In this document: positions 1 to 64,000 of the stretch, piece after piece | Layout of the letters: the number at the start of each line of letters is the position of its first letter | How positions within the stretch are numbered: the first letter of the stretch is position 1 | NCBI RefSeq assembly: GCF_965222475.1 | Contig: NZ_CBDCUB010000008.1 | Coordinates: 619,020-683,019, forward strand | Source of the DNA: Candidatus Palauibacter sp. | GTDB taxonomy: Bacteria > Gemmatimonadota > Gemmatimonadetes > Palauibacterales > Palauibacteraceae | Direction: 5' to 3' | Length of the DNA stretch: 64,000 nucleotides | The notes under the pieces: model-generated | Databases searched by the model: none | Told to the model about the DNA's origin: nothing | Seen by the model: only the letters and a program-made list of their open reading frames with translations | Position numbers and translations under genes: made by a program

Positions 1-90
1 GGCGTCATACCGGAGCGCCGCGTGGACTGGTACGACCTCTCCGGCGCGGCTGACCCCGCAGTAGGCAAGCCGACGAGTGGGAGCCCGTGA
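1..90 (+). CDS. 3' end of an unidentified CDS entering from upstream of the window (partial)
   Basis: Frame is open from nt 1 to a TGA at about 88-90 (…VDWYDLSGAADPAVGKPTSGSP*). Too short to assign a family. Confidence 0.2.
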   Translation, partial: GVIPERRVDWYDLSGAADPAVGKPTSGSP

Positions 91-207
91 CGCGACCGGG
101 CGTAGCAACGCATAGCGCGGTAGACCCCTATCCGCCCGGGGGCAGGGGCGGACAGGGTCGTCGCTACGGAGCGAGACACGCCTTGGTCGGCTGTCCTGGG
201 GTTGCGC

Positions 208-2451
<2,244 letters not shown>

Positions 2452-2509
2452 CTACCCCGGAACGCTCGGGGTGCGCCGGCCACAGCTTCGGCCCGCAGGC
2501 GGCCGAACG

Positions 2510-2833
2510 TCAAGGAGCCGTCGGCGCCTCGTAGCGCTCGACCTCGATCTGGTCCTCCCGCGCCCGGGCCCGGGCCACGTCGAAGGCGGCCTGAAGTCGA
2601 ATCCAGGTTCCCGTCGTGGAGCCGAAGGCCTTCGCGAGCCGCACCGCCATGTCCGTCGAGATGCGCGCGTGGCCGTTCACGAGGTTGGAGAGCGCCTGCC
2701 GGCTCACGCCGAGCACTCGCGCGCCTTCCGTCACGCTGAGGCCGAGGGGTTCGAGGCAGGATACGCGAACCGCCTTGCCGGGGTTCGGCGGGCTCTTCAT
2801 CGGCATCGTGGTTCTCCGTTCATCCAGTGGCAA
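2510..2833 (-). CDS. higA: HigA-family antitoxin (XRE-type HTH). Probable true start is the Met at 2800, overlapping the upstream stop by ATGA.
   Basis: MKSPPNPGKAVRVSCLEPLGLSVTEGARVLGVSRQALSNLVNGHARISTDMAVRLAKAFGSTTGTWIRLQAAFD matches the HigA antidote pattern (MxxPxHPGE… followed by an HTH). The ATG at 2800 overlaps the TGA of the upstream higB remnant. Confidence 0.8.
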   Translation of the reverse strand: MPLDERRTTMPMKSPPNPGKAVRVSCLEPLGLSVTEGARVLGVSRQALSNLVNGHARISTDMAVRLAKAFGSTTGTWIRLQAAFDVARARAREDQIEVERYEAPTAP

Positions 2834-2898
2834 TCGAGGCTGCGGTCGTCGCGTTCATGGAAGCGCTTCAGCCCACGATGCCGGAAGCTCCGTATCAT
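2797..2898 (-). pseudogene. higB: degraded HigB-like (RelE/ParE superfamily killer) toxin remnant, 33 codons
   Basis: The ORF ends MIRSFRHRGLKRFHERDDRS-LDCHWMNGEPRCR*. The first 20 residues match the HigB N-terminus (MIKSFKHKGLK…), but the ~50-residue central part of a ~92-aa HigB is absent before a short C-terminal-like tail. The stop overlaps the higA start. Confidence 0.5.
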
Positions 2899-2903
2899 CG
2901 ACC

Positions 2904-2936
2904 GTAGTGTAAAGTGTCTAGCGACACTAGGCAATT
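2904..2936. promoter_or_regulatory. nested inverted repeats immediately upstream of the higB remnant; candidate higBA operator
   Basis: The sequence around 2904-2936 reads GTAGTGTAAAGTGTCTAGCGACACTAGGC. It contains AGTGTC-TAGC-GACACT (6-bp perfect arms) nested inside TAGTGT…ACACTA, just 5' of the higB start on the minus strand. Confidence 0.35.
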
Positions 2937-3029
2937 TGTCCAGGGTGTGTATTCGCTTGGGCTCGACGTCCGTACGATATTCTGCCGACGCTCGTCCTCC
3001 AGCGATCATCGGAAAACCATGGACGATTC

Positions 3030-4074
3030 ATGACCAGTGCGCCGACACGCGGGATCCCGCCGGACGGGGCCCCTTCGTACTCCCGTCGACTCCGGCCCGG
3101 GACGGATGCCGACGTGGTCCCCATGCGCGGGCGCAACGCGGGGGTGCCGCTCGACCTCGATCTGATCCGGGCGCAGGCCGCCAACCGGAGCGCGATCGAA
3201 CGCCGGGCCGCGACGCTGGGGAAGCGCCGCAGCATTAAGAAGGAGTGGCAGGCCGCCTGGCTCCTGCGCGCCGTGACGATGATCGACCTCACGACGCTCT
3301 CCGGCGACGACACCCCGGGGCGGGTGGCTCGCCTCGCCGCGAAGGCCCGCCAGCCCGTGCGTCCCGACCTGCTGCGCGCGCTGGGGGCTGAAGATCTCGG
3401 CCTGCGCGTGGCCTCCATCTGCGTCTACCCGACGATGGTGCCCGGCCGTCGTGGAAGCGCTCGCGGGCGACGACATCCCGGTGTGCGCGGTCGCCGCCGG
3501 CTTCCCTGCGGGGCTCACGCCGTTCAAGCAGCGCGTCGAGGAGATCCACGAGGCCGTCGAGGCCGGGGCGCGCGAGATCGACATCGTCATCACCCGCCGC
3601 CACGCGCTCACGGGCGACTGGGAGGCGCTGTACGACGAGGTCCGCGTCTTCCGCGAAGCGTGTGGCGGGGCGCACCTGAAGACGATCATGGCCACCGGCG
3701 AACTCGGCAGCCTGCGCAACGTCGCCCGCGCGAGCTGGACCTGCATGATGGCCGGGGCCGACTTCATCAAGACCTCGACCGGCAAGGAGAAGGTCAACGC
3801 GACGCTCCCGGTCGGACTCGTGATGGCGCGGGCGATCCGGGCCTACCGGCAGCTTTCCGGCTTCCATGTGGGCCTGAAGCCGGCCGGCGGCGTAGGGAAG
3901 GCCAGGCAGGCGCTGGAGTGGCTGATTCTCGTGAAGGAAGAACTGGGTGGAGCATGGCTCGACCGGTCGCTGTTCCGCTTCGGCGCGAGTTCGCTGCTCG
4001 CGGACATCGAACGCCAGCTGGAGCATCAGGTGACGGGGCGCTACTCCGCGTACCACCGGCACCCGCTGGGATGA
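3030..4074 (+). CDS. deoC: deoxyribose-phosphate aldolase, large DERA-like form. Reading frame is broken by an apparent +1 shift near 3440-3450 (ORF track: 3030..4109 continues as 3451..4074).
   Basis: N-terminal half (…KKEWQAAWLLRAVTMIDLTTLSGDDTPGRVARLAAKA…ICVYPTMVP) and C-terminal half (VEALAGDDIPVCAVAAGFPAGLTPFKQRVEEIHEAVEAGAREIDIVI…FIKTSTGKEK…) are both clearly DeoC/DERA but sit in different frames. An extra G in a CCCGGCC run near 3444 would account for it. The N-terminus resembles the eukaryote-type long DERA. Confidence 0.8.
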
Positions 4075-4105
4075 GACCGGCGGTGAGGGTCGGGTTGAGA
4101 GAGGG

Positions 4106-6520
4106 TTGAGGGGAATGCCGAAGATCGCGGAACTGTTCGAGACGATGGAGTACGGTCCCGCCCCGGAGGCCGCGGACGAGGCGTGGGCGTGGATCTCCGA
4201 ACGGGGTCCCCGCTTCGGCCACTACATCGGCGGGACCTGGTGCGAGCCCGCGGAGAGGGAGTTCTTCGCGACCCTCGATCCGAGCAACGAGGAGCAACTG
4301 GGGGAGGTCGCCCGGGGCGGCCCCGCCGATGTCGACCGCGCGGTGGCGGCGGCGCGGGCCGCGCAGAGTGCGTGGGAGGAGCTCGGGGGACACGGGCGGG
4401 CGCGCTATCTGTACGCGATCGCCCGCCACCTGCAGAAGCACTCCCGGCTCTTCGCCACGCTCGAGACGCTCGACAACGGGAAACCCATCCGCGAGTCACG
4501 GGACATCGACATCCCGCTCGTGGCGCGACACTTCTACCATCACGCGGGCTGGGCCCAGCTCATGGAGTCGGAACTGGCCGGCTACGAGCCGCTGGGGGTC
4601 GCGGGCCAGATCATCCCCTGGAACTTCCCGCTCCTCATGCTGGCGTGGAAGATCGCCCCCGCCCTCGCGACCGGGAACACCGTCGTCCTCAAGCCGGCCG
4701 AGTTCACCTCGCTGACCGCGCTCCGCTTCGCCGAACTCTGCGAGGAGATCGACCTGCCTCCGGGGGTCGTGAACATCGTGACCGGCGACGGCCGGACGGG
4801 CGCCGCCATCGTTGAACACCCGGACGTGGACAAGGTCGCCTTCACGGGCTCGACCGAGGTCGGGCGCATCATCCGGGAGACAACGGCGGGGACCGGCAAG
4901 AAGATCTCGCTCGAGCTGGGAGGGAAGTCGCCGTTCGTCGTGTTCGACGACGCGGATCTCGACAGCGTGGTCGAGGGCGTGGTGGACGCGATCTGGTTCA
5001 ACCAGGGCCAGGTGTGCTGCGCAGGCTCGCGCATCCTCGCGCACGAGGGGATCGCCGACGCGCTCGCCGACCGCCTGCGCGCCCGCATGGAGACGCTCCG
5101 CATGGGCGATCCGCTCGACAAGGGCGTCGACATCGGGGCGATCATCGCGCCCGTCCAGTTGCAGAAGATCGAGTCGCTGGTGGAAGAGGGGCGGGAAGAG
5201 GGCGCCACGATCTGGCAGCCGTCCTGGAGCGTCCCCCGGGACGGATGGTTCTACCCGCCGACCCTCTGCACCGACGTGTCGCCCGCGGCGCGCATCGCCC
5301 AGGTCGAAATCTTCGGTCCCGTCGTGGTGCAGATGACGTTCCGGACGCCCGCGGAGGCCGTCGCGCTCGCAAACAACACGCGCTACGGCCTCGCGGCGAG
5401 CGTCTGGACCGAGAACGTGAACCTCGCCCTCGACATCGCCTCGCAGATCAAGGCCGGGACGGTGTGGATCAACTGCACGAACGTATTCGACGCCGCGTCG
5501 GGGTTCGGCGGCTACCGCGAGAGCGGGTTCGGCCGCGAGGGCGGTCGGGAGGGGCTCCGGGAATACGTCCGCCAGCGTCCGGAGCCCGTGGAGTCGGGCC
5601 CCGGGGACGACCCGGTGTCGCTGGGTGGCGGCGATGAGGGGGACTCGGACGAGGGGGCCCCCCGCCGCGCGCCGTCGGCTGCGGTCGACCGGACGGCCAA
5701 ACTCTACATCGGGGGCCGGCAGGCCCGGCCCGACGGCGGGTACAGCCTGAAGGTCCTCGACCATCGGGGGCGCGCCGCGGGGGAAGTGGCCCGCGGGAAC
5801 CGGAAGGACGCCCGTAACGCGGTGGAGGCGGCGCTCGCTACGGAGTGGGCGCGCACGACGGCCCACCTTCGGGCACAGATCCTCTACTACGCGGGCGAAA
5901 ACCTCGATGCCCGCCGGGCGGCGTTCGAGGATCGGCTGCGCGCGCTCACCGGCTGCGACGCGGAAGCGGCGCGGCGCGAGGTCGAGGCGTCGGTGCGGCG
6001 CCTGTTCAGCTATGCTGCGTGGGCGGACAAGTGGGACGGCGCGGTCCACCGTACGCCCTTCCGCAACGTGACCCTCGCGATGCCCGAGCCTCTGGGCGTG
6101 ATGGCGGTCGTCTGCCCGCCGGAGCCCGCCCTCCTCGGTTTCATCTCCGCCGTGATTCCGCCCGTCTCGCTGGGGAACTCCGTCGTCGCCGTCGCCTCGG
6201 AGCGCTGGCCCCTGCTGGCCACCGACTTCTACCAGGTGTTGGAGACTTCGGATGTGCCGGGAGGCGTCATCAACATCCTCACGGGTCTCGAGGAGGAACT
6301 GCGGCCGACCCTCGCCGCCCACGACGCGGTGGACGGGATGTGGTATTTCGGGACGCCGGACGGGGCCGCCGATGTGGAGCGGCGTTCGGCCTCCAACCTC
6401 AAGCGCACGTGGGTGAGCGCGGGTCGGGGTCGGGACTGGTTCGGGGCCGGGGCCGAAGGGCGCGAGTTCCTCCGTTACGCCTCGCAGATCAAGAACATCT
6501 GGGTCCCTTACGGAGAATAG
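4106..6520 (+). CDS. aldehyde dehydrogenase, two-domain ALDH16-like architecture (complete N-terminal ALDH domain plus truncated C-terminal ALDH-like domain that lacks the catalytic Cys)
   Basis: 804 aa. The first ~500 aa carry ALDH motifs (…FTGSTEVGR…ELGGKSPFVVFDDADLD…FNQGQVCCAGSRI…EIFGPVV…). The last ~290 aa align to ALDH folds but without the ELGGK/QGQxC catalytic motifs. The gene sits 31 nt downstream of deoC. Confidence 0.8.
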   Translation: MRGMPKIAELFETMEYGPAPEAADEAWAWISERGPRFGHYIGGTWCEPAEREFFATLDPSNEEQLGEVARGGPADVDRAVAAARAAQSAWEELGGHGRARYLYAIARHLQKHSRLFATLETLDNGKPIRESRDIDIPLVARHFYHHAGWAQLMESELAGYEPLGVAGQIIPWNFPLLMLAWKIAPALATGNTVVLKPAEFTSLTALRFAELCEEIDLPPGVVNIVTGDGRTGAAIVEHPDVDKVAFTGSTEVGRIIRETTAGTGKKISLELGGKSPFVVFDDADLDSVVEGVVDAIWFNQGQVCCAGSRILAHEGIADALADRLRARMETLRMGDPLDKGVDIGAIIAPVQLQKIESLVEEGREEGATIWQPSWSVPRDGWFYPPTLCTDVSPAARIAQVEIFGPVVVQMTFRTPAEAVALANNTRYGLAASVWTENVNLALDIASQIKAGTVWINCTNVFDAASGFGGYRESGFGREGGREGLREYVRQRPEPVESGPGDDPVSLGGGDEGDSDEGAPRRAPSAAVDRTAKLYIGGRQARPDGGYSLKVLDHRGRAAGEVARGNRKDARNAVEAALATEWARTTAHLRAQILYYAGENLDARRAAFEDRLRALTGCDAEAARREVEASVRRLFSYAAWADKWDGAVHRTPFRNVTLAMPEPLGVMAVVCPPEPALLGFISAVIPPVSLGNSVVAVASERWPLLATDFYQVLETSDVPGGVINILTGLEEELRPTLAAHDAVDGMWYFGTPDGAADVERRSASNLKRTWVSAGRGRDWFGAGAEGREFLRYASQIKNIWVPYGE

Positions 6521-6527
6521 GAGTCGT

Positions 6528-7325
6528 CTACGGATCGGCCCAGTGATCGAGGGGGCCGCGGCCGGAGCCGAGACCCGGCGCCTGGGCGATGGCGGCGTGC
6601 GTGAAGGCGAGTCCCCGCTCGATCGCCGGCTCGAGCGCGATTCCCGAGGCCAGCCCCGCCGTGATCGCGGCCGAGAGCGTGCAGCCGGTTCCGTGGGTTT
6701 CCGTCGTCGGAACGCGGGGGGTCCGCCACACCCGCTTGCCTTCTCCGTTCCGGAACAGGTCCACCACCTCATCACCCGCCAGGTGCCCGCCCTTGACCAG
6801 CACGGCGCCCGCTCCCCGCGCGAGGATGGCCGCGGCCGCCGCGGACATGTCGGCTTCGGTCCTGACGGGTTGTCCCGCGAGGATCTCGGCCTCGGGCAGG
6901 TTGGGCGTGACGAGAGCGGCGAGGGGCAGGAGTTCTTCCAGGATGGCATCGACGGCGGCCGGGTAGAGGAGCCGGTCGCCGCTCGTGGCCACCATCACCG
7001 GGTCGACGACCAGCGGTGCTTCGAAACCGTGCAGGCCAGCGACGACGGCCCGCACGATGTCCGCGTTGGCGAGCATCCCCGTCTTCGCGGCCGCCGGTGG
7101 CAGATCCGCCCGCACCGATTCGATCTGGCGCCGTACGATCGGCGGGTCGAGCGCCTGTACCGCCTGAACCCCGATCGTGTTCTGCGCGGTCACGGCAGTC
7201 ACCGCACTCGTCCCGAACACGCCGAAGGTGTGGAAGGTCTTGAGATCGGCCTGGATCCCGGCTCCGCCCCCCGAGTCGCTCCCCGCGATCGTGAGTGCGG
7301 TGGCCCGCGCTGGCTTCTTCGGCAT
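6528..7325 (-). CDS. thiD: hydroxymethylpyrimidine/phosphomethylpyrimidine kinase
   Basis: 265 aa from [31 protein letters not shown]…[14 protein letters not shown]…[11 protein letters not shown]…VKGGHL…[14 protein letters not shown]. This is a canonical ThiD (ribokinase-like fold). The start was chosen at the Met preceding the GSDSGGGAG glycine-rich region. Confidence 0.85.
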
Positions 7326-7412
7326 CACGTATCCGCTCCGCTTGGTTCGCTCCGGTGCGCCGGTTCCGCCGGCGCGATGACACTGCGTTGTGCCTCGCCG
7401 TAAAATAAGGGT

Positions 7413-8180
7413 ATGCCGACGCGCGCGGAGATTAAGGCCTGGCGGTCGCTGCACCGCGGAAAGGGACGCCGGGAAACCGGGTGTTTCCTGGCGGAGGGGC
7501 GGCGGCTCGTCGGCGAGATGCTCGAGTGGCCGGGCCGCACGGTTGCGGTGCTGCACGCCGATGCGGCGGGCGGCGAACCGGCACTGGAGGTGCTGCTCGC
7601 GCACGCGGTGACGCGGGGTGTACGTACGGAAGCGGTGCCCGAAGCGATCATCCGGACGCTGGCCGATGCCGCCACGCCCCAGCCCATTCTCGCGATCGGC
7701 GAGGTGCCGGCGTACAGCTGGGATGACGTTGGCGGCGGCGCGATCGTGCTTCTCGACGGCGTGCAGGATCCGGGCAATGTCGGCACTCTCGTGCGCACCG
7801 CGCTCGCGCTCGGGGCCGCCGCCGTGATCGGCGTCGGGGAGGCCGCCGATCCCTGGGGGCCGAAGGCGCTGCGGGCCTCGGCGGGAGCGTCGTTCCGCGG
7901 CCCCGTCTTCCGGACGGACACCCGGGATGCCGTGGAGCGGCTGGCCGGGCGCGGGATCCCGATCTGGGTCGCCGCGGCAGGCGCCCCGCCGCTCGAGCGT
8001 CCACCGTCCGGGTCGGTTGCTCTCGCGCTGGGGAGCGAGGCGCGCGGCGTCTCGGCTCCCCTCCTCGCCGCCGCCCACCGCGTCGTCTCCCTGCCGCTCG
8101 CCCGGGGTGTGGAATCGCTGAACGTGGCCTCGGCGGGCGCCATCCTGCTCGATCGCATGCTGAGGCGGACGCCCGATTGA
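7413..8180 (+). CDS. TrmH/SpoU-family RNA 2'-O-ribose methyltransferase
   Basis: SPOUT motifs [34 protein letters not shown] and [20 protein letters not shown]. Confidence 0.8.
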
Positions 8181-8941
8181 CTGAAGCCGTGACCACGGGC
8201 GTGGCCGCACTGCTCGGCGCGGTGGCCGGCTCTTTCCTCAATGTGTGCATCGCGCGCATGCCCGCCGGGGACAGCGTCCTGCGCCCAGGCAGCCGTTGCC
8301 CGGCGTGCCACGCGACGATCCGCTGGCGCGACAACCTCCCCGTCCTCTCCTGGATCCTGCTGCGGGCGCGCTGTCGCGACTGCGGCGGCCGCATCTCCTG
8401 GCGCTACCCCGCGATCGAACTTGCAACGGCCCTCGCCTGGGGTGGCATGGTCTGGATGTACGGCACATCCGTCACCGCCCTGACGGGTGCGGTCCTGTTC
8501 ACGCTCCTCCTCGCGATCGCGGTCATCGACGCGCGCCACTACGTGATCCCCGATCCCCTCTCGCTCGGCGGGTGCGCCGCGGGCCTCGCCCTCTCGGCGC
8601 TTCCGGGGTCGACGCCGCCGCTCGGGGCGATCGCGGGCGCGGTGCTCGGGTTCGGACTTCTCTACGTCGTGGCGTGGCTGGGCGAGAAGGCGTTCCGGAA
8701 GCCGGCGCTCGGAGGCGGCGACGTGAAGATGATGGCGATGGTGGGGGCGTTCCTCGGCCCCGGCGGCGCACTCCTCACGATCTTCCTGGGGTCCCTCGCC
8801 GGGTCCCTCGCCTTCGGTCCCGTCTCACTCAGGACGGGAAAGCCCGTGCCCTTCGGGACCTTCCTCGCGCTCGGCGCGGCGGTGGCATTCCTGTTCGGCG
8901 GCGTTCTCTTCGATTGGTATCTGCGCCTGTCGACACCTTGA
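8177..8941 (+). CDS. pilD: type IV prepilin leader peptidase / N-methyltransferase (A24 family)
   Basis: N-terminal TM helix, tetracysteine zinc motif ([33 protein letters not shown]) and catalytic Asp regions (…[11 protein letters not shown]…[16 protein letters not shown]…). Start overlaps the trmH-family stop. Confidence 0.85.
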
Positions 8942-9023
8942 GACGGTCGCGCGCGGAACACCTGTGTCCCTTGCTTGGGCGCTCTCTTCCCCGCACACCT
9001 GCTCGGCCGGCTGGTCTACTCGC

Positions 9024-9848
9024 TCATCGGCCAGGCCGACGCGGGGGGTAGCCGCGGGGAATGCTGCCCATGAGGCCACACAGGTCATGGTAGGTGGCGG
9101 AGTCCACCGGCAGCGTCCGCAGCGCCGCGTCCGTCGAGGCCCCGTCAAACTTGGCTTCACCGTAGATGATGTCGTTGACCACGCACCAGGTCGATGCCTT
9201 CCCGGCCTCCCGGGATGCCGGCGGGCCGGCTGCCTCCATTGCGGCGAGGAGGTAATCCAGGCCCCGGCCCTCGGGATCCGCCAGATAGATCGCGTATAGG
9301 TCTGAGCTGGCGCGCGGTCCGCTGGGCATGGATTCGTCAAAGTCCGCTGCTTGGGAGCGGGTGTAGATGGCGGCGATCGGATCGTTCGTCTCGTCCCCTG
9401 CCAAGCCGACCATGTGCCTCTCGTACAACCCCACGAGAAGGTCGAACGCGGGCTCGTATGGGACCCCCTCCTCCGGCACGACTGCCCGAATCAACGCAGA
9501 ACGCGCATCGAACCGAACCCCAAAAGGGTATCCCGTGTCCGCCGCCAGGCGGACCAGCGACTGCGCGAGCGCGTCCAGCTCGGCTTGGGGCCGGGGCTCG
9601 AAAAGCTGCGTAAGCACGGCCGCGACCGGCGCGGCGGGGGAAGCCTCCGGATCGCGGCGTTCGACGAGCTGTCGGAGCGCGGTCTCCGGCGTCGGGATGC
9701 GCAGCTCTCCGCCCTCGTCCAGAACCATGGCCCACCGCTGGGCCCATGACTGAGGCCTGGCGTCCCCATCTCGCGCCTGTGCCGCAGCGGGCCACGGCGC
9801 CAAGGCGCTTTGGAGCACTGCCACAACCAACATCGCATCTCGCCTCAT
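9024..9848 (-). CDS. secreted hypothetical protein, module component B1 (paralog of 11107..12093)
   Basis: 274 aa with N-terminal signal-peptide-like segment (MRRDAMLVVAVLQSALAPWPAAAQA). Shares motifs with B2 (…IYLADPEGRGLDYLLAAMEA… versus …VYSADPEGRGRDYVRALFEA…). No family recognised. Confidence 0.5.
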   Translation of the reverse strand: MRRDAMLVVAVLQSALAPWPAAAQARDGDARPQSWAQRWAMVLDEGGELRIPTPETALRQLVERRDPEASPAAPVAAVLTQLFEPRPQAELDALAQSLVRLAADTGYPFGVRFDARSALIRAVVPEEGVPYEPAFDLLVGLYERHMVGLAGDETNDPIAAIYTRSQAADFDESMPSGPRASSDLYAIYLADPEGRGLDYLLAAMEAAGPPASREAGKASTWCVVNDIIYGEAKFDGASTDAALRTLPVDSATYHDLCGLMGSIPRGYPPRRPGR

Positions 9849-9894
9849 GCCTCAGCTCCTCGTCTACTGCAGAGAATCCCTCGCGCCGGACCCG

Positions 9895-11094
9895 TCACGG
9901 GCACGCCGTCCCGGTGTGGCCCAGAGCCGTCGGTCTGTCGAGCACCCAGCCTCCCGCCCATCGGTAGTGCCAGAACGGCGCGGCTGCGGTCGCCTCAGAC
10001 ACGTTGAAATCCATCCCTTCGCGCATAGCTCTCTCCACTTCGGTCAAGAGCATTCTAGCTTGCTCCGTGGCGGTTTCGAGTAACCCTTCGAGCCTTTCCA
10101 ACTTGTCTCGAATATTCTGGGAGGCCCGGCAGCTCTCATACCTCGATGCGTGCTGCTCCTCGTGCTGCTTAACGGGATCATGGAACGACGAACGGGCCGT
10201 CCCGGTGCCACATTCCTCGTTCACCTCGTAAACCGTGGCCGGATCGCCCAGTTGCGCGTGGTTCCCGCAATGCTGCCGGAGTTCGTGCGCCGTCACGACG
10301 CCAGTAGTCTCATAAGCCCAGGGTCGTTCCGGGTTGGTCGGCTTAAGATCCGGATGTATGTAGAACTGCGCGACTATGGTCTCCGCCGGCCAGGAGATGT
10401 AGCGCGTGCCCTGCCACGGTCCCGTTCCCGAGCCCGCAACCAGCCCCGGGATGTTGACGGCGAACCGCCCCCATTCGTCACTTGCCCAAGATTCTGTGTG
10501 CGGAGTAGCGTACACAGGAATGGTACCTGCAGCAGGAAAGGCCCACATCCCTGCCCCCACCTCGACGATCCCGGTCATCGTCGTGTCGGCGACTTCCGGT
10601 CCCGAGATGCTGACGGTCATGCTGATCGTGCTCGTGGCCGTTCCCTCCCAACTGGTGAAGTCCTCTTCGGTATCGGCGGGGCGCGCCACGCCCGCTCCCG
10701 TCACCCAGGCGTAGTTGAGGTCGGAGAGCGTCACGGCGGTGTCGGTCGTCGTCACGTAGCAACCCCCGGTTGAGCCACGCGGCGGTGAGTTGCAGTTCAA
10801 GTTGAACGCCACCACCCTGGATCCCTCGTCGCCGTCGTCGCCGCCCTTGGGGTTGGTCCCGCCGAGACCGATGGGGAAGCCCGTGCCCTTCGGGACCTTC
10901 CTCGCCCTCGGCGCGATCATGGCATTCCTATTCGGGGACACCCTCTTCGATTGGTATCTGCGCCTCCGGATTCCGATGGCCAATCCGTCGTAAGATTCCG
11001 GGTCTCTCTCCGGCGTCCCGGATCTGGAGGCGAAGATGCAGCCAGCTAAGGCGCGTGACGGGGCGCTGGTCCCCAATAGGGTCTGGGCCCGCAA
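9895..11094 (-). CDS. HExxH-motif protein A1, 5'-truncated paralog of 12074..13951. The annotated first ~75 codons are antisense to a pilD 3' fragment and are probably not native.
   Basis: Shares the IGLGGTNPKGGDDGDEGSRV…RGSTGGC.VTTTDTAVTL…TST.SMTVSISGPEVADTTMTGIVEV core and a C-terminal FHDPVKQHEEQH (HExxH) with A2. Homology to A2 begins only at about 10870. Upstream of that the ORF is complementary to a copy of the pilD 3' end. Confidence 0.45.
   Translation of the reverse strand: MRAQTLLGTSAPSRALAGCIFASRSGTPERDPESYDGLAIGIRRRRYQSKRVSPNRNAMIAPRARKVPKGTGFPIGLGGTNPKGGDDGDEGSRVVAFNLNCNSPPRGSTGGCYVTTTDTAVTLSDLNYAWVTGAGVARPADTEEDFTSWEGTATSTISMTVSISGPEVADTTMTGIVEVGAGMWAFPAAGTIPVYATPHTESWASDEWGRFAVNIPGLVAGSGTGPWQGTRYISWPAETIVAQFYIHPDLKPTNPERPWAYETTGVVTAHELRQHCGNHAQLGDPATVYEVNEECGTGTARSSFHDPVKQHEEQHASRYESCRASQNIRDKLERLEGLLETATEQARMLLTEVERAMREGMDFNVSEATAAAPFWHYRWAGGWVLDRPTALGHTGTACP
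10868..10975 (+). repeat. ~108-bp copy of the pilD 3' end (about 90% identical to 8830-8940); tandem-duplication junction
   Basis: Encodes [31 protein letters not shown], near-identical to the PilD C-terminus at 8830-8940, but lies inside the 5' part of the minus-strand A1 ORF. Confidence 0.6.
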
Positions 11095-11106
11095 CCAAGC
11101 CGCATC

Positions 11107-12093
11107 TTACATGATCCCAGGATAACAGAGCTCCTTGAACACCTCGGGATCGGGCGGATCGGCGACGTCGTCGGGCCTGCGGGGGCGGGTGGCTCCGGGC
11201 TCGTACATGAGGAACCGTCCCGCCTCGCACCACACGGACGGGTTGTAGGGTTTCGGGCACTCCGGCAGCGCGAGCCACGCCTCATGCCCCTCCTTGGAGC
11301 TAGCCGTGATCTCCCCATCCGGGCCCATGACCAACGGGACCAACCCCCGGCGGCACACTGGGGGCGGAAGCGGCTCGCTCGCCTCGAACAGGGCGCGCAC
11401 GTAGTCCCGGCCCCGCCCCTCGGGGTCAGCCGAGTAAACACTGATGAGGGCCCCAACCAGTCCGGAAGCGGCGAGCGCGGGGCCCGTGCGATAAGCCTCG
11501 CGGAACGGATCGTCCCCGCCGCCGGCCAGCAGCCGGGCCGCGCGCGTATCGTAAACGCGCACCAGCGCGTCGAACGCCTCCGGGTAGGGCGTGCCCCGCA
11601 GGTAGGATGCGTGGCGCTGCGCCGTCGACAGCGTGGCGTAGGCCTTGGATCGGACCAGGTACTGGTCGGACGAGTACTCCGCGTCGATCAGCAGAATGTC
11701 GGCGAGGGCGTCCACCAGCGCCTCCTGCTCCGCCTGCGTGCGGGGACCGTGCTCCTCCCTCAGCAACGCGACGGCGGGCGAGTTGTCCGGGTCCGGATCG
11801 TTCAGCAGGCTCCAATCGCCGCGTAGCGCCCGCAGCGCCTCGTCCGTGGTCGGCACCCGCCAGCCTCCTCCCTCGTCCAGCACGAGCCCCGGCGCCCACG
11901 CCCGCCCCCGCTCCCCGGGCTCCCGCTCCTGCGCCGGTAACGCTTCCGGCGCGAGAAGCCCGGTCCACGCGACCGCCGCCAATACTCTCCAAATCGATCC
12001 CGTAGCCATGTGCCCTCCTCCTCCGAATGGTCCGCTGGTCGCCGGCGCCGAAGTGCACTGCGGAGACTTCGGACTACCGGCAGGGACCCGCAC
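11107..12093 (-). CDS. secreted hypothetical protein, module component B2 (paralog of 9024..9848). Probable start is the internal Met at about 12009.
   Basis: A signal-peptide-like MATGSIWRVLAAVAWTGLLAPEALPAQ follows an unlikely 28-aa leader. Paralogous motifs shared with B1. Confidence 0.5.
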   Translation of the reverse strand: MRVPAGSPKSPQCTSAPATSGPFGGGGHMATGSIWRVLAAVAWTGLLAPEALPAQEREPGERGRAWAPGLVLDEGGGWRVPTTDEALRALRGDWSLLNDPDPDNSPAVALLREEHGPRTQAEQEALVDALADILLIDAEYSSDQYLVRSKAYATLSTAQRHASYLRGTPYPEAFDALVRVYDTRAARLLAGGGDDPFREAYRTGPALAASGLVGALISVYSADPEGRGRDYVRALFEASEPLPPPVCRRGLVPLVMGPDGEITASSKEGHEAWLALPECPKPYNPSVWCEAGRFLMYEPGATRPRRPDDVADPPDPEVFKELCYPGIM

Positions 12094-13951
12094 GGTGCCC
12101 TTGGATGGGGAGCGTGAGGTACACCCAGGTTGTCCCGCGGCCGCCGCGCTGCGTGGGGGTTACGCCCGGCGTATAGTCCCAATAATCCCACACGAGCTGG
12201 CTGGTGAAGCCCGCAACGGCGCCGCCAGTGGAGCCCAAGACCTTGTCCCTATAATACGTGCGCCATGCACGCTCCAAGTCCTGTTTCAACGTCTGCCGGT
12301 CGCCGCTTACGAGGGTCTCCATGTCCGCTTGGTCCCCTCTCGCCGCCTGGGCGCTAAGGCAGGCGGCGATGGCGTCTTGGTGGTCATTCTCGTGCCCGAT
12401 CAAATCCCTCTCGAACGCTGTCAGGTTCGGCCCCGAACCGCAATTCGTGTTCACCGTGACGAGGTTCGCGCGGGCGGGCAGGGCAGTGGCATGGCAATGC
12501 TGGTTTGCGGGGAGCAGGTTCGCGCCCGGGTATCCACGGTCCTGCGGGTCCAGGTCGTTGTGGACTACGATCGTGGCCGGAATCGTCAGGCTGCCCACGC
12601 CATGCTGGCCGGCCCACGGACCGCTACCGTCAAAGACGGCGTCGTCGGTGAGCGCCGACGTGTGTGTGGGGGGTTCGTACATGCCGAACGTGCCGTCCGT
12701 CCAGGTACCCGTATACGAGACTGAGGAACTCAGCGACACCACCGACGAGGTGCGTGCAGTCACCTCGACGATCCCGGTCATCGTCGTGTCGGCGACTTCC
12801 GGTCCCGAGATGCTGACCGTCATGCTGAGCGTGCTCGTGGCTCTTCCCTCCCACCTGGTGTAGTCCGTTCGGCCCCCTATGGGGCGCGACACGCCCGCTC
12901 CGGTCCGCCAGGCATAGGTAAGGTCGGCAAGCGTCACGGCCGTGTCGGTCGTCGTAACGCGGCAACCTCCGGTCGAGCCACGGCTCGGTGACGAGCAGTT
13001 CAATCGGAACGCCGCGACCCTGGATCCCTCGTCGCCGTCGTCGCCGCCCTTGGGGTTGGTCCCGCCGAGACCGATGCGGCCCGTGCCCGGATTCCGGGGA
13101 GGGATAAGGGTCCCCCATTCCGTGCCCTCGCCGACGAAGTTTAGCACGCAGTCGTCTTCAAATACATCATAGTCCAACCCGACCGGGCACGTCCGTCCCG
13201 TCGTCACGAGGATCTCCTTCATCTGGGCAGGTTCGCACTCCGTTTCGGGTTCGGGGTCGTAGCAGCCCTCGCGCTGCGCCGCGAGCAATGATCGGGGCGC
13301 GGCCCAGCCCGACGCCAGCCTCCAGAGCTCAGCCCACGGTCCGCCCCCCGACGGTCGCGCCGAGGCCCACACCTTGTCGGGCAGCGGAATCCCCACGTCC
13401 TTGAGAATCGCCTTCACGCTCCCGGTCGCCTCCTGACTCGCGCGCTCGGTCCCGGGGAGCAGGCAAACGGCCAGAACGGCCACCCGCTCGGGAAGCACCT
13501 CCTTGCCACCGTCGGACTTGGGCCGGCTCACGGTAACCAGCACCTTGTATTGCTGGCCCCACACCTCGTCGGTGTCACCCTTCGCCTCGGGGCTGAACTC
13601 CAGCACGTACTTCCGGGAGACGTAGCTTCCCGTGGCGGTCCCGAAGTAGAACTCGCACCCCGGCCCGCCGATCCCCTGGATGACCGTCTGCCACGACGGC
13701 AGACTGTCCACATCGGCGCTGAGCCCGGCCTGCGACACGACCGGTGCCCGGGCCGACGCATCCCCACCGGTGGGGGCGGGCTCCCAAAAAAAGTCGGAGC
13801 ACCCCAGGAGTCCTGCCCCCGATGCTCCCGCCACAAGGAATGCCTGCCCGATCCGCAGCCTGAAACGCGGAGGCGCTTCTCGTGGCACTGAAAGTCGGGA
13901 GGGACGACGGCGAAACGACGAGGAGAGACCAGCGCGCGGCCACCTGAACAT
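12074..13951 (-). CDS. HExxH-motif putative lipoprotein A2 (full-length paralog of A1); possible zinc-metallopeptidase-like secreted protein
   Basis: 625 aa. N-terminal hydrophobic stretch ends in LLGC (lipobox-like). Conserved core shared with A1. C-terminal …CGSGPNLTAFERDLIGHENDHQDAIAAC carries an HExxH motif aligned with HEEQH of A1. Confidence 0.5.
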   Translation of the reverse strand: MFRWPRAGLSSSFRRRPSRLSVPREAPPRFRLRIGQAFLVAGASGAGLLGCSDFFWEPAPTGGDASARAPVVSQAGLSADVDSLPSWQTVIQGIGGPGCEFYFGTATGSYVSRKYVLEFSPEAKGDTDEVWGQQYKVLVTVSRPKSDGGKEVLPERVAVLAVCLLPGTERASQEATGSVKAILKDVGIPLPDKVWASARPSGGGPWAELWRLASGWAAPRSLLAAQREGCYDPEPETECEPAQMKEILVTTGRTCPVGLDYDVFEDDCVLNFVGEGTEWGTLIPPRNPGTGRIGLGGTNPKGGDDGDEGSRVAAFRLNCSSPSRGSTGGCRVTTTDTAVTLADLTYAWRTGAGVSRPIGGRTDYTRWEGRATSTLSMTVSISGPEVADTTMTGIVEVTARTSSVVSLSSSVSYTGTWTDGTFGMYEPPTHTSALTDDAVFDGSGPWAGQHGVGSLTIPATIVVHNDLDPQDRGYPGANLLPANQHCHATALPARANLVTVNTNCGSGPNLTAFERDLIGHENDHQDAIAACLSAQAARGDQADMETLVSGDRQTLKQDLERAWRTYYRDKVLGSTGGAVAGFTSQLVWDYWDYTPGVTPTQRGGRGTTWVYLTLPIQGHRAGPCR

Positions 13952-13967
13952 CCATCCTCCCGGGCAG

Positions 13968-14101
13968 AAGGGGACTCACGCCCGGGACTCACGCCCGGGA
14001 CTCACGCCCGGGACTCACGCCCGGGACTCACGCCCGGGACTCACGCCCGGGACTCACGCCCGGGACTCACGCCCGGGACTCACGCCCGGGACTCACGCCC
14101 G
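13968..14101. repeat. tandem array of about 10 copies of a 13-bp unit (CCCGGGACTCACG), 17 bp upstream of the A2 start codon
   Basis: A perfect head-to-tail …gggactcacg cccgggactcacg cccgggactcacg… runs across about 134 bp. Each unit contains a CCCGGG palindrome. The unit length is not a multiple of 3. Confidence 0.85.
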
Positions 14102-14208
14102 AAGATGCTGCGACAGGCCCCCCTCAAACAAGGGAACGGACAGGGGACGACCGGAGCGGGATCGATGAGAAGACCAGGTGGGCCGGGATCCGCCGGACGG
14201 ATGCCGCG

Positions 14209-14905
14209 CTAATCGCGGCGGATCCGGGCTCGCGTCACCTGCGTGTCGGTGCTCGCCACGACCTGGATCCGCACATCGCCGTGCTCGACCACCTCTCCCG
14301 CCTCGGGCACCCGGCCCAGCTCGCCCAGAAGGAAGCCGTTCAGCGACCGGTGCTCGGCCACGGGGAACGACGTGTCGAAAAAGTCGTTGATCTCCCGCAG
14401 TTCGGCGCCGCCATCCACCGCGATCTCGTCCCGCCGCAGCTGGATGATGGGCTCCGGCGGTACATCCGTTTCGTCGACAATGTCGCCGACCAGCTCCTCG
14501 AGGATGTCCTCGAGCGTCACGAGCCCGTCGAGCCCGCCGTGTTCATCCACCACGAGCCCCATGTGCACGCGCCGCGCGCGGAACTGCTCGAGCAGTTCGA
14601 TGAGAATGATCGTGTCCGGCACGAAGTAGGGTTCGCGGGCGAAGCTGGAGAGCGTCAGGTTCCGCCGGCCGCCGAGAAGCGCTTGGTACGCCTCGGTGCG
14701 GTACAGCACGCCGGTCACGTCATCGAGCGACTCGCCGTACACCGGGATCCGGCTGAAGCGCACGTCCGCCAGTGCCTCCGCGATGTCTCCGAGCCTGCGC
14801 GAATCCTCCCAGCCAGGATGTCGACGCGGGGCGTCATGATCTCCCGGGCACGCAGACGGTCGAGAGTGAACACCCGGTCGATGAACTGCCGTTCTCAACG
14901 TGTGC
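14209..14905 (-). pseudogene. truncated, frameshifted paralog of corC (CBS-pair plus CorC_HlyC C-terminal two-thirds only, no DUF21 membrane domain)
   Basis: About 80% nt identity to 15644-16330 of the intact corC (…RIPVYGESLDDVTGVLYRTEAY…VDEHGGLDGLVT…EDILEE…). Homology starts abruptly at about 14905, and a 1-nt deletion near 14810 shifts the frame relative to corC. Confidence 0.6.
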
Positions 14906-15607
14906 ATCTCCCGCATGCCCGCCGGCGAGAGCGTGGTCCGCCCGCGCAGCCGCTGCCCGGCCTGCGGCGCGACGGTCCGCTGGTTCGACAACATCCCCGT
15001 CGTCTCCTGGGTGCTCCTGCGCGCGAGGTGCCGCGACTGTGCGGCCCGGATCTCCTGGCGCTACCCGGCGGTCGAACTCGCCACGCTGGGCATCTGGGTC
15101 GGCATGGCGTGGCAGTACGGGGCGTCGGCCGCCGCCCTCGGCGGCGCGGTCCTGTTCACGCTGCTGCTCGGGATCGCGGTCACCGACGCCTTGCACTACG
15201 TGATCCCCGATCCGCTCTCCCTCGGCGGGCTCGCGTCGGGGCTCGCCGCGTCGCTCCTGCCGGGCCTCACGACGCCGCTCGCCGCGGCCGGCGGCGCGGC
15301 ATTCGGCTTCGGGCTCCTGTTCGTCGTGGGACGCCTCGGCGAGAAGGTTCTCGGAAAACCCGCCCTCGGCGGAGGCGACGTGAAGCTGATCGCGATGGTC
15401 GGGGCCTTCCTGGGCCCGGCCGGCGTCCTCCTCACCATCTTCCTGGGTGCGCTGGCCGGCTCCGTCGTCTTCGGGCCGGTCTCGCTCCGGACCGGGAAGC
15501 CGGTTCCGTTCGGGACGTTCCTCGCTCTCGGCGCCGCCGTCTCGTTCCTGTTCGGCGATGCGCTGATCGACGCCTATCTGCGCCTCGCCACGTCCGCGAG
15601 CGGGTGA
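14900..15607 (+). CDS. prepilin peptidase paralog lacking the N-terminal about 20 residues (first TM helix); possibly non-functional
   Basis: [51 protein letters not shown]… is about 75% identical to PilD at 8177-8941. Homology begins at …FLNVCI… at about 14905, exactly where the corC-derived sequence ends. Confidence 0.6.
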   Translation: MCISRMPAGESVVRPRSRCPACGATVRWFDNIPVVSWVLLRARCRDCAARISWRYPAVELATLGIWVGMAWQYGASAAALGGAVLFTLLLGIAVTDALHYVIPDPLSLGGLASGLAASLLPGLTTPLAAAGGAAFGFGLLFVVGRLGEKVLGKPALGGGDVKLIAMVGAFLGPAGVLLTIFLGALAGSVVFGPVSLRTGKPVPFGTFLALGAAVSFLFGDALIDAYLRLATSASG

Positions 15608-15643
15608 CGGGGAGCGGCTGGCCGCGCCCGCCGATCCGGGCGG

Positions 15644-16867
15644 CTAGCGCCGGCGGATGCGTGCGCGGGTCACCTGCGTGTCGGTGGTCTCGACCACATG
15701 GATCCGCACGTCGCCGTGATCCAGGACCTCGCCCGCTTCCGGAACCCGTCCGAGTTCACCGAGCAGAAACCCGTTGAGGGAGCGGTGCTCGAGCACCGGG
15801 AACGAAGTTCCGAAAAAGTGGTTGATCTCCCGAAGTTCCGTCGCCCCGTCCGCGAGGATTTCGTTCCGGCCGAGCGCGACGATCGACTCCCCCGGCTCGT
15901 CCGTCTCGTCCTCGATGTCGCCGACGACTTCCTCCAGGATGTCCTCCATCGTCACGAGTCCGTCGAGCCCGCCGTGTTCGTCGACGACCAGCGCCATGTG
16001 CACCCGGCGCGCCCGGAACTGCTCCAAAAGTTCGATCAGGGTGATCGTCTCGGGCACGAAGTAGGGTTCCCGGGCGAGCTTCGAGAGCGGGACATCCCGC
16101 TGCCCGTCGAGGAGCGCCCGGTACGCCTCGGTCCGGTACAGCACGCCCGTGACGTCATCCAGCGAGTCGCCGTACACGGGGATCCGGCTGAAGCGGAGGT
16201 CGGACAGTTCGTCCTCGATGTCGCCGAGGCGGCGCGAGTCCTCCCACGCGAGGATGTCGACCCGCGGGGTCATGATCTCCCTCGCACGCAGCCGGTCCAG
16301 GGTGAACACCCGGTCGATGAACTGGCGCTCGTGCGCCTCGATGTCGCCCGCCTGCTGGCCGAGGCGCGCCATGGCGCGGATCTCCCACTCGCTCACGTGC
16401 GTGGCCGACTCGGCCTCGGGAAGCACCCGCCCGACGAGCCATTCCAGGGGTAGCACCACCGGCAGGAGGAAACGGCCGAGCCCCCCGATGAAGGGAGCGG
16501 CGAGGAGGGACAGGCGTTCCGCGTTGCGCGCCGCGAAGCTCTTCGGCGTGATCTCCCCGAAGATGAGGACGAGAAGCGTCATCACGCCCGTGGCGAGACC
16601 CACCCCGGCGGAGCCGAACAGCTCGGTCGCGGTGTAGGTGGCGACGGCGGCGGCGCCGATGTTGGCGACGTTGTTCCCGATCAGGATCGTGATGAGGAGC
16701 CGCTCGGGGTGCTGTTTCAGCTTCTCGAGCGAGCGCGACCCGGGGCGCCGCTCCTGCGCGAGCGCCCGGACCCTCGTTTCACCGAGCGAAAAGAGCGCGA
16801 TCTCGGTGCCGGAGAAGAAGCCCGACAGCACGAGGAGGAGCGCGAGGAGCGCGAGGGTGCCGATCAC
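15644..16867 (-). CDS. corC: CorC/HlyC-family transporter-associated protein (DUF21 TM domain, CBS pair, CorC_HlyC)
   Basis: 407 aa with four N-terminal TM helices, CBS-pair region (…REIMTPRVDILAW…RIPVYGDSLDDVTGVLY…) and C-terminal transporter-associated domain. Confidence 0.85.
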   Translation of the reverse strand: MIGTLALLALLLVLSGFFSGTEIALFSLGETRVRALAQERRPGSRSLEKLKQHPERLLITILIGNNVANIGAAAVATYTATELFGSAGVGLATGVMTLLVLIFGEITPKSFAARNAERLSLLAAPFIGGLGRFLLPVVLPLEWLVGRVLPEAESATHVSEWEIRAMARLGQQAGDIEAHERQFIDRVFTLDRLRAREIMTPRVDILAWEDSRRLGDIEDELSDLRFSRIPVYGDSLDDVTGVLYRTEAYRALLDGQRDVPLSKLAREPYFVPETITLIELLEQFRARRVHMALVVDEHGGLDGLVTMEDILEEVVGDIEDETDEPGESIVALGRNEILADGATELREINHFFGTSFPVLEHRSLNGFLLGELGRVPEAGEVLDHGDVRIHVVETTDTQVTRARIRRR

Positions 16868-16965
16868 CGGTGTCGTACCCCGGCGGCTCGCGGCGGGATC
16901 CCGCGTTGCGCCGCCTGTTCACGACCCGGCGGTGAGGCGCCCGTACTGTCGGTTTCGTCCAAGTT

Positions 16966-18066
<1,101 letters not shown>

Positions 18067-18116
18067 TATGGTCGCAGCAACGTAGGCTTTCTCTGCCCAG
18101 CGTCAAGCGAAACCGG

Positions 18117-18178
18117 CATTGCGAAATTTTTCACAAGCGGACAGATTGCGCTCGCGAAATTTTTCACAAGCGGTGGCG
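18117..18178. promoter_or_regulatory. two copies of a 20-bp AT-rich direct repeat (GCGAAATTTTTCACAAGCGG) 17 bp apart, upstream of the atp operon
   Basis: attGCGAAATTTTTCACAAGCGGacagattgcgctcGCGAAATTTTTCACAAGCGG. An A/T-rich motif stands out in a ~70% GC genome. It lies between the divergent moxR and atpZ-like genes. Confidence 0.35.
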
Positions 18179-18208
18179 GCGCGGCGCGGGCGATGGAGAT
18201 GTCACCCC

Positions 18209-18520
18209 ATGCGACAGCCGTATCGCGGGTCGGCGAACCGGCCGGAACCTGAAGAACCCGAGGAGGGCGCCGCACGCCTGTACGCGAAGGCGGCGGGCAG
18301 CGAGTTCGCGAGCCTCGGCATCGCCATGGGCCTGGCGATCGCGCTCCTCGCCGTCGGCGGCAACTGGCTGGATGGCCGTCTCGGGACCGCACCCCTCTTC
18401 GTGCTCCTCGGCGTGTTCTCGGGGTTCGCGGGGAGTTGCTACAGCCTGTTCGGCCGGCTGGCGGCCCGGCGCGCGGCGTCGGTGGCCGATGAGGCCGACG
18501 AGACGGACTCAGGCGCTTGA
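18209..18520 (+). CDS. AtpZ/AtpI-family small membrane protein (ATP synthase gene-1-like)
   Basis: Two TM helices with the characteristic …LGIAMGLAIALLAVGGNWLDGRLGTAPLFVLLGVFSGFAGSCYSLF…. The ORF track starts at 18119, but the internal Met at 18209 fits the family length. Confidence 0.55.
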   Translation: MRQPYRGSANRPEPEEPEEGAARLYAKAAGSEFASLGIAMGLAIALLAVGGNWLDGRLGTAPLFVLLGVFSGFAGSCYSLFGRLAARRAASVADEADETDSGA

Positions 18521-18930
18521 GCGGCCGCCGAGGCGGGCCGTCGCGCGGCCGGCTGATGTACGCGCTGGTCACGCTGGGGCTGGCCGCGGTGGCCGCGGCC
18601 CTGGCCGGCGGGGGCGATCGCGCGTGGGGTATCGCCACGGCCTGGGTGATCCAGGTCGCGGCGATGGGACCGCTGGACCGGGCGCTGGTCGCCGGACGGA
18701 AGGCAACGAAGCCCTGGCTGGGCGGGATCGCCCTCCGCGCGGGAGGGCTGATCGTGACGGCGGGGCTGGCATGGTCCGCGGCGGCCACCCCCGACCTGCC
18801 GATCGCTTACGCGATCGCGGTGTTGGTGCTGTTGTGGGGCGAGGCCATTCGACTCACGCGCGGGCTCAGGCGAGCCGGTGAGGCGGGGGGCCGGACGGAC
18901 GAACTCGACACGGAACGAAAGACCGGATGA
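18517..18930 (+). CDS. putative ATP synthase protein I-like membrane protein
   Basis: 137-aa multi-TM protein in the position usually occupied by atpI, directly before atpB. Assigned by context only. Confidence 0.4.
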   Translation: MSGRRGGPSRGRLMYALVTLGLAAVAAALAGGGDRAWGIATAWVIQVAAMGPLDRALVAGRKATKPWLGGIALRAGGLIVTAGLAWSAAATPDLPIAYAIAVLVLLWGEAIRLTRGLRRAGEAGGRTDELDTERKTG

Positions 18931-19928
18931 ACCCGGTACTCGATAGATCGATGACCCCCTCCGGGAAGCTGGCGGGTTGGGTGCAGGAGCATGCCCCCGC
19001 GGCGGTCGCTGCGGCCCAGGAACACGGCGAGGCCGCGGCGGCGGGCGCGCACGCCCCCGAGGAGTGGGGCACCGACGTCATGATGCACCACGTCGTGGAC
19101 TCGAACGTGTGGGAGTTCGGGCCCTTCGGCGAGATCCATCTCCCGGAGTTCCCCCCGCTGCATGTCGGCGGCCTCGAGATCGACCTCTCGATCACGAAGC
19201 ATGTTCTGTTCCTCATGTTCGCGACCGTCCTCACCATCATCACGATGTTCATCGCCGCCCGTTCGACGCGGCGACTGGAGGAGGGCGAGAAGGCGCCGGG
19301 AGGGCTGCTCAACGGGATCGAGGCCTTCTATCTCTACCTGAGGGATGACATCGTCATGGCCAACATCGGCCGTGGCGGCGAGAGGTTCGTCCCGCTCGTC
19401 ATCACCCTCTTCTTCTTCATCCTGTATGCGAACCTGCTCGGTCTCATCCCCTTCGGCGCGACGGCGACGGGGAACATCATGGTCACGGCGGCGCTGGCCA
19501 TCATCGCGCTCGTCGTGATCGAGACGGCGGGTTTCGTAGCCCTGGGGCCGGTGGGCTACGCGAAGACGGTGTTCTTCCTGCCGCCGGGGCTGCCGACGGC
19601 GCTGAAGCCGCTCATGCTGATCATCATGGCCCCGGTCGAGTTGATCGCGAAGTTCTCGAAGATCATGGCGCTCGCGATCCGGCTGTTCGCCAACATGACG
19701 GCGGGTCACTTCGCCCTCCTCGCCTTCATGGGGCTCATCCTGACGTACGGGCCGATGGTGGGCGAGGATGGGGTCTTCGGGCTCGCGGTCGGCGGCGCGA
19801 CGATCCTGGGGTCGTTGGGCCTCGCGCTGTTCGTGATGATGCTCGAGATCTTCATCTCGCTTCTGCAGGCGTACATCTTCGCGATGCTGACGTCGGTGTT
19901 CATTGGGTTGATCCGCCACGCACACTGA
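18927..19928 (+). CDS. atpB: F0F1 ATP synthase subunit a
   Basis: C-terminal …LAIRLFANMTAGHFALLAFMGL… with the essential Arg in the a-subunit motif. Confidence 0.9.
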   Translation: MNPVLDRSMTPSGKLAGWVQEHAPAAVAAAQEHGEAAAAGAHAPEEWGTDVMMHHVVDSNVWEFGPFGEIHLPEFPPLHVGGLEIDLSITKHVLFLMFATVLTIITMFIAARSTRRLEEGEKAPGGLLNGIEAFYLYLRDDIVMANIGRGGERFVPLVITLFFFILYANLLGLIPFGATATGNIMVTAALAIIALVVIETAGFVALGPVGYAKTVFFLPPGLPTALKPLMLIIMAPVELIAKFSKIMALAIRLFANMTAGHFALLAFMGLILTYGPMVGEDGVFGLAVGGATILGSLGLALFVMMLEIFISLLQAYIFAMLTSVFIGLIRHAH

Positions 19929-20027
19929 TCCGCGAGGCGACTCGCGAAACTCCCGCGCCGGAGGTGCGCGGACTGAACGGGGGCGTCGTCCGGACCCCCG
20001 ACAGGGAAAGGAAACCGGAGCAATACG

Positions 20028-20291
20028 ATGCTGAACATGTTGACGCTGCTACAGGAGGCCATGTCGACCGGCCAGGGCCTCGCGATCGGTCTGGCCATCG
20101 TCGGAGGCGGGCTCTCGGTACTCGGGGCCGGTGTCGGAATCGGCCTCATCGGCGGGCGCATGACGGAAGCGATGGCCCGTCAGCCCGAAGAGGCGCAGAC
20201 CATCCAGTTGGCCGCGATCGTGCTGGCCGTGTTCATCGAGGGTGTAGCGCTGTTCGGGCTCGTGATCGCCGCCTTCATTCGGGGCATCTGA
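20028..20291 (+). CDS. atpE: F0F1 ATP synthase subunit c
   Basis: 87-aa hairpin proteolipid (…GLAIGLAIVGGGLSVLGAGVGIGLIGGRMTEAMARQPE…FIEGVALFGLVIAAFI). Confidence 0.9.
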   Translation: MLNMLTLLQEAMSTGQGLAIGLAIVGGGLSVLGAGVGIGLIGGRMTEAMARQPEEAQTIQLAAIVLAVFIEGVALFGLVIAAFIRGI

Positions 20292-20842
20292 TGCGTTCGG
20301 TCGGACTCGGCGCGATCGCGGGGTTTGCGGCGCCACTGAAGCTGGCCGCCCAGTCGGAGACGGGGATCTTCTCGCTCAATGTGGGGCTCGTGGTGTGGAC
20401 GTGGATCCTGTTCGGGCTCACGCTCCTCGTTCTGGTGAAGTGGGTCTTCCCGCTCATCTCCGGAGGGCTCGAGCAGAGGCACGAGAAGATCCAGGGCGCC
20501 ATCGACGAGGCCCTCTCCGCACGCGATGAGGCCCAGGAGTTGCTGGCCAGGCAGGAGGCCGCGCTGGAAGCGGCGCGCGGCGAGGCGCGGGAGATGCTGG
20601 AACATGCCCGCCAGCACGCCGACGGCCTCCGGAAGGAGATTCTCGAGGAGGCGCGGGCACAGCAGGCCCAGATGCTCGACGACGCGCGACGGGAAATCGG
20701 ACACGAGCGGGACCGGCTGCGCGAGGAGATCCGGCGGGATGCGGTGGATCTCGCGCTGGCGGCGTGCGAACGGCTGATCCGGGCCCGGCTGGACGCCGAG
20801 GAGAACCGGCGGCTCGTCCGCGAGTTCGTGTCGGGCGTATAG
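20291..20842 (+). CDS. atpF: F0F1 ATP synthase subunit b
   Basis: Single N-terminal TM helix followed by a long charged coiled-coil (…ARDEAQELLARQEAALEAARGEAREMLEHARQHADGL…). The ATG overlaps the atpE stop (ATCTGATG). Confidence 0.8.
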   Translation: MRSVGLGAIAGFAAPLKLAAQSETGIFSLNVGLVVWTWILFGLTLLVLVKWVFPLISGGLEQRHEKIQGAIDEALSARDEAQELLARQEAALEAARGEAREMLEHARQHADGLRKEILEEARAQQAQMLDDARREIGHERDRLREEIRRDAVDLALAACERLIRARLDAEENRRLVREFVSGV

Positions 20843-20869
20843 CGGTCCGATGACGGAGCGAGCGGAGCG

Positions 20870-21403
20870 ATGAGCGCGTCGGCGGTGGCCCGCAACTATG
20901 CGGCGACTCTCTTCGATCTCGCGGCACGGGACGGGAGCGAGGCGGAGTACGGGCGGCTGATCGAGGAGATCGGAGACCTGTACACGAACGTCCCGGAGTT
21001 TCAGCGCTTCCTGGAGGTGCCCGCGGTGTCGCTGTTCGAGAAGAAGGAGGCGATCCAGGCGGCTCTTTCCGGCCGGGCGCCGAATCTCTTCGTCCGCTTT
21101 CTGATGGTCGTGCTGGACCGCCACCGGCAGCGGGCTCTCCCCGGAGTCGCTCGCGCCTACCGCGATCTCCTGGACGCGAGGGCGGGGCGCGTCAGGGCCA
21201 GCGTGACGCTGCCGTTCGAGGCGGATGACCGCGTCCGGAGCGAGGTGGTTGCAGCGCTCCAGCGGCGCTTCGAGCGGGAGGTCGTTCCCGAATTCCACAT
21301 GGATCCGAACATCCTGGGCGGCGTGATCATCCGGGTCGGCGACGAGTTGCTGGACGCCTCGCTGCGGAGGCAACTCGAGCGGATGCGCCGCGAACTGTAC
21401 TGA
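20870..21403 (+). CDS. atpH: F0F1 ATP synthase subunit delta
   Basis: 177 aa beginning …ARNYAATLFDLAARDG… and ending …LGGVIIRVGDELLDASLRRQLERMRREL, the typical OSCP/delta pattern. Confidence 0.8.
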   Translation: MSASAVARNYAATLFDLAARDGSEAEYGRLIEEIGDLYTNVPEFQRFLEVPAVSLFEKKEAIQAALSGRAPNLFVRFLMVVLDRHRQRALPGVARAYRDLLDARAGRVRASVTLPFEADDRVRSEVVAALQRRFEREVVPEFHMDPNILGGVIIRVGDELLDASLRRQLERMRRELY

Positions 21404-21453
21404 GACCTCTGTACCGGGAAGTTCGTACCGGAGAATAGAGAAGAGAAGAGAAT

Positions 21454-23091
21454 ATGACAGGTTTCGACAGCTCTCTTCGAGCGAGCGAGATCAAGAAGGC
21501 CCTGCTCGAGCAGATCGACCGCTACGAGGAGGAACTTCGGGTCGAGGAGGTGGGCGAGGTCCTCGAGGTGAAGGACGGCGTGGCCCGTATCTGGGGCCTT
21601 TCCACATGCGTGGCCAACGAGATGCTCGAGATCACGTCCCGCCACACCGGGGTCTCGGTGACCGGTCTCGCCTCGAACCTCGAGGAAGACAACATCGGCG
21701 CCGTGATCCTCGGCGACTATCTGGCCCTGAAGGAGGGCGACCCGGTGCGCCGCACGGGCCGCGTGCTCTCCGTACCCGTGGGCCCGGACATTCTCGGCCG
21801 CGTCGTGGACACGCTGGGCCAGCCCGCCGATGGCCGCGGACCGATCGAGACCGTGACCTACATGAAGGTCGACCGGAAGGCGCCCGGCATCGTCTACCGG
21901 CAGCCCGTGAACGAGCCGCTGCAGACCGGGCTGAAGGCGATCGACTCGATGATCCCGATCGGGCGCGGGCAGCGCGAGCTGATCATCGGGGACCGCGGCA
22001 CGGGCAAGACGGCCGTGGCGATCGACGCCATCATCAACCAGCGGGGTCAGGACGTCGTCTGCGTCTACTGCGCGATCGGGCAGAAGGGTTCGACGGTCGC
22101 CGGCATCGTCGAGCGGCTGCGCGAGGAAGGCGCGCTCGACTATACGGTCGTGGTGGCCGCGAACGCCTCGGACCCGGCGCCCATGCAGTTCATGGCCCCC
22201 TACGCCGCGTGCGCGATCGGCGAGTACTTCATGTACGAGGAAGGCCGGGCGGTCCTCGTGATCTACGACGACCTCAGCAAGCAGGCCGACGCGTACCGCG
22301 AGGCGTCCCTCATCCTGCGCCGTCCGCCGGGGCGCGAGGCGTACCCCGGGGACGTCTTCTATCTCCACAGCCGTCTGCTCGAGCGGGCCGCCAAGATCAG
22401 CAACGATCCCGAGGCGATCGCCGGCCATCCGGACATCAGGAAGCCCGGCGGTTCGCTGACCGCGCTCCCGATCATCCAGACGGCGGCCGGCGACGTGTCG
22501 GCCTACATCCCGACGAACGTGATCTCGATTACCGACGGCCAGATCTTCCTTGAGACCGACCTCTTCTACTCGGGCATCCGTCCGGCCGTGAACGTGGGGA
22601 TCTCGGTCTCACGCGTAGGAGGGAACGCGCAGATCAAGGCCATGAAGAAGGTCGCCGGACGTCTCCGGCTGGACCTCGCGCAGTTCCGCGAGATCGAGGC
22701 CTTCGCACAGTTCGGCACCGAACTTGACGCGGCGACGCAGCGGCAGCTGGACCGCGGCCGGCGGACCGTCGAGGTCCTCAAGCAGGGGCAGTACGACCCG
22801 ATGCCGGTCGAGGAGCAGGTGATGGTGATCTTCGCCGCCACGCAGGGATTCCTCGACGACCTCGAGGTGTCGAGCCTCCGCGGCTGGGAGGTCGGATTCC
22901 TCGAGTACATGCGGACACGCCATTCGGGGGTCGGAGAGGCCATCCGGGAGGAGAGGGAGATCTCGAGCGAGACCGAAGCCGCGCTCCGCGCGGCGATCGA
23001 GTTCTACTCGGACACCTTCGCCCACGACGGCACCTCGCGCACCGACGGTTCGGAAGCCGCGGCGAGTCCGGCCGCGGCCGTGACGGCGTAG
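21454..23091 (+). CDS. atpA: F0F1 ATP synthase subunit alpha
   Basis: P-loop [18 protein letters not shown], …[11 protein letters not shown]…, 545 aa. Confidence 0.95.
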
Positions 23092-23109
23092 GGCAGCCGG
23101 GGCGGGGGC

Positions 23110-23976
23110 ATGAGCAAGTCGAGAGACATCTATCGGCGGATGAAGTCCGTCGACAGCACGAAGAAGATCACGCGAACCATGGAGATGGTCGCGACCGCCA
23201 AGCTCGCGCAGGCGCAGGGGCGGGTGATCCGCGCGCGCCCGTACTCGGCCCAGCTGATGGACATGATCGCCCGGCTCGCCACGCCGGATCTGGCGGAGTC
23301 CCAGCCCCTGCTGCGGCAGCCCGACCGCATCGCGCGGGCCGCGGTCGTGCTCGTGACGAGCAATCGGGGACTGTGCGGTGCCTTCAACGCGAACCTCATC
23401 CGAACCGCGCAGGCGCAGCTTCGGGAGCTGGGGGAAGCCGGGGCCGCCATCGAGTTCCACGTCTACGGGAACAAGGGGATCTCCTACTTCCGGTTCCGGG
23501 GCGTCGAAATGGCGCACGCCCGCAACGACCTCGGGGATCCTCCGGCCACGGAGGATGCGCGGAGTCTGATCGAGGACCTGGCCGCCCGCTTCGTGTCGGG
23601 CGAACTGGATGCGGTCCGGCTCGTGTTCGCGGAGTTCCGAAACATGGTCAGCACGCCGCCCAGGGTCCGGCAGATTCTGCCGGTCGGCGTCGGAGAGGCG
23701 CGCAGCGGGCCGCAGCCCTTCTACATCCTGGATCCGTCGGAGGACGGGATTCTCGACCATCTCCTGCCGCTCTACGTCACGAATTCGACGTACAGCGCGC
23801 TCCTCGAGACGGCGGCGGCGGAGCAGGCCGCCCGCCGTACGGCGATGAAGTCGGCGACGGACAACGCCAACGACTTTCTCGACAACCTGCGACGCACGTA
23901 CAACCGCGCCCGCCAGGCCGAGATCACCAACCAGATCGCGGAGATCATCGGCGGTGCGGACGCACTCGATGGATAG
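23110..23976 (+). CDS. atpG: F0F1 ATP synthase subunit gamma
   Basis: MSKSRDIYRRMKSVDSTKKITRTMEMVATAKL… N-terminal helix, C-terminal …NRARQAEITNQIAEIIGGADAL. Confidence 0.9.
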   Translation: MSKSRDIYRRMKSVDSTKKITRTMEMVATAKLAQAQGRVIRARPYSAQLMDMIARLATPDLAESQPLLRQPDRIARAAVVLVTSNRGLCGAFNANLIRTAQAQLRELGEAGAAIEFHVYGNKGISYFRFRGVEMAHARNDLGDPPATEDARSLIEDLAARFVSGELDAVRLVFAEFRNMVSTPPRVRQILPVGVGEARSGPQPFYILDPSEDGILDHLLPLYVTNSTYSALLETAAAEQAARRTAMKSATDNANDFLDNLRRTYNRARQAEITNQIAEIIGGADALDG

Positions 23977-24026
23977 CATGCACGGGGGCGGCGACGCCCC
24001 TCACGAACCGAAAGCCATGAGGCTGA

Positions 24027-25478
<1,452 letters not shown>

Positions 25479-25530
25479 GCGGGCGCGACCGGGACGGCCG
25501 CGCCGCGCCGGGGCGCGAGGGAGGCGGCTG

Positions 25531-25869
25531 ATGGCGGCGGCGCGCATCGGGGACCACGACGGGCCCTGGAATGACATCCCGTCGGCCGCGAACCTGTCGA
25601 CGGAACGTCGCCTGCGGGTGACGGTGATATCTCCGTCCGCAGCGGCCTTTTCCGGGGCCGCGACATCCGTCGTCGCGCCGGCGCACGACGGGGAGATCGG
25701 CATCCTGTACGGGCATGCCCCGATGGTGGTGCTGCTCGGCGAGGGCTTCCTGCGCGTGCGTACGGACGACGGACCGCGTCGATTCCGCGTCGCCCGCGGC
25801 TTCCTGCAGGTGCTCGACAACACCGTCTCCGTCCTGGCCGAACACGTGGACCCGGCCGAGGCCGAATGA
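25531..25869 (+). CDS. atpC: F0F1 ATP synthase subunit epsilon (start may be a few codons downstream of 25531)
   Basis: …LRVTVISPSAAAFSGAATSVVAPAHDGEIGILYGHAPMVVLLGEGFLRV…. Confidence 0.8.
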   Translation: MAAARIGDHDGPWNDIPSAANLSTERRLRVTVISPSAAAFSGAATSVVAPAHDGEIGILYGHAPMVVLLGEGFLRVRTDDGPRRFRVARGFLQVLDNTVSVLAEHVDPAEAE

Positions 25870-25894
25870 CCTCGGGGTGGGGCGCGCCGCGAGC

Positions 25895-25923
25895 TTGACG
25901 CGCGCCTCCCCGACCCTTATTCT
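25895..25923 (+). promoter_or_regulatory. candidate sigma70-type promoter for the 23S-5S rRNA transcript (TTGACG-17 bp-TATTCT)
   Basis: cTTGACGcgcgcctccccgacccTTATTCTcc lies in the 170-bp gap between atpC and the 23S 5' end. A second perfect TTGACA at about 25968 has no good -10. Confidence 0.3.
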
Positions 25924-26037
25924 CCCCATCTTCCCCGCGAGCCCGTTCCATGTGTTCGCGGGGTGCTTTTTGACAATCCGGTAGCGAGTGAGTGCTGGGC
26001 GCCGAGTGCGTCTGAGGTGCTTGATGCCGTCAATGAA

Positions 26038-29072
<3,035 letters not shown>

Positions 29073-29146
29073 TCTTTATACAAGGTCTATAAGCGCTTCA
29101 GCGCACTCAAGAGTTTGGCACTCACTCGCTGCTTGTTCTCGAGAAT

Positions 29147-29266
29147 TGCCGGCGGCTTTAGCGAGGGGGAAACACCTGGTCCCATCCCGAACCCAGCAGT
29201 TAAGCCCCTCAGCGCCGATGGTACTTGGGCGGAGACGCCCTGGGAGAGTAGGTCGCTGCCGGCGCC
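29147..29266 (+). rRNA. rrf: 5S ribosomal RNA
   Basis: TGCCGGCGGCTTTAGCGAGGGGGAAACACCTGGTCCCATCCCGAACCCAGCAGTTAAGCCCCTCAGCGCCGATGGTACTTGGG…GGGAGAGTAGGTCGCTGCCGGCGCC; about 120 nt. Confidence 0.85.
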
Positions 29267-29272
29267 TTATCG

Positions 29273-29312
29273 GAAACGCCTCGTGTCCACGTGGATACGG
29301 GGCGTTTCTTGC
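29273..29312 (+). terminator. hairpin (GAAACGCCTCG…CGGGGCGTTTC) followed by TTGC; candidate rrn operon terminator
   Basis: An 11-bp imperfect stem with a 14-nt loop lies immediately after the 5S gene. Confidence 0.35.
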
Positions 29313-29373
29313 ATCGGGCGACGGGGGCGGGAAGGCGACGGGGCGTCCGTGATGCGGCACCCGGCCGCGCTAG

Positions 29374-30453
29374 CTAGTGTAGTGTCGCGAAAGTGGCGTT
29401 CGCACGGCTCACTTTCGCCAGGATGTCCTCCACGGCGGCGGTCCACTTGAACGGCGCCGGGTCCCGGTTCCGGTCGTCGATGTAGGCCGTGATCGTGTCG
29501 GTCAGCTGCTTCACGCCGGTCACGGCGAGCCGCTTGAGCCGGCGCTGCGCCAGCTCCGAGAAGAAGCGCTCGACGAGGTTGAGCCACGAGGACGACGTGG
29601 GGATGAAGTGGAACTTCACCCGGGGGTGCTTCTCCAGCCACGCCTCCACCTTCCCGTGCTTGTGCGTCGAGTAGTTGTCGAGGATGACGTGAAGGTCCAG
29701 CTCCGGATCGACCCGCGTCTCCACCTCGGCCATGAAGCGGAGGAACTCCCGGTGCCGGTGGCGGGGCACGCACTTGTGGATCACCTCCCCGGTCGCCACG
29801 TCCAGCGCCGCGAACAGGGTCGTCGTCCCGTGGCGCTTGTAGTCGTGCGTCATCGTGCCGCACCGGCCCTTCTTCCACGGAAGCCCCGGCTGCGTGCGGT
29901 CCAGCGCCTGGATTTGGCTCTTCTCGTCGAAGGCGAACACGACCGCCCGCTCCGGCGGGTCCACGTACAGCCCCACCACGTCGCGGAGCTTCTCCACGAA
30001 CTCCGGGTCGGTCGAGAGCTTGAAGGTGCGCGTGAGGTGGGGCTTCAGCCCGTGCGCCCGCCAGATCCGCGCCACCTGGCTGTGGTGGAGCCCGGCCGCC
30101 TCCGCCATCAGCCGCGTGCTCCAGTGCGTCCCCCGCGGCGGCTTCTCCTCCAGCGTCCGGCGCACGACCTCCGCCTCCACCTCCGGCGTGATGCTCGTTC
30201 GCGGACGGCCCCGGCGGGGCCGGTCCTCCAGTCCGGCGAGACCCTCGGCCTCGTACCGGTCCAGCCACCGCTGCACGGTCGGCAGCGAGAGGCCGAACTT
30301 CCGGGCCATGGCCCGGCCCGACAGGCCGCTGGCCGAACCGAGGACGATCCTGGCGCGCTCGGCGCGCCGCTGCGGGGTCTTCCGGGCTCGAACCCGCCGT
30401 TCGAGCTCCTCGCGGTCCCCGGGCCGCAACCGGATCCTTCGTATCTTGGGCAT
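29374..30453 (-). CDS. IS630/Tc1-mariner-type DDE transposase (start at MPKIRR…; the ORF track extends to 30489)
   Basis: N-terminal HTH (…ARKFGLSLPTVQRWLDRYEAEGLAGLEDRPRRGRP…), catalytic region …VVFAFDEKSQIQALD… ILDNYSTHK… SSWLNLVERFFSEL (DD…E). The last sense codon is the last triplet of the element, and the TAG stop is formed by the duplicated TA plus the flanking C. Confidence 0.85.
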   Translation of the reverse strand: MPKIRRIRLRPGDREELERRVRARKTPQRRAERARIVLGSASGLSGRAMARKFGLSLPTVQRWLDRYEAEGLAGLEDRPRRGRPRTSITPEVEAEVVRRTLEEKPPRGTHWSTRLMAEAAGLHHSQVARIWRAHGLKPHLTRTFKLSTDPEFVEKLRDVVGLYVDPPERAVVFAFDEKSQIQALDRTQPGLPWKKGRCGTMTHDYKRHGTTTLFAALDVATGEVIHKCVPRHRHREFLRFMAEVETRVDPELDLHVILDNYSTHKHGKVEAWLEKHPRVKFHFIPTSSSWLNLVERFFSELAQRRLKRLAVTGVKQLTDTITAYIDDRNRDPAPFKWTAAVEDILAKVSRANATFATLH

Positions 30454-30510
30454 GCGCCGAAGATAGCACGTGTTTCCCCCATTGACCATCTCATCTCTGC
30501 GACACTACAC
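29377..30510 (-). mobile_element. IS630-family insertion sequence (about 1134 bp), inserted into a CTAG target with TA duplication
   Basis: Terminal inverted repeats GTGTAGTGTCGC…/…GCGACACTACAC (12/12 identical, similarity continuing imperfectly). The element is flanked by C-TA-[IS]-TA-G and carries a single transposase ORF. Confidence 0.8.
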
Positions 30511-30549
30511 TAGGGCTGCGGACGGCGACGACCTTTCGCCATTGTCTTG

Positions 30550-31173
30550 CTACGGGGTGGTGACGGCGAGGAAGCGGCGGACGGCGGCGGCGGGGTCTGG
30601 GGCGGACATGACGGCGGAGAGGACGGCGATGCCGGCGCCGGTGGCGTGGACGCGGGCCGCGTTGTCCGGAGTGATGCCTCCGATCCCCAGGCAGGGCAGG
30701 CCGCTCGCCTTCCGGACTGCGCGGACGCGGTCGGGGCCGATCGCTTCGTCGGCGAGGCCGGGCTTGGAGCGGGTGCCGAAGACGGCCCCGACACCGAGGT
30801 AATCGGCTCCGGCCGCGGCGGCGCGGCGGGCCTCGTCCGGATCATCGGTCGAGTAGCCGATGAGGAAGTCGGGGGGAGAGAGTCTGCGCGCGGTGGGGAG
30901 GGGCAGGTCCTCGGGGCCGAGGTGGACGCCATCGGCGCCCGCGGCGAGGGCGACATCGAGGCGATCGTTGACGACGAGCAGGGCGCCGGCGGGCGCTGTG
31001 ATCGCGAGGAGCCGGATGGTCGTCTCGAGCAGGGTTCGGCTGTCGACCGTCTTGTGGCGAAGCTGGATGGCGGTGGCGCCGGCGCCGACGCAGTCCGCGA
31101 CGACCTGTTCGAGCGGTCGTCCGCAGGCGGGCCGTGGGTGCGTGAGCACCATGAGACGCCCCGGATCGGGCAC
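30550..31173 (-). CDS. thiE: thiamine-phosphate synthase
   Basis: …AIQLRHKTVDSRTLLETTIRLLAI…LLVVNDRLDVALAAGADGVHLGPEDLP…IGYSTDDPDEARRAAAAGADYLGVGAVFGT… (TMP-TENI fold). Confidence 0.85.
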   Translation of the reverse strand: MPDPGRLMVLTHPRPACGRPLEQVVADCVGAGATAIQLRHKTVDSRTLLETTIRLLAITAPAGALLVVNDRLDVALAAGADGVHLGPEDLPLPTARRLSPPDFLIGYSTDDPDEARRAAAAGADYLGVGAVFGTRSKPGLADEAIGPDRVRAVRKASGLPCLGIGGITPDNAARVHATGAGIAVLSAVMSAPDPAAAVRRFLAVTTP

Positions 31174-31193
31174 GGCGGGCGCCGGGCGCGGGC

Positions 31194-32225
31194 TCAGCGC
31201 GCCGCGTCGCGGGCGAGCCGTATGCGGCTTATTGCGGCGTTGTGTTCCCGCAGGGTGCGCGTGAACTCGTGCGAGCCATCGTTCCGCGCCACGAAGAAGA
31301 GGTATTCGTGCTCCGCGGGTTGGAGGGCGGCGCGCAGCGACGCCGCGCCCGGAGAAGCGATGGGGCCGGGCGGCAGCCCCGGCTGCGTGTAGGTGTTGTA
31401 GGGGTGGTCCGCGACGGCATCGATGTCGCGGTAGAGGAGGCGCGACCTCGGTTCCCCAAGCGCGAAGTGCACCGTCGGGTCCGCCTGGAGCAGCATCCCG
31501 CGTTGCAGGCGGTTCCAGTACACGCCCGCGACGACCGTACGCTCATCCCCTCTCTGGACCTCCTTTTCGACGATGCTGGCCAGGGTCACGATCTCGCGCT
31601 CGTCCAGTCCGAGCGTCGCGGCCCGGGCTCGCTCGTCCTCGCCCCAGAACGCGTGATAACGGCCGACCATCGCGGCGACGATCGCAGGGAGGCCGACGCC
31701 CTCGGCGAACCGGTACGTCTCCGGAAAGAGGTATCCCTCGAGTGTCGGCCCCGGGACACCGAGTTCGGAAGCCCGCGCCGGATCTGTCAGGTAGGCCTGG
31801 ACCGCCTCCACCGGATCTCCGCTGTACGCGGCGAGACGATCCGCGACTTGCGGGATCCCGAAACCCTCCGGAATCGTCAACGGTGTGGTGACGACCGCGC
31901 CGCTGTGAAGCGCCCGCAACAGGTACGCGTACGGCGCCCCTCTGGGAATCTCGTAACGGCCGGCCTTGAGCGACCTCGCCTCTCCCCTGAGGCGCACGTA
32001 GGCGTCGAACACTCCGAAGTGGCCGATCAGTCCGGCCGTCTCCAGCAGTTGGGCGACGTCTCCGGAGGCGACCCCCTCGGGCACGCGAATCTCGACGGTA
32101 GATCCGTCCGCGGGCCCCACCCCCCGGAACTCGGTGGAGAAGAACCCGTACGCCACGGGTGCCGCGGCCGCCAACACGGCGGCCACGCACCGACCCGCCT
32201 GCCGCCTCCCCGGCCGGCCGCTCAT
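31194..32225 (-). CDS. mltG: endolytic murein transglycosylase (YceG/MltG family)
   Basis: N-terminal TM anchor, then the YceG-like domain …LEGYLFPETYRF…IVTLASIVEKE…RTVVAGVYWNRL…GMLLQADPTV.YAL…. Start taken at the internal Met at 32225; the ORF track extends to 32399. Confidence 0.8.
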   Translation of the reverse strand: MSGRPGRRQAGRCVAAVLAAAAPVAYGFFSTEFRGVGPADGSTVEIRVPEGVASGDVAQLLETAGLIGHFGVFDAYVRLRGEARSLKAGRYEIPRGAPYAYLLRALHSGAVVTTPLTIPEGFGIPQVADRLAAYSGDPVEAVQAYLTDPARASELGVPGPTLEGYLFPETYRFAEGVGLPAIVAAMVGRYHAFWGEDERARAATLGLDEREIVTLASIVEKEVQRGDERTVVAGVYWNRLQRGMLLQADPTVHFALGEPRSRLLYRDIDAVADHPYNTYTQPGLPPGPIASPGAASLRAALQPAEHEYLFFVARNDGSHEFTRTLREHNAAISRIRLARDAAR

Positions 32226-32674
32226 GGCCCTTCCGTGTCCGCGCCCACGGCCGAGATCGCAGTGCTCCGCAGGTAGGCGGAGAGCATGAGGGAGGCCGCG
32301 ACCTCGTCGGCCCGACCCTTCTGTTCTCGCTTCGCCCTGGGCAGCTGCATGGCGAGAATCTCCCGTTCCGCGCGCGCCGTGGACAGCCTCTCGTCCCACT
32401 CGATGGTGCGTACCCCGGTGGCCTCCCGGAGGGCTCGCGCGAAGGTTCGTGCCTCCTCCGCCATCGCTCCCGCGGTACCGTCCATCGCGAAGGGAATACC
32501 CACGAGGATGGCCGCGGGCTCCACTTCGGTCACGAGCGCGACCAACCTATGTGGGAGGGCGGAGGCTGGTGCTCCCCGCCTCGGTCGCTCGATCACGCCG
32601 CGAGGCGTCGCGATCGTCCGGGTCGGGTCCGTGACGGCGACCCCGATGCGCCGCCGGCCGTAGTCGAGGGCCAT
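32222..32674 (-). CDS. ruvX: Holliday-junction resolvase-like / pre-16S rRNA nuclease RuvX (YqgF)
   Basis: MALDYGRRRIGVAVTDPTRTIATP…LVGIPFAMDGTAGAMAEEARTFARAL…RTIEWDERLSTARAE…. Overlaps the mltG start by 4 nt. Confidence 0.75.
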   Translation of the reverse strand: MALDYGRRRIGVAVTDPTRTIATPRGVIERPRRGAPASALPHRLVALVTEVEPAAILVGIPFAMDGTAGAMAEEARTFARALREATGVRTIEWDERLSTARAEREILAMQLPRAKREQKGRADEVAASLMLSAYLRSTAISAVGADTEGP

Positions 32675-32691
32675 GAGGCGCCCCGCGGGGG

Positions 32692-33189
32692 TCACCAGCG
32701 CCCCGCGCCTCCGAGGTCGACCCCGGCCGGGACCTCCCGGATCGTTGTCGCGGAGCCGAACATGAACCAGCAGGGCTGGCCGCCGCCGCATCGGACTTCC
32801 CTGACTGCCACCGGGCGGTTCGCCGCGCGGCTCAACACTCCACCGAGCAATGCGGCCGCGAAGTGACAGCACGCCCCGCCGGGAAGTTCCTCCGGCGCCT
32901 CAACGGAGTCGCGCCACGCAAGGGCGCCCGACCGTTGGCTTACGGGCCGGTACGATACCGAGCCGAGTCCGGCCCGGCGGAGGGCCGCATCGAGCCGGGA
33001 CCAGAACTCGGACGCCGGCAGCGCCGCGGGCGCCTCGGCCAACGTCGCGAGAAGACCTCCGCCCGCGCGGTCGCCGGCTTCACGCACCGCCTCGATCCCC
33101 GGATCGCCGCGCTCGACGCAACGGCGGAAGAGGGTCGAGAGGGCGGACCTGGGGAGGCTTACGACGGGATCCTGCGTGGGGGAATTCAT
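32692..33189 (-). CDS. hypothetical protein, possible V4R-domain protein
   Basis: C-terminal …GACCHFAAALLGGVLSRAANRPVAVREVRCGGGQPCWFMF resembles the Cys/Gly pattern of V4R domains. Start chosen at the internal Met; weak call. Confidence 0.3.
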   Translation of the reverse strand: MNSPTQDPVVSLPRSALSTLFRRCVERGDPGIEAVREAGDRAGGGLLATLAEAPAALPASEFWSRLDAALRRAGLGSVSYRPVSQRSGALAWRDSVEAPEELPGGACCHFAAALLGGVLSRAANRPVAVREVRCGGGQPCWFMFGSATTIREVPAGVDLGGAGRW

Positions 33190-34600
33190 CGGCCGGAAAG
33201 CTAGACAGGCGATCGAAGGGGGACAAGGTTGGCCCGCACGCGTGGTCTGCGCGAAGCTCCCGAACCCGGATGATGCCTTGCTCCTGACGCCACTCATCGA
33301 GAAGAAACGCGACGGCGGCCGCCTCACGCCCGACGAGCTGGAGACACTCCTTCGGGCGTACATGGAGGGCGCGTTCGCGGACTACCAGATGTCCGCCTTC
33401 CTCATGGCGGCGTTCATCCGCAGCCTCGATCCCGGGGAACTGTCCGTGCTCACGCGGGCGATCATCGAATCGGGCACAAGGCTCGACTTCGCGGACGATG
33501 GCCCGCCGCCCGTCGACAAGCACTCGACGGGCGGCGTCGGCGACAAGGTCTCGCTCGTACTCGCGCCCCTCCTGGCGGAAGCGGGGCTTCGGGTTCCGAT
33601 GATGTCGGGTCGCGGGCTGGGGCACACGGGCGGGACGCTGGACAAGCTCGAGTCGATCCCGGGATTCCAGGTCTCCATCGAACTCGACCGCTTCCGGACC
33701 ATCCTCGACGAGGTCGGCTGCGCGATGATCGGGCAGACGAGGGAGATCGCGCCGCTCGACGGGCGGCTCTACGCCCTGCGGGACGTCACCGGGACGGTGC
33801 CCTCGCCGACCCTCATCGCGGCCTCCATCGTCTCGAAGAAGGTCGCCGAGGGGATCGAAGCGCTGGTGCTCGACGTGAAGTTTGGGCGCGGTGCGTTCAT
33901 GACCGACGAGAGACGGGCCCGGGGACTGGCCCGGACGATGGTCGACCTCGCCGCCGCCGAGGGGGTTCGGGCCACGGCGCTGCTGACGGCCATGGATGCG
34001 CCCCTCGGCTATACGATCGGCAACGCGCTCGAGGTGGCGGAAGCGATCGAGACGCTGAGGGGCGGCGGGCCCGCCGATCTGCGCGAGGTCACGCTCGCCC
34101 TCGGCGCCGAATTGCTCGTCTCCACCGGCCGTGCCGCCGATGTCGAGGCTGCCGCGGCGGGGCTCGGCACCATACTGGAGGGTGGCGCGGCGCTGGGGCG
34201 GCTCGCGCGGCTCATCGAGGCGCAGGGCGGCGACCCGCGCGTGGCGGACGACCCGGGCCGGCTCCCGTCGGCGCCGGTGCGGGTGCCCTTCCGCTCGCCG
34301 GCTCCCGGCTGGCTCGACATCGACGCGCGCCGCGTGGGGCTCGCCTCGGTCGAACTGGGCGCGGGCCGCCGGCGCGTTGCGGACAGGATCGATCCGACGG
34401 TCGGCTTCGAGTTGCACCGCTTGGCGGGCGATCACGTGTCCGAAGGCGAGGTCCTGGTCACGATCCACGCGGCCGATTCGTCGAGCGCCGCCACCGCCGG
34501 GCAGCGTCTGATCGAAGCCATTGAACTCTCGGAGGAACCGCTCCCCCCGCGGAGGCTGATCCTGGACCGGGTCGACGAAGCTGGCCGGGCGGACGGCTGA
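33176..34600 (+). CDS. deoA: thymidine / pyrimidine-nucleoside phosphorylase (true start probably downstream, e.g. the TTG at about 33275)
   Basis: …LIEKKRDGGRLTPDELETLLRAYMEGAFADYQMSAFLMAAFIRSLD…DKHSTGGVGDKVSLVLAPLLAEAGLRVPMMSGRGLGHTGGTLDKLESIPGF…. The conserved N-terminus starts about 33 codons after the ORF-track Met. Confidence 0.85.
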   Translation: MGEFIGRKARQAIEGGQGWPARVVCAKLPNPDDALLLTPLIEKKRDGGRLTPDELETLLRAYMEGAFADYQMSAFLMAAFIRSLDPGELSVLTRAIIESGTRLDFADDGPPPVDKHSTGGVGDKVSLVLAPLLAEAGLRVPMMSGRGLGHTGGTLDKLESIPGFQVSIELDRFRTILDEVGCAMIGQTREIAPLDGRLYALRDVTGTVPSPTLIAASIVSKKVAEGIEALVLDVKFGRGAFMTDERRARGLARTMVDLAAAEGVRATALLTAMDAPLGYTIGNALEVAEAIETLRGGGPADLREVTLALGAELLVSTGRAADVEAAAAGLGTILEGGAALGRLARLIEAQGGDPRVADDPGRLPSAPVRVPFRSPAPGWLDIDARRVGLASVELGAGRRRVADRIDPTVGFELHRLAGDHVSEGEVLVTIHAADSSSAATAGQRLIEAIELSEEPLPPRRLILDRVDEAGRADG

Positions 34601-34618
34601 CATCCGCCCCCGCCCCGG

Positions 34619-36862
34619 TCAGTAAGGTGGGCCCACCGGCCGCCTTGAGGACGACCCGGCCGTCCACGGGCCGTGCGCGTCGCACGTCTCCGTCGGCTCG
34701 GTCCCTTCCAGGTAGATCTCGACGTAGCTGAGTTCGACCGGGCACCACCGCGTCGACAGGAGGCCCGTCGTCTCGTCCACCGTACGCTCGATGAGGCCCT
34801 CGGGACGTTCCCAGGCGTCGGGGTATTCGTGCGTCTCGTAGTAGTGCGCGAGCACCGCCGCCCCGACGGGCGCCGCCGTTCCGCCCCCGGTCGCCCCCCG
34901 ATAGATCCGCTGCGGCCGGTCGAAGCCGATCCAGGTCGTCGTCACGAGATCCGGCGTGAAGCCGACGAACCAGGTGTTCGTGGCGTCGTTCGTGGTTCCG
35001 GTCTTCCCCCCGACCGGCACGGTGTAGGGAATCTCGTAGCGCGACCGCACCGCCAGCGTTCCCGTTCCCATGTCCACCGCGTCGCGCAGCATCGACTGGG
35101 CGATCCAGGCGATGCCGGGGTCGAGTACGCGCTCCCGCTGCACCTGGCTCTCCCACATGACGCGGCCTTCCTTGCTCTCGATGCGGAGGATCGACCGCGG
35201 GCTGACGCGGACGCCGAGATTCGCGAAGGTCGTGTACGCGGTGGCGACCTCGATCGGCCGCAGGTCGACGGAACCGATGGCGGCGGACGGAACGCGCGGG
35301 ACTGCCGACGAGATCCCCATCCGTTCGGCCATCTGCGCGAACGACTCCTCTCCGACGCGCTGCCCCAGCTTGACGGCCACGACGTTGATGGAGCGGGCGA
35401 GCGCGCGCCGCAGCGTCAGCGGCCCCTTGAAGTCCTCGTCGAAGTTGCTGGGCGCGTAGGGGTCGCCGCCTACGTTCTCGAGGTAGTACGGCTGGTCGTA
35501 GATGACCTCGGAGGCCGGGATCCCGGAGGCGATCGCCGTCGTGTAGACGAACGGCTTGAACACCGAGCCCGGCTGCCGGACGGCCTGCGTCGCCCGGTTG
35601 AACTCCGAGTCGCGAAAATCGCGTCCCCCCACCATCGCGCGTACGTCGCCCGTCGCCGCATCCAGCGCGATGAACATGCCCTGGACGTACGGCATCTCGC
35701 CATCGCGGCTCGCCTGATACTGATACAGGCTGTCCGGGGGCCAGGCGCGCACCTCCTCGAAGGTGACGCCCGAAAACGCCGGGTGTCGGTCCACCCACTC
35801 CAGCTGCGCGAGCAACGCCGAGTCCGCCACGGCCTGGAGATCGGGATCCAGCGTCGTGTAGACCCTGTATCCCTTCTCGTAGATGTCCATGCCGTACAGA
35901 GCCTGGAGTCGCTGCCGCACCCATTCCACGAAATACGGGGCTTCCTGCCGGATTCGGGCCCCGCGCGTCAGCTCCAGCGGATACGCCTTTGCCGCCGCCG
36001 CGTCCTCGGGGCTCACGAGTCCCTGCTCCGCCATCAGCGCGAGGATGAGGTTCCGCCGCCCGATCGCCCGTTCGGGGCGGCGGGTCGGGTTGTAGCCGGC
36101 GGGATTCCTGGGGATCGCCGCGAGGAGCGCCGCTTCGGGCAGGTTGAGCTGCGCCGCCGTCTTCCCGAAATAGCGTTCGGCCGCGGCCTGGACCCCGTAC
36201 ACGCCGTCGAAATTGATCTGGTTGAGATAGGCCTCGAGGATCTCGGTCTTGCTGTACGCGCGCTCGAGATCGATCGCGACCCGCATCTCGCGGAGCTTCC
36301 GGCGCACGGTGATGTCCCGCCGGTCCACCGACCCCTGGAACATGTTGCCCGCGAGCTGTTGCGTGATCGAGCTACCGCCGGCGGCTCCGTAGCCCTGCAG
36401 CAGAAAATCGACAAACGCCTTGCTGGTCCGCCACAGGTCAACGCCGGCGTGGCCCCAGAAACGCTTGTCCTCGACCGCGATGAAGGCGTTGTAGATGTGC
36501 CGCGGGAGGTCGTCCATCCGGATTGGCGTGCGGCGCTCGATGGCGAGTTCGGCGAGGAGCGAGCCGTCCGCGGCGAACAGCTTCGTAGCCTCCTTGGGTT
36601 CGAAGGCGTAGATCTGGGCGATCGATGGGCATGCGTCGCAGAGGTGCGTCCAGCCCCGCCAGCCCAGGCCGGCCAGGAAACTCGCCGCGCCGAGGATGGC
36701 GACCACGATGCCCCCCCGCACTCGCGCCGGGAGCCTCCTCCAGCCCGCGATCGTCCAGCGGAGGGCGGTCTTCCTCCGCGGAGCGGTCTTCTTCCGCCGT
36801 GGCGTCCCGCGCCGCCCGCCGCGGGCGCGTCGCGCCTTCCGGGAGTTCCGCCTCCGCATCAT
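34619..36862 (-). CDS. mrcA: class A penicillin-binding protein 1A (bifunctional glycosyltransferase/transpeptidase)
   Basis: GT51 motifs …AVEDKRFWGHAGVDLWR…GGSSITQQLA…, transpeptidase motifs …SVFKPFVYTTAI… (SxxK), SNFD (SxN), KTGTTND (KTG). Confidence 0.9.
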   Translation of the reverse strand: MMRRRNSRKARRARGGRRGTPRRKKTAPRRKTALRWTIAGWRRLPARVRGGIVVAILGAASFLAGLGWRGWTHLCDACPSIAQIYAFEPKEATKLFAADGSLLAELAIERRTPIRMDDLPRHIYNAFIAVEDKRFWGHAGVDLWRTSKAFVDFLLQGYGAAGGSSITQQLAGNMFQGSVDRRDITVRRKLREMRVAIDLERAYSKTEILEAYLNQINFDGVYGVQAAAERYFGKTAAQLNLPEAALLAAIPRNPAGYNPTRRPERAIGRRNLILALMAEQGLVSPEDAAAAKAYPLELTRGARIRQEAPYFVEWVRQRLQALYGMDIYEKGYRVYTTLDPDLQAVADSALLAQLEWVDRHPAFSGVTFEEVRAWPPDSLYQYQASRDGEMPYVQGMFIALDAATGDVRAMVGGRDFRDSEFNRATQAVRQPGSVFKPFVYTTAIASGIPASEVIYDQPYYLENVGGDPYAPSNFDEDFKGPLTLRRALARSINVVAVKLGQRVGEESFAQMAERMGISSAVPRVPSAAIGSVDLRPIEVATAYTTFANLGVRVSPRSILRIESKEGRVMWESQVQRERVLDPGIAWIAQSMLRDAVDMGTGTLAVRSRYEIPYTVPVGGKTGTTNDATNTWFVGFTPDLVTTTWIGFDRPQRIYRGATGGGTAAPVGAAVLAHYYETHEYPDAWERPEGLIERTVDETTGLLSTRWCPVELSYVEIYLEGTEPTETCDAHGPWTAGSSSRRPVGPPY

Positions 36863-37008
36863 GCCGCTCCCCGCCCTGCGCTCCCGCTGCCGCTCACGAT
36901 CTCCTCCGGACTTCGCCCCTCGCGTCGAACCGCCGCGAGGCCGATTGTATCGTCACGCCGCTCCCGACGGGAGCCACGACGAGATGACAGGGAATATACC
37001 GAACCCGC

Positions 37009-38226
37009 GTGCGAATGTTTCTCCCCCTGGAAGAACAGCTCCGTCGAATCCGGCAGGGCGCCGAGCAGATCGTCCCCGAAGCCGAACTCCTCGCCAAGCT
37101 CGAACGCTCGGCGAAGGAGGATCGTCCACTCATTATTAAACAAGGCTTCGACCCCACGCGCCCGGACCTCCACATCGGCCACGGCGTCTCGATCCACAAG
37201 CTGCGCACGTTCCAGAAACTCGGTCACCGGGTCGTCTTCGTGATGGGGGACTTCACGGCCCGCGTCGGGGACCCGAGCGGGCGCGACGAAACGCGTCCGA
37301 TGCTGTCCGAGGAGGAGATCGAGTCAAACCTCGCCACCTACGAGGAACAGCTGTTCCGCATCCTCGATCCGGAGACGACGGAGATCCGCCGGAACAGCGA
37401 GTGGCTCGCGCGGCTCACGCTCGCGGACATTCTGCGCCTCACCTCCCAGTACACCGTGGCCCGCATGCTCGAGCGCGACGACTTCGCGGAGCGCCACCGC
37501 GAGGGCCGCCCGATCAGCCTCGTCGAGTTCCTCTACCCCATGATGCAGGGCCACGACTCGGTCGCCCTGCGGGCCGACGTCGAACTCGGCGGGACCGACC
37601 AGCTCTTCAACCTCCTGCTCGGCCGGACGCTGCAGGAGCGTGCCGGACAGGAGCCGCAGGTCTGCCTGATCATGCCGCTGCTGCGCGGCACGGACGGCAG
37701 GCGGAAGATGTCGAAGAGCTACGACAACTACATCGGCATCTCGATGGAAGCGGAGGATGCCTTCGGGCGCGTAATGTCGATTCCGGACACGCTCCTCGAG
37801 GAGTGGATCTCGCTCGCGTCGAGCGCCCGGGGCGAGGAGCTTGCCCGGCGCCGGCGCGAGGCCGGGACCGATCCGCTGGCGGCCAAGCGCTGGCTGGCCG
37901 GGGACATCGTCGCGCGATATCACGGCGCGGCCGCCGCCCGGCGGGCGCGGGAGGCGTTCGACCGTCTGCACCGCCACCGGAAGGTGCCGGAGGATATCCC
38001 GACGGTCGCGCTCTCGCTCGACGGCCGTGATGGGTTGTGGATCGCCCACGTATTGCGCGACTCGGATCTCGCGTACTCCTCCTCGGAGGCCGGCCGGCTC
38101 ATCCGCCAGGGAGCCGTGCGCGTGGACGGAGATGTCATCGCCGACCGGGACCTGCGCCTCGGCGCGGGTGAGTACGTCGTGCAGCGCGGCAAGCGGAAGT
38201 TCGCGCGAATCTCGGTTGAGCCGTAG
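37009..38226 (+). CDS. tyrS: tyrosine-tRNA ligase
   Basis: HIGH motif (…[10 protein letters not shown]…), KMSKS (…[15 protein letters not shown]…) and C-terminal S4-like domain. Confidence 0.9.
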
Positions 38227-38488
38227 ATCGAGCCCTTGCACGCCCTGAAATGCCCGCTCATGTTATCCGGTCCCCTCCACCGGGGGAATTGGCGTTCCTG
38301 CACCCGGGAAGCGGACAGGGTGTCCCGAAACGGTGCGCTCGAACGTTATACACAGGAGCGGTAACGCGCAGCAGACTCTGACGGCTTGTTTTCGGACGCG
38401 GTGTATCGACCCGGCCGCGCCGACGAGGGGAGCACCTCTCGAATAGTTCCGGGTCCTGGAGGATCCCACTGCCACAGGAGGGTGATCC

Positions 38489-41400
38489 ATGTTGTTTGAC
38501 TTGTCAGGAAGGCGGAGGCGCGTGAGCGCGCTGGCCGCCACCGCAGTGAGCGCCTGGCTCTTTATCGGTGCGGCTCCGCTGCTCGCCCAGGGGGCGGTGT
38601 CGGGGACGGTGACCGACGCGGAGTCGCTCGCCCCGGTAGCGGGCGCGCAGATGTTCGTAGCGGGTACGGTGATCGGCACGCTGTCGGGCCCGGAGGGCAC
38701 GTACCGCATGGAAGGGGTGCCGGCGGGCGAGCAGACGGTGACGGTGCGTCTGATCGGCTATCGCGAGCTCTCTCAGACGGTGACGGTCCAGTCGGGGCAG
38801 GTGGCCACGGCGGACTTCTCGGTGCAGCAGACGGCGCTGCGGATTCAGGACATCGTGGTCACGGGGGTGGTCGGCGCGACGCCGCAGGTGAAGCTCCCGT
38901 TCACGGTGGAGCGTCTCTCGGCGCAAGACCTCCCGGTCCCGGCCGCGGACGCCTCTTCGCTGCTCGCGGGTAAGGCGGCGGGCGTATCGGTCGTGTCCGG
39001 CTCGGGCCAGCCCGGCCAGCCGGCCGACATCCTGCTCCGCGGCCCGACGTCCATCAACGCATCCGGCCGTTCGCAGGCGCCGCTGATCGTGATCGACGGC
39101 GTGATCCAGTCCGAGCAGGCATCGCTCTCCGACGTGGGCGCGCTGGATGTCGACCACGTGGAGATCGTGAAGGGCGCGGCGGCGGCTTCGCTGTACGGCT
39201 CGCGTGCGCAGAACGGCGTGATCCAGATCACGACGAAGCGCGGCACGGGTCTGCAGACGAACTCGCTGAACATCCTCACCCGGGGCGAGTACGGCTTCGG
39301 CCAGCTCGTCGGCGAAATCGGCCTCGTGCGATCGCACCCGTACACGATGAACGCCTCCGGGACGAAGTTCATCGACTCGACGGGCAGCGAGGTCGACTTC
39401 CGCGACCTCAACCGTCCGGGCTTCGGGTCGGCGATCCTCTACAACCAGATCATGCCGGGAGAGGCCGCGACGCCACAGACGGCGTTCGCGAACCAGGCTT
39501 TCCCGAACGACCTCTTCAACCACATGGACACGTTCTTCGATCCGGGCGAGACGGTGGACATCTACGGGGCGGTGACGGGCCGCTTCGGCGAGTCGAGCTT
39601 CCGGGTGAGCGTGGACCAGTTCCGCGAGGCCGGGGTGGTCAGCTGCGCGGTGTGCGCCGACAACCTCGGCGATCTGAACGCGGACCGCGTCGCGCAGGGG
39701 CTGTCGGCCTTGAACGTCGGGTTGCCGAATGACGAAGGCTACCAGCGGCAGAACGTGCGCCTCAACGTCGACACGCGTTTCGGCGACCTGGACATCGCGG
39801 CGAGCGGCTTCTACTCGCGCGCCGACCAGGACGACCGGGCCGTTTCCACGGGCGCCTTCTCCCGCCTGACCTTCATGTCGCCCGCGATCGACATCACCGA
39901 CATCGATCCGAGCGACGGGTATCCCGACATCAACGCGGACCCGCAGTCGATCGAGCCGAACCCGCTCTACCTGCTGGCCGTCAACGACAGCCGGGACAAG
40001 CGGACGCGGACGATGGGCTCGGTGGACCTCAACTACTCGCCCACGGGGCTCGACTGGCTGACGTTCGAGGCGAACGCCTCGTTCGACCGCACGGACTTCC
40101 GCGACTACAGGATCCGGCCCAAGAACGAGCGCACGGCCGGCGGCGGCGGCACCGGTGACTTCACCGGCGGCAGCCTGAGGGAGTTCAACTTCACGGACGA
40201 GGCGATCAACGCCTCGGTGACGCTCGGCGCCAGCCAGACGTTCATGGACGGCGATCTCACGGTGCGCGGGAAGGCCCGCTACCTGATCGAGGATCAGGAC
40301 TTCGGCTCGAACGGCGTGTTCGGGAGCCGCTTCTCGGTGCAGGACGTGCCGAACTTCGGCGCGATCATCGGCGAGACGAGCGGGAACAACCAGGTCCGCC
40401 AGATCAAGGCGGAGGGGCTGTTCGGGATCGCGAGCGCGGACTACCGCGGCCGCTACATCCTCGACGGTCTGGTCCGTCGCGACGGCTCCTCGCTGTTCGG
40501 TCCGGACGAGCGCTGGCAGACGTACTACCGGGGCTCGGTCGCGTGGCGGATCGCGCAGGAGGACTTCTGGAACATCGACGCGATCGATGAGTTCAAGCTG
40601 CGCTTCTCGCTGGGGACGGCGGGCGGCCGGCCCAACTTCTACGCCCAGTACGAGACGTTCGGCGTCTCGGCGGGCGCGATCTTCCCGGTCAACCTCGGGA
40701 ACACGGCGTTGAAGCCGGAGTTCACGACCGAGCGCGAGGCGGGGATGAACTTCGTGTTCTTCGAGAACATCGGGCTCGACCTCACGTATGCGTGGCAGAC
40801 GACGGACGACCAGCTGCTGCAGGTCCCGCAGCCGGCGTTCGTGGGCTTCTCGAGCCAGTGGCAGAACGCGGGCGAGATCTCGGCCCAGACGTACGAGGCG
40901 TCGCTCCGCTACGCGGCGATCGACGAACAGGACGTGGGCCTGCAGTTCCGCGTGAACTGGGACAAGACGAAGCAGGAGATCACGCGCCTCGACGTTCCCG
41001 CCTATCAGTTCAGCGCCTTCTACGTCGCCGAAGGTCGTCCGCTGGGCGAGATGTGGGGCGAAATCTGGGCCGAGAGTTGCGCGGACCTCGCGCCGGTCGG
41101 CATCTCCGCCTCCGACTGCGCCTCGAACTTCCAGGTGAACGACGACGGGCTGCTCGTCCCGACGGGCAGCGCCAACTTCACCGACGGGTTCAGCAGCGGG
41201 CTGTGGGGCACCCAGGTCATGGTCGCCACGGAGGACGGCGAGAACTCGTACCACTGGGGTCTTCCCATCAAGATCCGGGACTACTCTCCGGTGTGCGTGG
41301 AGAAGAATCCCGGCGACTACATGGAGAAGTGCCCGCTCGTCGAAGATCGCCTCCCGATCGGGAACACGACGCCCAACTTCAACACGTCCTTCGCGACCAA

Positions 41401-41872
41401 CTTCCGGTACAAGGGCCTGAGCCTGAACGCCCTGCTCGAGGCCTCCATGGGGCACCACATCTACAACGGGACGAGACAGTGGTCGCTTCGCGAGCTGCGT
41501 GGTGAGGACACGGACCAGACGGGCAAGTCCCTGGAACACAACAAGCCCGTCGGATACGCGTCGGCGATCTACTCGGTCAACGCCGACAACTCGTGGTTCA
41601 TTGAAGACGGCTCCTGGATCAAGGTCCGCGAGCTGTCACTCGGCTACACGCTGCCGGCGTCGATCGTGGAGAGCCTGTTCGGCGGCGTCTTCGACCGCGT
41701 GACGATCAACGCGATCGGTCGCAACCTGTTCACGATCACCGATTACCGCGGCTACGATCCCGAGGTCGGCGGCGGCGGCGGCCAGCTGGGAAGCACGGCG
41801 ATCAACGCCCAGGACAACTTCGCATATCCGAACTTCCGGACGTTCACCTTCTCGGCGGAACTGGTCTTCTAG
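38489..41872 (+). CDS. SusC/RagA-like TonB-dependent outer-membrane receptor, copy 1
   Basis: 1127 aa with signal peptide, N-terminal carboxypeptidase-regulatory-like domain (GAVSGTVTDAESLAPVAGAQMFVAGTV…TVRLIGYRE), plug (…GVSVVSGSGQPG…LLRGPTSIN…PLIVIDGV…) and C-terminal …YPNFRTFTFSAELVF. Confidence 0.85.
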   Translation: MLFDLSGRRRRVSALAATAVSAWLFIGAAPLLAQGAVSGTVTDAESLAPVAGAQMFVAGTVIGTLSGPEGTYRMEGVPAGEQTVTVRLIGYRELSQTVTVQSGQVATADFSVQQTALRIQDIVVTGVVGATPQVKLPFTVERLSAQDLPVPAADASSLLAGKAAGVSVVSGSGQPGQPADILLRGPTSINASGRSQAPLIVIDGVIQSEQASLSDVGALDVDHVEIVKGAAAASLYGSRAQNGVIQITTKRGTGLQTNSLNILTRGEYGFGQLVGEIGLVRSHPYTMNASGTKFIDSTGSEVDFRDLNRPGFGSAILYNQIMPGEAATPQTAFANQAFPNDLFNHMDTFFDPGETVDIYGAVTGRFGESSFRVSVDQFREAGVVSCAVCADNLGDLNADRVAQGLSALNVGLPNDEGYQRQNVRLNVDTRFGDLDIAASGFYSRADQDDRAVSTGAFSRLTFMSPAIDITDIDPSDGYPDINADPQSIEPNPLYLLAVNDSRDKRTRTMGSVDLNYSPTGLDWLTFEANASFDRTDFRDYRIRPKNERTAGGGGTGDFTGGSLREFNFTDEAINASVTLGASQTFMDGDLTVRGKARYLIEDQDFGSNGVFGSRFSVQDVPNFGAIIGETSGNNQVRQIKAEGLFGIASADYRGRYILDGLVRRDGSSLFGPDERWQTYYRGSVAWRIAQEDFWNIDAIDEFKLRFSLGTAGGRPNFYAQYETFGVSAGAIFPVNLGNTALKPEFTTEREAGMNFVFFENIGLDLTYAWQTTDDQLLQVPQPAFVGFSSQWQNAGEISAQTYEASLRYAAIDEQDVGLQFRVNWDKTKQEITRLDVPAYQFSAFYVAEGRPLGEMWGEIWAESCADLAPVGISASDCASNFQVNDDGLLVPTGSANFTDGFSSGLWGTQVMVATEDGENSYHWGLPIKIRDYSPVCVEKNPGDYMEKCPLVEDRLPIGNTTPNFNTSFATNFRYKGLSLNALLEASMGHHIYNGTRQWSLRELRGEDTDQTGKSLEHNKPVGYASAIYSVNADNSWFIEDGSWIKVRELSLGYTLPASIVESLFGGVFDRVTINAIGRNLFTITDYRGYDPEVGGGGGQLGSTAINAQDNFAYPNFRTFTFSAELVF

Positions 41873-41976
41873 ACCTCAACCTGTTGACAGCGGCGGGCCC
41901 CGCCCTCTCCGGAGGGCGGGGCGCTCCCGGGTTTCGACGAACCGACGGGAGATCCCGATTGCATTGGAGGAGAAGA

Positions 41977-43698
41977 ATGAAGAACAAGCTGGTACCCACA
42001 GCCTTCGCGCTGGCGATGCTGGTCGGCTCTACGGGTTGCGACCTCCAGGTCGACAACCCGAACGAGCCGGACCGCGCGCGCGCTCTGGCCGGGCCGGATG
42101 ATGTGGAGACGCTCATTGCGAGCTCCTTCCAGAAGGTCTGGGAGGTCGGGCATTACTGGAACAACGCGAACTTCGCCTTCGGTCACATGGCGAGCCGCCA
42201 CACGGCGACGTGGGGCAACATGGGGATGAACGACCTCGGCCGTGAGCCGCGGGAGACGCTCCCCAACTCGCCCTCGTATCGCTGGTCCTACGTCTTCGAG
42301 GCGAACTGGGGCGACACGTACGGCGGCATTTCGGCCGCGTCGGACGGGATCCGGGCCATCGATTCCGGTCTGGAGATCGGACCGGGCGGCGATCGCAACA
42401 CCCGTGCGCGTGCCTTCGCCCAGACGAGCCAGGCGATTCTGAGCTGCCTGCTCGCGCTGTGGTACGACCAGGCGTTCATCGTCGACGAGACGGTCGACCT
42501 CTCCGGCGAGCTCGAGACGGTCGACTACAACGCGACGTTCAGCTACGCCATGGGCAAGCTGGACGAGGCCGAGTCGGCCGCCCGTTCCGCCTCGTTCGAC
42601 CTCGAGGATACGTGGATCAACGGCAACTCCTGGAGTAACAACGAGCTTGCGGACTACCTCGTGAGCTGGAAAGCGCGCTGCGCGGCGAACCTGCCGCGGA
42701 CGGATGCCGAGGCGGCGGGCTCGAACTGGAGCCAGATCATCGCGAACGCGCAGAACGGAATCCGCGACGTCGTCGTGCTCGGCGAGGACTCCTCGTCCGA
42801 CACCGCGTGGTTCGACGGCCTCAAGTCGCTCATGCAGGAGAACGAGACCTGGCACCGGATGCACATGGACTGGGTCGGCATGGCGGACCAGAGCGGCGAG
42901 TATCAGGACTGGCTGTCGACGCCGACGGAGCAGCGCACGGCGCGCCTGCTGACGTTCGGCGATGACATGCGCTTCCCCCCGCAGAACCTGGAAGGGACGA
43001 CCTCCGACGTGGTGAGTCCGTCCGTCGCGTCCTACGGGCCGCGGTCGCGCTTCAACGCGACGATCATCTTCCGTCCCGAGCGCGGTACGTATCGCCAGTC
43101 GCACTACGGCGACATGCGCTACGACGCGTACACGCAGAGCTGCAGCTTCTGCTTCTTCGGCGACATGGAGCACATGACGTCGCAGGAGATGGACGCCTAC
43201 GTCGCCGAGGGCCATTACCGCATGGGCAACTTCGCGGGCGCGGCGGACATCGTGAACCGGACGCGCACGGAGGCGGGTCTGCCGGCGGCGCCGGCGAACC
43301 CGACGGATGCGGTGCCGTCGAACGGGGCGGGCGAGTGCACGCCGCGCAAGCGATACGACGTGCGGGGACGCTGCGGCAACCTGCGCGATGCGATGTGGTT
43401 CGAGCACTTCGAGACCGTGTTCAACGTGTTCGGCGGGCTCGAGCACTGGCACGGGCGTCGCAACGACCTCCTGCCGGCGGGGACGGCGCTGCAGTTGCCG
43501 ATGCCGGCGGCGGACCTCGAGGTCCTGCAGCGGGACATCTACACGTTCGGTGGAGTAGGCGGAGTGAGTTCGGCTCCCAACCCGATTCCGCCGTCCGTGG
43601 TTCCAGGCAACCTGAACTCCGCGCTGGAGCGGGCGGCCTACTCGCTGGCCCGTCTCAAGGCGGATCGGGTCGCGAGGACGAGTCTCGTCCGGCGCTAG
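41977..43698 (+). CDS. SusD/RagB-like outer-membrane lipoprotein, copy 1 (ORF track starts at 41884)
   Basis: MKNKLVPTAFALAMLVGSTGCDLQ lipoprotein signal; about 570 aa; immediately downstream of the SusC-like gene; paralogous to 47661.. and 53132... Confidence 0.65.
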   Translation: MKNKLVPTAFALAMLVGSTGCDLQVDNPNEPDRARALAGPDDVETLIASSFQKVWEVGHYWNNANFAFGHMASRHTATWGNMGMNDLGREPRETLPNSPSYRWSYVFEANWGDTYGGISAASDGIRAIDSGLEIGPGGDRNTRARAFAQTSQAILSCLLALWYDQAFIVDETVDLSGELETVDYNATFSYAMGKLDEAESAARSASFDLEDTWINGNSWSNNELADYLVSWKARCAANLPRTDAEAAGSNWSQIIANAQNGIRDVVVLGEDSSSDTAWFDGLKSLMQENETWHRMHMDWVGMADQSGEYQDWLSTPTEQRTARLLTFGDDMRFPPQNLEGTTSDVVSPSVASYGPRSRFNATIIFRPERGTYRQSHYGDMRYDAYTQSCSFCFFGDMEHMTSQEMDAYVAEGHYRMGNFAGAADIVNRTRTEAGLPAAPANPTDAVPSNGAGECTPRKRYDVRGRCGNLRDAMWFEHFETVFNVFGGLEHWHGRRNDLLPAGTALQLPMPAADLEVLQRDIYTFGGVGGVSSAPNPIPPSVVPGNLNSALERAAYSLARLKADRVARTSLVRR

Positions 43699-43775
43699 GA
43701 TCCGACGCCAGCGGGTTGCGGGGGGCGTGAGCCCTCCGCGACCACGCTTCATACAGCGATGTTGCCGGAGTTCAC

Positions 43776-43828
43776 GCACCTCCGGGCCAGGCCTTTCAGG
43801 GCCAGGCTCGGAGGTGCGTTGTTTTCGG
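43776..43828 (+). terminator. rho-independent terminator-like hairpin followed by a T-run, after the copy 1 susD-like gene
   Basis: GCACCTCCGGGCCAGGCC-tttcag-GGCCAGGCTCGGAGGTGC then gttgttttcgg. Confidence 0.5.
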
Positions 43829-44189
43829 CTTCAGCGGGGGTCGTCGTCGGGGAAGGGCCGCGGTCTTGTCACGGTCGCGGGGTCATGAAACGTTTAGGGT
43901 GAGGATATCCTCGGCGAACACGGAGCCTGGACGGGCTTCCCTGGCGTCCGGGGAGCGCGCCCTGGATTCCCGGGGCCCACGGAGGACGGCTCTTGCAGAG
44001 ACTTCTTCGCAGACAGCAACCACGCACCTTCGCGCCACGCCCGCGGGCGGATGATGCGGATGATGCGGGGTGCGTTTTTTTGCAGTGATTTCTCGACCCG
44101 GCGTGTCGGCCCGGCCGTGTCGAGCGGGGGCGAGCGCCCCCGGAATTGCGGGCCGCAGGGGAGGATCCCGCTTGCACAGGAGGTGATCC

Positions 44190-47100
44190 ATGCTGTTTGA
44201 CTTGTCAGGAGGGCGGAAGCGCGTGAGCGCGCTGGCCGCCACCGCAGTGAGCGCCTGGCTCTTTATCGGTGCGGCTCCGCTGCTCGCCCAGGGGGCGGTG
44301 TCGGGGACGGTGACCGACGCGGAGTCGCTCGCCCCGGTAGCGGGCGCTCAGGTGTTCGTAGCGGGTACGGTGATCGGCACGCTGTCGGGCCCGGAGGGCA
44401 CGTACCGCCTCGAGGGCGTGCCCGCGGGCCAACAGACGGTGAGCGTGCGTCTGATCGGCTATCGCGAGCTCTCTCAGACGGTGACGGTCCAGTCGGGGCA
44501 GGTGGCCACGGCGGACTTCTCCGTGGAGCAGACGGCGCTGCGGATTCAGGACATCGTGGTCACGGGGGTGGTCGGCGAGACGCCGCAGGTGAAGCTCCCG
44601 TTCACGGTGGAGCGTCTCTCGGCGCAGGACTTTCCGGTCCCGGCGGCCGATGTCTCTTCGCTGCTGACCGCGAAGGCGGCGGGCGTATCCGTGGTTTCCG
44701 GTTCGGGCCAGCCCGGCGCGGAGGCTTCGGTCCTGCTGCGCGGCCCGACCTCGATCAACTCGTCCGGCCGCTCGCTGGGACCGCTGATCGTGATCGACGG
44801 CGTGATCCAGTCCGAGAGCGCGACGCTCTCCGACGTGGGCGCGCTGGATGTCGACCACGTGGAGATCGTGAAGGGCGCGGCGGCGGCGTCGCTGTACGGC
44901 TCGCGCGCGCAGAACGGCGTGATCCAGATCACGACGAAGCGCGGCACGGGTCTGCAGACGAACTCGCTCAACATCCTCGTGCGAGGCGAATACGGGATGG
45001 GCCAGCTCGTCGGCGACGTCGGACTGACACGCTCGCATCCGTACCTGATGAACTCGTCCGGGACGAAGTTCATCGACTCCGACGGGAACGAGGTGGACTT
45101 CACCGACCTGAGCCGCCCCGGTTTCGGAGCCCCGGTCCTCGCGAACCAGATCAACCCGGACGAGACGGGCGATTCCTTTACGTCGTTCGCGAACCAGGCT
45201 TTCCCGCACGAGCTGTTCGACCACATGGACACGTTCTTCGATCCGGGCGAGACGACGGACGTCTACGGGGCGGTGACGGGCCGCTTCGGCGAGTCGAGCT
45301 TCCGGGTGAGCGTGGACCAGTTCATGGAGGGCGGCGTCGTGCGCTGCGCACCGTGTATCGACAACCTCGCCTCGCTCAACACCGACCGGGTCGCCCAGGG
45401 GCTGACCGCCTTCGACGTGGGGCTTCCGGATGATGACGGCTACAACCGGCAGAACGTGCGCCTGAACGTGGACACGCGCTTCGGCGACCTGGACATCGCG
45501 GCGAGCGGCTTCTACTCGCGTGCGAACCAGGATGACAAGGCCGTGGCGAACAGCGCCTTCAGCCAGCTGACCTTCGCGTCTCCCGCGGTCGACCTCACGC
45601 AGATCGATCCGACGGACGGCTACCCGCTCATCGATGCCGACACGCAGTCGATCTCGTCCAATCCGCTGTACCTGCTCGCGGTCGTCGACAGCCGCGACAA
45701 GCGGACGCGGACGATGGGCTCGGTGGACCTCAACTACTCGCCGACGGGACTCGACTGGCTGACGCTCGAGGCGAACGCCTCGTTCGACCGCACGGACTTC
45801 TACGACTACACGCTCTTTCCGAAGAACGAGAAGACGCGAGAGGGACCGACCGGCGGCAGCCTGCGCGAGTACAACTACACCGATGAGGCGATCAACGCCT
45901 CGGTGACGCTCGGCGCCAGTCAGACCTTCATGGACGGCAATCTGACCGCCCGCGGGAAGGTCCGCTACCTGATCGAGGACCAGGCCTTCGGTGCGAACGG
46001 CGTGTTCGGAAGCCAGTTCTCGGTGCAGGACGTGCCGAACTTCGGCGCGATCATCGGCGCGACGACCGGGAACAACCAGGTCCGCGAGATCAAGGCGGAG
46101 GGTCTGTTCGGGATCGCGAGCGTGGACTACCGCGGCCGTTACATCCTCGACGGTCTGATCCGTCGCGACGGCTCCTCGCTGTTCGGGCCGGACGAGCGCT
46201 GGCAGACATACTACCGGGGCTCGGTCGCGTGGCGGATCGCGCAGGAGGACTTCTGGAACATCGACGCGATCGACGAGTTCAAGCTGCGCTTCTCGCTGGG
46301 GACGGCGGGCGGCCGGCCGAACTTCTTCGCCCAGTATGAAACGTTCGGTATTCAGGGCGGCGCGATCTTCCCGGTCAACCTCGGGAACACGGCGTTGAAG
46401 CCGGAGTTCACGACGGAACGCGAGGCCGGGATGAACTTCGTGTTCTTCGACAATCTGGGTCTCGACCTGACGTACGCCTGGCAGACGACGGACGACCAGT
46501 TGCTCCGGGTGCCACAGCCGGCGTTCGTGGGTTTCTCGAGCCAGTGGCAGAACGCGGGCGCGATCGCGGCGCAGACGTACGAGGCGTCGCTCCGCTACGC
46601 GCCGATCGACACGCAGGACATGGGCCTGCAGTTCCGCGTGAACTGGGATCGGACCCGGCAGGAGATCACGCGGCTGGACGTACCCCCTTACCAGCAGGGG
46701 ACGTTCTTCGTCGCCGAGGGTCGCCCGCTGGGCGAGATGTGGGGCCATGTGCTGGCGAGGACATGCTCGGACCTTTCGCCGATCGGCGTCTCGGCCTCGG
46801 ACTGCAACGCGAACTTCCGGGTGAACGACGACGGGCTGCTCGTATGGACGGGCGGCGCCGATTTCACCGAGGGGTTCAGCAGCCGTCTGTGGGGCACCAC
46901 GGGCGACGTGACCACGGACACCGGTGACCAGTCCTTCGGCTGGGGCCTCCCGGTCAAGGTTCTGGACTACTCGCCGGCTTGTGTGGCGAAGAACCCGTCC
47001 AACTTCACGGACAAGTGCCAGCTCACGGACATCCTGCCGTTCGGGAACACGACGCCGGACTTCAACGTTTCCTTCGGATCGAACTTCCGGTACAAGAGCC

Positions 47101-47555
47101 TGAACGTGAACGCCCTGGTCGAGTCGTCGATGGGCCACTCGATCTACAACAACACGGCGCAGTGGTCCCTTCGGGATGACCGCGGCGAGGATGTGGACCA
47201 GACGGGCAAGCCGCTCGAGTTCAACAAGTCCATCGGGTACGTGGCGGGGGTCTACCTGTCGAACAACGACAACGACTGGTTCCGCGAGGACGGCGACTGG
47301 ATCAAGATTCGCGAGTTGTCGGTCGGCTACACGCTGCCCGAGTCGATGATGGGAAGCCTGTTCGGCGACGTGTTCGACCGGATCACGCTGAACCTCATCG
47401 GCCGCAACCTCCTCACGATCACCGATTACCGGGGATACGATCCCGAGGTCGGACGATCCGGCGGGGAAATCGCAAGTTCGACGCTGCAGAGATACGACAA
47501 CTTCGGCTATCCGAACTTCCGGACGTTCACCTTCTCGGCCGAACTGGTCTTCTGA
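44190..47555 (+). CDS. SusC/RagA-like TonB-dependent outer-membrane receptor, copy 2
   Basis: 1121 aa. The first about 75 codons are nearly identical at nucleotide level to copies 1 and 3; same domain order. Confidence 0.85.
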   Translation: MLFDLSGGRKRVSALAATAVSAWLFIGAAPLLAQGAVSGTVTDAESLAPVAGAQVFVAGTVIGTLSGPEGTYRLEGVPAGQQTVSVRLIGYRELSQTVTVQSGQVATADFSVEQTALRIQDIVVTGVVGETPQVKLPFTVERLSAQDFPVPAADVSSLLTAKAAGVSVVSGSGQPGAEASVLLRGPTSINSSGRSLGPLIVIDGVIQSESATLSDVGALDVDHVEIVKGAAAASLYGSRAQNGVIQITTKRGTGLQTNSLNILVRGEYGMGQLVGDVGLTRSHPYLMNSSGTKFIDSDGNEVDFTDLSRPGFGAPVLANQINPDETGDSFTSFANQAFPHELFDHMDTFFDPGETTDVYGAVTGRFGESSFRVSVDQFMEGGVVRCAPCIDNLASLNTDRVAQGLTAFDVGLPDDDGYNRQNVRLNVDTRFGDLDIAASGFYSRANQDDKAVANSAFSQLTFASPAVDLTQIDPTDGYPLIDADTQSISSNPLYLLAVVDSRDKRTRTMGSVDLNYSPTGLDWLTLEANASFDRTDFYDYTLFPKNEKTREGPTGGSLREYNYTDEAINASVTLGASQTFMDGNLTARGKVRYLIEDQAFGANGVFGSQFSVQDVPNFGAIIGATTGNNQVREIKAEGLFGIASVDYRGRYILDGLIRRDGSSLFGPDERWQTYYRGSVAWRIAQEDFWNIDAIDEFKLRFSLGTAGGRPNFFAQYETFGIQGGAIFPVNLGNTALKPEFTTEREAGMNFVFFDNLGLDLTYAWQTTDDQLLRVPQPAFVGFSSQWQNAGAIAAQTYEASLRYAPIDTQDMGLQFRVNWDRTRQEITRLDVPPYQQGTFFVAEGRPLGEMWGHVLARTCSDLSPIGVSASDCNANFRVNDDGLLVWTGGADFTEGFSSRLWGTTGDVTTDTGDQSFGWGLPVKVLDYSPACVAKNPSNFTDKCQLTDILPFGNTTPDFNVSFGSNFRYKSLNVNALVESSMGHSIYNNTAQWSLRDDRGEDVDQTGKPLEFNKSIGYVAGVYLSNNDNDWFREDGDWIKIRELSVGYTLPESMMGSLFGDVFDRITLNLIGRNLLTITDYRGYDPEVGRSGGEIASSTLQRYDNFGYPNFRTFTFSAELVF

Positions 47556-47660
47556 CCGTCCTGCCGTCGTGGGTCGGCCAACCTCGTCGCGACGGGGCGG
47601 CTCCGGCCCGCGGCCCGGGAGAATGGAGCCGAAGATCATGATCGAACTAATGGAGGGACC

Positions 47661-49388
47661 ATGAAGAGGAAGCTGACACTTCCGGCCTTTGCGCTGGCGC
47701 TCGTGGTCGGCTTTTCGGGCTGTGACCTGCAGGTCAGCAACCCGAACCAGCCGGACCGGGGGCGCGCGCTGGCCAGCCCGGACGACGTGGAGTCGCTCAT
47801 CGCGAGCACCTATCAGCAGGTCTGGGCGATGGGACACTACTGGAACAACGCGAACTTCGCGTTCAACCACATGTCGAGCCGGCATACGGCGACGTGGGGC
47901 AACAACGGGCAGAACGACCTCGGTCGCGAGCCCCGCGAGCCGATGCCGAACTCGACCTCGTATCGCTGGTCGTATGTGTTCTCGGAGCACTGGCAGGACG
48001 CCTACGGCGGCATCTCGGCCGCTTCGGACGGGGTCCGGGCCATCGACGAGGGGCTGGAGATCGGCCCCGGCGGCGAACGGAACGCGCGGGCGCGCGCCTT
48101 CGCCGTCGCGAGCCAGGCCATGCTGAGCTGCCTGCTTTCGCTCTGGTACGACCAGGCCTTCATCGTCGACGAGACGACGGACCTCACCGGCGAACTCGAG
48201 ACGGTCGACTACAACGCCATGTTCGCCTACGCGATGGGCAAGCTGGACGAAGCGGAGTCCGCCACGCGGGCGGCATCGTTCAGCATCGAGGATGCGTGGA
48301 TCAACGGGAACCCGTGGAGCAACCAGGAGCTCGCCGACTATCTGGTGAGCTGGAAGGCGCGCTGCGCCGCCAATCTGCCGCGGACCGATGCGGAGGCGGC
48401 GGGAGCGAACTGGAGCCAGATCATCGCGAACGCGCGTAGCGGCATGCAGAACGTCGTCGTGATCGGCGAAGACCGTTCGTCGGACACCTCCTGGTTCGAC
48501 GACCTGAAGGCGAAGGCGCAGCAGAACGGCACCTGGCACCGCATGCACATGGACTGGGTCGGCATGGCGGACCAGAGCGGCGAGTATCAGGACTGGCTCT
48601 CGCTCCCGACTCAGAGCCGGACCGCGCGCAAGATGACCTTCGGCGATGACAAGCGCTTCCCGCCCGTCAACGAGGACGGAACACTCGGGGAGAGCGTGAG
48701 TCCCACGGCCGCGTCCACGGGCCCGCGCCATCGCTACAACGCGAACATCATCTTCATCGCCTCGCGGGGGACGTATCGGCAGTCGCACTACGGCGACGCG
48801 CGGTACGATCACTACACCCTGAGCTGCAACTTCTGCGAGTCCGGGGACATGGAGGAGATGACCGGGCAGGAGTTGAGCCACTACATCGCCGAGGGCCTCT
48901 ACCGGATGGGGGACTTCGGGGGTGCGGCGGACATCATCAACGTGACCCGGATGGAGGCCGGACTGCCGCCGGCGCCGTCGAACCCGACGGATCCGGTGCC
49001 GTCGAACGGGGCGGGCGAATGCACGCCGCGCAAGCGGTACGACGTGCGGGGACGCTGCGGCAACCTGCGCGACGCGCTGTGGTTCGAGCACTTCGAGAAC
49101 GTGTTCAACGTGTTCGGTGGGCTGGAGTTCTTCCACGGCCGCCGCAACGACATCCTCCCGACGGGGACGGCGCTGCAGCTACCCATGCCGGCCGCGGACC
49201 TCGAGGTGCTGCAGCGGGACATCTACACCTTCGGCGGAAGCGCCGGCGGCGGAGCGGCGAATCCGACGCCTCCGTCGATCGTCCCGGGCAGCCTCGACGC
49301 CGCGCTGGAGCGGGCGGCCTTCTCGCTGTATCGCCTCCGGGCGCGGCAGAAAGCCGCGCGCGCGAACCAGGACCTCGTGGTCCGCTAG
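47661..49388 (+). CDS. SusD/RagB-like outer-membrane lipoprotein, copy 2
   Basis: MKRKLTLPAFALALVVGFSGCDLQ…; paralog of copies 1 and 3. Confidence 0.65.
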   Translation: MKRKLTLPAFALALVVGFSGCDLQVSNPNQPDRGRALASPDDVESLIASTYQQVWAMGHYWNNANFAFNHMSSRHTATWGNNGQNDLGREPREPMPNSTSYRWSYVFSEHWQDAYGGISAASDGVRAIDEGLEIGPGGERNARARAFAVASQAMLSCLLSLWYDQAFIVDETTDLTGELETVDYNAMFAYAMGKLDEAESATRAASFSIEDAWINGNPWSNQELADYLVSWKARCAANLPRTDAEAAGANWSQIIANARSGMQNVVVIGEDRSSDTSWFDDLKAKAQQNGTWHRMHMDWVGMADQSGEYQDWLSLPTQSRTARKMTFGDDKRFPPVNEDGTLGESVSPTAASTGPRHRYNANIIFIASRGTYRQSHYGDARYDHYTLSCNFCESGDMEEMTGQELSHYIAEGLYRMGDFGGAADIINVTRMEAGLPPAPSNPTDPVPSNGAGECTPRKRYDVRGRCGNLRDALWFEHFENVFNVFGGLEFFHGRRNDILPTGTALQLPMPAADLEVLQRDIYTFGGSAGGGAANPTPPSIVPGSLDAALERAAFSLYRLRARQKAARANQDLVVR

Positions 49389-49628
49389 TTGGAATTCGGG
49401 ACCTCGGCAGGCTTGGGGGGCGTGAGCCCCCCGCCCTGTCGCGGGGCGGATATCGTGGCCATGTTTGATCGGCAGGACGCGGCGGACGACACTTTTCGCT
49501 GTGCCGAGTGTCACGATTACGAGGTCACGGATCGTTTAATTTAATATGGAGCGTGGTGCCGGGTTCCCTGGAGGGGTTGGGGGCCATGAAGGTTGTCTCT
49601 CTACATACGTATCTCGGAGGAAGTCGTA

Positions 49629-49681
49629 CGCACCTCCTCGTCACGCCCCATGCGGGCGATGACGAAGGGTGCGTTTTTTTG
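49629..49681 (+). terminator. hairpin plus T7 run between susD-like copy 2 and susC-like copy 3
   Basis: CGCACCTCCTCGTCACGCCCCATGCGGGCGATGACGAAGGGTGCG followed by TTTTTTT. An analogous gggtgcgttttttt lies at about 44067-44082 upstream of copy 2. Confidence 0.45.
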
Positions 49682-49705
49682 TCCCGCTGGCACAGGAGGT
49701 GATTC

Positions 49706-52700
49706 ATGTTGTCTGACTTGTCCGGAAGGCGGAGGCGCGTGAGCGCGCTGGCCGCCACCGCAGTGAGCGCCTGGCTCTTTATCGGCGCGGCTCCGCTGCT
49801 CGCCCAGGGGGCGGTGTCGGGGACGGTGACCGACGCGGAGTCGCTCGCCCCGGTAGCGGGCGCGCAGATGTTCGTAGCGGGTACGGTGATCGGCACGCTG
49901 TCGGGCCCGGAGGGCACGTACCGCATGGAAGGGGTGCCGGCGGGCGAGCAGACGGTGACGGTGCGTCTGATCGGCTATCGCGAGCTCTCTCAGACGGTGA
50001 CGGTCCAGTCGGGGCAGGTGGCCACGGCGGACTTCTCGGTGCAGCAGACGGCGCTGCGGATTCAGGACATCGTGGTCACGGGGGTGGTCGGCGAGACGCC
50101 GCAGGTGAAGCTCCCGTTCACGGTGGAGCGTCTGTCGGCGCAGGACATCCCGGTCCCGGCCGCGGACGCCTCTTCGCTGCTGGCGGGCAAGGCGGCGGGC
50201 GTATCGGTGGTTTCCGGCTCGGGCCAGCCCGGCCAGGCGGCGGGGATCCTGCTCCGCGGCCCGACCTCGATCAACTCGTCCGGCCGCAGCATGCAGCCTC
50301 TGATCGTGATCGACGGCGTGATCCAGTCCGAGAGCGCCACGCTCGCCGACGTGGGCGCGCTGGATGTCGACCATGTGGAGATCGTGAAGGGCGCGGCGGC
50401 GGCGTCGCTGTACGGCTCGCGTGCGCAGAACGGCGTGATCCAGATCACGACGAAGCGCGGCACGGGTCTGCAGACGAACTCGCTGAACATCCTGGCCCGG
50501 GGCGAGTACGGGATGGGCCAGCTCGTCGGCGACATCGGTCTTGTGCAGTCGCACCCGTACACGATGAACGCGGCCGGGACGAAGTTCATCGACACCGATG
50601 GGAACGAGGTCGACTTCCGCGACCTCAATCGCCAGGGTTTCGGTTCTGCGCTCCTCTACAACCAGATCAACGTCGGCGAGCCCGGCACGACGTCGACGGC
50701 GTTCGCGAACCAGGCCTTCCCCGGCGAGCTGCTCGACCACATGGACACGTTCTTCGATCCGGGCGAGACGATGGACATCTACGGGGCGGTGACAGGCCGC
50801 TTCGGCGAGTCGAGCTTCCGGGTGAGCGTGGACCAGTTCCGCGAGGCCGGCGTGGTGCGCTGCTCGGCGTGCATCGAGAACCTCGCCGACCTCAATTCGG
50901 ACCGCGTCGCGCAGGGGCTGACCGCCTTTGACGTCGGCGTGCCCGACGACGAGGGCTACCAGCGGCAGAACGTGCGGCTCAACGTGGACACGCGCTTCGG
51001 CGACCTGGACATCGCGGCGAGCGGCTTCTACTCGCGCGCCGACCAGGACGACAAGGCCGTCGCTACGAGCGCCTTTGCGCGGCTCACCTTCGTCTCTCCG
51101 GCGATCGATATCTCGGGCATCGATCCGTTCGACGGATACCCCGACATCGACGCGGACCCGCAGTCGATCGAGGCCAACCCGCTCTACCTGCTGGCGGTCA
51201 ACGACAGCCGGGACAAGCGGACGCGGACGATGGGTTCGGTGGACCTCAACTACTCGCCCACGGGGCTCGACTGGCTGACGCTCGAGGCGAACGCCTCGTT
51301 CGACCGCACGGACTTCCGCGACTACAGGATCCGGCCCAAGAACGAGCGCACCTCCGCCGCCAGCGGCACGGGGGAGGTCACCGGCGGCAGCCTGAGGGAG
51401 TTCAACTTCACGGACGAGGCGATCAACGCCTCGGTGACGCTCGGCGCGAGCCAGGCGTTCATGGACGGCGATCTCACGGCCCGCGGGAAGGTCCGCTACC
51501 TGATCGAGGACCAGAGCTTCGGCTCGAACGGCGTGTTCGGGAGCCGCTTCTCGGTGCAGGACGTGCCGAACTTCGGCGCGATCATCGGTGAGACGAGCGG
51601 GAACAACCAGGTCCGTTCGATCAAGGCGGAGGGGCTGTTCGGGATCGCGAGCGTGGACTACCGCGGCCGCTACATCCTCGACGGTCTGATCCGTCGCGAC
51701 GGCTCCTCGCTGTTCGGCCCGGACGAGCGCTGGCAGACGTACTACCGGGGCTCGGTCGCGTGGCGGATCGCGCAGGAGGACTTCTGGAACATCGACGCGA
51801 TCGATGAGTTCAAGCTGCGCTTCTCGCTGGGGACGGCGGGCGGCCGGCCCAACTTCTTCGCCCAGTACGAGACGTTCGGCGTCTCGGCGGGCGCGATCTT
51901 CCCGATCAACCTCGGGAACCGGGCGTTGAAGCCGGAGTTCACGACCGAGCGCGAGGCGGGGATGAACTTCGTGTTCTTCGAGAACCTCGGGCTCGACCTC
52001 ACCTACGCGTGGCAGACGACGGACGACCAGCTGCTGCTCGTCCCGCAGCCGGCGTTCGTGGGCTTCTCGAACCAGTGGCAGAACGCGGGCGCGATCTCGG
52101 CTCAGACGTACGAGGTGTCGCTCCGCTACGCGCCGATCGACGAACAGGACGTGGGCCTGCAGTTCCGCGTTAACTGGGACAAGACGAAGCAGGAGGTCAC
52201 GCGGCTGGACGTCCCGGACTTCACGCAGGGGACGTTCTTCGTCTCCGAGGGTCGTCCGCTGGGCGAGCTGTGGGGTGAAGTGCTGGCCACGAGCTGCGAG
52301 CAGCTCGCGCCGGTCGGTATCTCCGCCTCCACCTGCGCCTCGAACTTCCAGGTGAACGACGACGGGCTGCTCGTGCCGACGGGCAGTTCCGATTTCACCG
52401 ATGGGTTCAGCAGCGGCCTCTGGGGCACGACCGTCACGGTGGACGCCGAGGAAGGGGAGCGAACGTATCCCTGGGGGCACCCGATCTACGTGCAGGACCG
52501 TTCGCCGGCATGTGTGGCGAAAAACCCCACGGACTACATGGACAAGTGCCGCCTCAGCGAGTTCCTGCCCTACGGGAACACGACGCCGGACTTCAACGCC
52601 TCGTTCGCGACGAACTTCCGGTACAAGGGCCTGAGCCTGAACGCCCTCCTCGAGTCGTCCGTGGGTCACAAGGTCTACAACAACACGGCGCAGTGGGCGC

Positions 52701-53086
52701 TGCGCGAGCTGCGCGGCGAGGACGTGGACCAGACGGGCAAGCCGCTCGAGCACAACAAGCCGACCGGATACGCCTCGGTCATCTACAACGTCGGCTCGGA
52801 CAACTCCTGGTTCGCCGAGGATGGGGACTGGCTCAAGATCCGTGAGCTGTCGCTCGGCTACACGCTGCCGCAGGGGATGATCGAAGGCCTGTTCGGGGGC
52901 GTGTTCGACCGGGTCACGCTGAACCTGATCGGTCGCAACCTGATCACCCTCACCGGCTACCGCGGCTACGACCCAGAGGTCGGCCGGAGCGGTGGATCGT
53001 TGGGGAGCGAGACCCTCAACCGCGTGGACAGCTTCGGGTATCCGAACTTCCGCACCTTCACTTTCTCGGCGGAACTGGTCTTCTGA
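49706..53086 (+). CDS. SusC/RagA-like TonB-dependent outer-membrane receptor, copy 3
   Basis: 1126 aa; about 85% identical to copy 1, with divergence in discrete patches. Confidence 0.85.
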   Translation: MLSDLSGRRRRVSALAATAVSAWLFIGAAPLLAQGAVSGTVTDAESLAPVAGAQMFVAGTVIGTLSGPEGTYRMEGVPAGEQTVTVRLIGYRELSQTVTVQSGQVATADFSVQQTALRIQDIVVTGVVGETPQVKLPFTVERLSAQDIPVPAADASSLLAGKAAGVSVVSGSGQPGQAAGILLRGPTSINSSGRSMQPLIVIDGVIQSESATLADVGALDVDHVEIVKGAAAASLYGSRAQNGVIQITTKRGTGLQTNSLNILARGEYGMGQLVGDIGLVQSHPYTMNAAGTKFIDTDGNEVDFRDLNRQGFGSALLYNQINVGEPGTTSTAFANQAFPGELLDHMDTFFDPGETMDIYGAVTGRFGESSFRVSVDQFREAGVVRCSACIENLADLNSDRVAQGLTAFDVGVPDDEGYQRQNVRLNVDTRFGDLDIAASGFYSRADQDDKAVATSAFARLTFVSPAIDISGIDPFDGYPDIDADPQSIEANPLYLLAVNDSRDKRTRTMGSVDLNYSPTGLDWLTLEANASFDRTDFRDYRIRPKNERTSAASGTGEVTGGSLREFNFTDEAINASVTLGASQAFMDGDLTARGKVRYLIEDQSFGSNGVFGSRFSVQDVPNFGAIIGETSGNNQVRSIKAEGLFGIASVDYRGRYILDGLIRRDGSSLFGPDERWQTYYRGSVAWRIAQEDFWNIDAIDEFKLRFSLGTAGGRPNFFAQYETFGVSAGAIFPINLGNRALKPEFTTEREAGMNFVFFENLGLDLTYAWQTTDDQLLLVPQPAFVGFSNQWQNAGAISAQTYEVSLRYAPIDEQDVGLQFRVNWDKTKQEVTRLDVPDFTQGTFFVSEGRPLGELWGEVLATSCEQLAPVGISASTCASNFQVNDDGLLVPTGSSDFTDGFSSGLWGTTVTVDAEEGERTYPWGHPIYVQDRSPACVAKNPTDYMDKCRLSEFLPYGNTTPDFNASFATNFRYKGLSLNALLESSVGHKVYNNTAQWALRELRGEDVDQTGKPLEHNKPTGYASVIYNVGSDNSWFAEDGDWLKIRELSLGYTLPQGMIEGLFGGVFDRVTLNLIGRNLITLTGYRGYDPEVGRSGGSLGSETLNRVDSFGYPNFRTFTFSAELVF

Positions 53087-53131
53087 TCAGAGAGATCCAG
53101 ACTTGGGCAACGAAGGAAAAACGGAGGTACG

Positions 53132-54859
53132 ATGAAAAGGAAGCTGACACTACCGGCCCTCGCGCTGGCGCTCGGCTTTACGGGTTGCGACCTGCAGGTC
53201 GACAACCCGAACGAGCCGGACCGCGCGCGCGCGCTGGCCGGGCCGGACGATGTGGAGACGCTGATTTCGAGCTCCTTCCAGAAGGTGTGGGAGATCGGGC
53301 ACTACTGGACCAACCCGAACTTCGCCTTCAACCACATGTCGAGCCGTCACACGGCGACGTGGGGCAACATGGGGATGAACGACCTCGGCCGTGAGCCGCG
53401 GGAGCCCCTGCCGAACGCGGCGTCGTACAGCCCCTCCTACGTCTTCGAGGCGAACTGGGGCGATGCGTACGGCGGCATCTCGGCCGCCTCGGACGGGATC
53501 CGGGCCATCGACGAGGGTCTGGAGATCGGACCGGGCGGGGAGCGGAACGCGCGCGCGCGGGCCTTCGCCGTCGCGAGCCAGGCCATGCTGAGCTGCCTGC
53601 TCTCCATGTGGTACGACCAGGCGTTCATCGTGGACGAGACGGTCGATCTCGGCGGTGAACTCGACACGGTCGACTACAACGCGGTCTTCGCGTACGCGAT
53701 GGGCAAGCTGGATGAAGCCGAGTCCGCGGTCCGGGCCGCGTCGTTCACGCTCCCGGAGACGTGGATCAACGGGAACGCGTGGAGCAACCAGGAGTTCGCC
53801 GACTATCTGGTGAGCTGGAAGGCGCGCTGCGCGGCGAACCTGCCGCGAACCGATGCCGAGGCGGCGGGCGCGAACTGGAGCCAGATCATCTCGAACGCCC
53901 AGAACGGCATGCGTGACGTCGTGGTGATCGGTGAAGACCGGTCGTCGGGCACGGCGTGGTGGGACGGTCTGAAGATCTTCGCGCAGGAGAACCGGACCTG
54001 GCACCGCATGCACATGGACTGGGTGGGCATGGCCGACCAGAGCGGCGAGTATCAGGACTGGCTCACCTTCCCCACGGAGCAGCGCACGGCGCGGAAGATG
54101 GCGTTCGGCGACGACCGGCGCTTCCCGGCGGTGAACGAGCACGGCACGCTCGGCGAGAGCGTGAGTCCCACGGCCGCCTCCACGGGTCCGGTGCACCGTT
54201 ACAACGCGACCGTGATCTTCCGGCCCGAACGCGGCACGTATCGTCAGTCGCACTACGGCGATGCCCGCTACGACCACTATACGCTCAGCTGCAGCCGGTG
54301 CGAGTTCGGCACCATGGAGCACATGACGTCGAACGAGTTCGAGCACTACATCGCCGAGGGTCACTACCGCATGGGCAACTTCGCGGGCGCCGCGGACATC
54401 ATCAACGTGACGCGGATGCAGGCGGGGCTGCCGCCCGCGCCGTCGAACCCGACGGACGCGGTGCCGTCGAACTCGGCGGGCGACTGCACGCCGCGCAAGC
54501 GGTACGACGTGCGGGGCCGCTGCGGCAACCTGCGCGACGCGATGTGGTTCGAGCACTTCGAGAACGTGTTCAACCTGTTCGGCGGGCTGGAGTTCTTCCA
54601 CGGGCGCCGCAACGACATCCTCCCGGCGGGGACGGCGCTGCAGCTGCCGATGCCGGCCGCGGACCTCGAAGTCCTGCAGCGGGACATCTACACATTCGGT
54701 GGCGGGGAGCCGAGTTCCGCGGGCGACCCGACGCCGCCGGCGATCGTGCCGGGAAGCCTGACCTCTGCGCTGGAGCGGGCGTCCTTCTCGCTCGAACGGC
54801 TGCGTGCGAGTCAGGCGGCCGCGCGCCGGGGCGGGCAAGCGACTCTGATCGTCCGCTAG
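53132..54859 (+). CDS. SusD/RagB-like outer-membrane lipoprotein, copy 3
   Basis: MKRKLTLPALALALGFTGCDLQ…; paralog of copies 1 and 2. Confidence 0.65.
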   Translation: MKRKLTLPALALALGFTGCDLQVDNPNEPDRARALAGPDDVETLISSSFQKVWEIGHYWTNPNFAFNHMSSRHTATWGNMGMNDLGREPREPLPNAASYSPSYVFEANWGDAYGGISAASDGIRAIDEGLEIGPGGERNARARAFAVASQAMLSCLLSMWYDQAFIVDETVDLGGELDTVDYNAVFAYAMGKLDEAESAVRAASFTLPETWINGNAWSNQEFADYLVSWKARCAANLPRTDAEAAGANWSQIISNAQNGMRDVVVIGEDRSSGTAWWDGLKIFAQENRTWHRMHMDWVGMADQSGEYQDWLTFPTEQRTARKMAFGDDRRFPAVNEHGTLGESVSPTAASTGPVHRYNATVIFRPERGTYRQSHYGDARYDHYTLSCSRCEFGTMEHMTSNEFEHYIAEGHYRMGNFAGAADIINVTRMQAGLPPAPSNPTDAVPSNSAGDCTPRKRYDVRGRCGNLRDAMWFEHFENVFNLFGGLEFFHGRRNDILPAGTALQLPMPAADLEVLQRDIYTFGGGEPSSAGDPTPPAIVPGSLTSALERASFSLERLRASQAAARRGGQATLIVR

Positions 54860-54914
54860 CCGTCCTCGGCGGGACGCCGCGTCCGGAGCCGCCTTCGGGC
54901 GAGTTCGGACCGAA

Positions 54915-54955
54915 GAGAGGCCACCGGGTTCGCCCGGTGGCCTCTTCTGTCTGTA
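54915..54955 (+). terminator. rho-independent terminator after the third susCD-like pair
   Basis: AGAGGCCACCGGG-ttcg-CCCGGTGGCCTCT, a perfect 13-bp stem, followed by TCTGTCTG. Confidence 0.6.
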
Positions 54956-55052
54956 AGAAACTGCGCGCCCGAGACGTTATGTTCGTTGTGTGGCGGACAT
55001 CGTCCGTGCCAGTCTCCGCACGCGAAGCCTGAGGCTTGACGAGGAGTTGTAG

Positions 55053-55256
55053 ATGAGGAACAAGAGTGCGCCGGTCCTGGCGCTGATGGCCGTCCTGATC
55101 GGCCTCGCGGGGAGTTTCGCCACCGGCTGCGTGGATCTCGACGTCGGGACGCGACTCCGGTCGGACACCGACTCGATGCCGGACCCGGGGCTGGATGAGC
55201 CGAACCCCGGGAATCCGGGGAACAGCATCGTCCCGCTCGGACCTTCAGGGCACTAG
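55053..55256 (+). CDS. small putative lipoprotein (67 aa)
   Basis: GAGGAG 6 nt before the ATG; MRNKSAPVLALMAVLIGLAGSFATGC signal with a lipobox-like Cys; Pro/Gly/Asp-rich tail. Confidence 0.3.
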   Translation: MRNKSAPVLALMAVLIGLAGSFATGCVDLDVGTRLRSDTDSMPDPGLDEPNPGNPGNSIVPLGPSGH

Positions 55257-55362
55257 CGGCCCGCAACGATGAGCGAAGCGTTCACGCGCGATGGATCGCC
55301 GCTCGAATGCAGCGGGGCTTTTACCACGGGCTGCTGGCAGTCCGCGAGGAGGTTCGCCCCGC

Positions 55363-56478
55363 TCAGCGCACCCCGCGGCGGGTCCAGATGACGATGGACC
55401 CACAGCGTCCGTAGAACTGCGGCGGAGACTCCGAGACCCCGCGATAGACCTCCACCGCGGCGATCTCCGCCCCCACGGCCAGCGTATCGAGATCGATCAT
55501 CCCGTCGTCCGGATCGGTCAGTTGATGGACGCGGCGGCCGTTGACGTAGAATGTCGGTATGCACCCGCGCATCGTAGACCCCGCCATCGCGATCTGAACC
55601 TGGCAGTGCGGGAAACACCTCTCCCGAAGGTTTATGGCGGGGATCGTCCGCAGGACCTCTGCCAGCGTGCGGTGCGGCTGGCGGTCGATCTCCTCGGGCG
55701 TGACGAACGAGCCCAGGTGGCTCTCGAGACGACGGTAGAACTCGTTGTCCTCGAGCCACTTCCTGCGCGCGGTGATCGTGACCGCGATGGGTTCGACGGC
55801 AATCGGCCGGGGCTCCAGGCGGATGACGGCGTGCGTGCTCATCGCCTGATCGACCACGAGGTCCATCGTCGGCTCACCGTAGGCGATGTGTCGGATGACG
55901 ACTTCGTGCGATCCCACCGGGACATCTTCGAGGCGGAACCTCCCGTTCGAGTCCGTGACGTCCTCGGCCGAGGCCCTTGCGATCCGGATCGTGGCGCCGC
56001 CGATCGGCTGTTCCGTGGAATCGTCGATCAGGAACCCGGACACGGCCCCGAGGGCCTGCTGCAAGATGACATTCAGGTCTTCGCGGACCGTTTCGCCTCC
56101 CTCGAGGACGAAGGCGACGCGCGGGCTGGTGAGACCGAGCGCGTCCGCCCAGGCTGTGAGACGGGTGCCCTGCGGTACGTCGCAGAAGATGTAGCCGCCG
56201 TCCTCCGAGTCGGCCGCGACCCGGTTCTGGAACAACGCGCCGCCCTCGCCGCTCGTGTTCCACTCGAGGTGCACGCGGCTCCCCGGGAGCGGCATGCCGC
56301 TCCGCCCGTCGATGATCGCCCCGTAGATGATCGATTGATTCTCGATCTGGTGGACGACCTCGCAGCGGGCGCGGACCAGGGCGGGATCCAGCTGGCCGGC
56401 GAGGGGTGGAGCGCCACCGGACAGGACGACCAGCGCCGCGATCGCGCACACGGATCGCCGAACGATGGTCTCGCCCAT
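55363..56478 (-). CDS. secreted TonB-dependent-receptor plug-domain protein without beta-barrel (two carboxypeptidase-regulatory-like domains plus plug)
   Basis: Start at the internal Met (MGETIVRRSVCAIAALVVLSGGAPPLAGQ signal). …LGAVSGFLIDDSTEQPIGGATIRIARASAEDVTDSNGRFRLEDVPVGSHEVVIRHIAYGE (CarbopepD_reg), then …TPEEIDRQPHRTLAEVLRTIPAINL…IPTFYVNGRRV…IDLDTLAVGAEIAAVEVYRGVSE (plug). The protein stops about 25 aa after the plug. Confidence 0.6.
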   Translation of the reverse strand: MGETIVRRSVCAIAALVVLSGGAPPLAGQLDPALVRARCEVVHQIENQSIIYGAIIDGRSGMPLPGSRVHLEWNTSGEGGALFQNRVAADSEDGGYIFCDVPQGTRLTAWADALGLTSPRVAFVLEGGETVREDLNVILQQALGAVSGFLIDDSTEQPIGGATIRIARASAEDVTDSNGRFRLEDVPVGSHEVVIRHIAYGEPTMDLVVDQAMSTHAVIRLEPRPIAVEPIAVTITARRKWLEDNEFYRRLESHLGSFVTPEEIDRQPHRTLAEVLRTIPAINLRERCFPHCQVQIAMAGSTMRGCIPTFYVNGRRVHQLTDPDDGMIDLDTLAVGAEIAAVEVYRGVSESPPQFYGRCGSIVIWTRRGVR

Positions 56479-56554
56479 TCGAGGATCGAAGGGTTCTGAT
56501 GCGTACACAGCGGCCTGCCCCGGGCTGCCGGGATTCTGGCGACCATAATACCTC

Positions 56555-57118
56555 ATGGACCTGAGCGTGGATACGGCGGCCCGGCCGCCCCATCCCGACC
56601 TGCGCGCCGTGGCCATCGGCCTGGGCTCGAATCTCGGCCCGCGCTTCGCGCAACTGCGCGAGGCCGCCCGCCGTCTCGCGGAGGACACCCTGGTCGATGC
56701 GAGCTTCTCGCGGGTCTACGAGACCGTCCCCGCCTACGGTCTGGATCAGCCACCGTACCTGAATGCCTGCTGCGTGGGGTGGACGCGCCGGGATCCGGGC
56801 GGGCTGCTCGCGACCCTCAAGAACCTGGAGTCCGAGGCGGGCCGGGACCCGGGGGCCCCGAGGTTCGCCTCGCGCCCGCTCGATCTCGACATCCTCCTCT
56901 ACGCGGACGAGGTTGTGTCGACTCCGCGCCTCACGATCCCGCACCCCGCGTTGCGGGAGCGTGCCTTCGTGCTCGTGCCCCTGGCGGAGATCGCAGGAGC
57001 GTGGCGGCATCCCGCGCTCCGCCTGACGATCTCCGAACTCGCGGCGGCGGTCGATCCCGTGGGGGTACAGGTCACGCATCTCCGTCTGAGGGAGGCCAGA
57101 GAGGCCCATGAGCCGTAG
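56555..57118 (+). CDS. folK: 2-amino-4-hydroxy-6-hydroxymethyldihydropteridine pyrophosphokinase
   Basis: …AVAIGLGSNLGP…SRVYETVPAYGLDQPPYLNACCVGWT…RPLDLDILLYADEVVSTPRLTIPHPALRERAFVLVPLAEIA…. Confidence 0.85.
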   Translation: MDLSVDTAARPPHPDLRAVAIGLGSNLGPRFAQLREAARRLAEDTLVDASFSRVYETVPAYGLDQPPYLNACCVGWTRRDPGGLLATLKNLESEAGRDPGAPRFASRPLDLDILLYADEVVSTPRLTIPHPALRERAFVLVPLAEIAGAWRHPALRLTISELAAAVDPVGVQVTHLRLREAREAHEP

Positions 57119-58262
57119 GACCCTCGAAGTCCGGACCCCCGCGGGCGGGCGCTATTCGATCCACGTCGAGCCGGGCCTGCTCGGCGACGTGGCCGCGGTT
57201 TGCCGCCGACACGCTCCCGCGCACCGGTACGCCGTGATCGCGGATTCGCAGGTGGCGCGGCTCTACGGCTCCGCCGTCGTGGCCAGCTTCGCCGGGGCCG
57301 GCCTCGGGGCCGAGCTGGTCCCGTTTCCGGCCGGCGAGTGGAACAAGAGCCGCGAGCAGTGGGCCGCGCTGAGCGATCGCATGGTCCGGGCGGGATTCGG
57401 CCGGGATTCCGCCGTCGTCGCGCTCGGTGGCGGCGTTGCGGGGGACCTCGCGGGGTTCGTCGCCGCGACGTACATGCGCGGTCTCCCCGTCGTCCAGGTT
57501 CCCACGACGCTGCTGGCCATGCTCGACAGCTCCGTGGGGGGGAAGACGGGGGTCGACACCGCGGCGGGCAAGAACCTGATCGGCGCCTTCCATCACCCTT
57601 CGGCCGTCCTCATCGATCCGGCCGTACTCCGGACCCTCCCGCGCCACCAGCGCTGCGCCGGTCTGGCGGAAGCCGTGAAGACGGCGGCCATCCTCGATCT
57701 GGAGCTGTGGCGCTGGATCGAGTCCCGGGCCGCGGACCTCGCCGGAGGTGAACCCGCGGCCTCGGCCGAACTCATAGAGCGGGTCGTCCGGCACAAGGCG
57801 GCGGTCGTGGCGGACGATCCCCTCGAGCGCGGCGTGCGGGAGATCCTGAACTTCGGGCACACCGTGGGGCACGCGCTCGAAGCGCTCGAGGGGTACAAGC
57901 TCCTCCATGGCGAGGCCGTCGCCGCGGGCATGCGGGTCGAGGCCCGCCTCGGGGAGTCGCTCGGGATCACCGAGAGGGGCACCGCCCGGCGGCTCACGGC
58001 GGCCCTCGAGGCGTGCGGGCTCGATGGCGACTGGGAGAGCGAACGCCGGGCAACGGAGATCCGTGAGGCGATGTCGATGGACAAGAAGGCCCGCCGGGGC
58101 CGCGTGCGCTGCGTGTTCCTGGCCCGCGTGGGCGAAGTGGCGACCGATCCCGACGGGCGCCACAGCTTTGCGCTCGACGAAGAGGCTCTGGGCGAGCCGC
58201 TCGCCGCGGCTTTACGGCCAGCCTCGGAGAGTGGAGATTGTCCGGACCCTGGCGGCCCATGA
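57108..58262 (+). CDS. aroB: 3-dehydroquinate synthase
   Basis: …VVALGGGVAGDLAGFVAATYMRGLPVVQVPTTLLAMLDSSVGGKTGVD…KNLIGAFHHP…NFGHTVGHALE…. Confidence 0.9.
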   Translation: MSRRTLEVRTPAGGRYSIHVEPGLLGDVAAVCRRHAPAHRYAVIADSQVARLYGSAVVASFAGAGLGAELVPFPAGEWNKSREQWAALSDRMVRAGFGRDSAVVALGGGVAGDLAGFVAATYMRGLPVVQVPTTLLAMLDSSVGGKTGVDTAAGKNLIGAFHHPSAVLIDPAVLRTLPRHQRCAGLAEAVKTAAILDLELWRWIESRAADLAGGEPAASAELIERVVRHKAAVVADDPLERGVREILNFGHTVGHALEALEGYKLLHGEAVAAGMRVEARLGESLGITERGTARRLTAALEACGLDGDWESERRATEIREAMSMDKKARRGRVRCVFLARVGEVATDPDGRHSFALDEEALGEPLAAALRPASESGDCPDPGGP

Positions 58263-58311
58263 CGAGACTTCACGACGCGCGGTTTGCCGCGGGCCGCCCA
58301 CTGGATACCAA

Positions 58312-59928
58312 GTGACCCCAGCCGACTACTCGAAGATCCCGCCGCTGAGCGTCGCCGACCTGTTCGCCGGACACGTCGAGTCGCACCCTCACGCGCCCTG
58401 CCTGTGGGCCGGCGGCGGATCCTGGAGCTACTCCCGCGTCGCTGCGCAGGCCCGGGCGCTGGCCGTCGGGCTGCACAATCTGGGCGTAGAGCCGGGCGAT
58501 CGGGTCGCGATCGACCTTCCGAACTGGTCCGAGTTCGTGATCTCCGCGCTGGCGGCCGCCGATGCGGGGGCCGTCCTCGTTCCGATCAACCCGACCTGTT
58601 CGGCGCGAGAGCTTCGCTTCATCCTGCGCAACTCCGAAGCGGCCGTCGCGATCACCGCCGAGGCGTGGAACGGCATCGACTATCTCCAGCGTTTCGAGAG
58701 CCTCCTCATCGAATTGCCGGATCTGCAGTACGTGGTCACGGTCGGGGAAGAGGACCTCTGGTACGACGACCGGATCTTCCAGTACGAGGATCTGATCGCG
58801 GCCGGCCGCGGCCGCGAAGCGCCGCCCGCGGAGGTGGACCCGGGCCGGGATTCGTGCGCGATTCTCTACACGTCCGGCACCACGGGGGCCCCGAAGGGGG
58901 TCGTCCTCACGCACGACAACCTCGTGCGCACGGCGCTCGGGACCGCCCACCGGATGATGCTGGGCCGCGAAGATCGGACCCTGTGCAGCGTACCGCTGGC
59001 GAACATCTTCGGGTTGACCGCCATGCTGACGACGCTCGGTACCGGAGGCTCGCTGCTCCTGCAGGAGATGTTCGACCCGGCGGACGCGCTCGCGCTCGCG
59101 GCCGAACACGAGGCGACGGTGGTGCATGGTGTCCCCACGATGTTCGTCATGTTGCTCCGCGAGATCGAGCGCGCGGGGTCGCGGACGGGTTCCCTGCGGA
59201 CGGGCGTCATCGCCGGGGCCCCCGTCAGAGAGGACCTCGTGCGGGACGTGCGCCGGCGCCTGGTCCCCGACCTCGAGATCGCCTACGGCCTCACCGAGAC
59301 CTCGCCCACCGTCTCGATCACCACCCGCTCCGATCCCGAGGCCAAGCGCGCCCACACGGTCGGCCGTCCGCTCGACGGGGTCGAGATCAAGGTGCTCGAG
59401 GAGGACGGCAGCGAACTCCCCGATGAGTCCGTCGGACAGCTCGCCGTCCGGGGCTTCAACGTGATGCGCGGCTATTTCCGGCAGCCGGGACAGACCCGCA
59501 AGACGATGACCGACGACGGTTTCCTGAAGACGGGCGACCTTGCGATGGTCGACCCGGAGGGTTATCTGCATATCGTTGGCCGTTCGAGCGATGCGATCAT
59601 CCGCGGGGGTTACAGCATCCATCCCGCCGAGATCGAGGCGCAGCTCCGGTCCCACCCTGCGGTGGATGAGGCGGTGGTTCTGGGGGTTCCCAACGACGTT
59701 CTGGGTGAACTCATCTGCGCATGCGTGCTCACGGCCGAAGGGGCGTTGATCACGGCGGAAGAGATCCGCGACTTCTGCCACGAGTCGCTGGCCGACAACA
59801 GAGTGCCGGATGTCATCCACTTCCTGGATGAGCTTCCGGAGGCCTCGACCGCGCGCGCGCGCCGCGTGAGTCTGGCCCGCATCATACGCGCCGAGGCCGA
59901 AACGAGAACCGGGCAGAGCGAACGGTAG
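58312..59928 (+). CDS. AMP-dependent acyl-CoA synthetase/ligase (start uncertain; GTG at about 58312 proposed)
   Basis: …GDRVAIDLPNWSEFV…, AMP-binding motif ILYTSGTTGAPKGVVLTHDN, …YGLTETSP…, …GDLAMVDPEGYLHIVGRSSDAIIRGGYSIHPAEIE…. The ORF track begins at 57907 inside aroB in another frame. Confidence 0.8.
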   Translation: MTPADYSKIPPLSVADLFAGHVESHPHAPCLWAGGGSWSYSRVAAQARALAVGLHNLGVEPGDRVAIDLPNWSEFVISALAAADAGAVLVPINPTCSARELRFILRNSEAAVAITAEAWNGIDYLQRFESLLIELPDLQYVVTVGEEDLWYDDRIFQYEDLIAAGRGREAPPAEVDPGRDSCAILYTSGTTGAPKGVVLTHDNLVRTALGTAHRMMLGREDRTLCSVPLANIFGLTAMLTTLGTGGSLLLQEMFDPADALALAAEHEATVVHGVPTMFVMLLREIERAGSRTGSLRTGVIAGAPVREDLVRDVRRRLVPDLEIAYGLTETSPTVSITTRSDPEAKRAHTVGRPLDGVEIKVLEEDGSELPDESVGQLAVRGFNVMRGYFRQPGQTRKTMTDDGFLKTGDLAMVDPEGYLHIVGRSSDAIIRGGYSIHPAEIEAQLRSHPAVDEAVVLGVPNDVLGELICACVLTAEGALITAEEIRDFCHESLADNRVPDVIHFLDELPEASTARARRVSLARIIRAEAETRTGQSER

Positions 59929-60092
59929 TCGGCGCCGCCGGGATGACCGTCCAGCGAGGACGGCTCCGGACGGCGCTGCGGTAAGAACGCGAACGGTGGT
60001 CCGACGACCCCTCTCGCCATCCCCCCCGTCGAACGGGGGCGAGGGAGGGGGGCCTCAAGGAACCGTTCGCAGCAACGAACGGAACAAGAGGC

Positions 60093-62333
60093 ATGAACGA
60101 ATCCTACACGCGGGCGCCGCACAGGCATCCAGCCGCCGATACGGTACGACACACCGCGGCGCTCCTCATCGACTTCGACAACGTCACCATGGGGATCCGG
60201 TCCAACATGGGCCAGGAACTCCGCAATTTCCTCGACTCCGACATCATCCGCGGCAAGGTCGCGGTCCAGCGCGCGTACGCGGACTGGCGCAGATATCCCC
60301 AGTACATCGTGTCGCTGTCCGAGGCCTCGGTGGACCTGATCTTCGCACCCGCCTACGGATCGTCGAAGAAGAACGCGACAGACATCCGGCTCGCTATCGA
60401 CGCGCTCGAGCTGGTGTTCACGCGCCCCGAGATCGAGACCTTCATCCTCCTCTCGGGAGACTCCGATTTTTCGAGCCTCGTGCTGAAGCTGAAGGAGTAC
60501 GGCAAGTACGTGATCGGCGTGGGACTGCAGGAGTCGACTTCCGATATCCTGGTCCAGAACTGCGACGAGTACTACAGCTACAACCGCCTGTCGGGGCTCA
60601 CCTCCGCCGACGAGATCCAGACGGACAAGCGCGATCCTTGGGAACTGACGACGCGGGCGGTCACGCGGATGGCCGAGCGCGGCGACGTGATGCGATCGGA
60701 CCGGCTCAAGCAGGTCATGCTGGAGATGGACCCCGGTTTCGACGAGCGTTCCGCCGGTTTCTCCAGGTTCAACCGTTTCCTCGGCGAAGCCGCGCAGCGC
60801 GAAGGGATCGTGCTCCGCAAGCGGGAGAACGGACAGTACGAGGTCGCCCCTCCGGCCGGCGGCGCGTCGCCCGCCGACGGGAACGCCGGACGCCGGAGCA
60901 AGACGGCTTCGGACGGAGAGAGTGCGCAGCGCAGCCGGAACCGGCGGGGACGTCGGGGAGGTTCCGGCCGGGGCCGCTCTCGGTCCCCGGCCTCGAAGCC
61001 CGCGTCGGAACCGGCGCCGTCGCCCGAGGCGAAGGCGTCGGACGACGGCCTGCAGGGCGCCTACGACGCGCTGGCGCGCGCGGTCGGCGACCTGTCTCCG
61101 GGCGGGGCTCCGGTCCGCGACTCCATGGCCAAGCGGAAGCTGCTCGAGTACGACAGCTCCTTTGACGAGGGGAGCGTCGGCTTCAGCAAGTTCAGCCTCT
61201 TCCTTCGCGCCGCCCACGAGGCGGGGGTCATCCGGATGACGCGGCACGACGACGGCAACCACTACCTGACGCCGGCCGGGGCCGGGGCCGGGGAGAAGCC
61301 GGGGCAGCAGAAGCGGGCGCAGCAGAAGCGGGCGCAGCAGGCACAGCAGAAGCCGGACGGCGGGCGAGGGCGGTCTCCGTTCTCGGCGGCCGCGGCCGCC
61401 GCTCGGAAGACGCTGGGTCGTCTCCGGCGAGGGCCGGATGCCGAAGAGGGACCGGCGGAGCCGATGGATCGCCCGGATGCGCCTCGGGCAGCGGAGGCCC
61501 CGCGGGACCGCGGGACCGCGTCCGCCGCGAGCCGCGGTACGCGACAGCGTTCTCGACAGGACCGCGGATCGCCCCGGCGCGACCACCCGCGACCGCAGGG
61601 CTCGCGAGCGAAAGAGGAGCCCGCTCCGGCCGCCGCCGCCGGGGCGCCGAAGCCCGCGAGTTCGCCTCCGGAGCGCAAGAGCCAGCCTCCGGAGCAGAAG
61701 AGCCAGCCTCCGGAGCAGAAGAGCCAGCCTCCGGAGCAGAAGAGCCAGCCTCCGGAGCAGAAGAGCCAGCCGGCCGTGCGGAAGAGCCAGCCGGCCGTGC
61801 GGAAGAGTCGGTCGGCGGCGCCCCGGCGCGAACCCGCGGCCCGCCCGCAAGAACCCGCAGCCCGTCCCGCCGAGCCCGTTGGGCAACAGAGTGAGCCCGG
61901 GGGCTCGGAGAAGCCGGCTCCCCGGCGCACTCTGGGGCGCTACCGGTCGGGGTCGCGCGGCCGCGCCCCCGCGCCGCGGACGGCCGGAAGGGCGAGCGGC
62001 CCCCGCATCGGGCCGATCTCCGATGACGAAGTGCCTTCCGATGGCGCGAAGAAGGAGGCGGAGCAGGAGACGAAGAGGGCGGCGGCGACGCGCGAGCGGG
62101 GCCGGACGCGGCGGAAGCCCGAAGGACCGCGGAAGCCCGTCGCCGGGCCTGTCGTTCACATGGTCCGGAACTACGCCGGCGTCGGGAAGCGCACCGCGGA
62201 GGTGCTGTTCGATCATTTCGGCGACCAGTTGTTCGACGTCATCGACTCCGACCCGCAGCGTCTGACCGAGGTGCTCTCCGGGGCCCGCGCGAAGATCGTC
62301 CGGGAGGCCCGTCGCGCCGAGCTCGAAAGCTGA
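60093..62333 (+). CDS. NYN-domain plus tandem OST-HTH/LOTUS-domain protein with a long low-complexity repeat region and a C-terminal HhH-like segment
   Basis: NYN/LabA-like: …ALLIDFDNV…DIRLAIDALELVFTRPEIETFILLSGDSDFSSLVLKLKEYGKYVIGVG…. Two OST-HTH-like segments (…DRLKQVMLEMDPGFDERSAGFSRFNRFLGEAAQREGIVL…; …KRKLLEYDSSFDEGSVGFSKFSLFLRAAHEAGVI…). Then a Pro/Ser/Arg/Gln-rich region with (PPEQKSQ)x4 and (PAVRKSQ)x2, and a C-terminal …VGKRTAEVLFDHFGDQLFDVIDSDPQRLTEVL…. Confidence 0.7.
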   Translation: MNESYTRAPHRHPAADTVRHTAALLIDFDNVTMGIRSNMGQELRNFLDSDIIRGKVAVQRAYADWRRYPQYIVSLSEASVDLIFAPAYGSSKKNATDIRLAIDALELVFTRPEIETFILLSGDSDFSSLVLKLKEYGKYVIGVGLQESTSDILVQNCDEYYSYNRLSGLTSADEIQTDKRDPWELTTRAVTRMAERGDVMRSDRLKQVMLEMDPGFDERSAGFSRFNRFLGEAAQREGIVLRKRENGQYEVAPPAGGASPADGNAGRRSKTASDGESAQRSRNRRGRRGGSGRGRSRSPASKPASEPAPSPEAKASDDGLQGAYDALARAVGDLSPGGAPVRDSMAKRKLLEYDSSFDEGSVGFSKFSLFLRAAHEAGVIRMTRHDDGNHYLTPAGAGAGEKPGQQKRAQQKRAQQAQQKPDGGRGRSPFSAAAAAARKTLGRLRRGPDAEEGPAEPMDRPDAPRAAEAPRDRGTASAASRGTRQRSRQDRGSPRRDHPRPQGSRAKEEPAPAAAAGAPKPASSPPERKSQPPEQKSQPPEQKSQPPEQKSQPPEQKSQPAVRKSQPAVRKSRSAAPRREPAARPQEPAARPAEPVGQQSEPGGSEKPAPRRTLGRYRSGSRGRAPAPRTAGRASGPRIGPISDDEVPSDGAKKEAEQETKRAAATRERGRTRRKPEGPRKPVAGPVVHMVRNYAGVGKRTAEVLFDHFGDQLFDVIDSDPQRLTEVLSGARAKIVREARRAELES
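61676..61810 (+). repeat. in-frame tandem repeats inside 60093..62333: about 4.5 copies of 21 bp (CCGGAGCAGAAGAGCCAGCCT) followed by 2 copies of 24 bp (…GCCGTGCGGAAGAGCCAGCCG)
   Basis: …gagcgcaagagccagcctccggagcagaagagccagcctccggagcagaagagccagcctccggagcagaagagccagcctccggagcagaagagccagccggccgtgcggaagagccagccggccgtgcggaag…. Confidence 0.8.
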
Positions 62334-62434
62334 CCGGGAGAAGAACCCCGTCCGGAGCGGAGCGCACCGAACCGCTGAGTCCGGATTTCTTCGCCCGTCC
62401 CGCCGCGGAGGTCGCGAGAGACCTGCTCGGCTGT

Positions 62435-62941
62435 GTGCTGCGCTCGGAGTGTGAGGGCGAGCGAACGGCCGGCCGCATCGTGGAGACGGAGGCCTACACG
62501 GGACCCGAGGACGAGGCCTGTCACGCGGCCGAACGGATCGGGCGCACCACACGCAACGCACCCCTCTTCGGCCCGCCGGGCACCGCATACATCCATCGAA
62601 ACTACGGGATCCACTGGCTCCTCAACGTCGTGACGGGTCCCGAGGGATTCCCGGCCGGCGTCCTCCTGCGTGCCGCCGAACCCCTCGAGGGCGCCGACGT
62701 GATGCGCCTCCGGCGCGGCCGCGAAGAGCTGACCAACGGGCCCGCCCGCCTCGCGCAGGCGCTCGCCGTCGGGCCGCAGCTCCAGGGACACCGGCTCGAT
62801 CGCCGCCCCCTTTCGCTGCACCGGGGCGAGCCCGTCCCCGACGAGGAGACGGAGGTGACGACGCGGATCGGGATCTCGCGCGCGGCGGACCGACCCCTCA
62901 GGTTCTACGATCGACGGAGTCGCTGGATCTCGCGGCGCTGA
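62435..62941 (+). CDS. mpg: DNA-3-methyladenine glycosylase (Mpg/AAG family). The conserved N-terminus extends about 20 codons upstream of the first canonical start.
   Basis: …GRIVETEAYTGPEDEACHA…GTAYIHRNYGIHWLLNVVTGPEGFPAGVLLRAAEPLEG…NGPARLAQAL…GISRAADRPLRFY. The in-frame sequence upstream of the GTG encodes LSPDFFARPAAEVARDLLGCVL, the typical family N-terminus, but with no ATG/GTG/TTG. Confidence 0.8.
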   Translation: MLRSECEGERTAGRIVETEAYTGPEDEACHAAERIGRTTRNAPLFGPPGTAYIHRNYGIHWLLNVVTGPEGFPAGVLLRAAEPLEGADVMRLRRGREELTNGPARLAQALAVGPQLQGHRLDRRPLSLHRGEPVPDEETEVTTRIGISRAADRPLRFYDRRSRWISRR

Positions 62942-62958
62942 ACCCCGGGAGGATGTGA

Positions 62959-64000
62959 ATGGCCGACATCGCCCTGCAGGAAGTCGCAACTCACGGCTTC
63001 GCGTCGATCCTGCCGCCCCTGCTCGCGATCGGGCTCGCGATCTACACACGCCAGGTCTTCCTCTCCCTCGCGGCCGGCATCTGGCTCGGGTACACGATCC
63101 TCGCCGGGTGGAATCCCGCCGCGGGCGCCGCGAGTGCCATCGAGGGGGCCATCACCACGCTCGGCGACGCCGGCAACGCCCGGGTCATCGTCTTCACCTT
63201 CCTCATCGGCGCCCTCATCGCCACGGTGGAAGCGAATGGCGGGATGCGCGGGTTCGTGCGCTGGGTGGAGGAGGCCCGCTGGGTGACCGGCAGACGCCGG
63301 GCGCAGATCATGGCCTGGATCATCGGCATCGTCATCTTCATCGAGTCGAATCTCACCATCCTGGTCGCGGGGTCCGTGTCCCGGCCCCTGTTCGACCGCT
63401 TCAGGATCTCGCGGGAGAAGCTCGCCTACATCATCGACTCGACGTCGGCGCCCGTCTGCATCCTCATCCCCTTCAACGCGTGGGGCGCGCTGGTCCTCGG
63501 GATCCTGGAGGATCAGCAGGTCGCCAACCCCCTCGGCGTCTTCCTCATCGCGATCCCGCTCAACCTCTACGCGGTGGCCGCGCTCGCGCTCGCGGGCCTG
63601 ACGGCCTTCAGGGGCTGGGATCTGGGGCCCATGAAGAAAGCCGAGGCGCGGACGCGGGAAGGGCGGCTCCAGTGGGAGCACGCCGTCGCGCTCGCCGACC
63701 CCGAGGAGATCGCCCCGCCACCGGCGGAGGGCGTCGCGCTGAAGCCGCGCAACATGCTGATCCCGATCGTGGCCATGGTCGTCTCGATGCCCGTCTTCAT
63801 GTGGATCACGGGCGACGGTTCCATCGCGAGGGGCTCCGGCACGACGAGCGTGCTGTGGGCGGTCCTGTTCGGGCTGGGCCTCGCCTGGCTGCTCGCGCTC
63901 GCGCAACGTTCCCTGAATCTGGACGGGTTGAGCCGCGTGGGTCTCAAGGGCGCGGGCGCGCTCACCGGGATGGCCGTCGTGCTCTGGCTCGCGCTGACGC
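62959..64000 (+). CDS. NhaC-family Na+/H+ antiporter-like membrane protein (5' part; runs off the window end)
   Basis: GGGAGGA 6 nt upstream of an ATG. MADIALQEVATHGFASILPPLLAIGLAIYTRQVFLSLAAGIWLGY…GMRGFVRWVEE…IIGIVIFIESNLTILVAGSVSRPLFDRFRISREKLAYIIDSTSAPVCILIPFNAWGA…. Absent from the ORF track because no stop is reached. Confidence 0.6.
   Translation, partial: MADIALQEVATHGFASILPPLLAIGLAIYTRQVFLSLAAGIWLGYTILAGWNPAAGAASAIEGAITTLGDAGNARVIVFTFLIGALIATVEANGGMRGFVRWVEEARWVTGRRRAQIMAWIIGIVIFIESNLTILVAGSVSRPLFDRFRISREKLAYIIDSTSAPVCILIPFNAWGALVLGILEDQQVANPLGVFLIAIPLNLYAVAALALAGLTAFRGWDLGPMKKAEARTREGRLQWEHAVALADPEEIAPPPAEGVALKPRNMLIPIVAMVVSMPVFMWITGDGSIARGSGTTSVLWAVLFGLGLAWLLALAQRSLNLDGLSRVGLKGAGALTGMAVVLWLALT

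Follow-up and report, generated by a model that had tools for sequence, protein, structure and literature searches.

Conserved pairing with a long-form DERA points to a possible function of the orphan aldehyde dehydrogenase ALDH16

Introduction

Within the aldehyde dehydrogenase (ALDH) superfamily, ALDH16 forms an orphan branch, with a solved structure and without an assigned physiological substrate or pathway (PMC12041015, PMC9351246). A locus in Candidatus Palauibacter sp. (contig NZ_CBDCUB010000008.1) places a member of this branch directly behind deoC, the gene for the class I aldolase deoxyribose-phosphate aldolase (DERA), and raises the questions of what ties the two genes together and whether a deoC that is split between two reading frames still encodes an enzyme. 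The window analyzed here is the whole 64,000-nucleotide stretch of DNA that contains the locus. The genes themselves are ordinary; their pairing is the real finding, and a literature search found no paper describing a DERA-ALDH16 link. The joint explanation that we favor, and hold to be probable, is that the two genes form an operon for deoxynucleoside catabolism in which ALDH16 oxidizes acetaldehyde, that the two proteins probably associate, and that the frameshift in deoC is an artefact.

A split deoC and the origin of the frameshift

The features of the locus are as follows.

3030-4074, + strand: whole deoC, a split ORF (three-frame translation)
3030-3439, + strand: 5' part of deoC in frame 0, residues 1-137, with start ATG at 3030 (translation)
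3440, + strand: extra G shifting deoC to frame +1 (comparison with contig L081, multi-strain alignment)
3441-4074, + strand: 3' part of deoC in frame +1, residues 138-347 and TGA at 4072-4074 (translation)
3580-3582, 3679-3681 and 3769-3771, + strand: DERA Asp184, Schiff-base Lys217 and Lys247 (alignment with the E. coli DeoC D102/K167/K201 motifs)
4075-4114, + strand: spacer between deoC and ALDH16, with a purine-rich, putatively Shine-Dalgarno-like GAGAGGG at 4099-4105, 9 nt before ATG 4115 (sequence)
4115-5590, + strand: catalytic ALDH domain of ALDH16 (Pfam Aldedh; alignment with 6MVR and human ALDH2)
4622-4624, 4913-4915 and 5015-5017, + strand: ALDH16 Asn170, Glu267 and Cys301 (alignment with 6MVR and human ALDH2)
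5591-5683, + strand: low-complexity, Gly/Asp/Pro-rich inter-domain linker of ALDH16 (translation; gapped in the 6MVR alignment)
5684-6520, + strand: ALDH16-specific C-terminal domain, a degenerate NAD-binding half, with the stop codon at 6518-6520 (Aldedh profile, 6MVR alignment)

An uninterrupted deoC frame is absent from the window. Three-frame translation agrees with the original prediction that the gene runs in frame 0 and then in frame +1, with one surplus base at the junction, and in-silico removal of any one base of 3440-3445 yields a single 347-aa ORF with ...ICVYPTMVPAVVEALAGDD... across the repaired site. The prediction had put one extra G at about 3444 in CCCGGCC; it was right about a single base in this context, but comparison with L081 places the base 4 nt away, as the G at 3440 in GGT[G]CCCGGCC.

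Taken at face value, the extra base would make deoC a freshly inactivated pseudogene in this strain, with ALDH16 left alone or also being lost. The base is, after all, present in the given sequence; the adjacent higB is cut to 21 codons in the window and in L081 alike, a sign of some local gene decay; and the metagenome-assembled genome (MAG) L045 also has a +1 shift, at the same deoC alignment position. We nevertheless consider a real frameshift unlikely. Contig L081 is 99.85% identical to the window over 12.5 kb and carries an intact 347-aa deoC whose product equals the repaired protein. The G at 3440 is the sole indel in the 12,520 bases aligned, all four deoC SNPs between the two are synonymous, no second inactivating change in deoC was found relative to L081, and ALDH16 is identical in this intact-deoC strain. 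Among the matches listed, all relatives of 90-94% identity likewise have an intact deoC of ~342-347 aa. As for L045, this MAG was built from long reads, and the same G/C wobble-site signature marks its shift.

The position of the base points to its origin, as it coincides exactly with a haplotype switch in the window, from GTGCCCGCC to GTCCCGGCC. In the multi-strain alignment, an L084-like haplotype (...GTCTACCCGA.GATGGTGCCC) meets the L081 haplotype (GGCCGTCGTGGAAGCG...) at 3440: the window matches L084 at variants 3392, 3425 and 3428 and in the GTGCCC string, and matches L081 from GGCC onward. Merging GT-CCCGGCC and GTGCCCG-CC by column gives the window's GTGCCCGGCC exactly. Because a column-wise consensus can make an indel at a haplotype switch, whereas in-register recombination would not, the extra G is read as a consensus artefact. 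Most likely, then, the frameshift arose in assembly or polishing from a mosaic consensus of two co-existing strain haplotypes merged at 3440, not from gene decay, and deoC would be intact in the organism. For annotation, the lesson is that a G/C wobble site can acquire a spurious frameshift when two strain haplotypes are merged.

A bacterial long-form DERA

The repaired deoC product scores 141.8 bits with the equivalog model TIGR00126, above its cutoff of 117.3, and matches the Pfam DeoC/LacD domain PF01791 (E=8.6e-20). Its D184, K217 and K247 align with D102, K167 and K201 of E. coli DeoC, of which K167 is the Schiff-base lysine and K201 and D102 serve the proton relay, and are invariant across 47 long-form sequences. 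An AlphaFold2 model of a protein 92% identical to the window DERA (P0001; pLDDT 85) has a TIM-barrel fold, with the DERAs of Shewanella, E. coli and Colwellia as its best PDB matches (TM 0.90-0.92, normalized to the target). Residues 1-28 are unconserved and modeled as disordered (pLDDT <50). Residues ~32-83 make up a conserved N-terminal extension common to animal DERA, after which the first barrel strands follow; the extension is confidently modeled (pLDDT 87-97 for residues 31-60), and N36, G38, L41, R66, R67, W73, Q74 and W77 are invariant in it. In the long form, a conserved N-terminal extension of ~45 residues is added to an E. coli-like core. The description of this enzyme as not of the short E. 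coli type holds for the extra N-terminal part, but the two are not opposite types: among solved structures, E. coli DeoC is the nearest to the core (E=4e-40; TM 0.9).

An animal-like N-terminal region had also been predicted, and the window DERA is indeed 61% identical to mammalian DERA over all 318 residues, extension included, in an alignment that starts at M32. This resemblance is what could favor a eukaryote-derived gene recently transferred into the bacterium, a scenario that we find hardly credible. The window DERA groups with Ca. Palauibacter (Gemmatimonadota) in 100% of bootstraps, and a specific sister relation to vertebrates was never recovered in the trees. Identities to vertebrates (57-61%) are matched or exceeded by those to other bacterial phyla (58-70%). 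Furthermore, a homologue search returned at least 8000 matches at E<=1e-20, and in the best 120, all long forms of ~310-450 aa, the named sources are all bacterial; the gene also sits in a bacterial operon kept across phyla. Since vertebrates are no closer than other bacterial phyla and the enzyme groups with Ca. Palauibacter, there is no special eukaryotic affinity. The "eukaryote-type" label is, on this phylogeny, a misnomer, and the enzyme is one of a very large group of bacterial long forms.

An ALDH16 with its catalytic triad in place

The downstream gene is as predicted in its main lines: an 804-aa ORF opens at TTG 4106, 31 nt after the deoC stop. From ATG 4115, the start called in relatives, the protein has 801 aa and the gap is 40 nt. 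It is a genuine two-domain ALDH16 (cd07111), matching the Loktanella ALDH16 (PDB 6MVR_A) end to end, query 7-803 against chain 4-766 (E=6.7e-284). The N-terminal domain covers positions 1-458 of 461 of the Pfam Aldedh profile (whole-protein E=6.4e-190). The C-terminal 306 residues match only positions 16-236 of 461 and align with 6MVR residues 506-766 (506-733 in a second search stretch). This domain had been expected to be degenerate, lacking Cys and Glu. Degenerate it is, but the whole catalytic subdomain is absent, not substituted. A protein of this family would be expected to form its characteristic dimer, which mimics an ALDH tetramer. As a query, the C-terminal domain retrieves 269 cluster representatives at E<=1e-30.

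The catalytic domain keeps Asn, Glu and Cys (N170/E267/C301), the Cys aligning with the residue mutated to Ala in 6MVU; a Val precedes this Cys, and Phe takes the "neck" position. After ALDH16 itself, the solved structures nearest to this domain are those of yeast Ald4 and of the mitochondrial acetaldehyde dehydrogenases ALDH2 and ALDH1B1 (E ~1e-119). The Loktanella ALDH16 oxidizes hydrophobic aldehydes such as hexanal (PMC12041015). Judged by these residues, the window ALDH16 is catalytically competent, as in the active bacterial subgroup and not as in the vertebrate pseudoenzyme.

Conservation and genomic context of the pair

A compact deoC-ALDH unit had been proposed for this locus, and the same arrangement recurs widely. 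A long-form deoC lies directly upstream of ALDH16, on the same strand, at 69 of the 78 evaluable ALDH16 loci, with a median gap of 25 nt between the two alignments. Its range spans at least eight phyla, with occurrences in Gemmatimonadota, Bacteroidota, Acidobacteriota, Myxococcota, Chloroflexota, Alphaproteobacteria, SAR324 and Verrucomicrobiota. ALDH16 can also occur without its partner, as there is no nearby deoC at 5 of the 11 Chloroflexota ALDH16 loci and at one Acidobacteriota locus.

Some relatives have phosphorylase genes beside the pair: thymidine phosphorylase (TP) at 17 loci, DeoD at 12 and PNP at 7. For instance, the gene order is thymidine phosphorylase - deoC - ALDH16 - DeoD in Bacteroidota and PNP - deoC - ALDH16 - thymidine phosphorylase in Alphaproteobacteria. 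In the window, none of deoA, deoB or deoD adjoins the pair. Its thymidine phosphorylase (33176-34600) is 29 kb away, unlinked as originally stated, and the 64 kb yielded no DeoD or PNP homologue. A search for promoter and terminator consensus sequences was negative; the two genes are probably co-transcribed.

Natural fusions and inactive ALDH16s

At least six full-length DERA-ALDH16 fusions exist (P0252, P0403, P0404, P0405, P0430 and P0408), with the domains in operon order. Two of them sit in syntenic alphaproteobacterial genomes, each recovered from three contigs. All fusions inspected carry the N-terminal DERA extension, whose conservation reaches from bacteria to vertebrates. One fusion transcript appears eukaryotic, judging by a 5' end similar to a kinetoplastid spliced leader.

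The full ALDH16 triad is kept in the window enzyme, in 5 of the 6 fusions and in all bacterial operon partners inspected. The exception among the fusions, P0408, keeps the DERA catalytic motifs while its ALDH16 part lacks Asn, Glu and Cys. Similarly, all animal ALDH16 sequences examined lack catalytic residues, and the vertebrates sampled retain long-form DERA. Because catalytic residues are missing from P0408 and from these animal proteins, aldehyde oxidation is not the whole reason for the association.

Proposed function and its alternatives

In sponge-type Gemmatimonadota of the Ca. Palauibacter group, the two-gene operon probably carries out the last steps of deoxynucleoside catabolism. 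DERA would release acetaldehyde from the breakdown of deoxyribose-5-phosphate, and the co-transcribed ALDH16, with its ALDH2-like catalytic domain, would oxidize this toxic product to acetate with NAD(P)+. DERA and ALDH16 would be a dedicated, widely conserved pair, and the natural fusions suggest that they probably associate physically. The families of both genes, their conserved catalytic residues, the conserved pairing and the fusion proteins are established here, whereas acetaldehyde is a proposed physiological substrate of ALDH16, just as co-transcription and physical association are proposals.

Two other roles for ALDH16 deserve weighing. It may act on another aldehyde of the pathway, be it glyceraldehyde-3-phosphate (in the manner of GAPN), open-chain deoxyribose-5-phosphate or deoxyribose, or aldol products of the synthetic direction of DERA. 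DERA does handle three aldehydes, two as products and one as substrate. No physiological substrate has been assigned to ALDH16 (PMC12041015), and activity is reported with medium-chain aldehydes only, with an in vitro preference for hexanal over acetaldehyde. Yet Val next to the catalytic Cys and Phe at the channel neck make these sites hydrophobic, as in ALDH2. Basic residues such as the phosphate-binding Arg residues of GAPN are not seen at the corresponding positions, and glycolysis already drains glyceraldehyde-3-phosphate, whereas acetaldehyde has no such sink. Another aldehyde is therefore quite unlikely. Somewhat less so, but still doubtful, is a mainly structural or regulatory ALDH16 that complexes with long-form DERA, possibly through the N-terminal extension, and whose oxidation is secondary or dispensable. 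The dead ALDH16 half of P0408, the dead animal ALDH16s beside a retained DERA, and an extension that is confidently modeled and kept from bacteria to vertebrates and in every inspected fusion would fit such a partner. Against it stands the triad in nearly all bacterial forms inspected, under evident purifying selection, and the one dead fusion cluster could represent a gene in decay.

Oxidation of acetaldehyde by ALDH16 thus remains the preferred reading. Conservation of the pair, its nucleoside-catabolic operon context and repeated fusion would together place ALDH16 in deoxyribose-5-phosphate catabolism with long-form DERA as its partner, and the pairing hints at what the orphan family does. 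As the pairing supplies both a pathway and a named partner, ALDH16 function becomes directly testable, and DERA is worth examining in studies of human ALDH16A1. More speculatively, and with no great expectation that it is right, ALDH16 might have evolved to pair physically and obligatorily with long-form DERA, docking on the N-terminal extension and persisting after catalysis was lost, as in P0408 and animals. If so, human ALDH16A1 would act on or with DERA in deoxynucleoside breakdown, a mechanistic route would lead from the gout/urate association of ALDH16A1 to purine nucleoside catabolism, and a bacterial deoC-ALDH16 module or fusion would have been the joint source of both genes in eukaryotes.

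Relation to characterized systems

The window DERA shares with E. coli DeoC the TIGR00126 family, the fold and the catalytic residues. It differs in its N-terminal extension, which E. coli DeoC lacks, and the two are ~41% identical. At the operon level, the Bacteroidota and Alphaproteobacteria relatives resemble E. coli deoCABD in flanking deoC-ALDH16 with deoA-like and deoD-like phosphorylase genes, unlike the window, where these do not adjoin deoC. The E. coli operon is not known to contain an aldehyde dehydrogenase. Human and other vertebrate DERAs have the ~45-residue extension (KKEWQAAWLL...) and the catalytic Asp/Lys/Lys, and the 61% identity spans the whole vertebrate protein. The window gene adds ~30 unconserved N-terminal residues, predicted to be disordered, and is operon-linked to ALDH16 and phylogenetically bacterial, whereas vertebrate DERA is a stand-alone gene.

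The Loktanella sp. ALDH16 structures (PDB 6MVR/6MVS/6MVT/6MVU; Liu & Tanner 2019, as covered in PMC12041015 and PMC8160307) share with the window protein the two-domain architecture, 797 aligned residues, the Asn/Glu/Cys triad, the Phe neck and a C-terminal pseudo-Rossmann domain. The inter-domain linker of the window protein is longer, acidic and Gly-rich. These reviews give the Loktanella enzyme no physiological pathway or gene context, whereas the window gene directly follows deoC. Vertebrate ALDH16A1, a pseudoenzyme and gout/urate susceptibility gene (PMC9351246, PMC12041015), is a family member with the same two domains, and primate, snake, mollusc and horseshoe-crab members are matched by the C-terminal-domain query. 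In the animal proteins the catalytic Cys is missing, together with other residues of the triad that the window protein has, and their genes are not operon-linked to DERA.

Two further systems couple an acetaldehyde-releasing aldolase to a dedicated dehydrogenase. The core of the SPU bacterial microcompartment joins a DERA, also N-terminally extended, to an aldehyde dehydrogenase; this metabolosome enzyme makes acetyl-CoA and is encapsulated in a protein shell (PMC11585597). The window pair, by comparison, has no shell genes, and its dehydrogenase is an ALDH16 whose closest characterized relatives are non-acylating ALDHs. In the DmpFG and BphIJ complexes, an acetaldehyde-producing aldolase is bound to a dedicated CoA-acylating acetaldehyde dehydrogenase, and channeling, by which the toxic aldehyde is not released, has been demonstrated. 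Their folds are unrelated to those of DERA and ALDH16, for which the natural fusions suggest a comparable channeling as a hypothesis.

A deoC-ALDH16 gene pair

The gene deoC, encoding deoxyribose-phosphate aldolase (DERA), and that for a two-domain aldehyde dehydrogenase lie on the same strand, with a higA/higB remnant diverging on one side and a thiD-like kinase gene converging on the other.

2510-2833, minus strand: higA, HigA antitoxin intact
2797-2912, minus strand: higB remnant
ATG 3030 to TGA 4072-4074: deoC, frame 0 at the start, homologous reading from about 3440 in frame +1
ATG 4115 (801 aa, the start called in relatives) or TTG 4106 (804 aa): ALDH16 gene

Dropping any one base of 3440-3445 restores the deoC frame and gives a repaired protein of 347 aa that passes the equivalog model TIGR00126 (141.8 bits vs a cutoff of 117.3) and also matches Pfam DeoC. 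Its Asp184, Lys217 and Lys247 align with the catalytic D102, K167 and K201 of the E. coli enzyme; all three lie 3' of the frameshift, and neither predicted fragment could be active as assembled. The second gene product is, on its sequence, unambiguously an ALDH16. It can be aligned over its entire length with 6MVR, the structure of Loktanella ALDH16 (E=6.7e-284), in agreement with the original prediction of a two-domain, ALDH16-like dehydrogenase, and keeps the triad Asn170, Glu267 and Cys301. The degenerate C-terminal ALDH-like domain that had also been proposed is present in reduced form, as the last 270 residues match the NAD-binding half alone (ALDH profile positions 16-236 of 461). Scanning 2400-7000 for promoter and terminator consensus sequences, which is uninformative for this phylum, found neither.

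Only the first 21 codons of the higB remnant match the 92-aa HigB of the compared genomes L083 and L084, after which the frame is lost. Because contig L081 is identical here and likewise lacks a higB gene call, this loss looks like real decay. Further downstream, the last 96 nt of a prepilin-peptidase gene (8833-8928) recur, 86% and 77% identical, at 10870-10965 and 15490-15585. Another peptidase-like copy is found at a distance of 6.6 kb; the stretch that separates the two copies holds paralogous genes in tandem, each about 2.2 kb long, and further repeat pairs are 8237-8536 vs 14894-15193 and 10558-10876 vs 12761-13079. This arrangement resembles the outcome of a cassette being duplicated or inserted at the peptidase gene's 3' end. 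A perfect tandem array of about 10 copies of the 13-nt unit GGGACTCACGCCC occupies 13971-14113.

Origin of the deoC frameshift

Contig L081 (ENA ERZ25067264, 1.01 Mb), located through an exact match to the ALDH16 protein, is 99.85% identical to window positions 1-12520, with 18 substitutions and a single indel. That indel is an extra G at window 3440, which fixes the position of the one extra G originally placed in CCCGGCC at about 3444. The L081 deoC is intact and encodes the 347 aa of the repaired window protein, all four substitutions within the gene being synonymous. It is likewise intact in all relatives at 90-94% identity among the matches listed.

At 3392, 3425 and 3428 the window-specific bases, like the string GTGCCC, are those of the related strain L084 (which reads ...GTCTACCCGATGATGGTGCCCGCC), and from GGCCGTCGTGGAAGCG onward the window is that of L081, which reads GTCCCGGCC. 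Since the upstream bases match L084 and the downstream bases L081, the extra G falls exactly at the switch between two haplotypes. In gapped form these are GT-CCCGGCC and GTGCCCG-CC, and a column-by-column majority of the two gives GTGCCCGGCC, the window sequence; in-register recombination would not be expected to add a base. The frameshift is thus most likely an assembly artefact in which two haplotypes were merged. Reads should then fall into two populations, ...GTGCCCGCC... and ...GTCCCGGCC..., with GTGCCCGGCC in none, while a real frameshift would yield reads with all ten bases of GTGCCCGGCC. Programmed +1 frameshifting at CCC-G was rejected, as the extra base is absent from the 99.85%-identical strain and from all close relatives; the compared genome L045, whose deoC is shifted at the equivalent alignment column, has no slippery sequence there, which also counts against it.

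The L045 shift (L045:5330-5400, a Gemmatimonadales long-read MAG) is a +1 shift in deoC between CVYHAYVA and TAVQAL, in a GCG-C-ACC context, and may reflect a G/C wobble-site consensus error like the one proposed for the window. Elsewhere, 14 substitutions relative to L081 are concentrated in 320 nt (11442-11761) within one member of a paralogous family, with none in the flanking 8 kb, which suggests strain mixing or paralog cross-talk in assembly.

A bacterial long-form DERA

The window DERA is 61% identical to a mammalian DERA across all 318 residues, from window Met32, and belongs to one subfamily with animal DERA. Within the N-terminal extension, N36, G38, L41, R66, R67, W73, Q74 and W77 are invariant from bacteria to vertebrates. 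In the AlphaFold2 model of P0001, a protein 92% identical to that of the window, residues 1-28 are predicted to be disordered and residues 31-83 are confidently modelled as a helical extension before the barrel. The best PDB matches of this model are E. coli-type DERAs (TM 0.9, target-normalised), and no solved structure covers the extension.

From a search returning at least 8000 candidates, all with E<=1e-20, the long-form subfamily appears overwhelmingly bacterial. In a neighbour-joining tree (200 bootstraps, fast distance routine), all replicates (100%) put the window with Ca. Palauibacter and none made it the specific sister of vertebrates, themselves monophyletic in 100%. The tree does not fix where vertebrates, as the eukaryotes sampled, branch relative to the bacterial long forms. 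The label "eukaryote-type" therefore holds as membership in the subfamily of animal DERA, extension included, and fails as a claim of special eukaryotic affinity.

Conservation of the pairing

Relatives of the window ALDH16 were collected from 80 genomes, 78 of which had enough upstream sequence to judge. A long-form deoC lies directly upstream on the same strand at 69 of these 78 loci, the alignments of the adjacent pairs being a median of 25 nt apart, and at 2 more it lies within 5 kb without being adjacent. The proposed pairing is borne out in relatives.

Adjacent deoC-ALDH16 pairs by group
Gemmatimonadota: 31 adjacent, 2 not evaluable
Bacteroidota: 18/18 adjacent
Acidobacteriota: 5/6 adjacent
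Myxococcota: 4/4 adjacent
Alphaproteobacteria: 3/3 adjacent
Chloroflexota: 4/11 adjacent
SAR324 and Verrucomicrobiota: pair carriers

Cultured carriers include Gaetbulibacter, Pedobacter, Sneathiella and Herpetosiphon. No alternative partner emerged at the seven loci without deoC, whose neighbours, judged by eye, are unrelated housekeeping and transport genes (oxidoreductase, transporter, tRNA synthetase, protease and similar). Clustering of neighbouring ORFs places the pair inside nucleoside-catabolic operons, with the order thymidine phosphorylase, deoC, ALDH16, DeoD in Bacteroidota and PNP, deoC, ALDH16, thymidine phosphorylase in Alphaproteobacteria. The window and its close relatives carry the pair alone, outside that setting; the window thymidine phosphorylase, correctly described as unlinked, is 29 kb away.

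DERA-ALDH16 fusion proteins

The C-terminal domain specific to ALDH16, used as query against 1.84 billion cluster representatives, gave 269 matches at E<=1e-30, including P0252, a protein of 1142 aa. In it, a long-form DERA (residues 14-325, 50% identity to the window enzyme) is followed by an ALDH16 (residues 342-1137, 49% identity). With P0252 as query, further full-length fusions were found (P0403, P0404, P0405, P0430 and P0408). P0404 and P0405 are encoded in alphaproteobacterial genomes in the order CobT, HisS, unnamed gene, fusion, unnamed gene, SufE, ClpX; with this conserved synteny and their presence on three contigs each, they are not assembly accidents. The ALDH triad is intact in five fusions. 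P0408 (genome L091, 1082 aa, a cluster of six member sequences) has lost Asn, Glu and Cys from its ALDH16 part and keeps the DERA catalytic motifs.

The contig of P0252 (L087) spans 3.8 kb with one ORF, whose GC3 is 95%. The 5' end of this transcript contig, CAGTTTCTGTACTTTATTG, resembles a kinetoplastid spliced leader, and its positions 1-22 (CTACAGTTTCTGTACTTTATTG) resemble the 3' end of such sequences. As a lead only, this suggests that a euglenozoan eukaryote carries the fusion.

Several other candidates were discarded: P0429 (labelled Artemia) and P0433-P0435 for garbled junctions of the sort produced when a frameshift lets one gene read through into its neighbour, P0411, P0427 and P0431 for internal deletions, and P0251 and P0265 as vertebrate gene-model artefacts. 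P0432 (803 aa, on a 30.7 kb NCBI contig) joins an actinobacteria-like deoC to a single-domain ALDH close to the ALDH16 catalytic domain. Its garbled junction is probably read-through, and it hints that deoC-ALDH pairing also occurs without the ALDH16 C-terminal domain.

Proposed function and relation to known systems

The best-supported reading is the acetaldehyde route originally proposed, in which DERA would cleave deoxyribose-5-phosphate to G3P and acetaldehyde and ALDH16 would then oxidise the acetaldehyde. We infer acetaldehyde as the ALDH16 substrate, co-transcription and any physical complex. Evidence other than gene context also points this way. Leaving aside ALDH16, the solved structures nearest to the catalytic domain are those of the mitochondrial acetaldehyde dehydrogenases ALDH2 and ALDH1B1 and of yeast Ald4. 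The channel residues checked are hydrophobic, and Loktanella ALDH16 oxidises hydrophobic aldehydes (PMC12041015).

According to reviews, ALDH16 has no known physiological role (PMC12041015, PMC9351246). A literature search, with the primary structure paper outside its scope, found no paper tying ALDH16 to DERA, deo operons or fusions; ALDH16 was named together with DERA or nucleoside phosphorylase only incidentally, in proteomics lists. As both families are already known, with the window locus a typical member of each, and no such paper was found, what we rate as new is the association, a module of the deo type in which ALDH16 is the dedicated partner. Its interest would be higher should human ALDH16A1, of which P476R is the gout variant, share this partnership.

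Known systems offer two comparisons. Every animal ALDH16 looked at (from primate, snake, Lymnaea and Limulus) has lost the Cys, and P0408, its ALDH catalytic residues gone, is a bacterial counterpart of this pseudoenzyme; that catalysis is lost both in this fusion and in the animal proteins suggests that the DERA-ALDH16 association serves more than detoxification. SPU microcompartments (PMC11585597) already provide a known core that combines DERA with an aldehyde dehydrogenase, although their dehydrogenase is of a different type from ALDH16.

Follow-up and report, generated by a model that had tools for sequence, protein, structure and literature searches.

In an uncultured marine Gemmatimonadota, Candidatus Palauibacter, we found a two-gene module which probably encodes a polymorphic effector (A) together with a periplasmic partner (B) acting as immunity protein or inhibitor, and beside which an orphan spare cassette is kept. 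The analyzed stretch of this metagenome-assembled genome, here called the window, is 64,000 nucleotides long. On its minus strand the pair A2-B2 is followed in tandem by a 5′-truncated A1 with B1, and remnants of pilD and corC flank the modules (Table 1). All four open reading frames were found where an earlier note on this DNA had placed them. The architecture of the locus and its recombination are well supported.

Table 1. Features of the A-B locus and its surroundings (positions in the window).
Feature	Coordinates	Strand	Description
pilD, prepilin peptidase, full length	8177..8941	+	overlaps trmH end
B1	9024..9848	-	274 aa; cognate partner of A1-type CT
A1	9895..10872	-	orphan 5′-truncated cassette; core 10872-10558 and type II CT 10557-9898
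Core repeat copy 1 (in A1)	10558..10876	-	repeat comparison, site-by-site comparison
pilD 3′ fragment	10870..10993	+	last ~36 codons with own tail and stop; foreign or allelic
B2	11107..12009	-	300 aa counted from ATG 12009; cognate partner of A2-CT
A2	12074..13951	-	full-length, 625 aa; ORF, alignment, conserved RBS and ATG
Core repeat copy 2 (in A2)	12761..13079	-	repeat comparison, site-by-site comparison
13-bp tandem array	13971..14101	-	perfect, 10.1 copies of GGGCGTGAGTCCC (mRNA sense)
corC′ remnant	14209..14894	-	C-terminal ~228 codons, CBS and CorC_HlyC
pilD′ remnant	14900..15607	+	without first ~20 codons; ~78% identical to pilD
corC/CNNM-family gene, resident, full length	15644..16867	-	

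The A2 protein consists of a signal peptide with lipobox, a lineage-specific N-terminal region (residues ~52-292), an Ig/PKD-like core (residues 293-397, nt 13075-12761; the PKD-domain match is weak) and a variable, zincin-like C-terminal region (CT) of type I (residues 398-625). The lipobox LLGC occurs with a hydrophobic stretch (...FLVAGASGAGLLG-C51; Cys51, nt 13810-13799) and agrees, as a pattern match only, with the bacterial lipoprotein signal peptide ending in [LVI][ASTVIL][GAS]C; similar lipoboxes are present in many members of the A family. The RBS GGAGGA and the ATG of A are kept in all Palauibacter loci. As the earlier note had observed, HExxH occurs in both copies, as HENDH in A2 (residues 520-524, nt 12394-12380) and as HEEQH in the type II CT of A1 (nt 10164-10150). 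At its C-terminal end A2 carries GHRAGPC (12100-12080).

A1 and A2 are homologous (45% identity over 316 aa, E=1e-64). The reading frame of A1 is intact, and it has neither a signal peptide nor a Shine-Dalgarno sequence at the TTG of the ORF (11094). Codons 1-74 of this ORF (11094-10873) run antisense through the pilD fragment and spacer and are not A sequence. A1 does lack the N-terminus of A2, as had been proposed, but the missing part amounts to 292 residues instead of about 225.

The partner B is an all-alpha solenoid with a signal peptide that looks cleavable, a conserved site between A and Q and two invariant Cys; the predicted structure is confidently all-alpha (pLDDT 83), with the first 34 residues disordered. 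The two copies are homologous (34% identity over 222 aa, E=5e-18). In B2, whose signal peptide ends in ALPA before QE, the likeliest start codon is ATG 12009, which follows GGAGGAGGAGGG, rather than GTG 12093, the start assumed before. B1 has its own RBS (GAGGAG) and signal peptide. B lies directly downstream of every A match in the fetched loci, and the pairing is kept even in the distant members L012, L013 and L014 (contigs of 59-71% GC). The B family is conserved and keeps strong motifs even in distant taxa, where it is still recognizable. Within type I its conservation exceeds that of CT (86% versus 65%). Both observations count against an effector with an immunity partner, since they could mean that B has its own function.

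Neither A nor B belongs to a known family by the searches made, which gave no Pfam, NCBIfam, PADLOC or PHROGs match. The suggestion that the module is undescribed is correct in that the core and CT of A form an unannotated family, but with 204 clusters at 50% identity this family is not restricted to the locus. A comparison of homologs showed no change in the H, E and H of HExxH, either among the diverse members (84 of 84) or in any of the 11 Palauibacter sequences. An upstream N..C and the P of GPW are also invariant in the 84. Two candidates for the third metal ligand of a gluzincin-type peptidase are common without being invariant: a Glu 21 residues after the second His (54% of ungapped sequences, A1 and A2 included) and the His of the C-terminal H...C tail, HxGxxGC (89/125).

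The only link of the A family to a known one is a similarity below threshold to DUF922 (PF06037), which is predicted to be a zincin-like, secreted metalloprotease (PMC3650047). Three family members match it over the HExxH region, P0057 with 25.6 bits and P0156 and P0141 more weakly; the scores of 25.6, 16.5 and 14.1 bits all lie below the Pfam gathering threshold of 27 bits. The matching segment holds VN..CG and HExxH and covers profile positions 56-149 of 153. A1 and A2 themselves gave no DUF922 match even at E<=10, and A differs from DUF922 by its Ig-like core, the GxGPW motif and the C-terminal HxGxxGC tail. Profile searches of PDB sequences matched no zincin structure. The helix carrying HExxH is predicted only by the low-confidence AlphaFold2 model of A2 (pLDDT 29.7). 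The earlier reading of A as a zinc metallopeptidase gains from the invariant motif and the weak DUF922 matches and loses from the sub-threshold scores of the latter; the CT would be a metallopeptidase judging from its motif.

How closely does B follow the CT? Among 11 modules (55 non-independent pairs) the identity of B was correlated with that of CT (Spearman 0.74) and hardly with that of the N-terminus (0.14). The modules L002 and L010 are 98% identical in the N-terminus, 28% in CT and 39% in B, while A2-B2 and L002 have values of 62%, 65% and 86%. The view of B as a signal-peptide-bearing partner of A therefore holds, as it always adjoins A and co-varies with its CT. Moreover, the chromosome NZ_OZ250143.1 carries three modules of differing CT/B types. 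In L011 an A fragment of CT alone lies with B beyond an IS, and there is a B fragment too; extra B fragments were found in L008 and L014, and a solo B-like paralogue in L003 and L010.

It is also conceivable, with a rather low probability, that A is a surface or secreted zinc protease for host (sponge or coral) or environmental substrates and B its periplasmic inhibitor or chaperone. Differences among hosts or substrates would then have driven CT and B to diversify, with the spare cassette arising incidentally from recombination. The Ig-like and zincin-like domains of the lipoprotein A, the export of B, the conservation of the B family, the single fold of all CTs and the failure to find toxin-trafficking domains agree with such an enzyme. 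Taken alone, it leaves unexplained the co-transfer of CT and B uncoupled from the N-terminus, the replacement of CT between near-identical strains, the three differently typed modules of one genome, the intact orphan CT+B cassettes and the solo B copies.

The two copies had been regarded as duplicated and diversifying in place, by a tandem duplication of ~2.1 kb (the 3′ end of pilD, B and part of A) in which conversion preserved some tracts during divergence. Direct repeats with a period of 2037-2203 bp, identical junction tracts and conversion-like mosaics in sister genomes are compatible with this origin, which we nevertheless consider very unlikely. Within junction tracts that are ~94% identical, the CTs of A2 and A1 share 32% and B2 and B1 38% of amino acids, whereas synonymous divergence from sister strains is ~0.01-0.04. 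The two copies are not each other's closest relatives: the CT of A2 is 65% and B2 86-87% identical to the modules of L002/L006, while the single module found in sister genomes matches A1-CT and B1 at 98-99% identity. Between the pilD fragment and the resident pilD there is 14% divergence, and their last codons are not alike; the single chimeric module of the sister genomes contradicts duplication in place as well. The copies are different alleles.

The shared core forms two direct repeats 2203 bp apart, with 94% nucleotide identity between 10558-10663 and 12761-12866 and 86% between 10678-10876 and 12881-13079. The near-identical tracts noticed before are real: by informative sites the copies are identical at 12761-12817 and ~13017-13076, and the middle differs at ~40 sites. 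Two sister loci, L001 and L005, align collinearly to the window with ~95-97% nucleotide identity, lack the 2203-bp segment of A2-CT, B2 and pilD fragment, and have a single module each. The gene of this module combines an A2-type N-terminus (94-96% aa identity, 95% against A2, with which its CT shares 32%) with an A1-type CT, 98% identical to that of A1 and here in an expressed gene, and is followed by B1 (98-99%).

The ~320-bp core of both sister loci is a mosaic of the two copies of the window, which indicates that recombination between the core repeats swaps the CT+B cassette; the exchange between copies supposed in the earlier note is supported in this way. Read at the sites that distinguish the copies, L001 follows A2 as far as 12983 and A1 from 12974 on, with one site excepted. 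The core of L005 alternates A1/A2/A1/A2 and continues into the A1-type CT. Within the 5′ part of the A1 core, 11 sites are unlike those of L001. This pattern is best explained if L001 is the crossover product of a two-copy ancestor and not a pre-insertion state. A false tandem joining of two strain haplotypes with differing cassettes could be imagined, since the source is a metagenome-assembled genome and close strains with the alternative cassette exist. Such an artefact is extremely improbable: an assembler would find no shared sequence for bridging the pilD fragment to the core of A, the fragment matches neither the resident pilD (86%) nor pilD′ (77%), comparable orphan arrangements occur at independent loci, and the mosaic cores of L001/L005 imply a two-copy ancestor.

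The pilD and corC fragments reported earlier are real and, by sequence comparison, are apparently scars of imported DNA. A copy of the pilD 3′ end does lie exactly at the start of A1 homology (10870-10965; IGLGG at 10872), though its identity is 86% and not ~90%. It ends the A2-CT/B2 cassette and is joined to the A core at ~10868-10872 without homology. Such limited identity to the resident pilD, together with a different tail, is consistent with a foreign or allelic cassette having brought it in. In L009 the A-B pair sits directly between corC and pilD. The corC′ remnant is 93.8% identical to corC of L009 (resident corC 80%) and ~76-87% identical to the resident corC in sampled segments; the full-length pilD of the window reaches 95% identity to pilD of L009 in its 3′ end (pilD′ 79%). 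The corC′/pilD′ junction at 14894 is illegitimate, and pilD′, convergent with the full corC, keeps the arrangement without A-B. Import of the whole pilD-B-A-corC′ block from an L009-like lineage would explain both remnants.

The 13-bp array ends 20 nt upstream of the A2 ATG and has no Rfam match. Its unit lies upstream of A in all Palauibacter loci, in 1-10 copies. A poly-C tract also lies upstream of A.

Could the locus serve antigenic or phase variation of a surface lipoprotein, with a silent cassette as in pilE/pilS or vlsE? CT would then evade recognition by phage or host, and B would be the matching export or folding factor. The promoterless 5′-truncated cassette with its homology arm, the recombinational switching among strains and the repeat and poly-C tract before A, the former variable in copy number, speak for this possibility. 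We think it unlikely, since a domain under selection for surface variation alone would not be expected to keep a catalytic-looking motif so strictly, there is a single spare cassette, each cassette has its own partner gene, and solo B copies are difficult to account for.

According to the favored reading of a polymorphic effector with its partner, A would be a lipoprotein with a fast-evolving zincin-like CT of ~220 aa, and B an exported protein specific for the CT of the gene immediately before it, most likely a periplasmic immunity protein or an inhibitor which blocks it. A2-B2 (type I) would be the expressed pair of the window, and A1′-B1 (type II) a displaced orphan, promoterless and signal-less, whose ~320-bp core is kept as a homology arm. 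Recombination between the cores would delete type I and join the N-terminus of A2 with the type II CT and B1, exactly the fusion carried by L001/L005. Foreign alleles would supply new cassettes through recombination that is anchored at one end in a conserved part of A and is illegitimate at the other, which would explain the pilD fragment after B2.

Orphan cassettes are known from the polymorphic toxin systems CdiA-CT/CdiI, Rhs-CT/RhsI and Neisseria MafB/MafI (PMC3482391, Zhang et al. 2012; PMC4436062, Jamet & Nassif 2015). The A-B module shares with them a conserved N-terminus and a sharply bounded variable CT, a small cognate gene directly downstream which moves with the CT, and 5′-truncated orphan cassettes with a homology tract able to recombine in. 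Further common traits are that one genome can hold several loci of differing type, that homologous recombination brings about switching, and that there are links to mobile DNA. In contrast, A has a lipoprotein signal alone: the trafficking domains RHS, PAAR, TPS, LXG and MafB-N were not found in the window proteins or in the 84 family members, nor was any Pfam Tox or Imm family. B differs from the usual partner by its signal peptide and by forming a widely conserved family of its own. Further points count against a toxin/immunity pair. All CT types diverge within one zincin-like fold family, while classical polymorphic toxins carry unrelated domains; and if B2 were an immunity protein, the sister genomes that lost CT-I and B2 would be sensitive.

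Other systems resemble the module in part. SitA toxins of Myxococcus are mostly nucleases, with cytoplasmic immunity and TraA/TraB-dependent. SitA/SitI has no sequence relation to A or B. Like the A-B module, it pairs a polymorphic protein carrying a lipobox with a cognate gene beside it, and it is horizontally mobile. These lipoprotein toxins are delivered by outer-membrane exchange, and a lipoprotein anchor alone suffices as the delivery signal (PMC5562445). As for A, outer-membrane vesicles or outer-membrane exchange are our guesses for delivery. The serralysin-type pairs AprA/AprI and PrtA/Inh also place an exported zinc metalloprotease beside a signal-peptide-bearing inhibitor, which protects the periplasm of the producer. 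There the protease is a metzincin with type I export, the inhibitor is a small beta-barrel, and the system has no cassette polymorphism or orphan. Tae/Tai and Tse1/Tsi1 are periplasm-acting type VI effectors with periplasmic immunity, and by this likeness the signal peptide of B, if B is an immunity protein, would point to a toxin acting in the periplasm; their enzyme family is different, and no PAAR, VgrG, Hcp or MIX is linked to A.

A may be toxic to neighbors, and B may confer immunity. The layout itself is that of bacterial polymorphic toxin/immunity systems, here made from two unannotated families.

The genes of both modules lie on the minus strand of the window, whose G+C content is about 69%, among full-length and truncated copies of corC and pilD. 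The full-length module, A2-B2, carries type I of the variable, putatively zincin-like C-terminal domain of A (CT, ~220 aa), while the 5′-truncated orphan cassette A1-B1 carries type II. In both, A contains an Ig/PKD-like segment of ~320 bp (the core) and is followed by B, a partner with a signal peptide.

Features of the A/B locus, in window coordinates
Feature	Coordinates	Strand	Remark
trmH/SpoU methylase	7413-8180	+	
pilD prepilin peptidase, full length	8177-8941	+	
B1	9024-9848	-	own RBS
A1	9895-10872	-	ORF extends to 11094 across antisense of pilD fragment
pilD 3′ fragment	10870-10993	+	
B2	11107-12009	-	start ATG 12009
A2	12074-13951	-	
Perfect 13-bp tandem array, 10.1 copies	13971-14101		
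corC C-terminal remnant (corC′)	14209-14894	-	
pilD remnant (pilD′) without first ~20 codons	14900-15607	+	
corC/CNNM gene, full	15644-16867	-	

The B2 reading frame as listed begins at GTG 12093 and overlaps A2. However, a strong Shine-Dalgarno sequence, GGAGGAGGAGGG, precedes the tabulated ATG and homologues begin at the equivalent position, so that this ATG is most likely the start. No Shine-Dalgarno sequence was found for TTG 11094 of the A1 reading frame, and the first 74 codons of this frame are not A sequence. Within the module we found no sigma-70-like promoter or intrinsic terminator except one chance-level match.

The observation made in the earlier note was confirmed and its interpretation was partly supported. 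A1 and A2 are homologous (alignment E=1e-64) and B1 and B2 are paralogs (E=5e-18). The described mosaic similarity is also real, as the cores are direct repeats 2203 bp apart with identical ends and a diverged middle. The pilD fragment indeed sits where A1-A2 homology stops, bordering directly on the codon at which the shared A sequence begins (IGLGG, 10872); its identity to pilD is 86% and not the ~90% suggested. A1 does lack the N-terminus of A2, but the missing part comprises 292 residues instead of ~225. Finally, the proposed recombination between copies is borne out by mosaic cores in two sister genomes, whereas duplication followed by divergence in place is not, because CT and B are too unlike.

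In these sister genomes, L001 and L005, the order follows that of the window from corC over pilD′, corC′ and the 13-mer array to the A N-terminus, at a nucleotide identity of about 95-97%. Both then jump from window position 12761 to about 10888, so that A2-CT, B2 and the pilD fragment are absent, and continue with A1-CT, B1, pilD and trmH. Where the two core copies of the window can be told apart, L001 follows A2 down to 12983 and A1 from 12974 on, with one site excepted, and L005 shows an A1/A2/A1/A2 alternation. L001 is not simply the state before insertion, since the A1 core of the window differs from it in the 5′ part. One crossover between both cores of a window-like ancestor would explain L001, while L005 would need additional conversion tracts. 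The ~320-bp core thus serves as a homology arm for the exchange of CT+B cassettes. Three near-identical genomes capture cassette switching, one of them with two cassettes and the other two with a single cassette that arose by independent recombination. Our confidence in this architecture and in cassette switching is high.

An assembly chimera would be another source of a two-cassette locus, but it is unlikely, because the illegitimate join offers an assembler nothing to bridge and the mosaics of the sister genomes presuppose an ancestor with two copies. Duplication in place with later divergence is disfavoured by several comparisons. Identity is 32% between A1-CT and A2-CT and 38% between B1 and B2, while synonymous divergence between the window and the sister strains is only about 0.01-0.04. 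In addition, other Palauibacter genomes carry modules at unrelated sites (L002, L006), and to these A2-CT is 65% and B2 86-87% identical. The piece of pilD behind B2 also departs from the resident gene, by 14% in sequence and in its C-terminal tail. Both differences fit a fragment that arrived together with the type I cassette, the donor being a genome or allele with A-B likewise beside pilD. The fragment was joined to the resident A core without homology. As for selection, the orphan has too few differences from the sister genomes to show it in pN/pS. The A N-terminal region (window 13076-13951 against 10001-10876 of L001/L005) has 14-18 nonsynonymous and 2-3 synonymous changes, with pN/pS about 2, numbers too small to test.

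The flanking genes point to a further import. In locus L009, A-B lies directly between full corC and pilD. The corC of this locus is 93.8% identical to corC′ and 80% identical to the resident full corC, and its pilD is 95% identical to the pilD 3′ end and 79% identical to pilD′. Since corC′ and the full pilD are L009-like, unlike the full corC and pilD′, the block pilD-B-A-corC′ appears to have been imported beside the resident genes. At the junction of corC′ and pilD′ (14894) two 5′-truncated genes stand head to head. In the simplest account, the block would have come from an L009-like lineage into a genome in which pilD and corC were neighbours, probably by way of a homology anchor near trmH/pilD and an illegitimate join inside pilD. 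Such a mechanism would be similar to homology-facilitated illegitimate recombination. Between the A N-terminus and that of L009 identity is only about 80%, suggesting that later exchanges overwrote part of the block. In its scars the locus retains the way in which cassettes are imported, anchored by homology at one end and joined illegitimately at the other.

How widely are these genes distributed? Among 5.8 billion proteins, a word-index search returned only ten relatives of A2, and all named ones are from Candidatus Palauibacter (Gemmatimonadota). In their alignment the N-terminal ~400 residues are conserved, while the C-terminal ~220 residues fall into about five types, all of which keep C486, N501, C504, H520, E521 and H524. 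One relative from a sister genome, P0002, has the A2 N-terminus fused to the A1 C-terminal domain. An exhaustive HMMER scan gave 204 A-related clusters at 50% identity. In most of them the relationship is limited to core and CT (~320 aa), and the N-termini in front differ from each other, many having a lipobox and a Gly/Asp-rich linker. Every source-checked member of this core+CT family came from a metagenome assembly. A word-indexed search with an 84-member alignment returned only 3 proteins, and JGI metagenome contigs, scanned once with the A alignment and once with that of B, yielded no relatives.

No matches to A1, A2, B1 or B2 were found in Pfam, NCBIfam, PADLOC or PHROGs, and no Pfam family reached its threshold in 84 diverse members of the A family. 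Three members have matches to DUF922 (PF06037) across the HExxH region, namely P0057 with 25.6 bits (cut-off 27) and, more weakly, P0156 and P0141; one member touches DUF3152. For DUF922, Lenart et al. (PMC3650047) predicted that it is a zincin-like protease. Among 84 diverse A-family members the Pro of GxGPW, the N..C of VNxxCG and HExxH never vary. At 7 residues past the second His a Cys is 90% conserved, a Glu at +21 occurs in about half, and most members end in HxGxxGC. In profile searches of PDB sequences the core weakly matched a PKD domain, and the only other hits were scFv Gly-linker/Ig artefacts. A2 has a lipobox, LLG-C51, and its AlphaFold2 model from an 11-sequence alignment is of very low confidence (pLDDT 29.7). 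Two candidate motifs were dropped. A Tat signal in the long Arg-rich A2 N-terminus was rejected, as the conserved motif RPSR lies ~25 residues before the hydrophobic region with no adjacent twin-arginine box; so was GTxD, the aspzincin motif, in the C-terminal tail, where the position behind GT varies. Two Cys of B are invariant, and its signal peptide has a conserved A|Q site. AlphaFold2 models B with confidence (pLDDT 83) as an all-alpha solenoid, with generic HEAT/ARM-like structural neighbours only. Both families are unannotated and previously undescribed.

In the fetched loci, HMMs from the A and B alignments placed a B match directly downstream of every A match, and the pairing extends to distant members with ~27% CT identity on contigs of 59-71% G+C (L012, L013, L014). 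Over 11 modules, which are few and related (55 non-independent pairs), B identity tracks CT identity (Spearman 0.74), in contrast to N-terminus identity (0.14). For example, L002 and L010 share 98% identity in the N-terminus, 28% in CT and 39% in B. Three modules of different types lie on one chromosome, NZ_OZ250143.1; on it the A genes of L006 (~10503-10516) and L008 (~10962-11014) are each split into two overlapping ORFs, either by a frameshift in a pseudogene or by assembly error. Neighbours are often transposases, group II introns or conjugative-element genes, and B fragments occur in L008 and L014. L011 (1-20801) is an island with AlpA, a phage-type integrase and several IS elements. Besides a diverged A-B pair it holds a B fragment close to further IS copies, an integrase and AlpA, and, on the far side of an IS, a CT-only A fragment that has its own B. 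About 0.5-1 kb downstream of the A-B pair in L003 (13073-13786) and L010 (8000-8713) lies a gene for a 237-aa signal-peptide protein that weakly resembles B (E about 5e-6) and has the motif ENGSRTQAELDAYA; it looks like a solo B-like paralogue.

In every Palauibacter locus, at any genomic site, the 13-bp unit GGGCGTGAGTCCC (mRNA sense) closely precedes A, whose RBS and ATG are conserved. The perfect array of the window ends 20 nt before the A2 ATG and has 10 copies. L001 has 5-6, L005, L008 and L009 have 4, L003 and L010 have 3, and L002 and L006 have 1 degenerate copy. No Rfam match was found for the array or upstream of A2. The array may be a regulatory or contingency element, with an operator array, a 5′-UTR element and a contingency repeat as candidates. 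In L001 (9916-9925 against window 14102-14208) the ~110 bp between the corC′ stop and the array are absent and the array begins right after the stop, so any A promoter there must be elsewhere or inside the array. A second simple-sequence length polymorphism before A is a poly-C tract ~70 nt upstream of the A start, with 13 C against 10 C between the otherwise very similar L002 (~9935-9950) and L006 (~9940-9950).

With moderate confidence we regard A/B as a polymorphic effector/immunity-type module. A would be exported and lipid-anchored, with CT as a zinc hydrolase active outside the cytoplasm, and B would shield the periplasm of the producer by binding its cognate CT. Strains could diversify through import of CT+B cassettes and switching between resident ones via the core repeat. 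The window strain would then deploy type I and, by keeping B1, stay protected against the type II CT of its sister strains. Such a locus would work like those of CdiA-CT/CdiI, Rhs and MafB in which orphan cassettes occur (PMC3482391, PMC4436062); a second parallel would be the lipoprotein toxins of the SitA/SitI kind (PMC5562445). The A/B locus shares the variable CT, cognate downstream gene and orphans of polymorphic toxins; in contrast to them, all A CT types probably have one fold and B is exported and itself a conserved family. A toxin-trafficking domain, which such systems have, was found neither in the window proteins nor in 84 members of the A family. This absence and the strong conservation of B would also fit a protease/inhibitor pair acting on host or environmental substrates, a less likely reading that leaves cassettes, orphans and solo B copies unexplained. 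Variation of a surface antigen with a silent cassette is hard to square with an invariant catalytic-type motif and a partner gene in each cassette.

Only tentatively do we extend the effector/immunity reading to a widespread and so far undescribed class of weapon, aimed at other bacteria or at a host. Such a weapon would combine a lipid-anchored zincin without dedicated secretion apparatus (using, e.g., outer-membrane vesicles or membrane exchange), periplasmic cognate alpha-solenoid immunity, core-mediated cassette switching, and expression tuned by the copy-variable 13-bp array. To our knowledge, no toxin/immunity-type system has been characterised in Gemmatimonadota; if our reading is right, A/B would add one to this phylum. 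The A/B types may also be a possible marker of strain-level competition among sponge- and sediment-associated Palauibacterales.

Follow-up and report, generated by a model that had tools for sequence, protein, structure and literature searches.

A slippage-prone 13-bp tandem repeat in the putative leader of a fast-evolving lipoprotein gene of Candidatus Palauibacter

RESULTS AND DISCUSSION

A candidate contingency locus upstream of A2

The lipoprotein gene A2 of Candidatus Palauibacter is preceded by a tandem array of ten perfect 13-bp units, and the number of these units differs between related assemblies. We favour, with a probability of about 0.55, the reading in which this array, a VNTR prone to slippage, belongs to the leader of the fast-evolving A2 gene and constitutes a contingency locus of the hmw1A type, in which copy number would influence expression. 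Three properties that characterize such loci were found. Identical tandem units (10.1 perfect copies) lie in promoter or 5'-UTR position, close strains differ by whole units (10 versus 6, as the sole indel), and the arrays are associated with genes for surface or secreted proteins, as indicated by a lipobox, signal peptides, predicted membrane segments and, in L010, FG-GAP repeats. A regulatory consequence of the array at A2 is plausible.

The features discussed below are the following (coordinates are those of the window, that is, the whole stretch of 64,000 nucleotides that was analysed):

12074..13951, minus strand: A2, predicted lipoprotein of 625 aa (lipobox LLG-C, Cys51)
13955..13964, minus strand: ribosome-binding region CCCGGGAGGA, with the Shine-Dalgarno sequence GGGAGGA at 13955..13961
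13971..14101, minus strand: tandem array of 10 perfect 13-bp units (Tandem Repeats Finder, raw sequence and cross-strain polymorphism)
14102..14131, minus strand: promoter-like block, with a putative role suggested by hexamer likeness and by equivalents at other loci
14186..14225, minus strand: 10-bp inverted repeat (GGATCCGCCG / CGGCGGATCC) spanning the stop codon of the corC fragment (centroid structure)
14209..14994, minus strand: corC fragment, the upstream neighbour, with CBS and CorC_HlyC domains and no CNNM domain

Tandem Repeats Finder called the array on the minus strand with 10.1 copies, a period of 13, 100% matches, 0 indels and a score of 262, and reading of the raw sequence gave the same array. 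This bears out the roughly ten perfect head-to-tail copies with CCCGGG that had been noticed in an earlier, sequence-only reading of this DNA. The unit on the sense (minus) strand is GGGCGTGAGTCCC, and a CCCGGG palindrome is formed at each unit junction. Exact matches to the 13-mer occur 10 times in the window, all within the array, and any match elsewhere has at least one mismatch; the count of 10 units is the one in the assembly. The geometry given earlier needed correction. The array starts at 13971 and not at 13968, the gap to the A2 ATG (13951..13949, minus strand) is 19 nt and not 17 bp, and the interval from the A2 start to the corC-fragment stop codon (14209..14211) measures 257 bp, of which the array, with 131 bp, takes up about half rather than most. 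Its location in promoter or 5'-UTR position holds, at 19 nt from the ATG with the Shine-Dalgarno sequence between. The G+C content around the array is ∼67-72%. The region is also repeat-poor otherwise, as had been stated: the only other strong tandem repeat in the window, at 61664..61878, consists of imperfect 21- and 63-bp repeats (∼6 copies, 85-93% matches), is overlapped by long ORFs on both strands and is probably a coding repeat.

RefSeq annotates a shorter A2 of 554 aa. On sequence grounds the upstream ATG, which gives 625 aa, is favoured: it has a strong Shine-Dalgarno sequence, the lipobox is conserved, and the paralogues likewise have an N-terminus that is open and conserved. The C-terminal half of A2 carries an invariant HExxH. 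Sequence searches of Pfam, NCBIfam and the PDB gave no match, an AlphaFold2 model built from 10 sequences was unusable (pLDDT 29.9), and exact look-ups of the A2 protein of the window and of P0004 gave no match. Only ten clusters of the A2 family were found among 5.8 billion proteins, and every cluster with a named source was from Palauibacter; the family appears to be fast-evolving and to be found only in Candidatus Palauibacter.

Copy number changes by whole units between assemblies

It had been proposed that the array is prone to slipped-strand expansion and contraction, with a count of units across isolates as the check. Length polymorphism was indeed seen: against 10 units in the window, the A2 locus contains 6 units in L017 (a 52-bp indel), 4 in L003 and 5 in L011. 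The loci compared, labelled L001 to L019, include the following (all copy-number comparisons are between assemblies):

A2 locus, downstream of the corC fragment, window: 10 units; reference
A2 locus, L017: 6 units; 15 mismatches in 5,878 nt relative to the window
A2 locus, L003: 4 units; about 95-97% flank identity to the window
A2 locus, L011: 5 units; 98.2-98.7% identical to L003, both flanks deleted
Downstream of full-length corC, L013: 4 units, 3 of them CTTGAGT variants; A2-homologue region 81% identical to L011
AAA_14/DUF4143 gene upstream, L007, L015 and L016: 3, 3 and 9 units; about 90-95% identical
Divergent PQQ dehydrogenase gene upstream, L002 and L018: 4 and 2 units; 89% identical
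SNF transporter or IS110 upstream, L012, L014 and L019: 1 degenerate unit (GGCGTGAGCCCC); 95-98% identical

L017 is colinear with positions 16003..10074 of the window, and the sole indel, of exactly four units, falls inside the array. In L011, TAGCG on the side of the corC-fragment stop codon is joined to AGTCCC, and the other side of the array is fused to GGGGAGGATGGATG; this allele has neither the ∼105-bp upstream block nor the CTTCTGCCC spacer. The array of L016 begins with four variant units of 14 bp and continues with five of 13 bp, the units within either sub-block being homogeneous. The single degenerate unit is unchanged in the three genomes that carry it. Among arrays, copy number ranges from 2 to at least 11. 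The whole-unit changes, the perfect homogeneity, the amplification of variants in blocks and the stability of the single unit all point to slippage within the array. Comparison of the assemblies shows arrays of at least two units to gain or lose whole units, by what appears to be slipped-strand mispairing, much faster than point mutation proceeds.

Could the array be an artefact of assembly, or else a coding repeat? Short-read assemblies do break in arrays (L005 has an N-gap there, and in L010 the contig ends), and a plus-strand ORF of 162 aa crosses the array. However, independent assemblies hold arrays of the 13-bp unit at the A2 site, which makes an artefact unlikely, and the plus-strand ORF is antisense to the A2 start. 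Moreover, a 13-bp unit present in 4, 5, 6 or 10 copies would shift any reading frame. We give these two explanations hardly any weight. The newer assemblies have contig names (ctgN_Nx_l, ptgNNNl) that resemble those given by long-read assemblers; if this is correct, their unit counts should be reliable.

A further tract of variable length was noted at an A2 paralogue with a single-unit leader, ∼20 nt upstream of that leader. It is a poly-C tract of C13 in L012 (∼1420..1432), C9 in L014 (∼1423..1431) and C13 in L019 (∼1421..1433), the coverage of L019 being only 2x. The length difference could be due to a second mutable tract or to long-read homopolymer error.

One unit is reused upstream of unrelated genes for exported proteins

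The search for other loci with the same 13-mer array, suggested by the sequence-only reading, was productive. When one genome per prokaryotic species was scanned, the exact two-unit pattern was found at 9 loci, all from Candidatus Palauibacter or a Gemmatimonadota MAG. The scan of metagenomes gave one contig, which breaks inside an array of at least 11 units, and the scan of viral contigs gave no match. In at least five Candidatus Palauibacter genomes, arrays of the 13-bp unit lie at several loci that are unlinked, and the Palauibacter genomes contain at least 6 distinct intergenic array loci with variable copy number.

Wherever an array was found, it lies on the sense strand of the downstream gene; its distance to the ATG, measurable in 14 rows, is 11-31 nt. 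Each array-bearing locus precedes a gene for a signal-peptide protein, a lipoprotein or a membrane protein. A2 paralogues follow the array at L002, L003, L007, L011, L013 and L015-L018. The product at L004 is a lipoprotein whose N-terminal domain resembles that of A2 and whose match to Peptidase_M15_3 is borderline (23.0 bits, the cut-off being 23.2 bits), and that at L010 is a signal-peptide protein with FG-GAP repeats. At L001, L005, L006, L008 and L009 the products are unrelated small secreted or membrane proteins, most of them with a signal peptide or membrane segments. The genes that flank the array loci are unrelated housekeeping genes. Given non-homologous downstream genes and unrelated flanking genes, the shared module ends at the start codon and is reused. 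The conserved leader module comprises the promoter-like block, at least one unit and CCCGGGAGG followed by the ATG; within the genus it is found ahead of several genes for secreted or membrane proteins that are unrelated to one another. The motif CCCGG[G/A]AGG is kept ahead of the ATG at all array-bearing loci save L010 and L011.

In a rival reading, the units would be iterated binding sites for a regulator, an alternative already named in the sequence-only reading. The regulator would bind DNA or RNA and control a secreted-protein regulon, and copy number would set its occupancy, roadblock strength or titration. This would account for the conservation of the unit over unlinked loci and over species, for its link with a specific upstream block and for the single unit carried by the non-expanded loci. 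However, no candidate regulator is linked to the loci, whose neighbours have unrelated housekeeping roles, and direct reading shows the unit to be only weakly palindromic beyond GGG...CCC. In addition, the variants CTTGAGT and GTGTGAGT and the 14-bp form have been amplified as readily as the standard unit. We consider this reading improbable.

A more far-reaching proposal concerns the genus as a whole. The 13-nt unit would be a Palauibacter-specific cis-regulatory leader element that marks a secreted or surface regulon and moves from one non-homologous gene to another as a cassette of promoter block, unit and CCCGGGAGG; the array would be an amplifiable anti-Shine-Dalgarno or protein-binding module, in which a copy number set by slippage tunes the translation of symbiosis-related effectors. 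We advance it as speculation, with a low likelihood.

Two transposase genes were observed near such cassettes. A DDE_Tnp_1 gene at L004 (2004..3431) is ∼1.4 kb or less from the array-led gene, and an IS110 gene at L019 (83..1333) is within about 170 bp of the unit-led gene. Both fit with the array or unit cassettes sitting in plastic genome regions.

The promoter-like block lies wholly upstream of the array

At A2, the array sits between the promoter-like block and the ribosome-binding site. The block contains a -35-like hexamer TTGTTT (14126..14131), an 18-nt spacer and a -10-like hexamer CATCTT (14102..14107), which ends 1 nt ahead of the array. At all loci with TTGACA- or TTGTTT-type blocks, the -10-like hexamer ends one to a few nucleotides before the first unit. 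The TTGTTT-N18-CAT C(T/G)T block is shared by the window, L003, L017 and L004, a TTGACA-N17-CAYNTT block is present at four other loci, and a second class of upstream block is common to L001, L007, L015 and L016. A pattern written for the promoter-like blocks matched only upstream of arrays when 181 kb were searched on both strands. A sigma-70 promoter scan of 13500..15000 found none, the A2 block falling below the threshold, and the weakness of its -10-like hexamer is a point against the leader model. L011 has no promoter-like block at all, its array adjoining the upstream stop codon; either the block is dispensable there, or this allele is expressed differently or not at all.

The possibility that the array itself contains a promoter was considered and set aside: judged by eye, and with the spacing correct, the unit agrees with either sigma-70 hexamer at no more than 2 of 6 positions.

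According to the earlier proposal, each unit gained or lost would move an upstream promoter element by 13 bp. The change by whole units stands, but the promoter shift calls for refinement: with the -35- and -10-like hexamers wholly upstream of the array, unit changes should alter the length or structure of the leader and not the geometry of the promoter. As the array ends 19 nt from the ATG and the upstream gene is divergent at L002 and L018, the promoter must lie upstream of the array or within it, and the array is then either transcribed or itself part of the promoter. Since the unit does not resemble the sigma-70 hexamers and the conserved block ends at the array, our best guess is that transcription would start in the first unit, so that the whole array would be transcribed. 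The putative 5'-UTR placement is based on the abutting promoter-like block, the 19-nt gap and the divergent gene at L002 and L018; the absence of the block from L011 counts against it.

These observations also bear on the possibility that the array is an intercistronic spacer comparable with MIRU, in an operon formed by the corC fragment and A2, instead of the leader of a separate transcript. The two genes share a strand, the array of L011 directly follows the corC-fragment stop codon, and the A2-locus array, read directly, has a TGA once per unit and thereby closes all three frames every 39 nt. Against this, the upstream gene is divergent at L002 and L018 as well as at the single-unit loci L012 and L014, where the leader module must carry its own promoter. 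In the window, moreover, a hairpin spans the stop codon of the corC fragment. This hairpin (14186..14225) is terminator-like and has no U-run, the stretch that holds it folds no better than its shuffles (z = +0.89), and the arm at 14186..14195 falls in the segment absent from L011; a scan of 13500..15000 found no intrinsic terminator. All in all, an operon spacer seems very improbable.

Predicted structure of the leader and a possible mechanism

The A2 leader is predicted to fold into a rod of 6-bp CCCGGG:CCCGGG helices (-97.3 kcal/mol), with a modest z of -1.85; as the units are identical, covariation is not informative. The predicted MFE drops by about 8 kcal/mol per unit. A CCCGGG palindrome at 13959..13964 overlaps the Shine-Dalgarno sequence, and the last unit pairs with it in the predicted fold. 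A search of Rfam gave nothing at the gathering threshold, the region 13850..14300 yielding only chance-level matches with E above 3.

Equilibrium folding gave a mean unpaired probability of the Shine-Dalgarno sequence of 0.00-0.21 with 0 to 3 units and of 0.25-0.39 with 4 to 14 units. Above ∼4 units, the dependence on copy number is weak and non-monotonic, with no trend. Simple occlusion of the ribosome-binding site is therefore unsupported. A switch based on the odd or even parity of CCCGGG was likewise discarded, as the oscillation is only 0.31 versus 0.35. A G-quadruplex was judged unlikely by reasoning: GGG every 13 nt would give 10-nt loops and would compete with CCCGGG duplexes.

The mechanism that we propose for the contingency-locus reading would run as follows. 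Transcription would start at the -10-like hexamer adjoining the array, and the whole array would become 5'-UTR. Each unit would add a CCCGGG:CCCGGG helix of ∼-8 kcal/mol, and with it a UCCCGGG segment whose complement, CCCGGGA, is present in the ribosome-binding site. Copy number could thereby tune the structure, stability or translation of the mRNA, and the outcome would be a heritable and reversible variation in A2 output, as in a contingency locus of the hmw1A type. If copy number matters, the folding predictions make occlusion a less likely route than the processing or stability of the mRNA, its folding during transcription or the binding of a factor.

The array may instead be a neutral by-product. 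A leader motif with CGGG/CCCGGG microhomology would then be slippage-prone, with no meaningful effect on the expression of A2. The perfectly homogeneous units look like the result of recent slippage rather than of selection on sequence, arrays with anything from 2 to at least 11 copies are tolerated, and the small effect of copy number on Shine-Dalgarno accessibility above ∼4 units points the same way. However, the unit keeps its place and orientation before non-homologous secreted-protein genes in several species, which is hard to explain without a constraint on the leader, and a strongly structured insert of 26-130 nt beside a ribosome-binding site is unlikely to be free of effect. Neutrality is a possible, though rather doubtful, account.

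Comparison with known repeat systems

In Haemophilus influenzae, hmw1A and hmw2A carry a 7-bp 5'-UTR repeat, (ATCTTTC)n, between the promoter and the start codon (PMC12721329; PMC8262952). The hmw1A tract is transcribed, the long 5'-UTR hairpin is cleaved by RNase III, and expression is inversely proportional to the length of the tract (PMC12721329). This repeat is the closest known counterpart of the A2 array: in both cases a repeat whose unit is not a multiple of 3 lies upstream of the start codon of a surface-protein gene and varies in copy number between strains. In contrast with hmw1A, the A2 unit is 13 bp long and G+C-rich, contains a CCCGGG palindrome and is present in 2 to at least 11 copies, and Palauibacter reuses one unit at several unlinked loci before unrelated genes. 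The two systems also differ in phylum (Gemmatimonadota for A2) and lifestyle.

The MIRU-VNTR units of Mycobacterium tuberculosis are 40-100 bp long, are found inside operons and can carry overlapping start and stop codons. As in that system, one repeat family occupies many intergenic loci of a high-G+C genome in one orientation and with locus-specific copy number, and one and the same unit was found here at multiple intergenic loci with variable copy number. However, the Palauibacter unit is 13 bp long and not 40-100 bp, it lies directly upstream of a Shine-Dalgarno sequence, and its place is not consistently intercistronic within operons, as some loci are behind a divergent neighbour.

Upstream repeats also create contingency loci in Neisseria, Helicobacter and Mycoplasma, for example the TAAA repeat of nadA, the poly-G tract of porA and the poly-A tract of vlp. 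Tracts of this type have units of 1-5 nt and change the spacing between the -35 and -10 elements or the phasing of regulator sites. The A2 array shares with them the signs of slipped-strand mutation in non-coding DNA upstream of surface-protein genes, which in those systems yields expression variants, but differs in that both promoter-like hexamers of A2 are upstream of the array.

Iterons or replication-origin 13-mers were excluded in view of the G+C-rich sequence of the array, its neighbours (a lipoprotein gene and the corC fragment) and the presence of several copies per genome. A CRISPR array was excluded because the units are head-to-tail without spacers.

Contingency loci are best known from host-adapted pathogens. 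In the literature, the 13-mer was found only in unrelated human-sequence contexts. The searchable literature contains no paper joining sponge symbionts with phase variation through tandem repeats and no earlier description of the 13-mer or of repeat-based variation in Palauibacter, and the description of the Palauibacterales does not mention repeats. Candidatus Palauibacter is an uncultured lineage reported from sponges, corals and marine sediments (PMC10469786). The A2 array would be a clear contingency-locus candidate in this lineage, and the exported-protein family that it precedes is itself undergoing reshuffling. What the present analysis adds is the reuse of one 13-bp unit, as part of a conserved leader module, at several loci in an uncultured genus of Gemmatimonadota. 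The array loci would constitute a candidate set of variably expressed surface or secreted proteins, which may mediate interaction with the host or with competitors. Moreover, one 13-bp unit at several loci would provide a multi-locus VNTR typing scheme for uncultured Palauibacter, and unit counts from long reads would make it possible to track strain-level dynamics.

Organization of the A2 neighbourhood

The label of corC fragment given to the upstream neighbour in the sequence-only reading proved correct: it combines CBS and CorC_HlyC domains without a CNNM domain, and its DNA is an 81%-identical copy of the 3' part of the full corC gene at 15644..16867. The window also holds 23S and 5S rRNA genes. 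The duplicated 3' part of corC (14209..14994 against 15644..16867, both on the minus strand, 81% identical) is frameshifted in the fragment near the CBS region, and the fragment occurs also in L003, L011 and L017. The prepilin peptidase gene likewise has a paralogue (8177..8941 and 14892..15607, both on the plus strand, 76-77% DNA identity). The prepilin peptidase and corC copies represent an old duplication, and the A-gene cassette sits between the duplicated parts.

On the minus strand, 9024..13951 carries first A2 (625 aa) and the gene of a 328-aa partner (11107..12093), then the ORF 'A1' (9895..11094) and the gene of another partner, of 274 aa (9024..9848); the identity between the two partners is 34%. 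The mismatches between the window and L017 are unevenly spread, with 14 of the 15 within 11442..11761 (∼320 bp, in the gene of the 328-aa partner), and this cluster suggests either that the tract was exchanged by recombination or that diversifying selection acts locally. Over residues 75-399, A1 shares 98% identity with the C-terminal half of the A2 orthologue of relatives, but only 45% with the A2 of the window. Relative to L003, the window has an extra 2.2 kb (about 10888..12761). These alignments are consistent with a new A2 C-terminal half and its partner having displaced the old one, and the A2 locus looks like the site of a module swap in the style of polymorphic toxins.

Follow-up and report, generated by a model that had tools for sequence, protein, structure and literature searches.

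The window, by which we mean the whole 64,000-nucleotide stretch of DNA that was analysed, comes from Candidatus Palauibacter (Gemmatimonadota), a group of marine sediments and sponges (PMC10469786). It carries one intact and one partial copy each of pilD and corC and, between the two long pilD copies, an island of A and B genes with a tandem repeat and a short third piece of pilD (Table 1).

Table 1. Features of the pilD/corC locus, in window coordinates
Feature	Position	Strand	Description	Basis
pilD	8177..8941	+	intact, 254 aa, D-type; full A24_N_bact + Peptidase_A24	Pfam
A1	9024..9848	-	274 aa, partner of B1'; signal-peptide-like N-terminus	own reading of the N-terminus
B1'	9895..10872	-	N-terminally truncated 'orphan' B with a different C-terminal HExxH domain	alignment to B2
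Third pilD	10870..10965	+	last 96 nt of the gene (3' fragment)	self-BLASTN
A2	11107..12009	-	300 aa, partner of B2	gene call in L002
B2	12074..13951	-	625 aa, lipoprotein-like, polymorphic HExxH C-terminal domain	alignment
13-bp tandem repeat	13971..14101	.	GGGACTCACGCCC, 10 copies	TRF
corC'	14209..14894	-	D-type C-terminal ~227 codons; CBS + CorC_HlyC, no CNNM	BLASTN, Pfam
Crossover	14889..14894		imperfect microhomology CC(G/T)TTC; exact shared triplet TTC at 14892-14894	window vs L004 corC vs L083 pilD
pilD'	14900..15607	+	R-type, without codons 1-~19 (TM1)	Pfam, hydropathy scan
corC	15644..16867	-	intact, 407 aa, R-type; CNNM + CBS + CorC_HlyC	Pfam

An earlier note on this DNA had described a frameshifted C-terminal fragment of corC joined head to head to a truncated pilD, and had called for a comparison of the region with itself. 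Self-BLASTN of the window returned two direct-repeat pairs, which adjoin at 14894. One pairs pilD with pilD' (8237-8928 against 14894-15585, 77.2% identity, E = 1e-152) and the other corC' with corC (14216-14894 against 15651-16330, 80.6%, E = 9e-179), both corC copies lying on the minus strand; corC' and pilD' abut head to head at 14892-14894. Together with Pfam and pairwise alignment, these matches bear out the described structure and the identity of about 80% given for the two corC copies. The pilD homology, which the note began at about 14905, does start at a junction, although its true first position is 14894, 11 nt away.

The two partial genes are also built as had been proposed. The A24_N_bact match of pilD' begins only at position 12 of the 84 in the profile, so that the domain is incomplete, and a hydropathy scan confirms that TM1 (PilD residues ~5-28), the first transmembrane helix, is missing; the Peptidase_A24 domain is matched with E = 6e-17. 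An in-frame TGA at 14867-14869 means that the pilD' reading frame can start no earlier than the GTG at 14900, which is replaced by ATG in one related genome (L085). The frame is open in all four junction-bearing genomes described below, and the segments TDALHY and GGGDVK, which we take to hold the two catalytic Asp of characterised prepilin peptidases, are conserved. corC' retains only the CBS and CorC_HlyC parts, with the intact corC beyond it. The single-nucleotide deletion that had been placed near 14810 was found at ~14812 by pairwise alignment to corC, which revealed no further indel; it sits inside the first CBS motif and is present in all four junction genomes. A crude six-frame scan of the 64-kb window for a prepilin leader motif found none which, as a weak test, agrees with the earlier statement that the window has no pilin gene. 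A promoter and terminator scan of both strands of 13900-15700 gave nothing and is uninformative in a genome this rich in GC, and a PDB sequence search with PilD gave no match.

The island combines a conserved N-terminus, a variable C-terminal domain, an adjacent variable small gene and a truncated downstream copy. B1' aligns to residues ~282-564 of B2 at 45% identity, and the conserved B block is 86% identical between 10558-10888 and 12761-13088 by self-BLASTN. A1 is 34% identical to A2, is nearly identical in L085 (3 differences) and has no match in Pfam or NCBIfam. B2 has only 10 homologues, all from Ca. Palauibacter, whose alignment displays an LLGCSD lipobox and invariant H520, E521 and H524. 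Searches of Pfam and NCBIfam with B and A returned no toxin, immunity or delivery family, the HExxH motif being the only recognisable element, and an AlphaFold2 model of B2 from an 11-sequence alignment was unusable (pLDDT 29.7). Genome L086 also has a B/A pair, at an unrelated locus.

Within the island, the third pilD fragment is 86% identical to 8833-8928 and 75% identical to 15494-15586. It is joined to the interior of B at ~10870-10888, where a CCCGTGCCC motif is shared, and this forms a second illegitimate junction. Both the fragment and this junction are absent from L085 and L089, which lack a 1.87-kb segment (10888-12761) comprising the pilD 3' fragment, A2 and the C-terminal part of B2, and which have a single hybrid B each. 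With this second junction, the earlier suggestion that pilD recurs at breakpoints is factually correct, but nothing points to site specificity. The gene simply lies beside the island, and an event would be likely to persist only if it left one intact pilD and one intact corC.

Intact pilD/corC arrangements, which the earlier note had proposed to look for in relatives, were found in four genomes: L003 and L004, the nearest species in the genome collection, and the closer L083 and L088. All four have the order PfkB <- SpoU -> pilD -> <- corC <- MoxR without island or fragments, and for L088 this canonical arrangement stands in a circular 4.29-Mb genome. Two further genomes, L090 and L091, have canonical loci of other lineages, likewise with neither island nor fragments. 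L083 and L088 carry, beside corC-MoxR, an intact 257-aa pilD allele 96% identical to pilD' (P0001 in L083). The earlier note had held that relatives in which pilD' is N-terminally complete at this position would speak against the junction; such an allele exists, but it represents the ancestral state and not a false junction, since the junction itself recurs in four assemblies. The protein cluster of PilD' contains truncated members of 230 or 235 aa on the four junction contigs and many intact 257-aa members elsewhere, from which it follows that the pilD/corC structure is polymorphic within a species-level group.

The four assemblies in which junction and frameshift are identical are that of the window; GCA_965197755.1 (L002, L084 and L087; a 1.01-Mb contig from sample ERZ25067264); L085, a 1.32-Mb contig from a different sample (ERZ25068966); and L089, a 4.32-Mb chromosome-level record (OZ244149.1). 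The locus in GCA_965197755.1 is 99.6% identical to that of the window, with 27 SNPs and four 13-bp repeat units differing; 14 of the SNPs relative to L002 are clustered at 11442-11761 in A2. A Logan contig from ERR13605531 matches window positions 15052-17017 at 100%, including two positions at which the window and L002 differ, so that these two assemblies are distinct and represent closely related strains. Among JGI metagenome contigs, an exact-pattern scan for the junction gave 0 matches.

The two sides of the junction have different affinities. To the left, PfkB, SpoU, the intact pilD and corC' (the D side) are ~92-93% identical to L004 and ~82% to L083; to the right, pilD', corC, MoxR and the atp operon (the R side) are ~96% identical to L083. 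The dS between the window and L004 is 0.14-0.27 left of 14894 (PfkB, SpoU, pilD, corC') and 0.70-0.72 right of it (pilD', corC, MoxR). Right of 14894 the window is an outgroup to L003 and L004, and a sliding three-way comparison agrees with this breakpoint. Nucleotide identity to L083 is 95.5-96.6% over 14889-25574 and just 82.4% over 3108-8928. Thus, the genes on either side form a two-lineage mosaic, and the single-copy flanking genes split in affinity in the same way as pilD and corC do.

The duplicated genes follow this division. Identity of pilD and corC' is 92-93% to L004 against 77-80% to L083; for pilD' and corC it is 96-97% to L083 against 76-80% to L004. For single genes, the intact pilD has 92% nucleotide and 93% amino-acid identity to that of L004 and 77% nucleotide identity to that of L083; corC' has 93.5% nucleotide identity to the L004 gene and 80% to the intact corC of its own genome; and the intact corC is 97.4% identical to that of L083 over the C-terminal part compared. 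In a pilD identity matrix, one clade (R, 96-99%) holds the pilD' of the window, L085 and L089 with the pilD of L083 and L088, and the other (D) holds the intact pilD of the window with those of L085 and L089 (96-100%), L004 (92%) and L003 (84%); identity between the clades is 75-78%. On these sequence affinities the two pilD and the two corC copies, which the earlier note took for paralogs, are to be regarded as xenologs from two lineages and not as duplicates made within the genome, and the junction appears as a phylogenetic breakpoint rather than a duplication boundary. dN/dS between the copies of each pair is low (0.15-0.23, at dS 0.7-0.8). We rejected functional paralogs as the explanation, because the copies diverged as orthologs in separate lineages and the ratio is no sign of selection on paralogs.

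The point of exchange can be read from a three-way comparison. The window is L004-type corC through ...GATGAACTGCCGTTC (ending ...CGTTC) and thereafter L083-type pilD (...TCAACGTGTGCATCTCC...), with 100% identity over the first 56 nt. This comparison and the microhomology of 3-6 nt at the join support the earlier proposal that the junction was made by illegitimate recombination. Among the junction-bearing genomes only two sites vary within ~120 nt either side, namely 14891 (G in the window, L002 and L085; T in L089) and 14900 (A in L085 only).

The corC'/pilD' junction is real. Taken together, these results lead us to regard it as the non-homologous end of a DNA import between lineages, the scar of one homologous and one non-homologous crossover; we give this reading a probability of roughly 0.78. 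The recipient would have been an R-type Ca. Palauibacter with the order katG - DeoC - Aldedh - PfkB - SpoU - pilD >< corC - MoxR - atp, and the donor a D-type lineage whose closest sampled relative is L004. The donor would have delivered a stretch of ~10.5 kb holding a TA module, DeoC, Aldedh, PfkB, SpoU and a complete pilD together with the 3' part of corC; the A/B island probably came with it. On the left, a homologous crossover would have fallen at the 5' end of katG, within a conserved block; on the right, donor corC at about codon 181 would have been joined illegitimately to resident pilD at about codon 19-20, at CC(G/T)TTC. Some 5.4 kb of resident DNA, from DeoC to codon 19 of pilD, would thereby have been replaced, probably in one step. 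The product would keep an intact imported pilD and an intact resident corC, with corC' (imported and later frameshifted) and pilD' (resident) as leftovers.

Evidence for the left crossover comes from L085. Its katG is 99-100% R-type up to position ~2100-2250 and then becomes D-type in register, directly past a stretch with 93-97% conservation between the two types. The D tract of L085 therefore has R-type DNA on both sides. From there to the junction it runs for ~10.5 kb (HigB/HTH module, DeoC, Aldedh, PfkB, SpoU, pilD, island, corC'), against ~5.4 kb for its canonical R-type counterpart (L083 4600-10056). Several observations count against an import or leave it less complete. Only in L085 was R-type DNA seen left of the D tract, and there only over ~2.1 kb of katG, and the window's own katG is ~91% identical to every relative. 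The window's left boundary was not found when its genome was extended by 5.9 kb leftward, and synteny with L083, L003 and L004 ends left of katG, beside an IS; a further replacement in katG masks this boundary. A protein search with corC' for a donor with the island beside an intact D-type corC found none, its matches being mostly short or partial proteins and its two best contexts the canonical loci of L090 and L091.

The cassette appears to have had a later history of its own. When the window is compared with L085, divergence is 4-5% in the flanking core genes and ~0.7% in the island (A1 and the C-terminal part of B1), and the junction core (14774-15081) has a difference at 1 of 308 nt. To the right of the junction L085 is window-like for ~460 nt and L083-like after that. 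In L089, corC' is recombinant between the other two haplotypes and changes over somewhere between 14441 and 14479, and the amino-acid sequence of PilD' equals the intact allele P0256. We infer that the cassette moved afterwards among diverged R-type backgrounds, and was patched, by ordinary homologous recombination.

Selection on the fragments has to be considered with this exchange in mind. In the comparison of the window with L085, dN/dS is 0.19 in pilD' and 0.23 in corC', as for intact genes. Such low values are unexpected for pseudogenes decaying in place, and to this extent they count against a reading of the fragments as import remnants. The recombinant corC' and the PilD' of L089, together with the near-invariant junction core, suggest that the low ratios stem from homologous exchange with intact alleles, so that much of the variation between the fragments of the window and L085 was probably imported. 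dN/dS therefore argues neither for nor against a function of the fragments.

The content of the island invites a further reading, in which the cassette spreads as a unit, A/B is an undescribed system of antagonism and immunity or of surface variation, and PilD' is retained as an active peptidase. What points to it is a lipoprotein confined to Palauibacter, with a polymorphic HExxH domain, a secreted partner, an orphan module and a variable 13-bp repeat upstream, which has 10, 6, 5 and 4 copies in the four junction-bearing assemblies. We consider it unlikely.

A two-step origin is the form of the import that most closely competes with a single event. A D-type fragment would have circularised and entered by a Campbell-type single crossover, giving a merodiploid from which an illegitimate deletion, from corC codon ~180 to pilD codon ~19, later removed the DNA between. 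This route yields the same mosaic and the same microhomology junction, its end product being identical to that of one-step homology-facilitated illegitimate recombination (HFIR), and linear DNA that enters E. coli commonly circularises and then integrates by a single crossover (PMC3240628). It would also have left corC' and pilD' intact for a time, which fits their low dN/dS, and the near-invariance of the junction core is what a deletion allele of recent origin, spread by homologous recombination, would show. Against it, neither the PilD' cluster members nor the loci examined included a merodiploid with two complete loci, junction and frameshift are both common to 4 of the 4 junction-bearing genomes, and more steps are needed. 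We judge this route rather improbable.

A function for the fragments themselves, kept by selection, seems to us more doubtful still. PilD' would then be a catalytically competent prepilin peptidase without TM1, and corC' a soluble CBS/CorC_HlyC protein like E. coli CorC. The open frame of pilD' in four genomes, its conserved segments, the ATG of L085 and the low window-L085 dN/dS are all consistent with this; loss of an N-terminal transmembrane helix could leave the remaining topology unchanged, and RefSeq annotates both fragments as ordinary proteins. However, the frameshift inside the first CBS motif of corC' is found in every genome that carries it, the differences in corC' have a relaxed codon-position spectrum (14:7:6 for third, second and first positions), and the PilD' of the window and L085 has an L-to-F change where every other aligned sequence keeps L. 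No promoter-like site was found upstream of pilD' (a weak test), recombination with intact alleles can account for the low dN/dS, and an intact copy of each gene is present. It is thus as remnants that pilD' and corC' are most likely to be understood, one intact pilD and one intact corC having been kept.

A tandem duplication in situ, the alternative nearest to the view of the earlier note, running from pilD codon ~20 to corC codon ~181 and followed by long divergence and a later insertion of A/B, predicts exactly the observed topology: a full pilD, a corC fragment, a pilD fragment and a full corC, as direct repeats. It predicts neither the 92% identity of pilD to L004 and 96% of pilD' to L083, with only 77% between them, nor the corresponding 93%, 97% and 80% for corC', corC and the pair; nor does it account for the same split in the single-copy flanks. 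It is absent from conspecific genomes (L083, L088) and requires divergence to a dS of 0.7-0.8 under purifying selection while the copies were truncated, which makes it highly improbable.

Least probable of all, to a degree that is practically negligible, is an assembly mis-join of two Palauibacter populations co-occurring in a metagenome: the lineages behind the two sides are indeed ~18% divergent, D-like and R-like genomes do occur in related datasets and the independent Logan contig L001 ends at 15052, short of the junction, but junction and frameshift recur identically in assemblies from at least two samples, one of them at chromosome level, these four assemblies are distinguished by SNPs, by the number of modules and by repeat copy number, and a mis-join at homologous sequence would be collinear rather than fuse the interior of corC to that of pilD at 3-6 nt of microhomology.

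Read as an import with one non-homologous end, the locus represents ordinary, well-documented bacterial gene import and no new molecular system. It offers a natural example, from an uncultured genus of marine Gemmatimonadota, of how such a cross-species import creates apparent gene duplicates, with both parental types and several recombinant haplotypes sampled. There is a practical lesson in it, as the genes annotated as ordinary proteins in RefSeq, pilD' and corC', are most likely remnants, and paralog counts and dN/dS may mislead in highly recombining populations. The A/B cargo island is the sole part with real unexplained content.

Each fragment remains an unmistakable member of its family by what it retains. 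pilD' belongs to the prepilin peptidases of the PilD type (MEROPS A24A) and differs from them in having lost TM1 of A24_N_bact. corC' belongs to the CNNM/CorC transporters (DUF21-CBS-CorC_HlyC) and differs in lacking the entire CNNM (DUF21) membrane domain and in the frameshift that breaks the reading frame through the CBS pair and CorC_HlyC.

As a recombination event, the locus resembles HFIR, which is recognised by a homologous end, an illegitimate end with 3-10 bp of microhomology and an insertion coupled to a deletion (PMC3240628), and for which two later papers (PMC3240628, PMC5361080) cite de Vries & Wackernagel 2002, Prudhomme et al. 2002 and Meier & Wackernagel 2003. Here too, one end of the tract switches lineage in homologous register (katG in L085), the other is a non-homologous join at 3-6 nt of microhomology, and insertion is coupled to deletion. 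The scale is different, and counts against the import reading: ~10.5 kb of D-type DNA would have replaced ~5.4 kb of resident DNA, as compared with the ~1 kb typical of experimental HFIR events (PMC3240628). Donor and recipient are ~17-19% divergent.

The HFIR model has also been proposed for orphan effector/immunity arrays, such as those of the V. cholerae T6SS and of Rhs/CDI systems (PMC5361080). The island is likewise arranged as a full B2-A2 followed by a truncated B1'-A1, and the truncated pair keeps a conserved block of 330 nt before a divergent C-terminal domain. It differs from those arrays in that neither B nor A matches a known toxin, immunity or secretion family, in that no T6SS, Rhs or CDI genes adjoin it, and in that the displaced module here brought along a piece of a housekeeping gene, pilD.

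Among the genomes bearing the corC'/pilD' junction, at which a frameshifted C-terminal corC fragment (corC') meets a pilD copy without its first transmembrane helix (pilD'), just two sites vary within ~120 nt on each side of the join: position 14891, the mismatched base of the microhomology, which is G or T, and position 14900, the earliest possible pilD' start, where the assembly L085 has ATG as against GTG. RefSeq presents both remnants as ordinary proteins, with no pseudogene flag on either. We found a second illegitimate junction, at which the end of a third pilD is joined to the interior of B1'; the motif CCCGTGCCC is common to both of its parents, and this pilD fragment is absent from L085 and from L089, another junction-bearing assembly.

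Coordinates of the features in the window
Feature	Position	Strand	Remarks
katG region	208-3100		
A/B island	8942-14208		
A1	9024-9848	-	
B1'	9895-10872	-	
Third pilD, terminal 96 nt	10870-10965		86% identity to intact pilD
A2	11107-12009	-	
B2	12074-13951	-	
13-bp tandem repeat GGGACTCACGCCC	13971-14101		perfect; 20 nt upstream of annotated B2 start
corC' remnant in RefSeq	14209-14763	-	WP_419167353.1, 'transporter associated domain-containing protein'
pilD' remnant in RefSeq	14900-15607	+	WP_419167352.1, 'prepilin peptidase'
Tandem array	38395-54859		three copies of a ~5.3-kb unit, 83-89% identical

The two-gene A/B module matched no family in Pfam or NCBIfam, and a search of 5.8 billion proteins returned 10 homologues of B, with Ca. 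Palauibacter as the sole source of the module. B carries a lipobox; its N-terminal half is conserved, whereas its C-terminal domain is polymorphic but always contains HExxH (AlphaFold2 gave an unusable model of B). A, the apparently secreted partner, is variable. In its second copy the module is an N-terminally truncated 'orphan'. A related B/A pair was observed at an unrelated locus (L086).

Copies of the 13-bp repeat number 10 in the window, six in L002, five in L085 and four in L089, and the repeat may be a contingency-type variable tract influencing B expression. The junction-bearing assembly L002 is near-identical to the window, from which it differs by 27 SNPs; 14 of these are packed into 320 nt of A2 (11442-11761), and 10 of the 300 A2 residues are changed; this cluster is either a local recombination patch or the result of diversifying selection.

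On the left flank, the katG region is ~91% identical to every relative, and window katG is thus assigned to a third lineage. Between katG and DeoC lies a HigB/HTH toxin-antitoxin remnant, found only in genomes of the imported lineage (D-type) and in those bearing the junction. Directly left of the window (examined over L087 1-6100, on the same contig as L002) are an IS with a DDE_Tnp_1_4 transposase and non-syntenic genes.

Each unit of the tandem array encodes one SusC-like TonB-dependent receptor of ~1120 aa (CarboxypepD_reg and Plug) and a partner of 575-604 aa, which had no match in Pfam and is probably SusD-like. PULs have been reported to be widespread in Gemmatimonadota (PMC10469786).

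Follow-up and report, generated by a model that had tools for sequence, protein, structure and literature searches.

We consider it highly probable that the locus of the marine gemmatimonadote Candidatus Palauibacter described here encodes three adjacent paralogous SusCD-type TonB-dependent outer-membrane importers, with the history, the divergence and the leader RNA set out below. Within the window (the whole stretch of 64,000 nucleotides that was analysed), three consecutive pairs of receptor and lipoprotein genes lie on the forward strand (Table 1), as a preliminary description of this DNA had proposed, and both flanking genes that it named, tyrS upstream and a barrel-less plug protein downstream, were found.

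Table 1. Positions, in window coordinates, of the genes and sequence elements of the SusCD-type array.
Feature	Position	Strand	Details
tyrS	37009-38226		upstream of array
Upstream box, CGTTnnnnATAnAG type	38341-38358	+	candidate promoter element of the C1 unit
Structured 5' leader, copy 1	38392-38491	+	ends at C1 ATG; model R1 95 bits
C1, susC-like	38489-41872	+	1127 aa
D1, susD-like lipoprotein	41977-43698	+	573 aa; lipobox Cys
T1, terminator-like hairpin + TTGTTTT	43775-43825	+	after D1
T2, second hairpin + T7	44024-44081	+	directly 5' of leader copy 2; from sequence and position
Structured 5' leader, copy 2	44092-44192	+	upstream of C2; model R1 73 bits
C2, susC-like	44190-47555	+	1121 aa
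D2, susD-like lipoprotein	47661-49388	+	575 aa
T3, hairpin + T7	49629-49680	+	ends 25 nt before C3 start codon
C3, susC-like	49706-53086	+	1126 aa
D3, susD-like lipoprotein	53132-54859	+	575 aa
T4, terminator-like hairpin	54915-54954	+	after D3; fold z -3.84
Small lipoprotein	55053-55256	+	67 aa; lipobox ATGC; directly downstream of last pair
Barrel-less protein	55363-56478	-	371 aa; signal peptide, CarbopepD_reg-like region(s), plug-like domain; convergent with array

The three receptors are SusC/RagA-family proteins. They score 470 (C1), 463.5 (C2) and 445 bits (C3) against TIGR04056 (cutoff 368), the TIGR04057 signature reaches 42-43.5 bits, just below its cutoff of 46.2, and every receptor carries Pfam CarbopepD_reg (residues 37-124) and Plug (134-244) domains at its N-terminus. 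C1 comprises a signal peptide, a CarbopepD_reg N-terminal domain, a plug and a 22-strand barrel (Pfam CarbopepD_reg_2 and Plug). Searches of the PDB with phmmer returned SusC/RagA chains only, the AlphaFold2 model of C2 (pLDDT 84.2) matches every solved SusC/RagA, with chains of this family filling the first 22 places among its Foldseek PDB matches (E 8.6e-76 to 7e-54), and C2 is 100% identical to a Candidatus Palauibacter sp. protein named "SusC/RagA family" at NCBI.

The lipoproteins match no Pfam or NCBIfam model, yet structure prediction upholds their earlier description as SusD-like: the AlphaFold2 model of D2 (pLDDT 84.9) matches SusD/RagB structures only, with all of the best 50 Foldseek PDB matches of SusD/RagB type (best E 8.5e-9) and moderate TM-scores to solved SusD proteins (0.4-0.6), while a D2 profile searched against PDB sequences gives only weak matches, to SusD-like chains (E 0.009-0.25). 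For this reason the lids are, on their predicted fold, a cryptic, Gemmatimonadota-restricted SusD-like family that standard annotation has overlooked. The family numbers 1,685 clusters at 50% identity (E<=1e-3); all 120 homologs among the matches listed are without a Pfam domain and are named "hypothetical", and the lipobox Cys21 is invariant in 67 homologs.

The SusC/SusD pair is itself the defining feature of polysaccharide-utilisation loci, and it was loose wording to say that such loci are defined by hydrolase and sigma/anti-sigma genes. Their absence here is confirmed: the flanking genes include no glycoside hydrolase and neither a sigma factor nor an anti-sigma factor. Carbohydrate-active enzymes were found neither within ~10 kb of the array in the window nor in the annotated gene lists of four related loci (L001, L003, L004 and L070), and no carbohydrate-active family is among the top 25 families represented by 110 neighbours of distant pairs. 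In L070, whose lid is only 43% identical, the gene order around the pair (PBP-tyrS-C-D-small ORF-plug protein-folK-aroB) is as in Palauibacter. The 67-aa lipoprotein is called and conserved in the same four loci, and is present in L008 and L020 too. The barrel-less protein matches Pfam CarboxypepD_reg (1.5e-16) and Plug (8.7e-7); of 39 related loci, 20 have a homolog no more than 6 kb downstream of the D gene, convergent in 19 cases, and Palauibacter of the L008/L020 type lack the protein. Both the conserved lipoprotein and the recurrent plug-only protein are new observations.

The same three pairs stand between tyrS and folK in 15 Palauibacter genomes, two pairs occur in 2 genomes, and a single pair occupies this site in deeper relatives. 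The array derives from an ancestral single pair at the tyrS-folK site through two old tandem duplications within Palauibacter, and the resulting three pairs were then inherited as orthologs. The triplication had been described as recent, a claim that fails against pairs orthologous position by position in the 15 genomes and a dS of 0.41-0.52 between D paralogs. The D genes are 80-83% identical overall (the D1 lipoprotein is 77-80% identical to D2 and D3), and they do not share the pattern of identical ends that had been ascribed to them, their 3' ends being most diverged (61-71%).

Ongoing gene conversion keeps the first ~400 nt of susC alike within each genome. The near-identity reported for the susC 5' ends was borne out over a longer tract than the 230 nt claimed: paralogs in this genome are 95-100% identical across the first ~400 nt (38481-38780 shares 95% identity with 44182-44481 and 99% with 49698-49997), dS is 0.00-0.13 over the first ~120 codons, and the SD-ATG context, CACAGGAGG(G)TGATYCATG, was found as described. 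Paralogs of one genome share 87-99% identity over the 5' segment and orthologs of distant species 82-88%, a relation that is reversed in the 3' segment (75-81% as against 79-87%); C codons 1-135 cluster by genome, and C codons 801-1121 and the D genes by position. The last 60 nt of the susC copies are 90-92% identical, but the last third is the most diverged part of the gene (70-80% nucleotide identity) with a dS of 0.3-1.3, and the C-terminal peptide is therefore conserved through amino-acid constraint on the closing strand. What had been put forward as near-identity and concerted evolution of both ends thus applies to the 5' ~400 nt of susC, and neither the 3' end nor the D genes show a signal of concerted evolution. 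A diverged middle is likewise too simple a picture: codons ~200-250 and ~575-800 are also 90-99% identical, and C1 and C3 are near-identical at synonymous sites over codons ~480-800 (dS 0.01-0.09), which is a further conversion tract in this genome. Within the converted 5' stretch lie the codons for the signal peptide, N-terminal domain and TonB-box region and for the beginning of the plug; in this genome the tract reaches further, over the leader that precedes C1 and C2. So few sites vary at the susC 5' end that a GENECONV-like run test has little power there.

Tandem or duplicated susC/susD pairs also occur in Bacteroidota polysaccharide-utilisation loci, where they are thought to broaden or split the substrate range. 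The Palauibacter array shares the adjacency of paralogous pairs but consists of three enzyme-free pairs, orthologous across the genus, with partial gene conversion confined to the 5' ~400 nt; our literature search found no report of 5'-limited partial gene conversion for susC genes. Concerted evolution by partial gene conversion is known for paralogous outer-membrane protein genes such as Helicobacter babA/babB, where, as here, within-genome paralogs are closer than between-species orthologs over part of the gene and the exposed regions are divergent. In Palauibacter, however, the converted segment codes for periplasmic and N-terminal portions and can extend over the regulatory leader, and we found no evidence of phase or antigenic variation in the array.

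Variable sites had been placed in extracellular loops, and they do appear concentrated there (38% of loop sites vary and 15% of strand sites, Fisher p ~1e-13; the plug has 11% and the N-terminal domain 5%), with the outward-facing connections taken from the DSSP string of the AlphaFold model and a 22-strand rule, a topology that needs residues 718-731 to be a hairpin inside loop L7. Loop enrichment alone is no proof of different specificities, because extracellular loops evolve fastest in any such receptor. In L10, paralog dN is 0.21-0.34 as against an ortholog dN of 0.02-0.075 at similar dS, and 12 of its 49 residues are fixed differences between ortholog groups; in L1 the corresponding values are 0.14-0.21 and 0.04-0.105; both loops are strongly conserved within ortholog groups (omega 0.05-0.20). 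Since L1 and L10 differ between paralogs and are conserved among orthologs, specialisation is suggested, with three transporters of related but distinct ligand specificities (sub-functionalisation). Differences between the lids are concentrated in the non-helical insert and the tail. The variable patch quoted in the preliminary description exists (C2 residues ~856-948), but it lies in L9, the largest loop (119 aa), which is fast in paralogs and orthologs alike (omega 0.23-0.59), and the loops that are paralog-specific and conserved in orthologs are L1 and L10. Diversification in the sense of positive selection finds no support, as dN/dS is below 1 in every window and every loop class.

These comparisons bear on two other accounts of the array. 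The model proposed at the outset, a recent triplication with both gene ends homogenised and the ligand-contacting middle actively diversified, would accommodate the near-identical susC 5' ends, the similar last 60 nt and the loop enrichment; we regard it as very improbable, since the ortholog/paralog comparison already appears to contradict it through the orthology of the three pairs across 15 genomes, the dS of the D paralogs, the strong divergence and high dS of the susC 3' third, the D genes without end homogenisation and the dN/dS below 1 everywhere. Divergence of loops and lids could also represent escape from phages, bacteriocins or host recognition, the three copies being redundant importers. 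Toxins are known to target SusCD complexes, the fold matches include the solved BfUbb-ButCD complex, many Palauibacter genomes are of sponge and coral origin, and the large loop L9 evolves fast in paralogs and orthologs alike. It nevertheless seems distinctly unlikely, given that all three pairs are kept in 15 species, that no window reaches a dN/dS of 1, and that L1 and L10, conserved within and different between ortholog groups, are better fitted by fixed functional differences than by an arms race.

The element of ~100 nt upstream of C1 and C2 is, judging from comparative sequence evidence, a structured RNA with covariation, new and outside Rfam, whose last helix would sequester the ribosome-binding site. 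Its predicted architecture comprises a P1 hairpin, a P2 hairpin, a P3 pseudoknot (P1 loop with downstream sequence) and a P4 helix on the Shine-Dalgarno GGAGGG, and it is conserved where lids are 43% identical. Pairing is kept in 95% of cells, compared with 35-55% when partners are slid, 11 pairs have changed on both sides (reached in 0 of 500 shuffles), and RNAalifold recovered P1, P2 and P4 de novo. The P3 arms of leader copy 2 carry a compensatory A-U to G-C change, and such covariation is seen in three sequences; G-U wobbles make up 47 of 1022 cells. No Rfam family is matched at E<=1, and the conserved nucleotides sit in the P3 and P4 helices and the P4 loop. C2 genes are without a full leader except in this genome, its close relatives and L018. 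Translational riboswitches and leaders with pseudoknots are known to sequester Shine-Dalgarno sequences, and some TonB-dependent receptors are riboswitch-controlled, as with cobalamin and btuB. The Palauibacter leader resembles these as a conserved structured element directly 5' of a TonB-dependent receptor gene, with helices backed by covariation and the last of them on the ribosome-binding site, but differs in matching no Rfam family and in that its conserved nucleotides occupy P3/P4 and the P4 loop, not junctions. The pairing of P4 with the ribosome-binding site implies translational control, which the pseudoknotted leader would exert on C1 and C2.

That the element is instead a protein-bound DNA promoter or operator is unlikely. 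In many genomes a T-run, which often comes with a small hairpin, is found 8-12 nt 5' of P1, and if this were a full terminator a promoter would have to fall inside the element; moreover, folding z-scores of single sequences are not significant, and P3 and P4 show little covariation because their sequence is almost invariant. Against a DNA site speak P1 and P2 pairing that persists through the two-sided changes, G-U cells that can pair only in the sense-strand RNA, the covariation of the distant P3 arms, and a P4 that pairs exactly with the Shine-Dalgarno beside the ATG.

A hairpin and T-run had been reported after each pair, which is correct for D1 and D3; after D2 the first hairpin (49415-49432) is without a T-run, and hairpin and T7 come together only at T3. 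T1 folds at -69.5 kcal/mol over the surrounding 131 nt (z -4.75), T1, T2 and T3 have a GGTGCG-T-run end in common, and T2 and T3 are kept in the closest relatives. Downstream of T3 the last ~28 nt of the leader remain and the rest is gone, and a promoter would not fit between T3 and the C3 ATG. A sigma-70 scan found no promoter; boxes similar to that of the C1 unit occur at 43888-43910 and 49530-49551, and by eye 45-105 nt 5' of the leader in most of 23 divergent loci. The hairpins may thus punctuate the array, with C3D3 expressed only by read-through of T3.

Among known systems, the Bacteroidota SusCD complexes and utilisomes (B. thetaiotaomicron SusC/SusD, the BT1762-1763 levan system, the dextran utilisome) are alike in their SusC/RagA barrel with CarbopepD_reg and plug and in the SusD-fold lid gene immediately downstream, and they supply the best PDB fold matches. 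The Palauibacter array differs in belonging to Gemmatimonadota, in a lid unseen by all Pfam SusD models, in having no adjacent hydrolases, surface glycan-binding proteins or HTCS/SusR/ECF regulator, and in its position in a housekeeping neighbourhood behind a structured leader. It could be an ordinary glycan-utilisation system with hydrolases and regulator elsewhere in the genome, the three pairs importing three related oligosaccharides, but we think this somewhat doubtful. In its favour we count the SusCD pairs with CAZymes reported across Gemmatimonadota (PMC10469786) and the best lid fold matches, which include SGBP-A, the BT1762 levan lid and SusD itself. These matches are non-discriminating, as RagB and BT2263 were matched too, and both the lack of carbohydrate-active enzymes near the array, in the four related loci and among the top families of distant neighbours, and the conserved housekeeping setting of the pair, speak against it.

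RagAB of Porphyromonas gingivalis and BT2261-2264 of B. thetaiotaomicron are SusCD-like systems without glycan enzymes that import peptides or were peptide-bound in the crystal. BT2261-2264 has small accessory lipoproteins as well, to which the 67-aa lipoprotein may be a parallel. The likeness extends to a SusCD pair without carbohydrate-active enzymes, to RagA/RagB and BT2263/BT2264 among the fold matches, and to distant lid homologs that lie among peptidases: one has an ECF sigma factor, FecR, Peptidase_S51, a beta-lactamase-fold protein, two Peptidase_M14 and a gamma-glutamyltranspeptidase as neighbours, and another has Peptidase_M28 next downstream. On the other side, sequence identity to RagA/RagB is 10-19%, the Palauibacter loci themselves have no peptidase genes, and three tandem paralogs replace the one pair; peptide transport is here a candidate role. 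Our slight preference for the substrate is a non-glycan oligomer, for example peptides, on the basis of only two or three distant loci. By analogy with the solved SusCD and RagAB complexes, the lid would close over the ligand on the barrel and TonB would pull the plug; complex formation, ligand binding and transport would proceed as in SusCD importers, in an array that would be under regulation, since a conserved structured leader precedes C1 and C2.

The array bordered by tyrS and folK is a Gemmatimonadota SusCD system in which the lid family is cryptic, gene conversion is partial and a structured leader is present. Its three tandem receptor genes (C1-C3), each followed after 45-105 nt by the gene for a lipoprotein lid (D1-D3), lie in DNA of 65-71% GC outside the rRNA genes, and the flanking genes are those for a pyrimidine-nucleoside phosphorylase and PBP1, tyrS, folK, aroB, and those for an acyl-CoA synthetase and a NYN protein; the gene annotation covers the window up to 18.9 kb and from 33 kb onwards. 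The receptors are SusC, as the preliminary description had it. C1, C2 and C3 match NCBIfam TIGR04056 across model positions 3-981 of 981 (470.4, 463.5 and 445 bits; cutoff 368.25), and each carries PF13715 (CarbopepD_reg-like, residues 37-124) and then PF07715 (Plug, 134-244); DIVVTGV, TonB-box-like in sequence, comes after the N-terminal domain. The short SusC/RagA signature TIGR04057 was a near miss in all three (42.2-43.5 against a cutoff of 46.2 bits, E ~1e-11). SusC/RagA chains were the sole matches when PDB sequences were searched with the receptors, and a Foldseek search of the PDB with the AlphaFold model of C2 (pLDDT 84.2) placed 22 SusC/RagA chains at the top (target TM 0.70-0.81, E 8.6e-76 to 7.2e-54), with classical siderophore receptors ranking behind all solved chains of this family (E ~1e-32). 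An NCBI entry from Candidatus Palauibacter sp., listed as 'SusC/RagA family TonB-linked outer membrane protein', has the same protein sequence as C2 (100% identity). Elsewhere in the window, the 23S and 5S rRNA genes lie at 26042-29264 (+), with an IS630-like DDE_3 transposase gene directly 3' of the 5S gene (29374-30504, -); the 26 kb upstream hold no 16S gene, which therefore is apparently unlinked from the 23S gene.

Features of the array and of its leader in related loci (window coordinates unless a locus is named)
Feature	Position	Strand	Remark
tyrS	37009-38226		upstream border of array
CGTTnnnnATAnAG-type box	38341-38358, 43888-43910, 49530-49551	+	45-105 nt 5' of leader, in many lineages
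leader of C1	38392-38491	+	directly 5' of susC-like ATG
C1	38489-41872	+	receptor, pair 1
D1	41977-43698	+	lid, pair 1
hairpin after D1	43775-43825	+	end GGTGCG + T-run
hairpin just 5' of leader 2	44024-44081	+	end GGTGCG + T-run
leader of C2	44092-44192	+	directly 5' of susC-like ATG
C2	44190-47555	+	receptor, pair 2
D2	47661-49388	+	lid, pair 2
hairpin before C3	49629-49680	+	ends 25 nt before ATG; end GGTGCG + T-run
C3	49706-53086	+	receptor, pair 3
D3	53132-54859	+	lid, pair 3
hairpin after D3	54915-54954
67-aa lipoprotein	55053-55256	+	lipobox ATGC, conserved DEPxNxNPGNSIVP motif
plug-only protein	55363-56478	-	signal peptide, CarbopepD_reg-like region(s), plug-like domain
folK	56555-57118		downstream border of array
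leader in other loci	L070 6382-6485; L027-L032; L073-L084

The lids gave no match at E<=0.01 to the Pfam SusD models (PF07980, PF12741, PF12771, PF14322) or their NCBIfam equivalents, no precomputed Pfam domain is present in any of 120 listed homologs, and a search of PDB sequences with a single lid returned nothing useful. A profile of the family found 3qnk (E 0.0088), 7bll (0.016) and 3snx (0.25), weakly and through the C-terminal AE...N..R helix motif only. The AlphaFold model of D2, built with 67 homologs as input (pLDDT 84.9), has the mainly helical, TPR-like fold of SusD, and its best 50 PDB matches are all of SusD/RagB type (probability 1.00, best E 8.5e-9, TM 0.4-0.6). The earlier assignment of these lipoproteins to a SusD-like group is thereby structurally supported, by predicted fold alone and as a remote relationship. 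The lipobox Cys21 is invariant across the 67 homologs, and in most related loci with upstream sequence covered the gene just 5' of D is SusC-like. The family comprises 1,685 clusters at 50% identity (E<=1e-3) and is almost confined to Gemmatimonadota in a scan of species-representative genomes; the nearest relatives are 'hypothetical proteins' from Palauibacter and other Gemmatimonadota.

Other arrangements of lid genes were also seen. In some Longimicrobium-type and other loci two or three D genes stand in tandem without a receptor gene between them (L060 10001-15778, L038 344-4054, L056 10001-13249). An orphan lid paralog, the fourth, with 68% identity to D2, occurs at L005 10001-11758, in the genome that also carries locus L001; it is preceded by a 280-aa ORF without a Pfam match, in a region rich in transposases that also holds a Cas2-like gene and a methylase-HNH gene, and looks like a decayed or relocated pair. 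The lid domain is also found at the C-terminus of very long proteins (P0328, 1630 aa; P0345, 1560 aa; P0301, 1267 aa; P0246, 2634 aa), possibly fusions of SusC with SusD, or else separate genes merged in gene calling.

Related loci were collected by exact protein look-up together with the genome scan. Three pairs occupy the same site in 15 Palauibacter genomes, two further genomes have two-pair arrays consisting of orthologs of pairs 1 and 3, another two have one pair, and deeper Gemmatimonadota have a single pair. In L070, a related locus with a lid 43% identical, the order PBP1-tyrS-C-D-small ORF-plug protein-folK-aroB is retained. In neighbour-joining trees, susC codons 801-1121 and the lid genes cluster by array position, and susC codons 1-135 cluster by genome or lineage. 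For the 5' segment, paralogs within a genome are 87-99% identical as against 82-88% for orthologs between the window and distant species, and for the 3' segment this order is reversed (paralogs 75-81%, orthologs 79-87%). By the trees and these identities, the duplications are old, and the recent triplication proposed in the preliminary description is contradicted by three pairs that are orthologous by position in all 15 genomes.

The repeat pattern reported there was largely real, and the concerted evolution of the susC 5' ends is borne out by the ortholog and paralog identities, but the pattern had been mis-described. Across 300 nt, the 5' ends of C1-C3 share 95-99% identity, which remains above 93% up to about 400 nt; the rest of susC is a mosaic with further stretches of high similarity at codons ~200-250 and ~575-800, and the final third, said to be homogenised at its end, is the most diverged (70-80%), with 90-92% reached in the last 60 nt only. 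Synonymous divergence, used to tell conversion from constraint, is low across the first ~120 codons (dS 0.00-0.13) and between C1 and C3 across codons ~480-800 (0.01-0.09), and amounts to 0.3-1.3 in the last third, the interval with the conserved C-terminal strand included. Nor do the lid genes share the receptor pattern, as they are 80-83% identical with ends that are not identical and 3' ends that are the most diverged part. Continual homogenisation is limited to the 5' ~400 nt of susC, plus sporadic further tracts. A GENECONV-like longest-run permutation found C1-C3 nt 159-337 significant (p ~0.005) and was weak overall; we prefer the ortholog/paralog comparison because variable sites in the 5' tract are too few for the run test. 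Assembly collapse was considered as a source of the identical 5' ends and rejected, the same pattern being present in 15 assemblies that are independent of one another and include several complete chromosomes. A literature search on susC gene conversion or tandem paralogy found nothing relevant.

To place the differences between the receptors, 22 barrel strands were assigned from the DSSP string of the C2 model, a count that requires residues 718-731 to form a hairpin within loop L7, and the outward and inward sides were inferred from this. On this model-derived map, the sites differing among the three copies would be concentrated in the extracellular loops (38%, 169/444), compared with 15% in strands, 22% in periplasmic turns, 11% in the plug and 5% in the N-terminal domain (Fisher p ~1e-13 for loops versus strands and turns combined), as the preliminary description had expected. 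The variable patch it gave as an example falls in predicted loop L9 (residues 830-948), which is fast-evolving among orthologs too (omega 0.23-0.42). In L10 (988-1036), dN is 0.21-0.34 between paralogs as against 0.02-0.075 between orthologs at similar dS, with fixed differences among the three ortholog groups at 12/49 residues, and in L1 (273-353) the values are 0.14-0.21 and 0.04-0.105. On this map, the pattern in L10 and L1 is what settled functional differences would leave, and not what drift or an arms race would; dN/dS >1 was absent from every interval and loop class analyzed. Variation among the lids is highest in a non-helical insert (~326-400) and in the low-confidence C-terminal tail. 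Concerted evolution of the array is partial: it homogenises those parts that interact with common partners (TonB, the periplasm, the regulatory leader), and the exposed parts of the transporter remain distinct and orthologous.

The Shine-Dalgarno and ATG context noted earlier is the tail of a larger conserved element, a previously undescribed structured leader. Conservation of the ~100 nt 5' of the ATG extends from Palauibacter to L070 and to 12 metagenome contigs retrieved by an exact 22-mer. These nucleotides form a hairpin P1 of 8-11 bp, a hairpin P2 in which the sequence varies and the pairing is retained, a helix P3 of 6-8 bp in which GACCCG of the P1 loop pairs with CGGGTC further downstream (either as a pseudoknot or in place of P1), and an invariant helix P4 of GGATCCC with GGGnGATCC, which pairs the Shine-Dalgarno sequence right before the ATG. 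Pairing is found in 95% of cells (38 distinct sequences) as against 35-55% with slid partners, 11 pairs are changed on both sides, and none of 500 shuffles reached the observed values, giving a covariation-supported structure directly 5' of the gene. P1, P2 and P4 were recovered de novo by RNAalifold on a plain MAFFT alignment; P3, which is outside the search model R1, is paired throughout (100%), and three sequences have A-U to G-C switches there.

A less probable reading, for which the T-run close to P1 could speak, is that the element acts as a DNA operator; the 47 G-U wobble cells in the alignment fit a sense-strand RNA. As an RNA, the leader has no family in Rfam at the gathering threshold, nor have the intergenic regions; Rfam 15 gave no match at E<=1 for 38200-38520 and 49380-49740, and for 43690-44220 chance-level matches only (E 0.17-0.99), which leave the leader untouched. 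C3 retains just the last ~28 nt, and most other Palauibacter species have the full leader on C1 alone, so the conversion tract has carried it to C2 in the window. With model R1 the leader was not found 5' of distant Longimicrobiales and Gemmatimonadales pairs (31-35% lid identity). We put forward, as a tentative proposal that may well prove wrong, that it represents a new class of cis-regulatory RNA (a riboswitch, or a translational switch operated by a protein or sRNA) controlling a Gemmatimonadota-specific SusCD-type importer with a cryptic lid family and a small accessory lipoprotein.

Three terminator-like hairpins share a GGTGCG plus T-run ending that is absent elsewhere in the window; the ~200-nt intergenic inserts with the second and third are confined to close relatives of this genome. 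A terminator scan performed at chance level and missed these long hairpins, which were located by folding and by eye. Since the third hairpin ends too close to C3 for a promoter to be placed between them, we infer that C3 and D3 are expressed by read-through of this hairpin. A sigma-70 consensus scan found no promoter, and the CGTTnnnnATAnAG-type box may be a promoter element. Downstream, every Palauibacter locus examined has the 67-aa lipoprotein gene directly after the last pair (71 aa in the L070 counterpart), and the product is a possible accessory subunit. Of 39 related loci, 20, very distant pairs included, have a homolog of the plug-only gene no more than 6 kb downstream of the lid gene, and in 19 of these it is convergent; the gene has been lost in one Palauibacter subgroup. 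An ORF at 55291-56499 (+) was rejected as spurious for being antisense to the plug-only gene.

Bacteroidota-type polysaccharide-utilisation loci have co-localised carbohydrate-active enzymes and an adjacent regulator (hybrid two-component, SusR-like or ECF sigma/anti-sigma), whereas the flanks of the array have neither, and carbohydrate-active families are absent from the top 25 families among 110 neighbours of distant pairs. That tally showed no enriched enzyme class, CarbopepD_reg/Plug proteins alone recurring; three Longimicrobium-type loci have trpE beside the pair, apparently through local synteny and not for functional reasons. A peptide importer like RagAB would agree with L071 (5443-13985) and L072, where a distant lid homolog (34% identical) stands with an ECF sigma factor, FecR, a 1188-aa SusC-like gene, Peptidase_S51, a beta-lactamase-fold protein, two Peptidase_M14 genes (carboxypeptidases) and a gamma-glutamyltranspeptidase in what looks like a peptide-utilisation locus, and with L064, where an M28 peptidase follows a distant lid homolog. 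The association with peptidases is limited to these distant loci, and the annotated part of the window and the syntenic loci contain no peptidase or other clue to the substrate. Structural matches of the lid do not separate glycan-binding from peptide-binding proteins. We lean weakly towards a non-glycan substrate and commit only to a predicted TonB-dependent importer of an oligomeric nutrient with three related specificities.

Palauibacterales, a Gemmatimonadota order of marine, sediment, sponge and saline-soil habitats, have been reported as comparatively poor in SusCD-type loci (PMC10469786). Surveys that count SusD by Pfam models overlook the entire lid family, so SusCD-type uptake in Gemmatimonadota, including sponge-, coral- and sediment-associated Palauibacterales, is probably under-counted. 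The leader makes it possible to test how an uptake system without informative enzyme neighbours is regulated, and perhaps what its substrate is; if it is a regulatory RNA of the kind proposed, its effector would reveal what this widespread, unannotated system imports.
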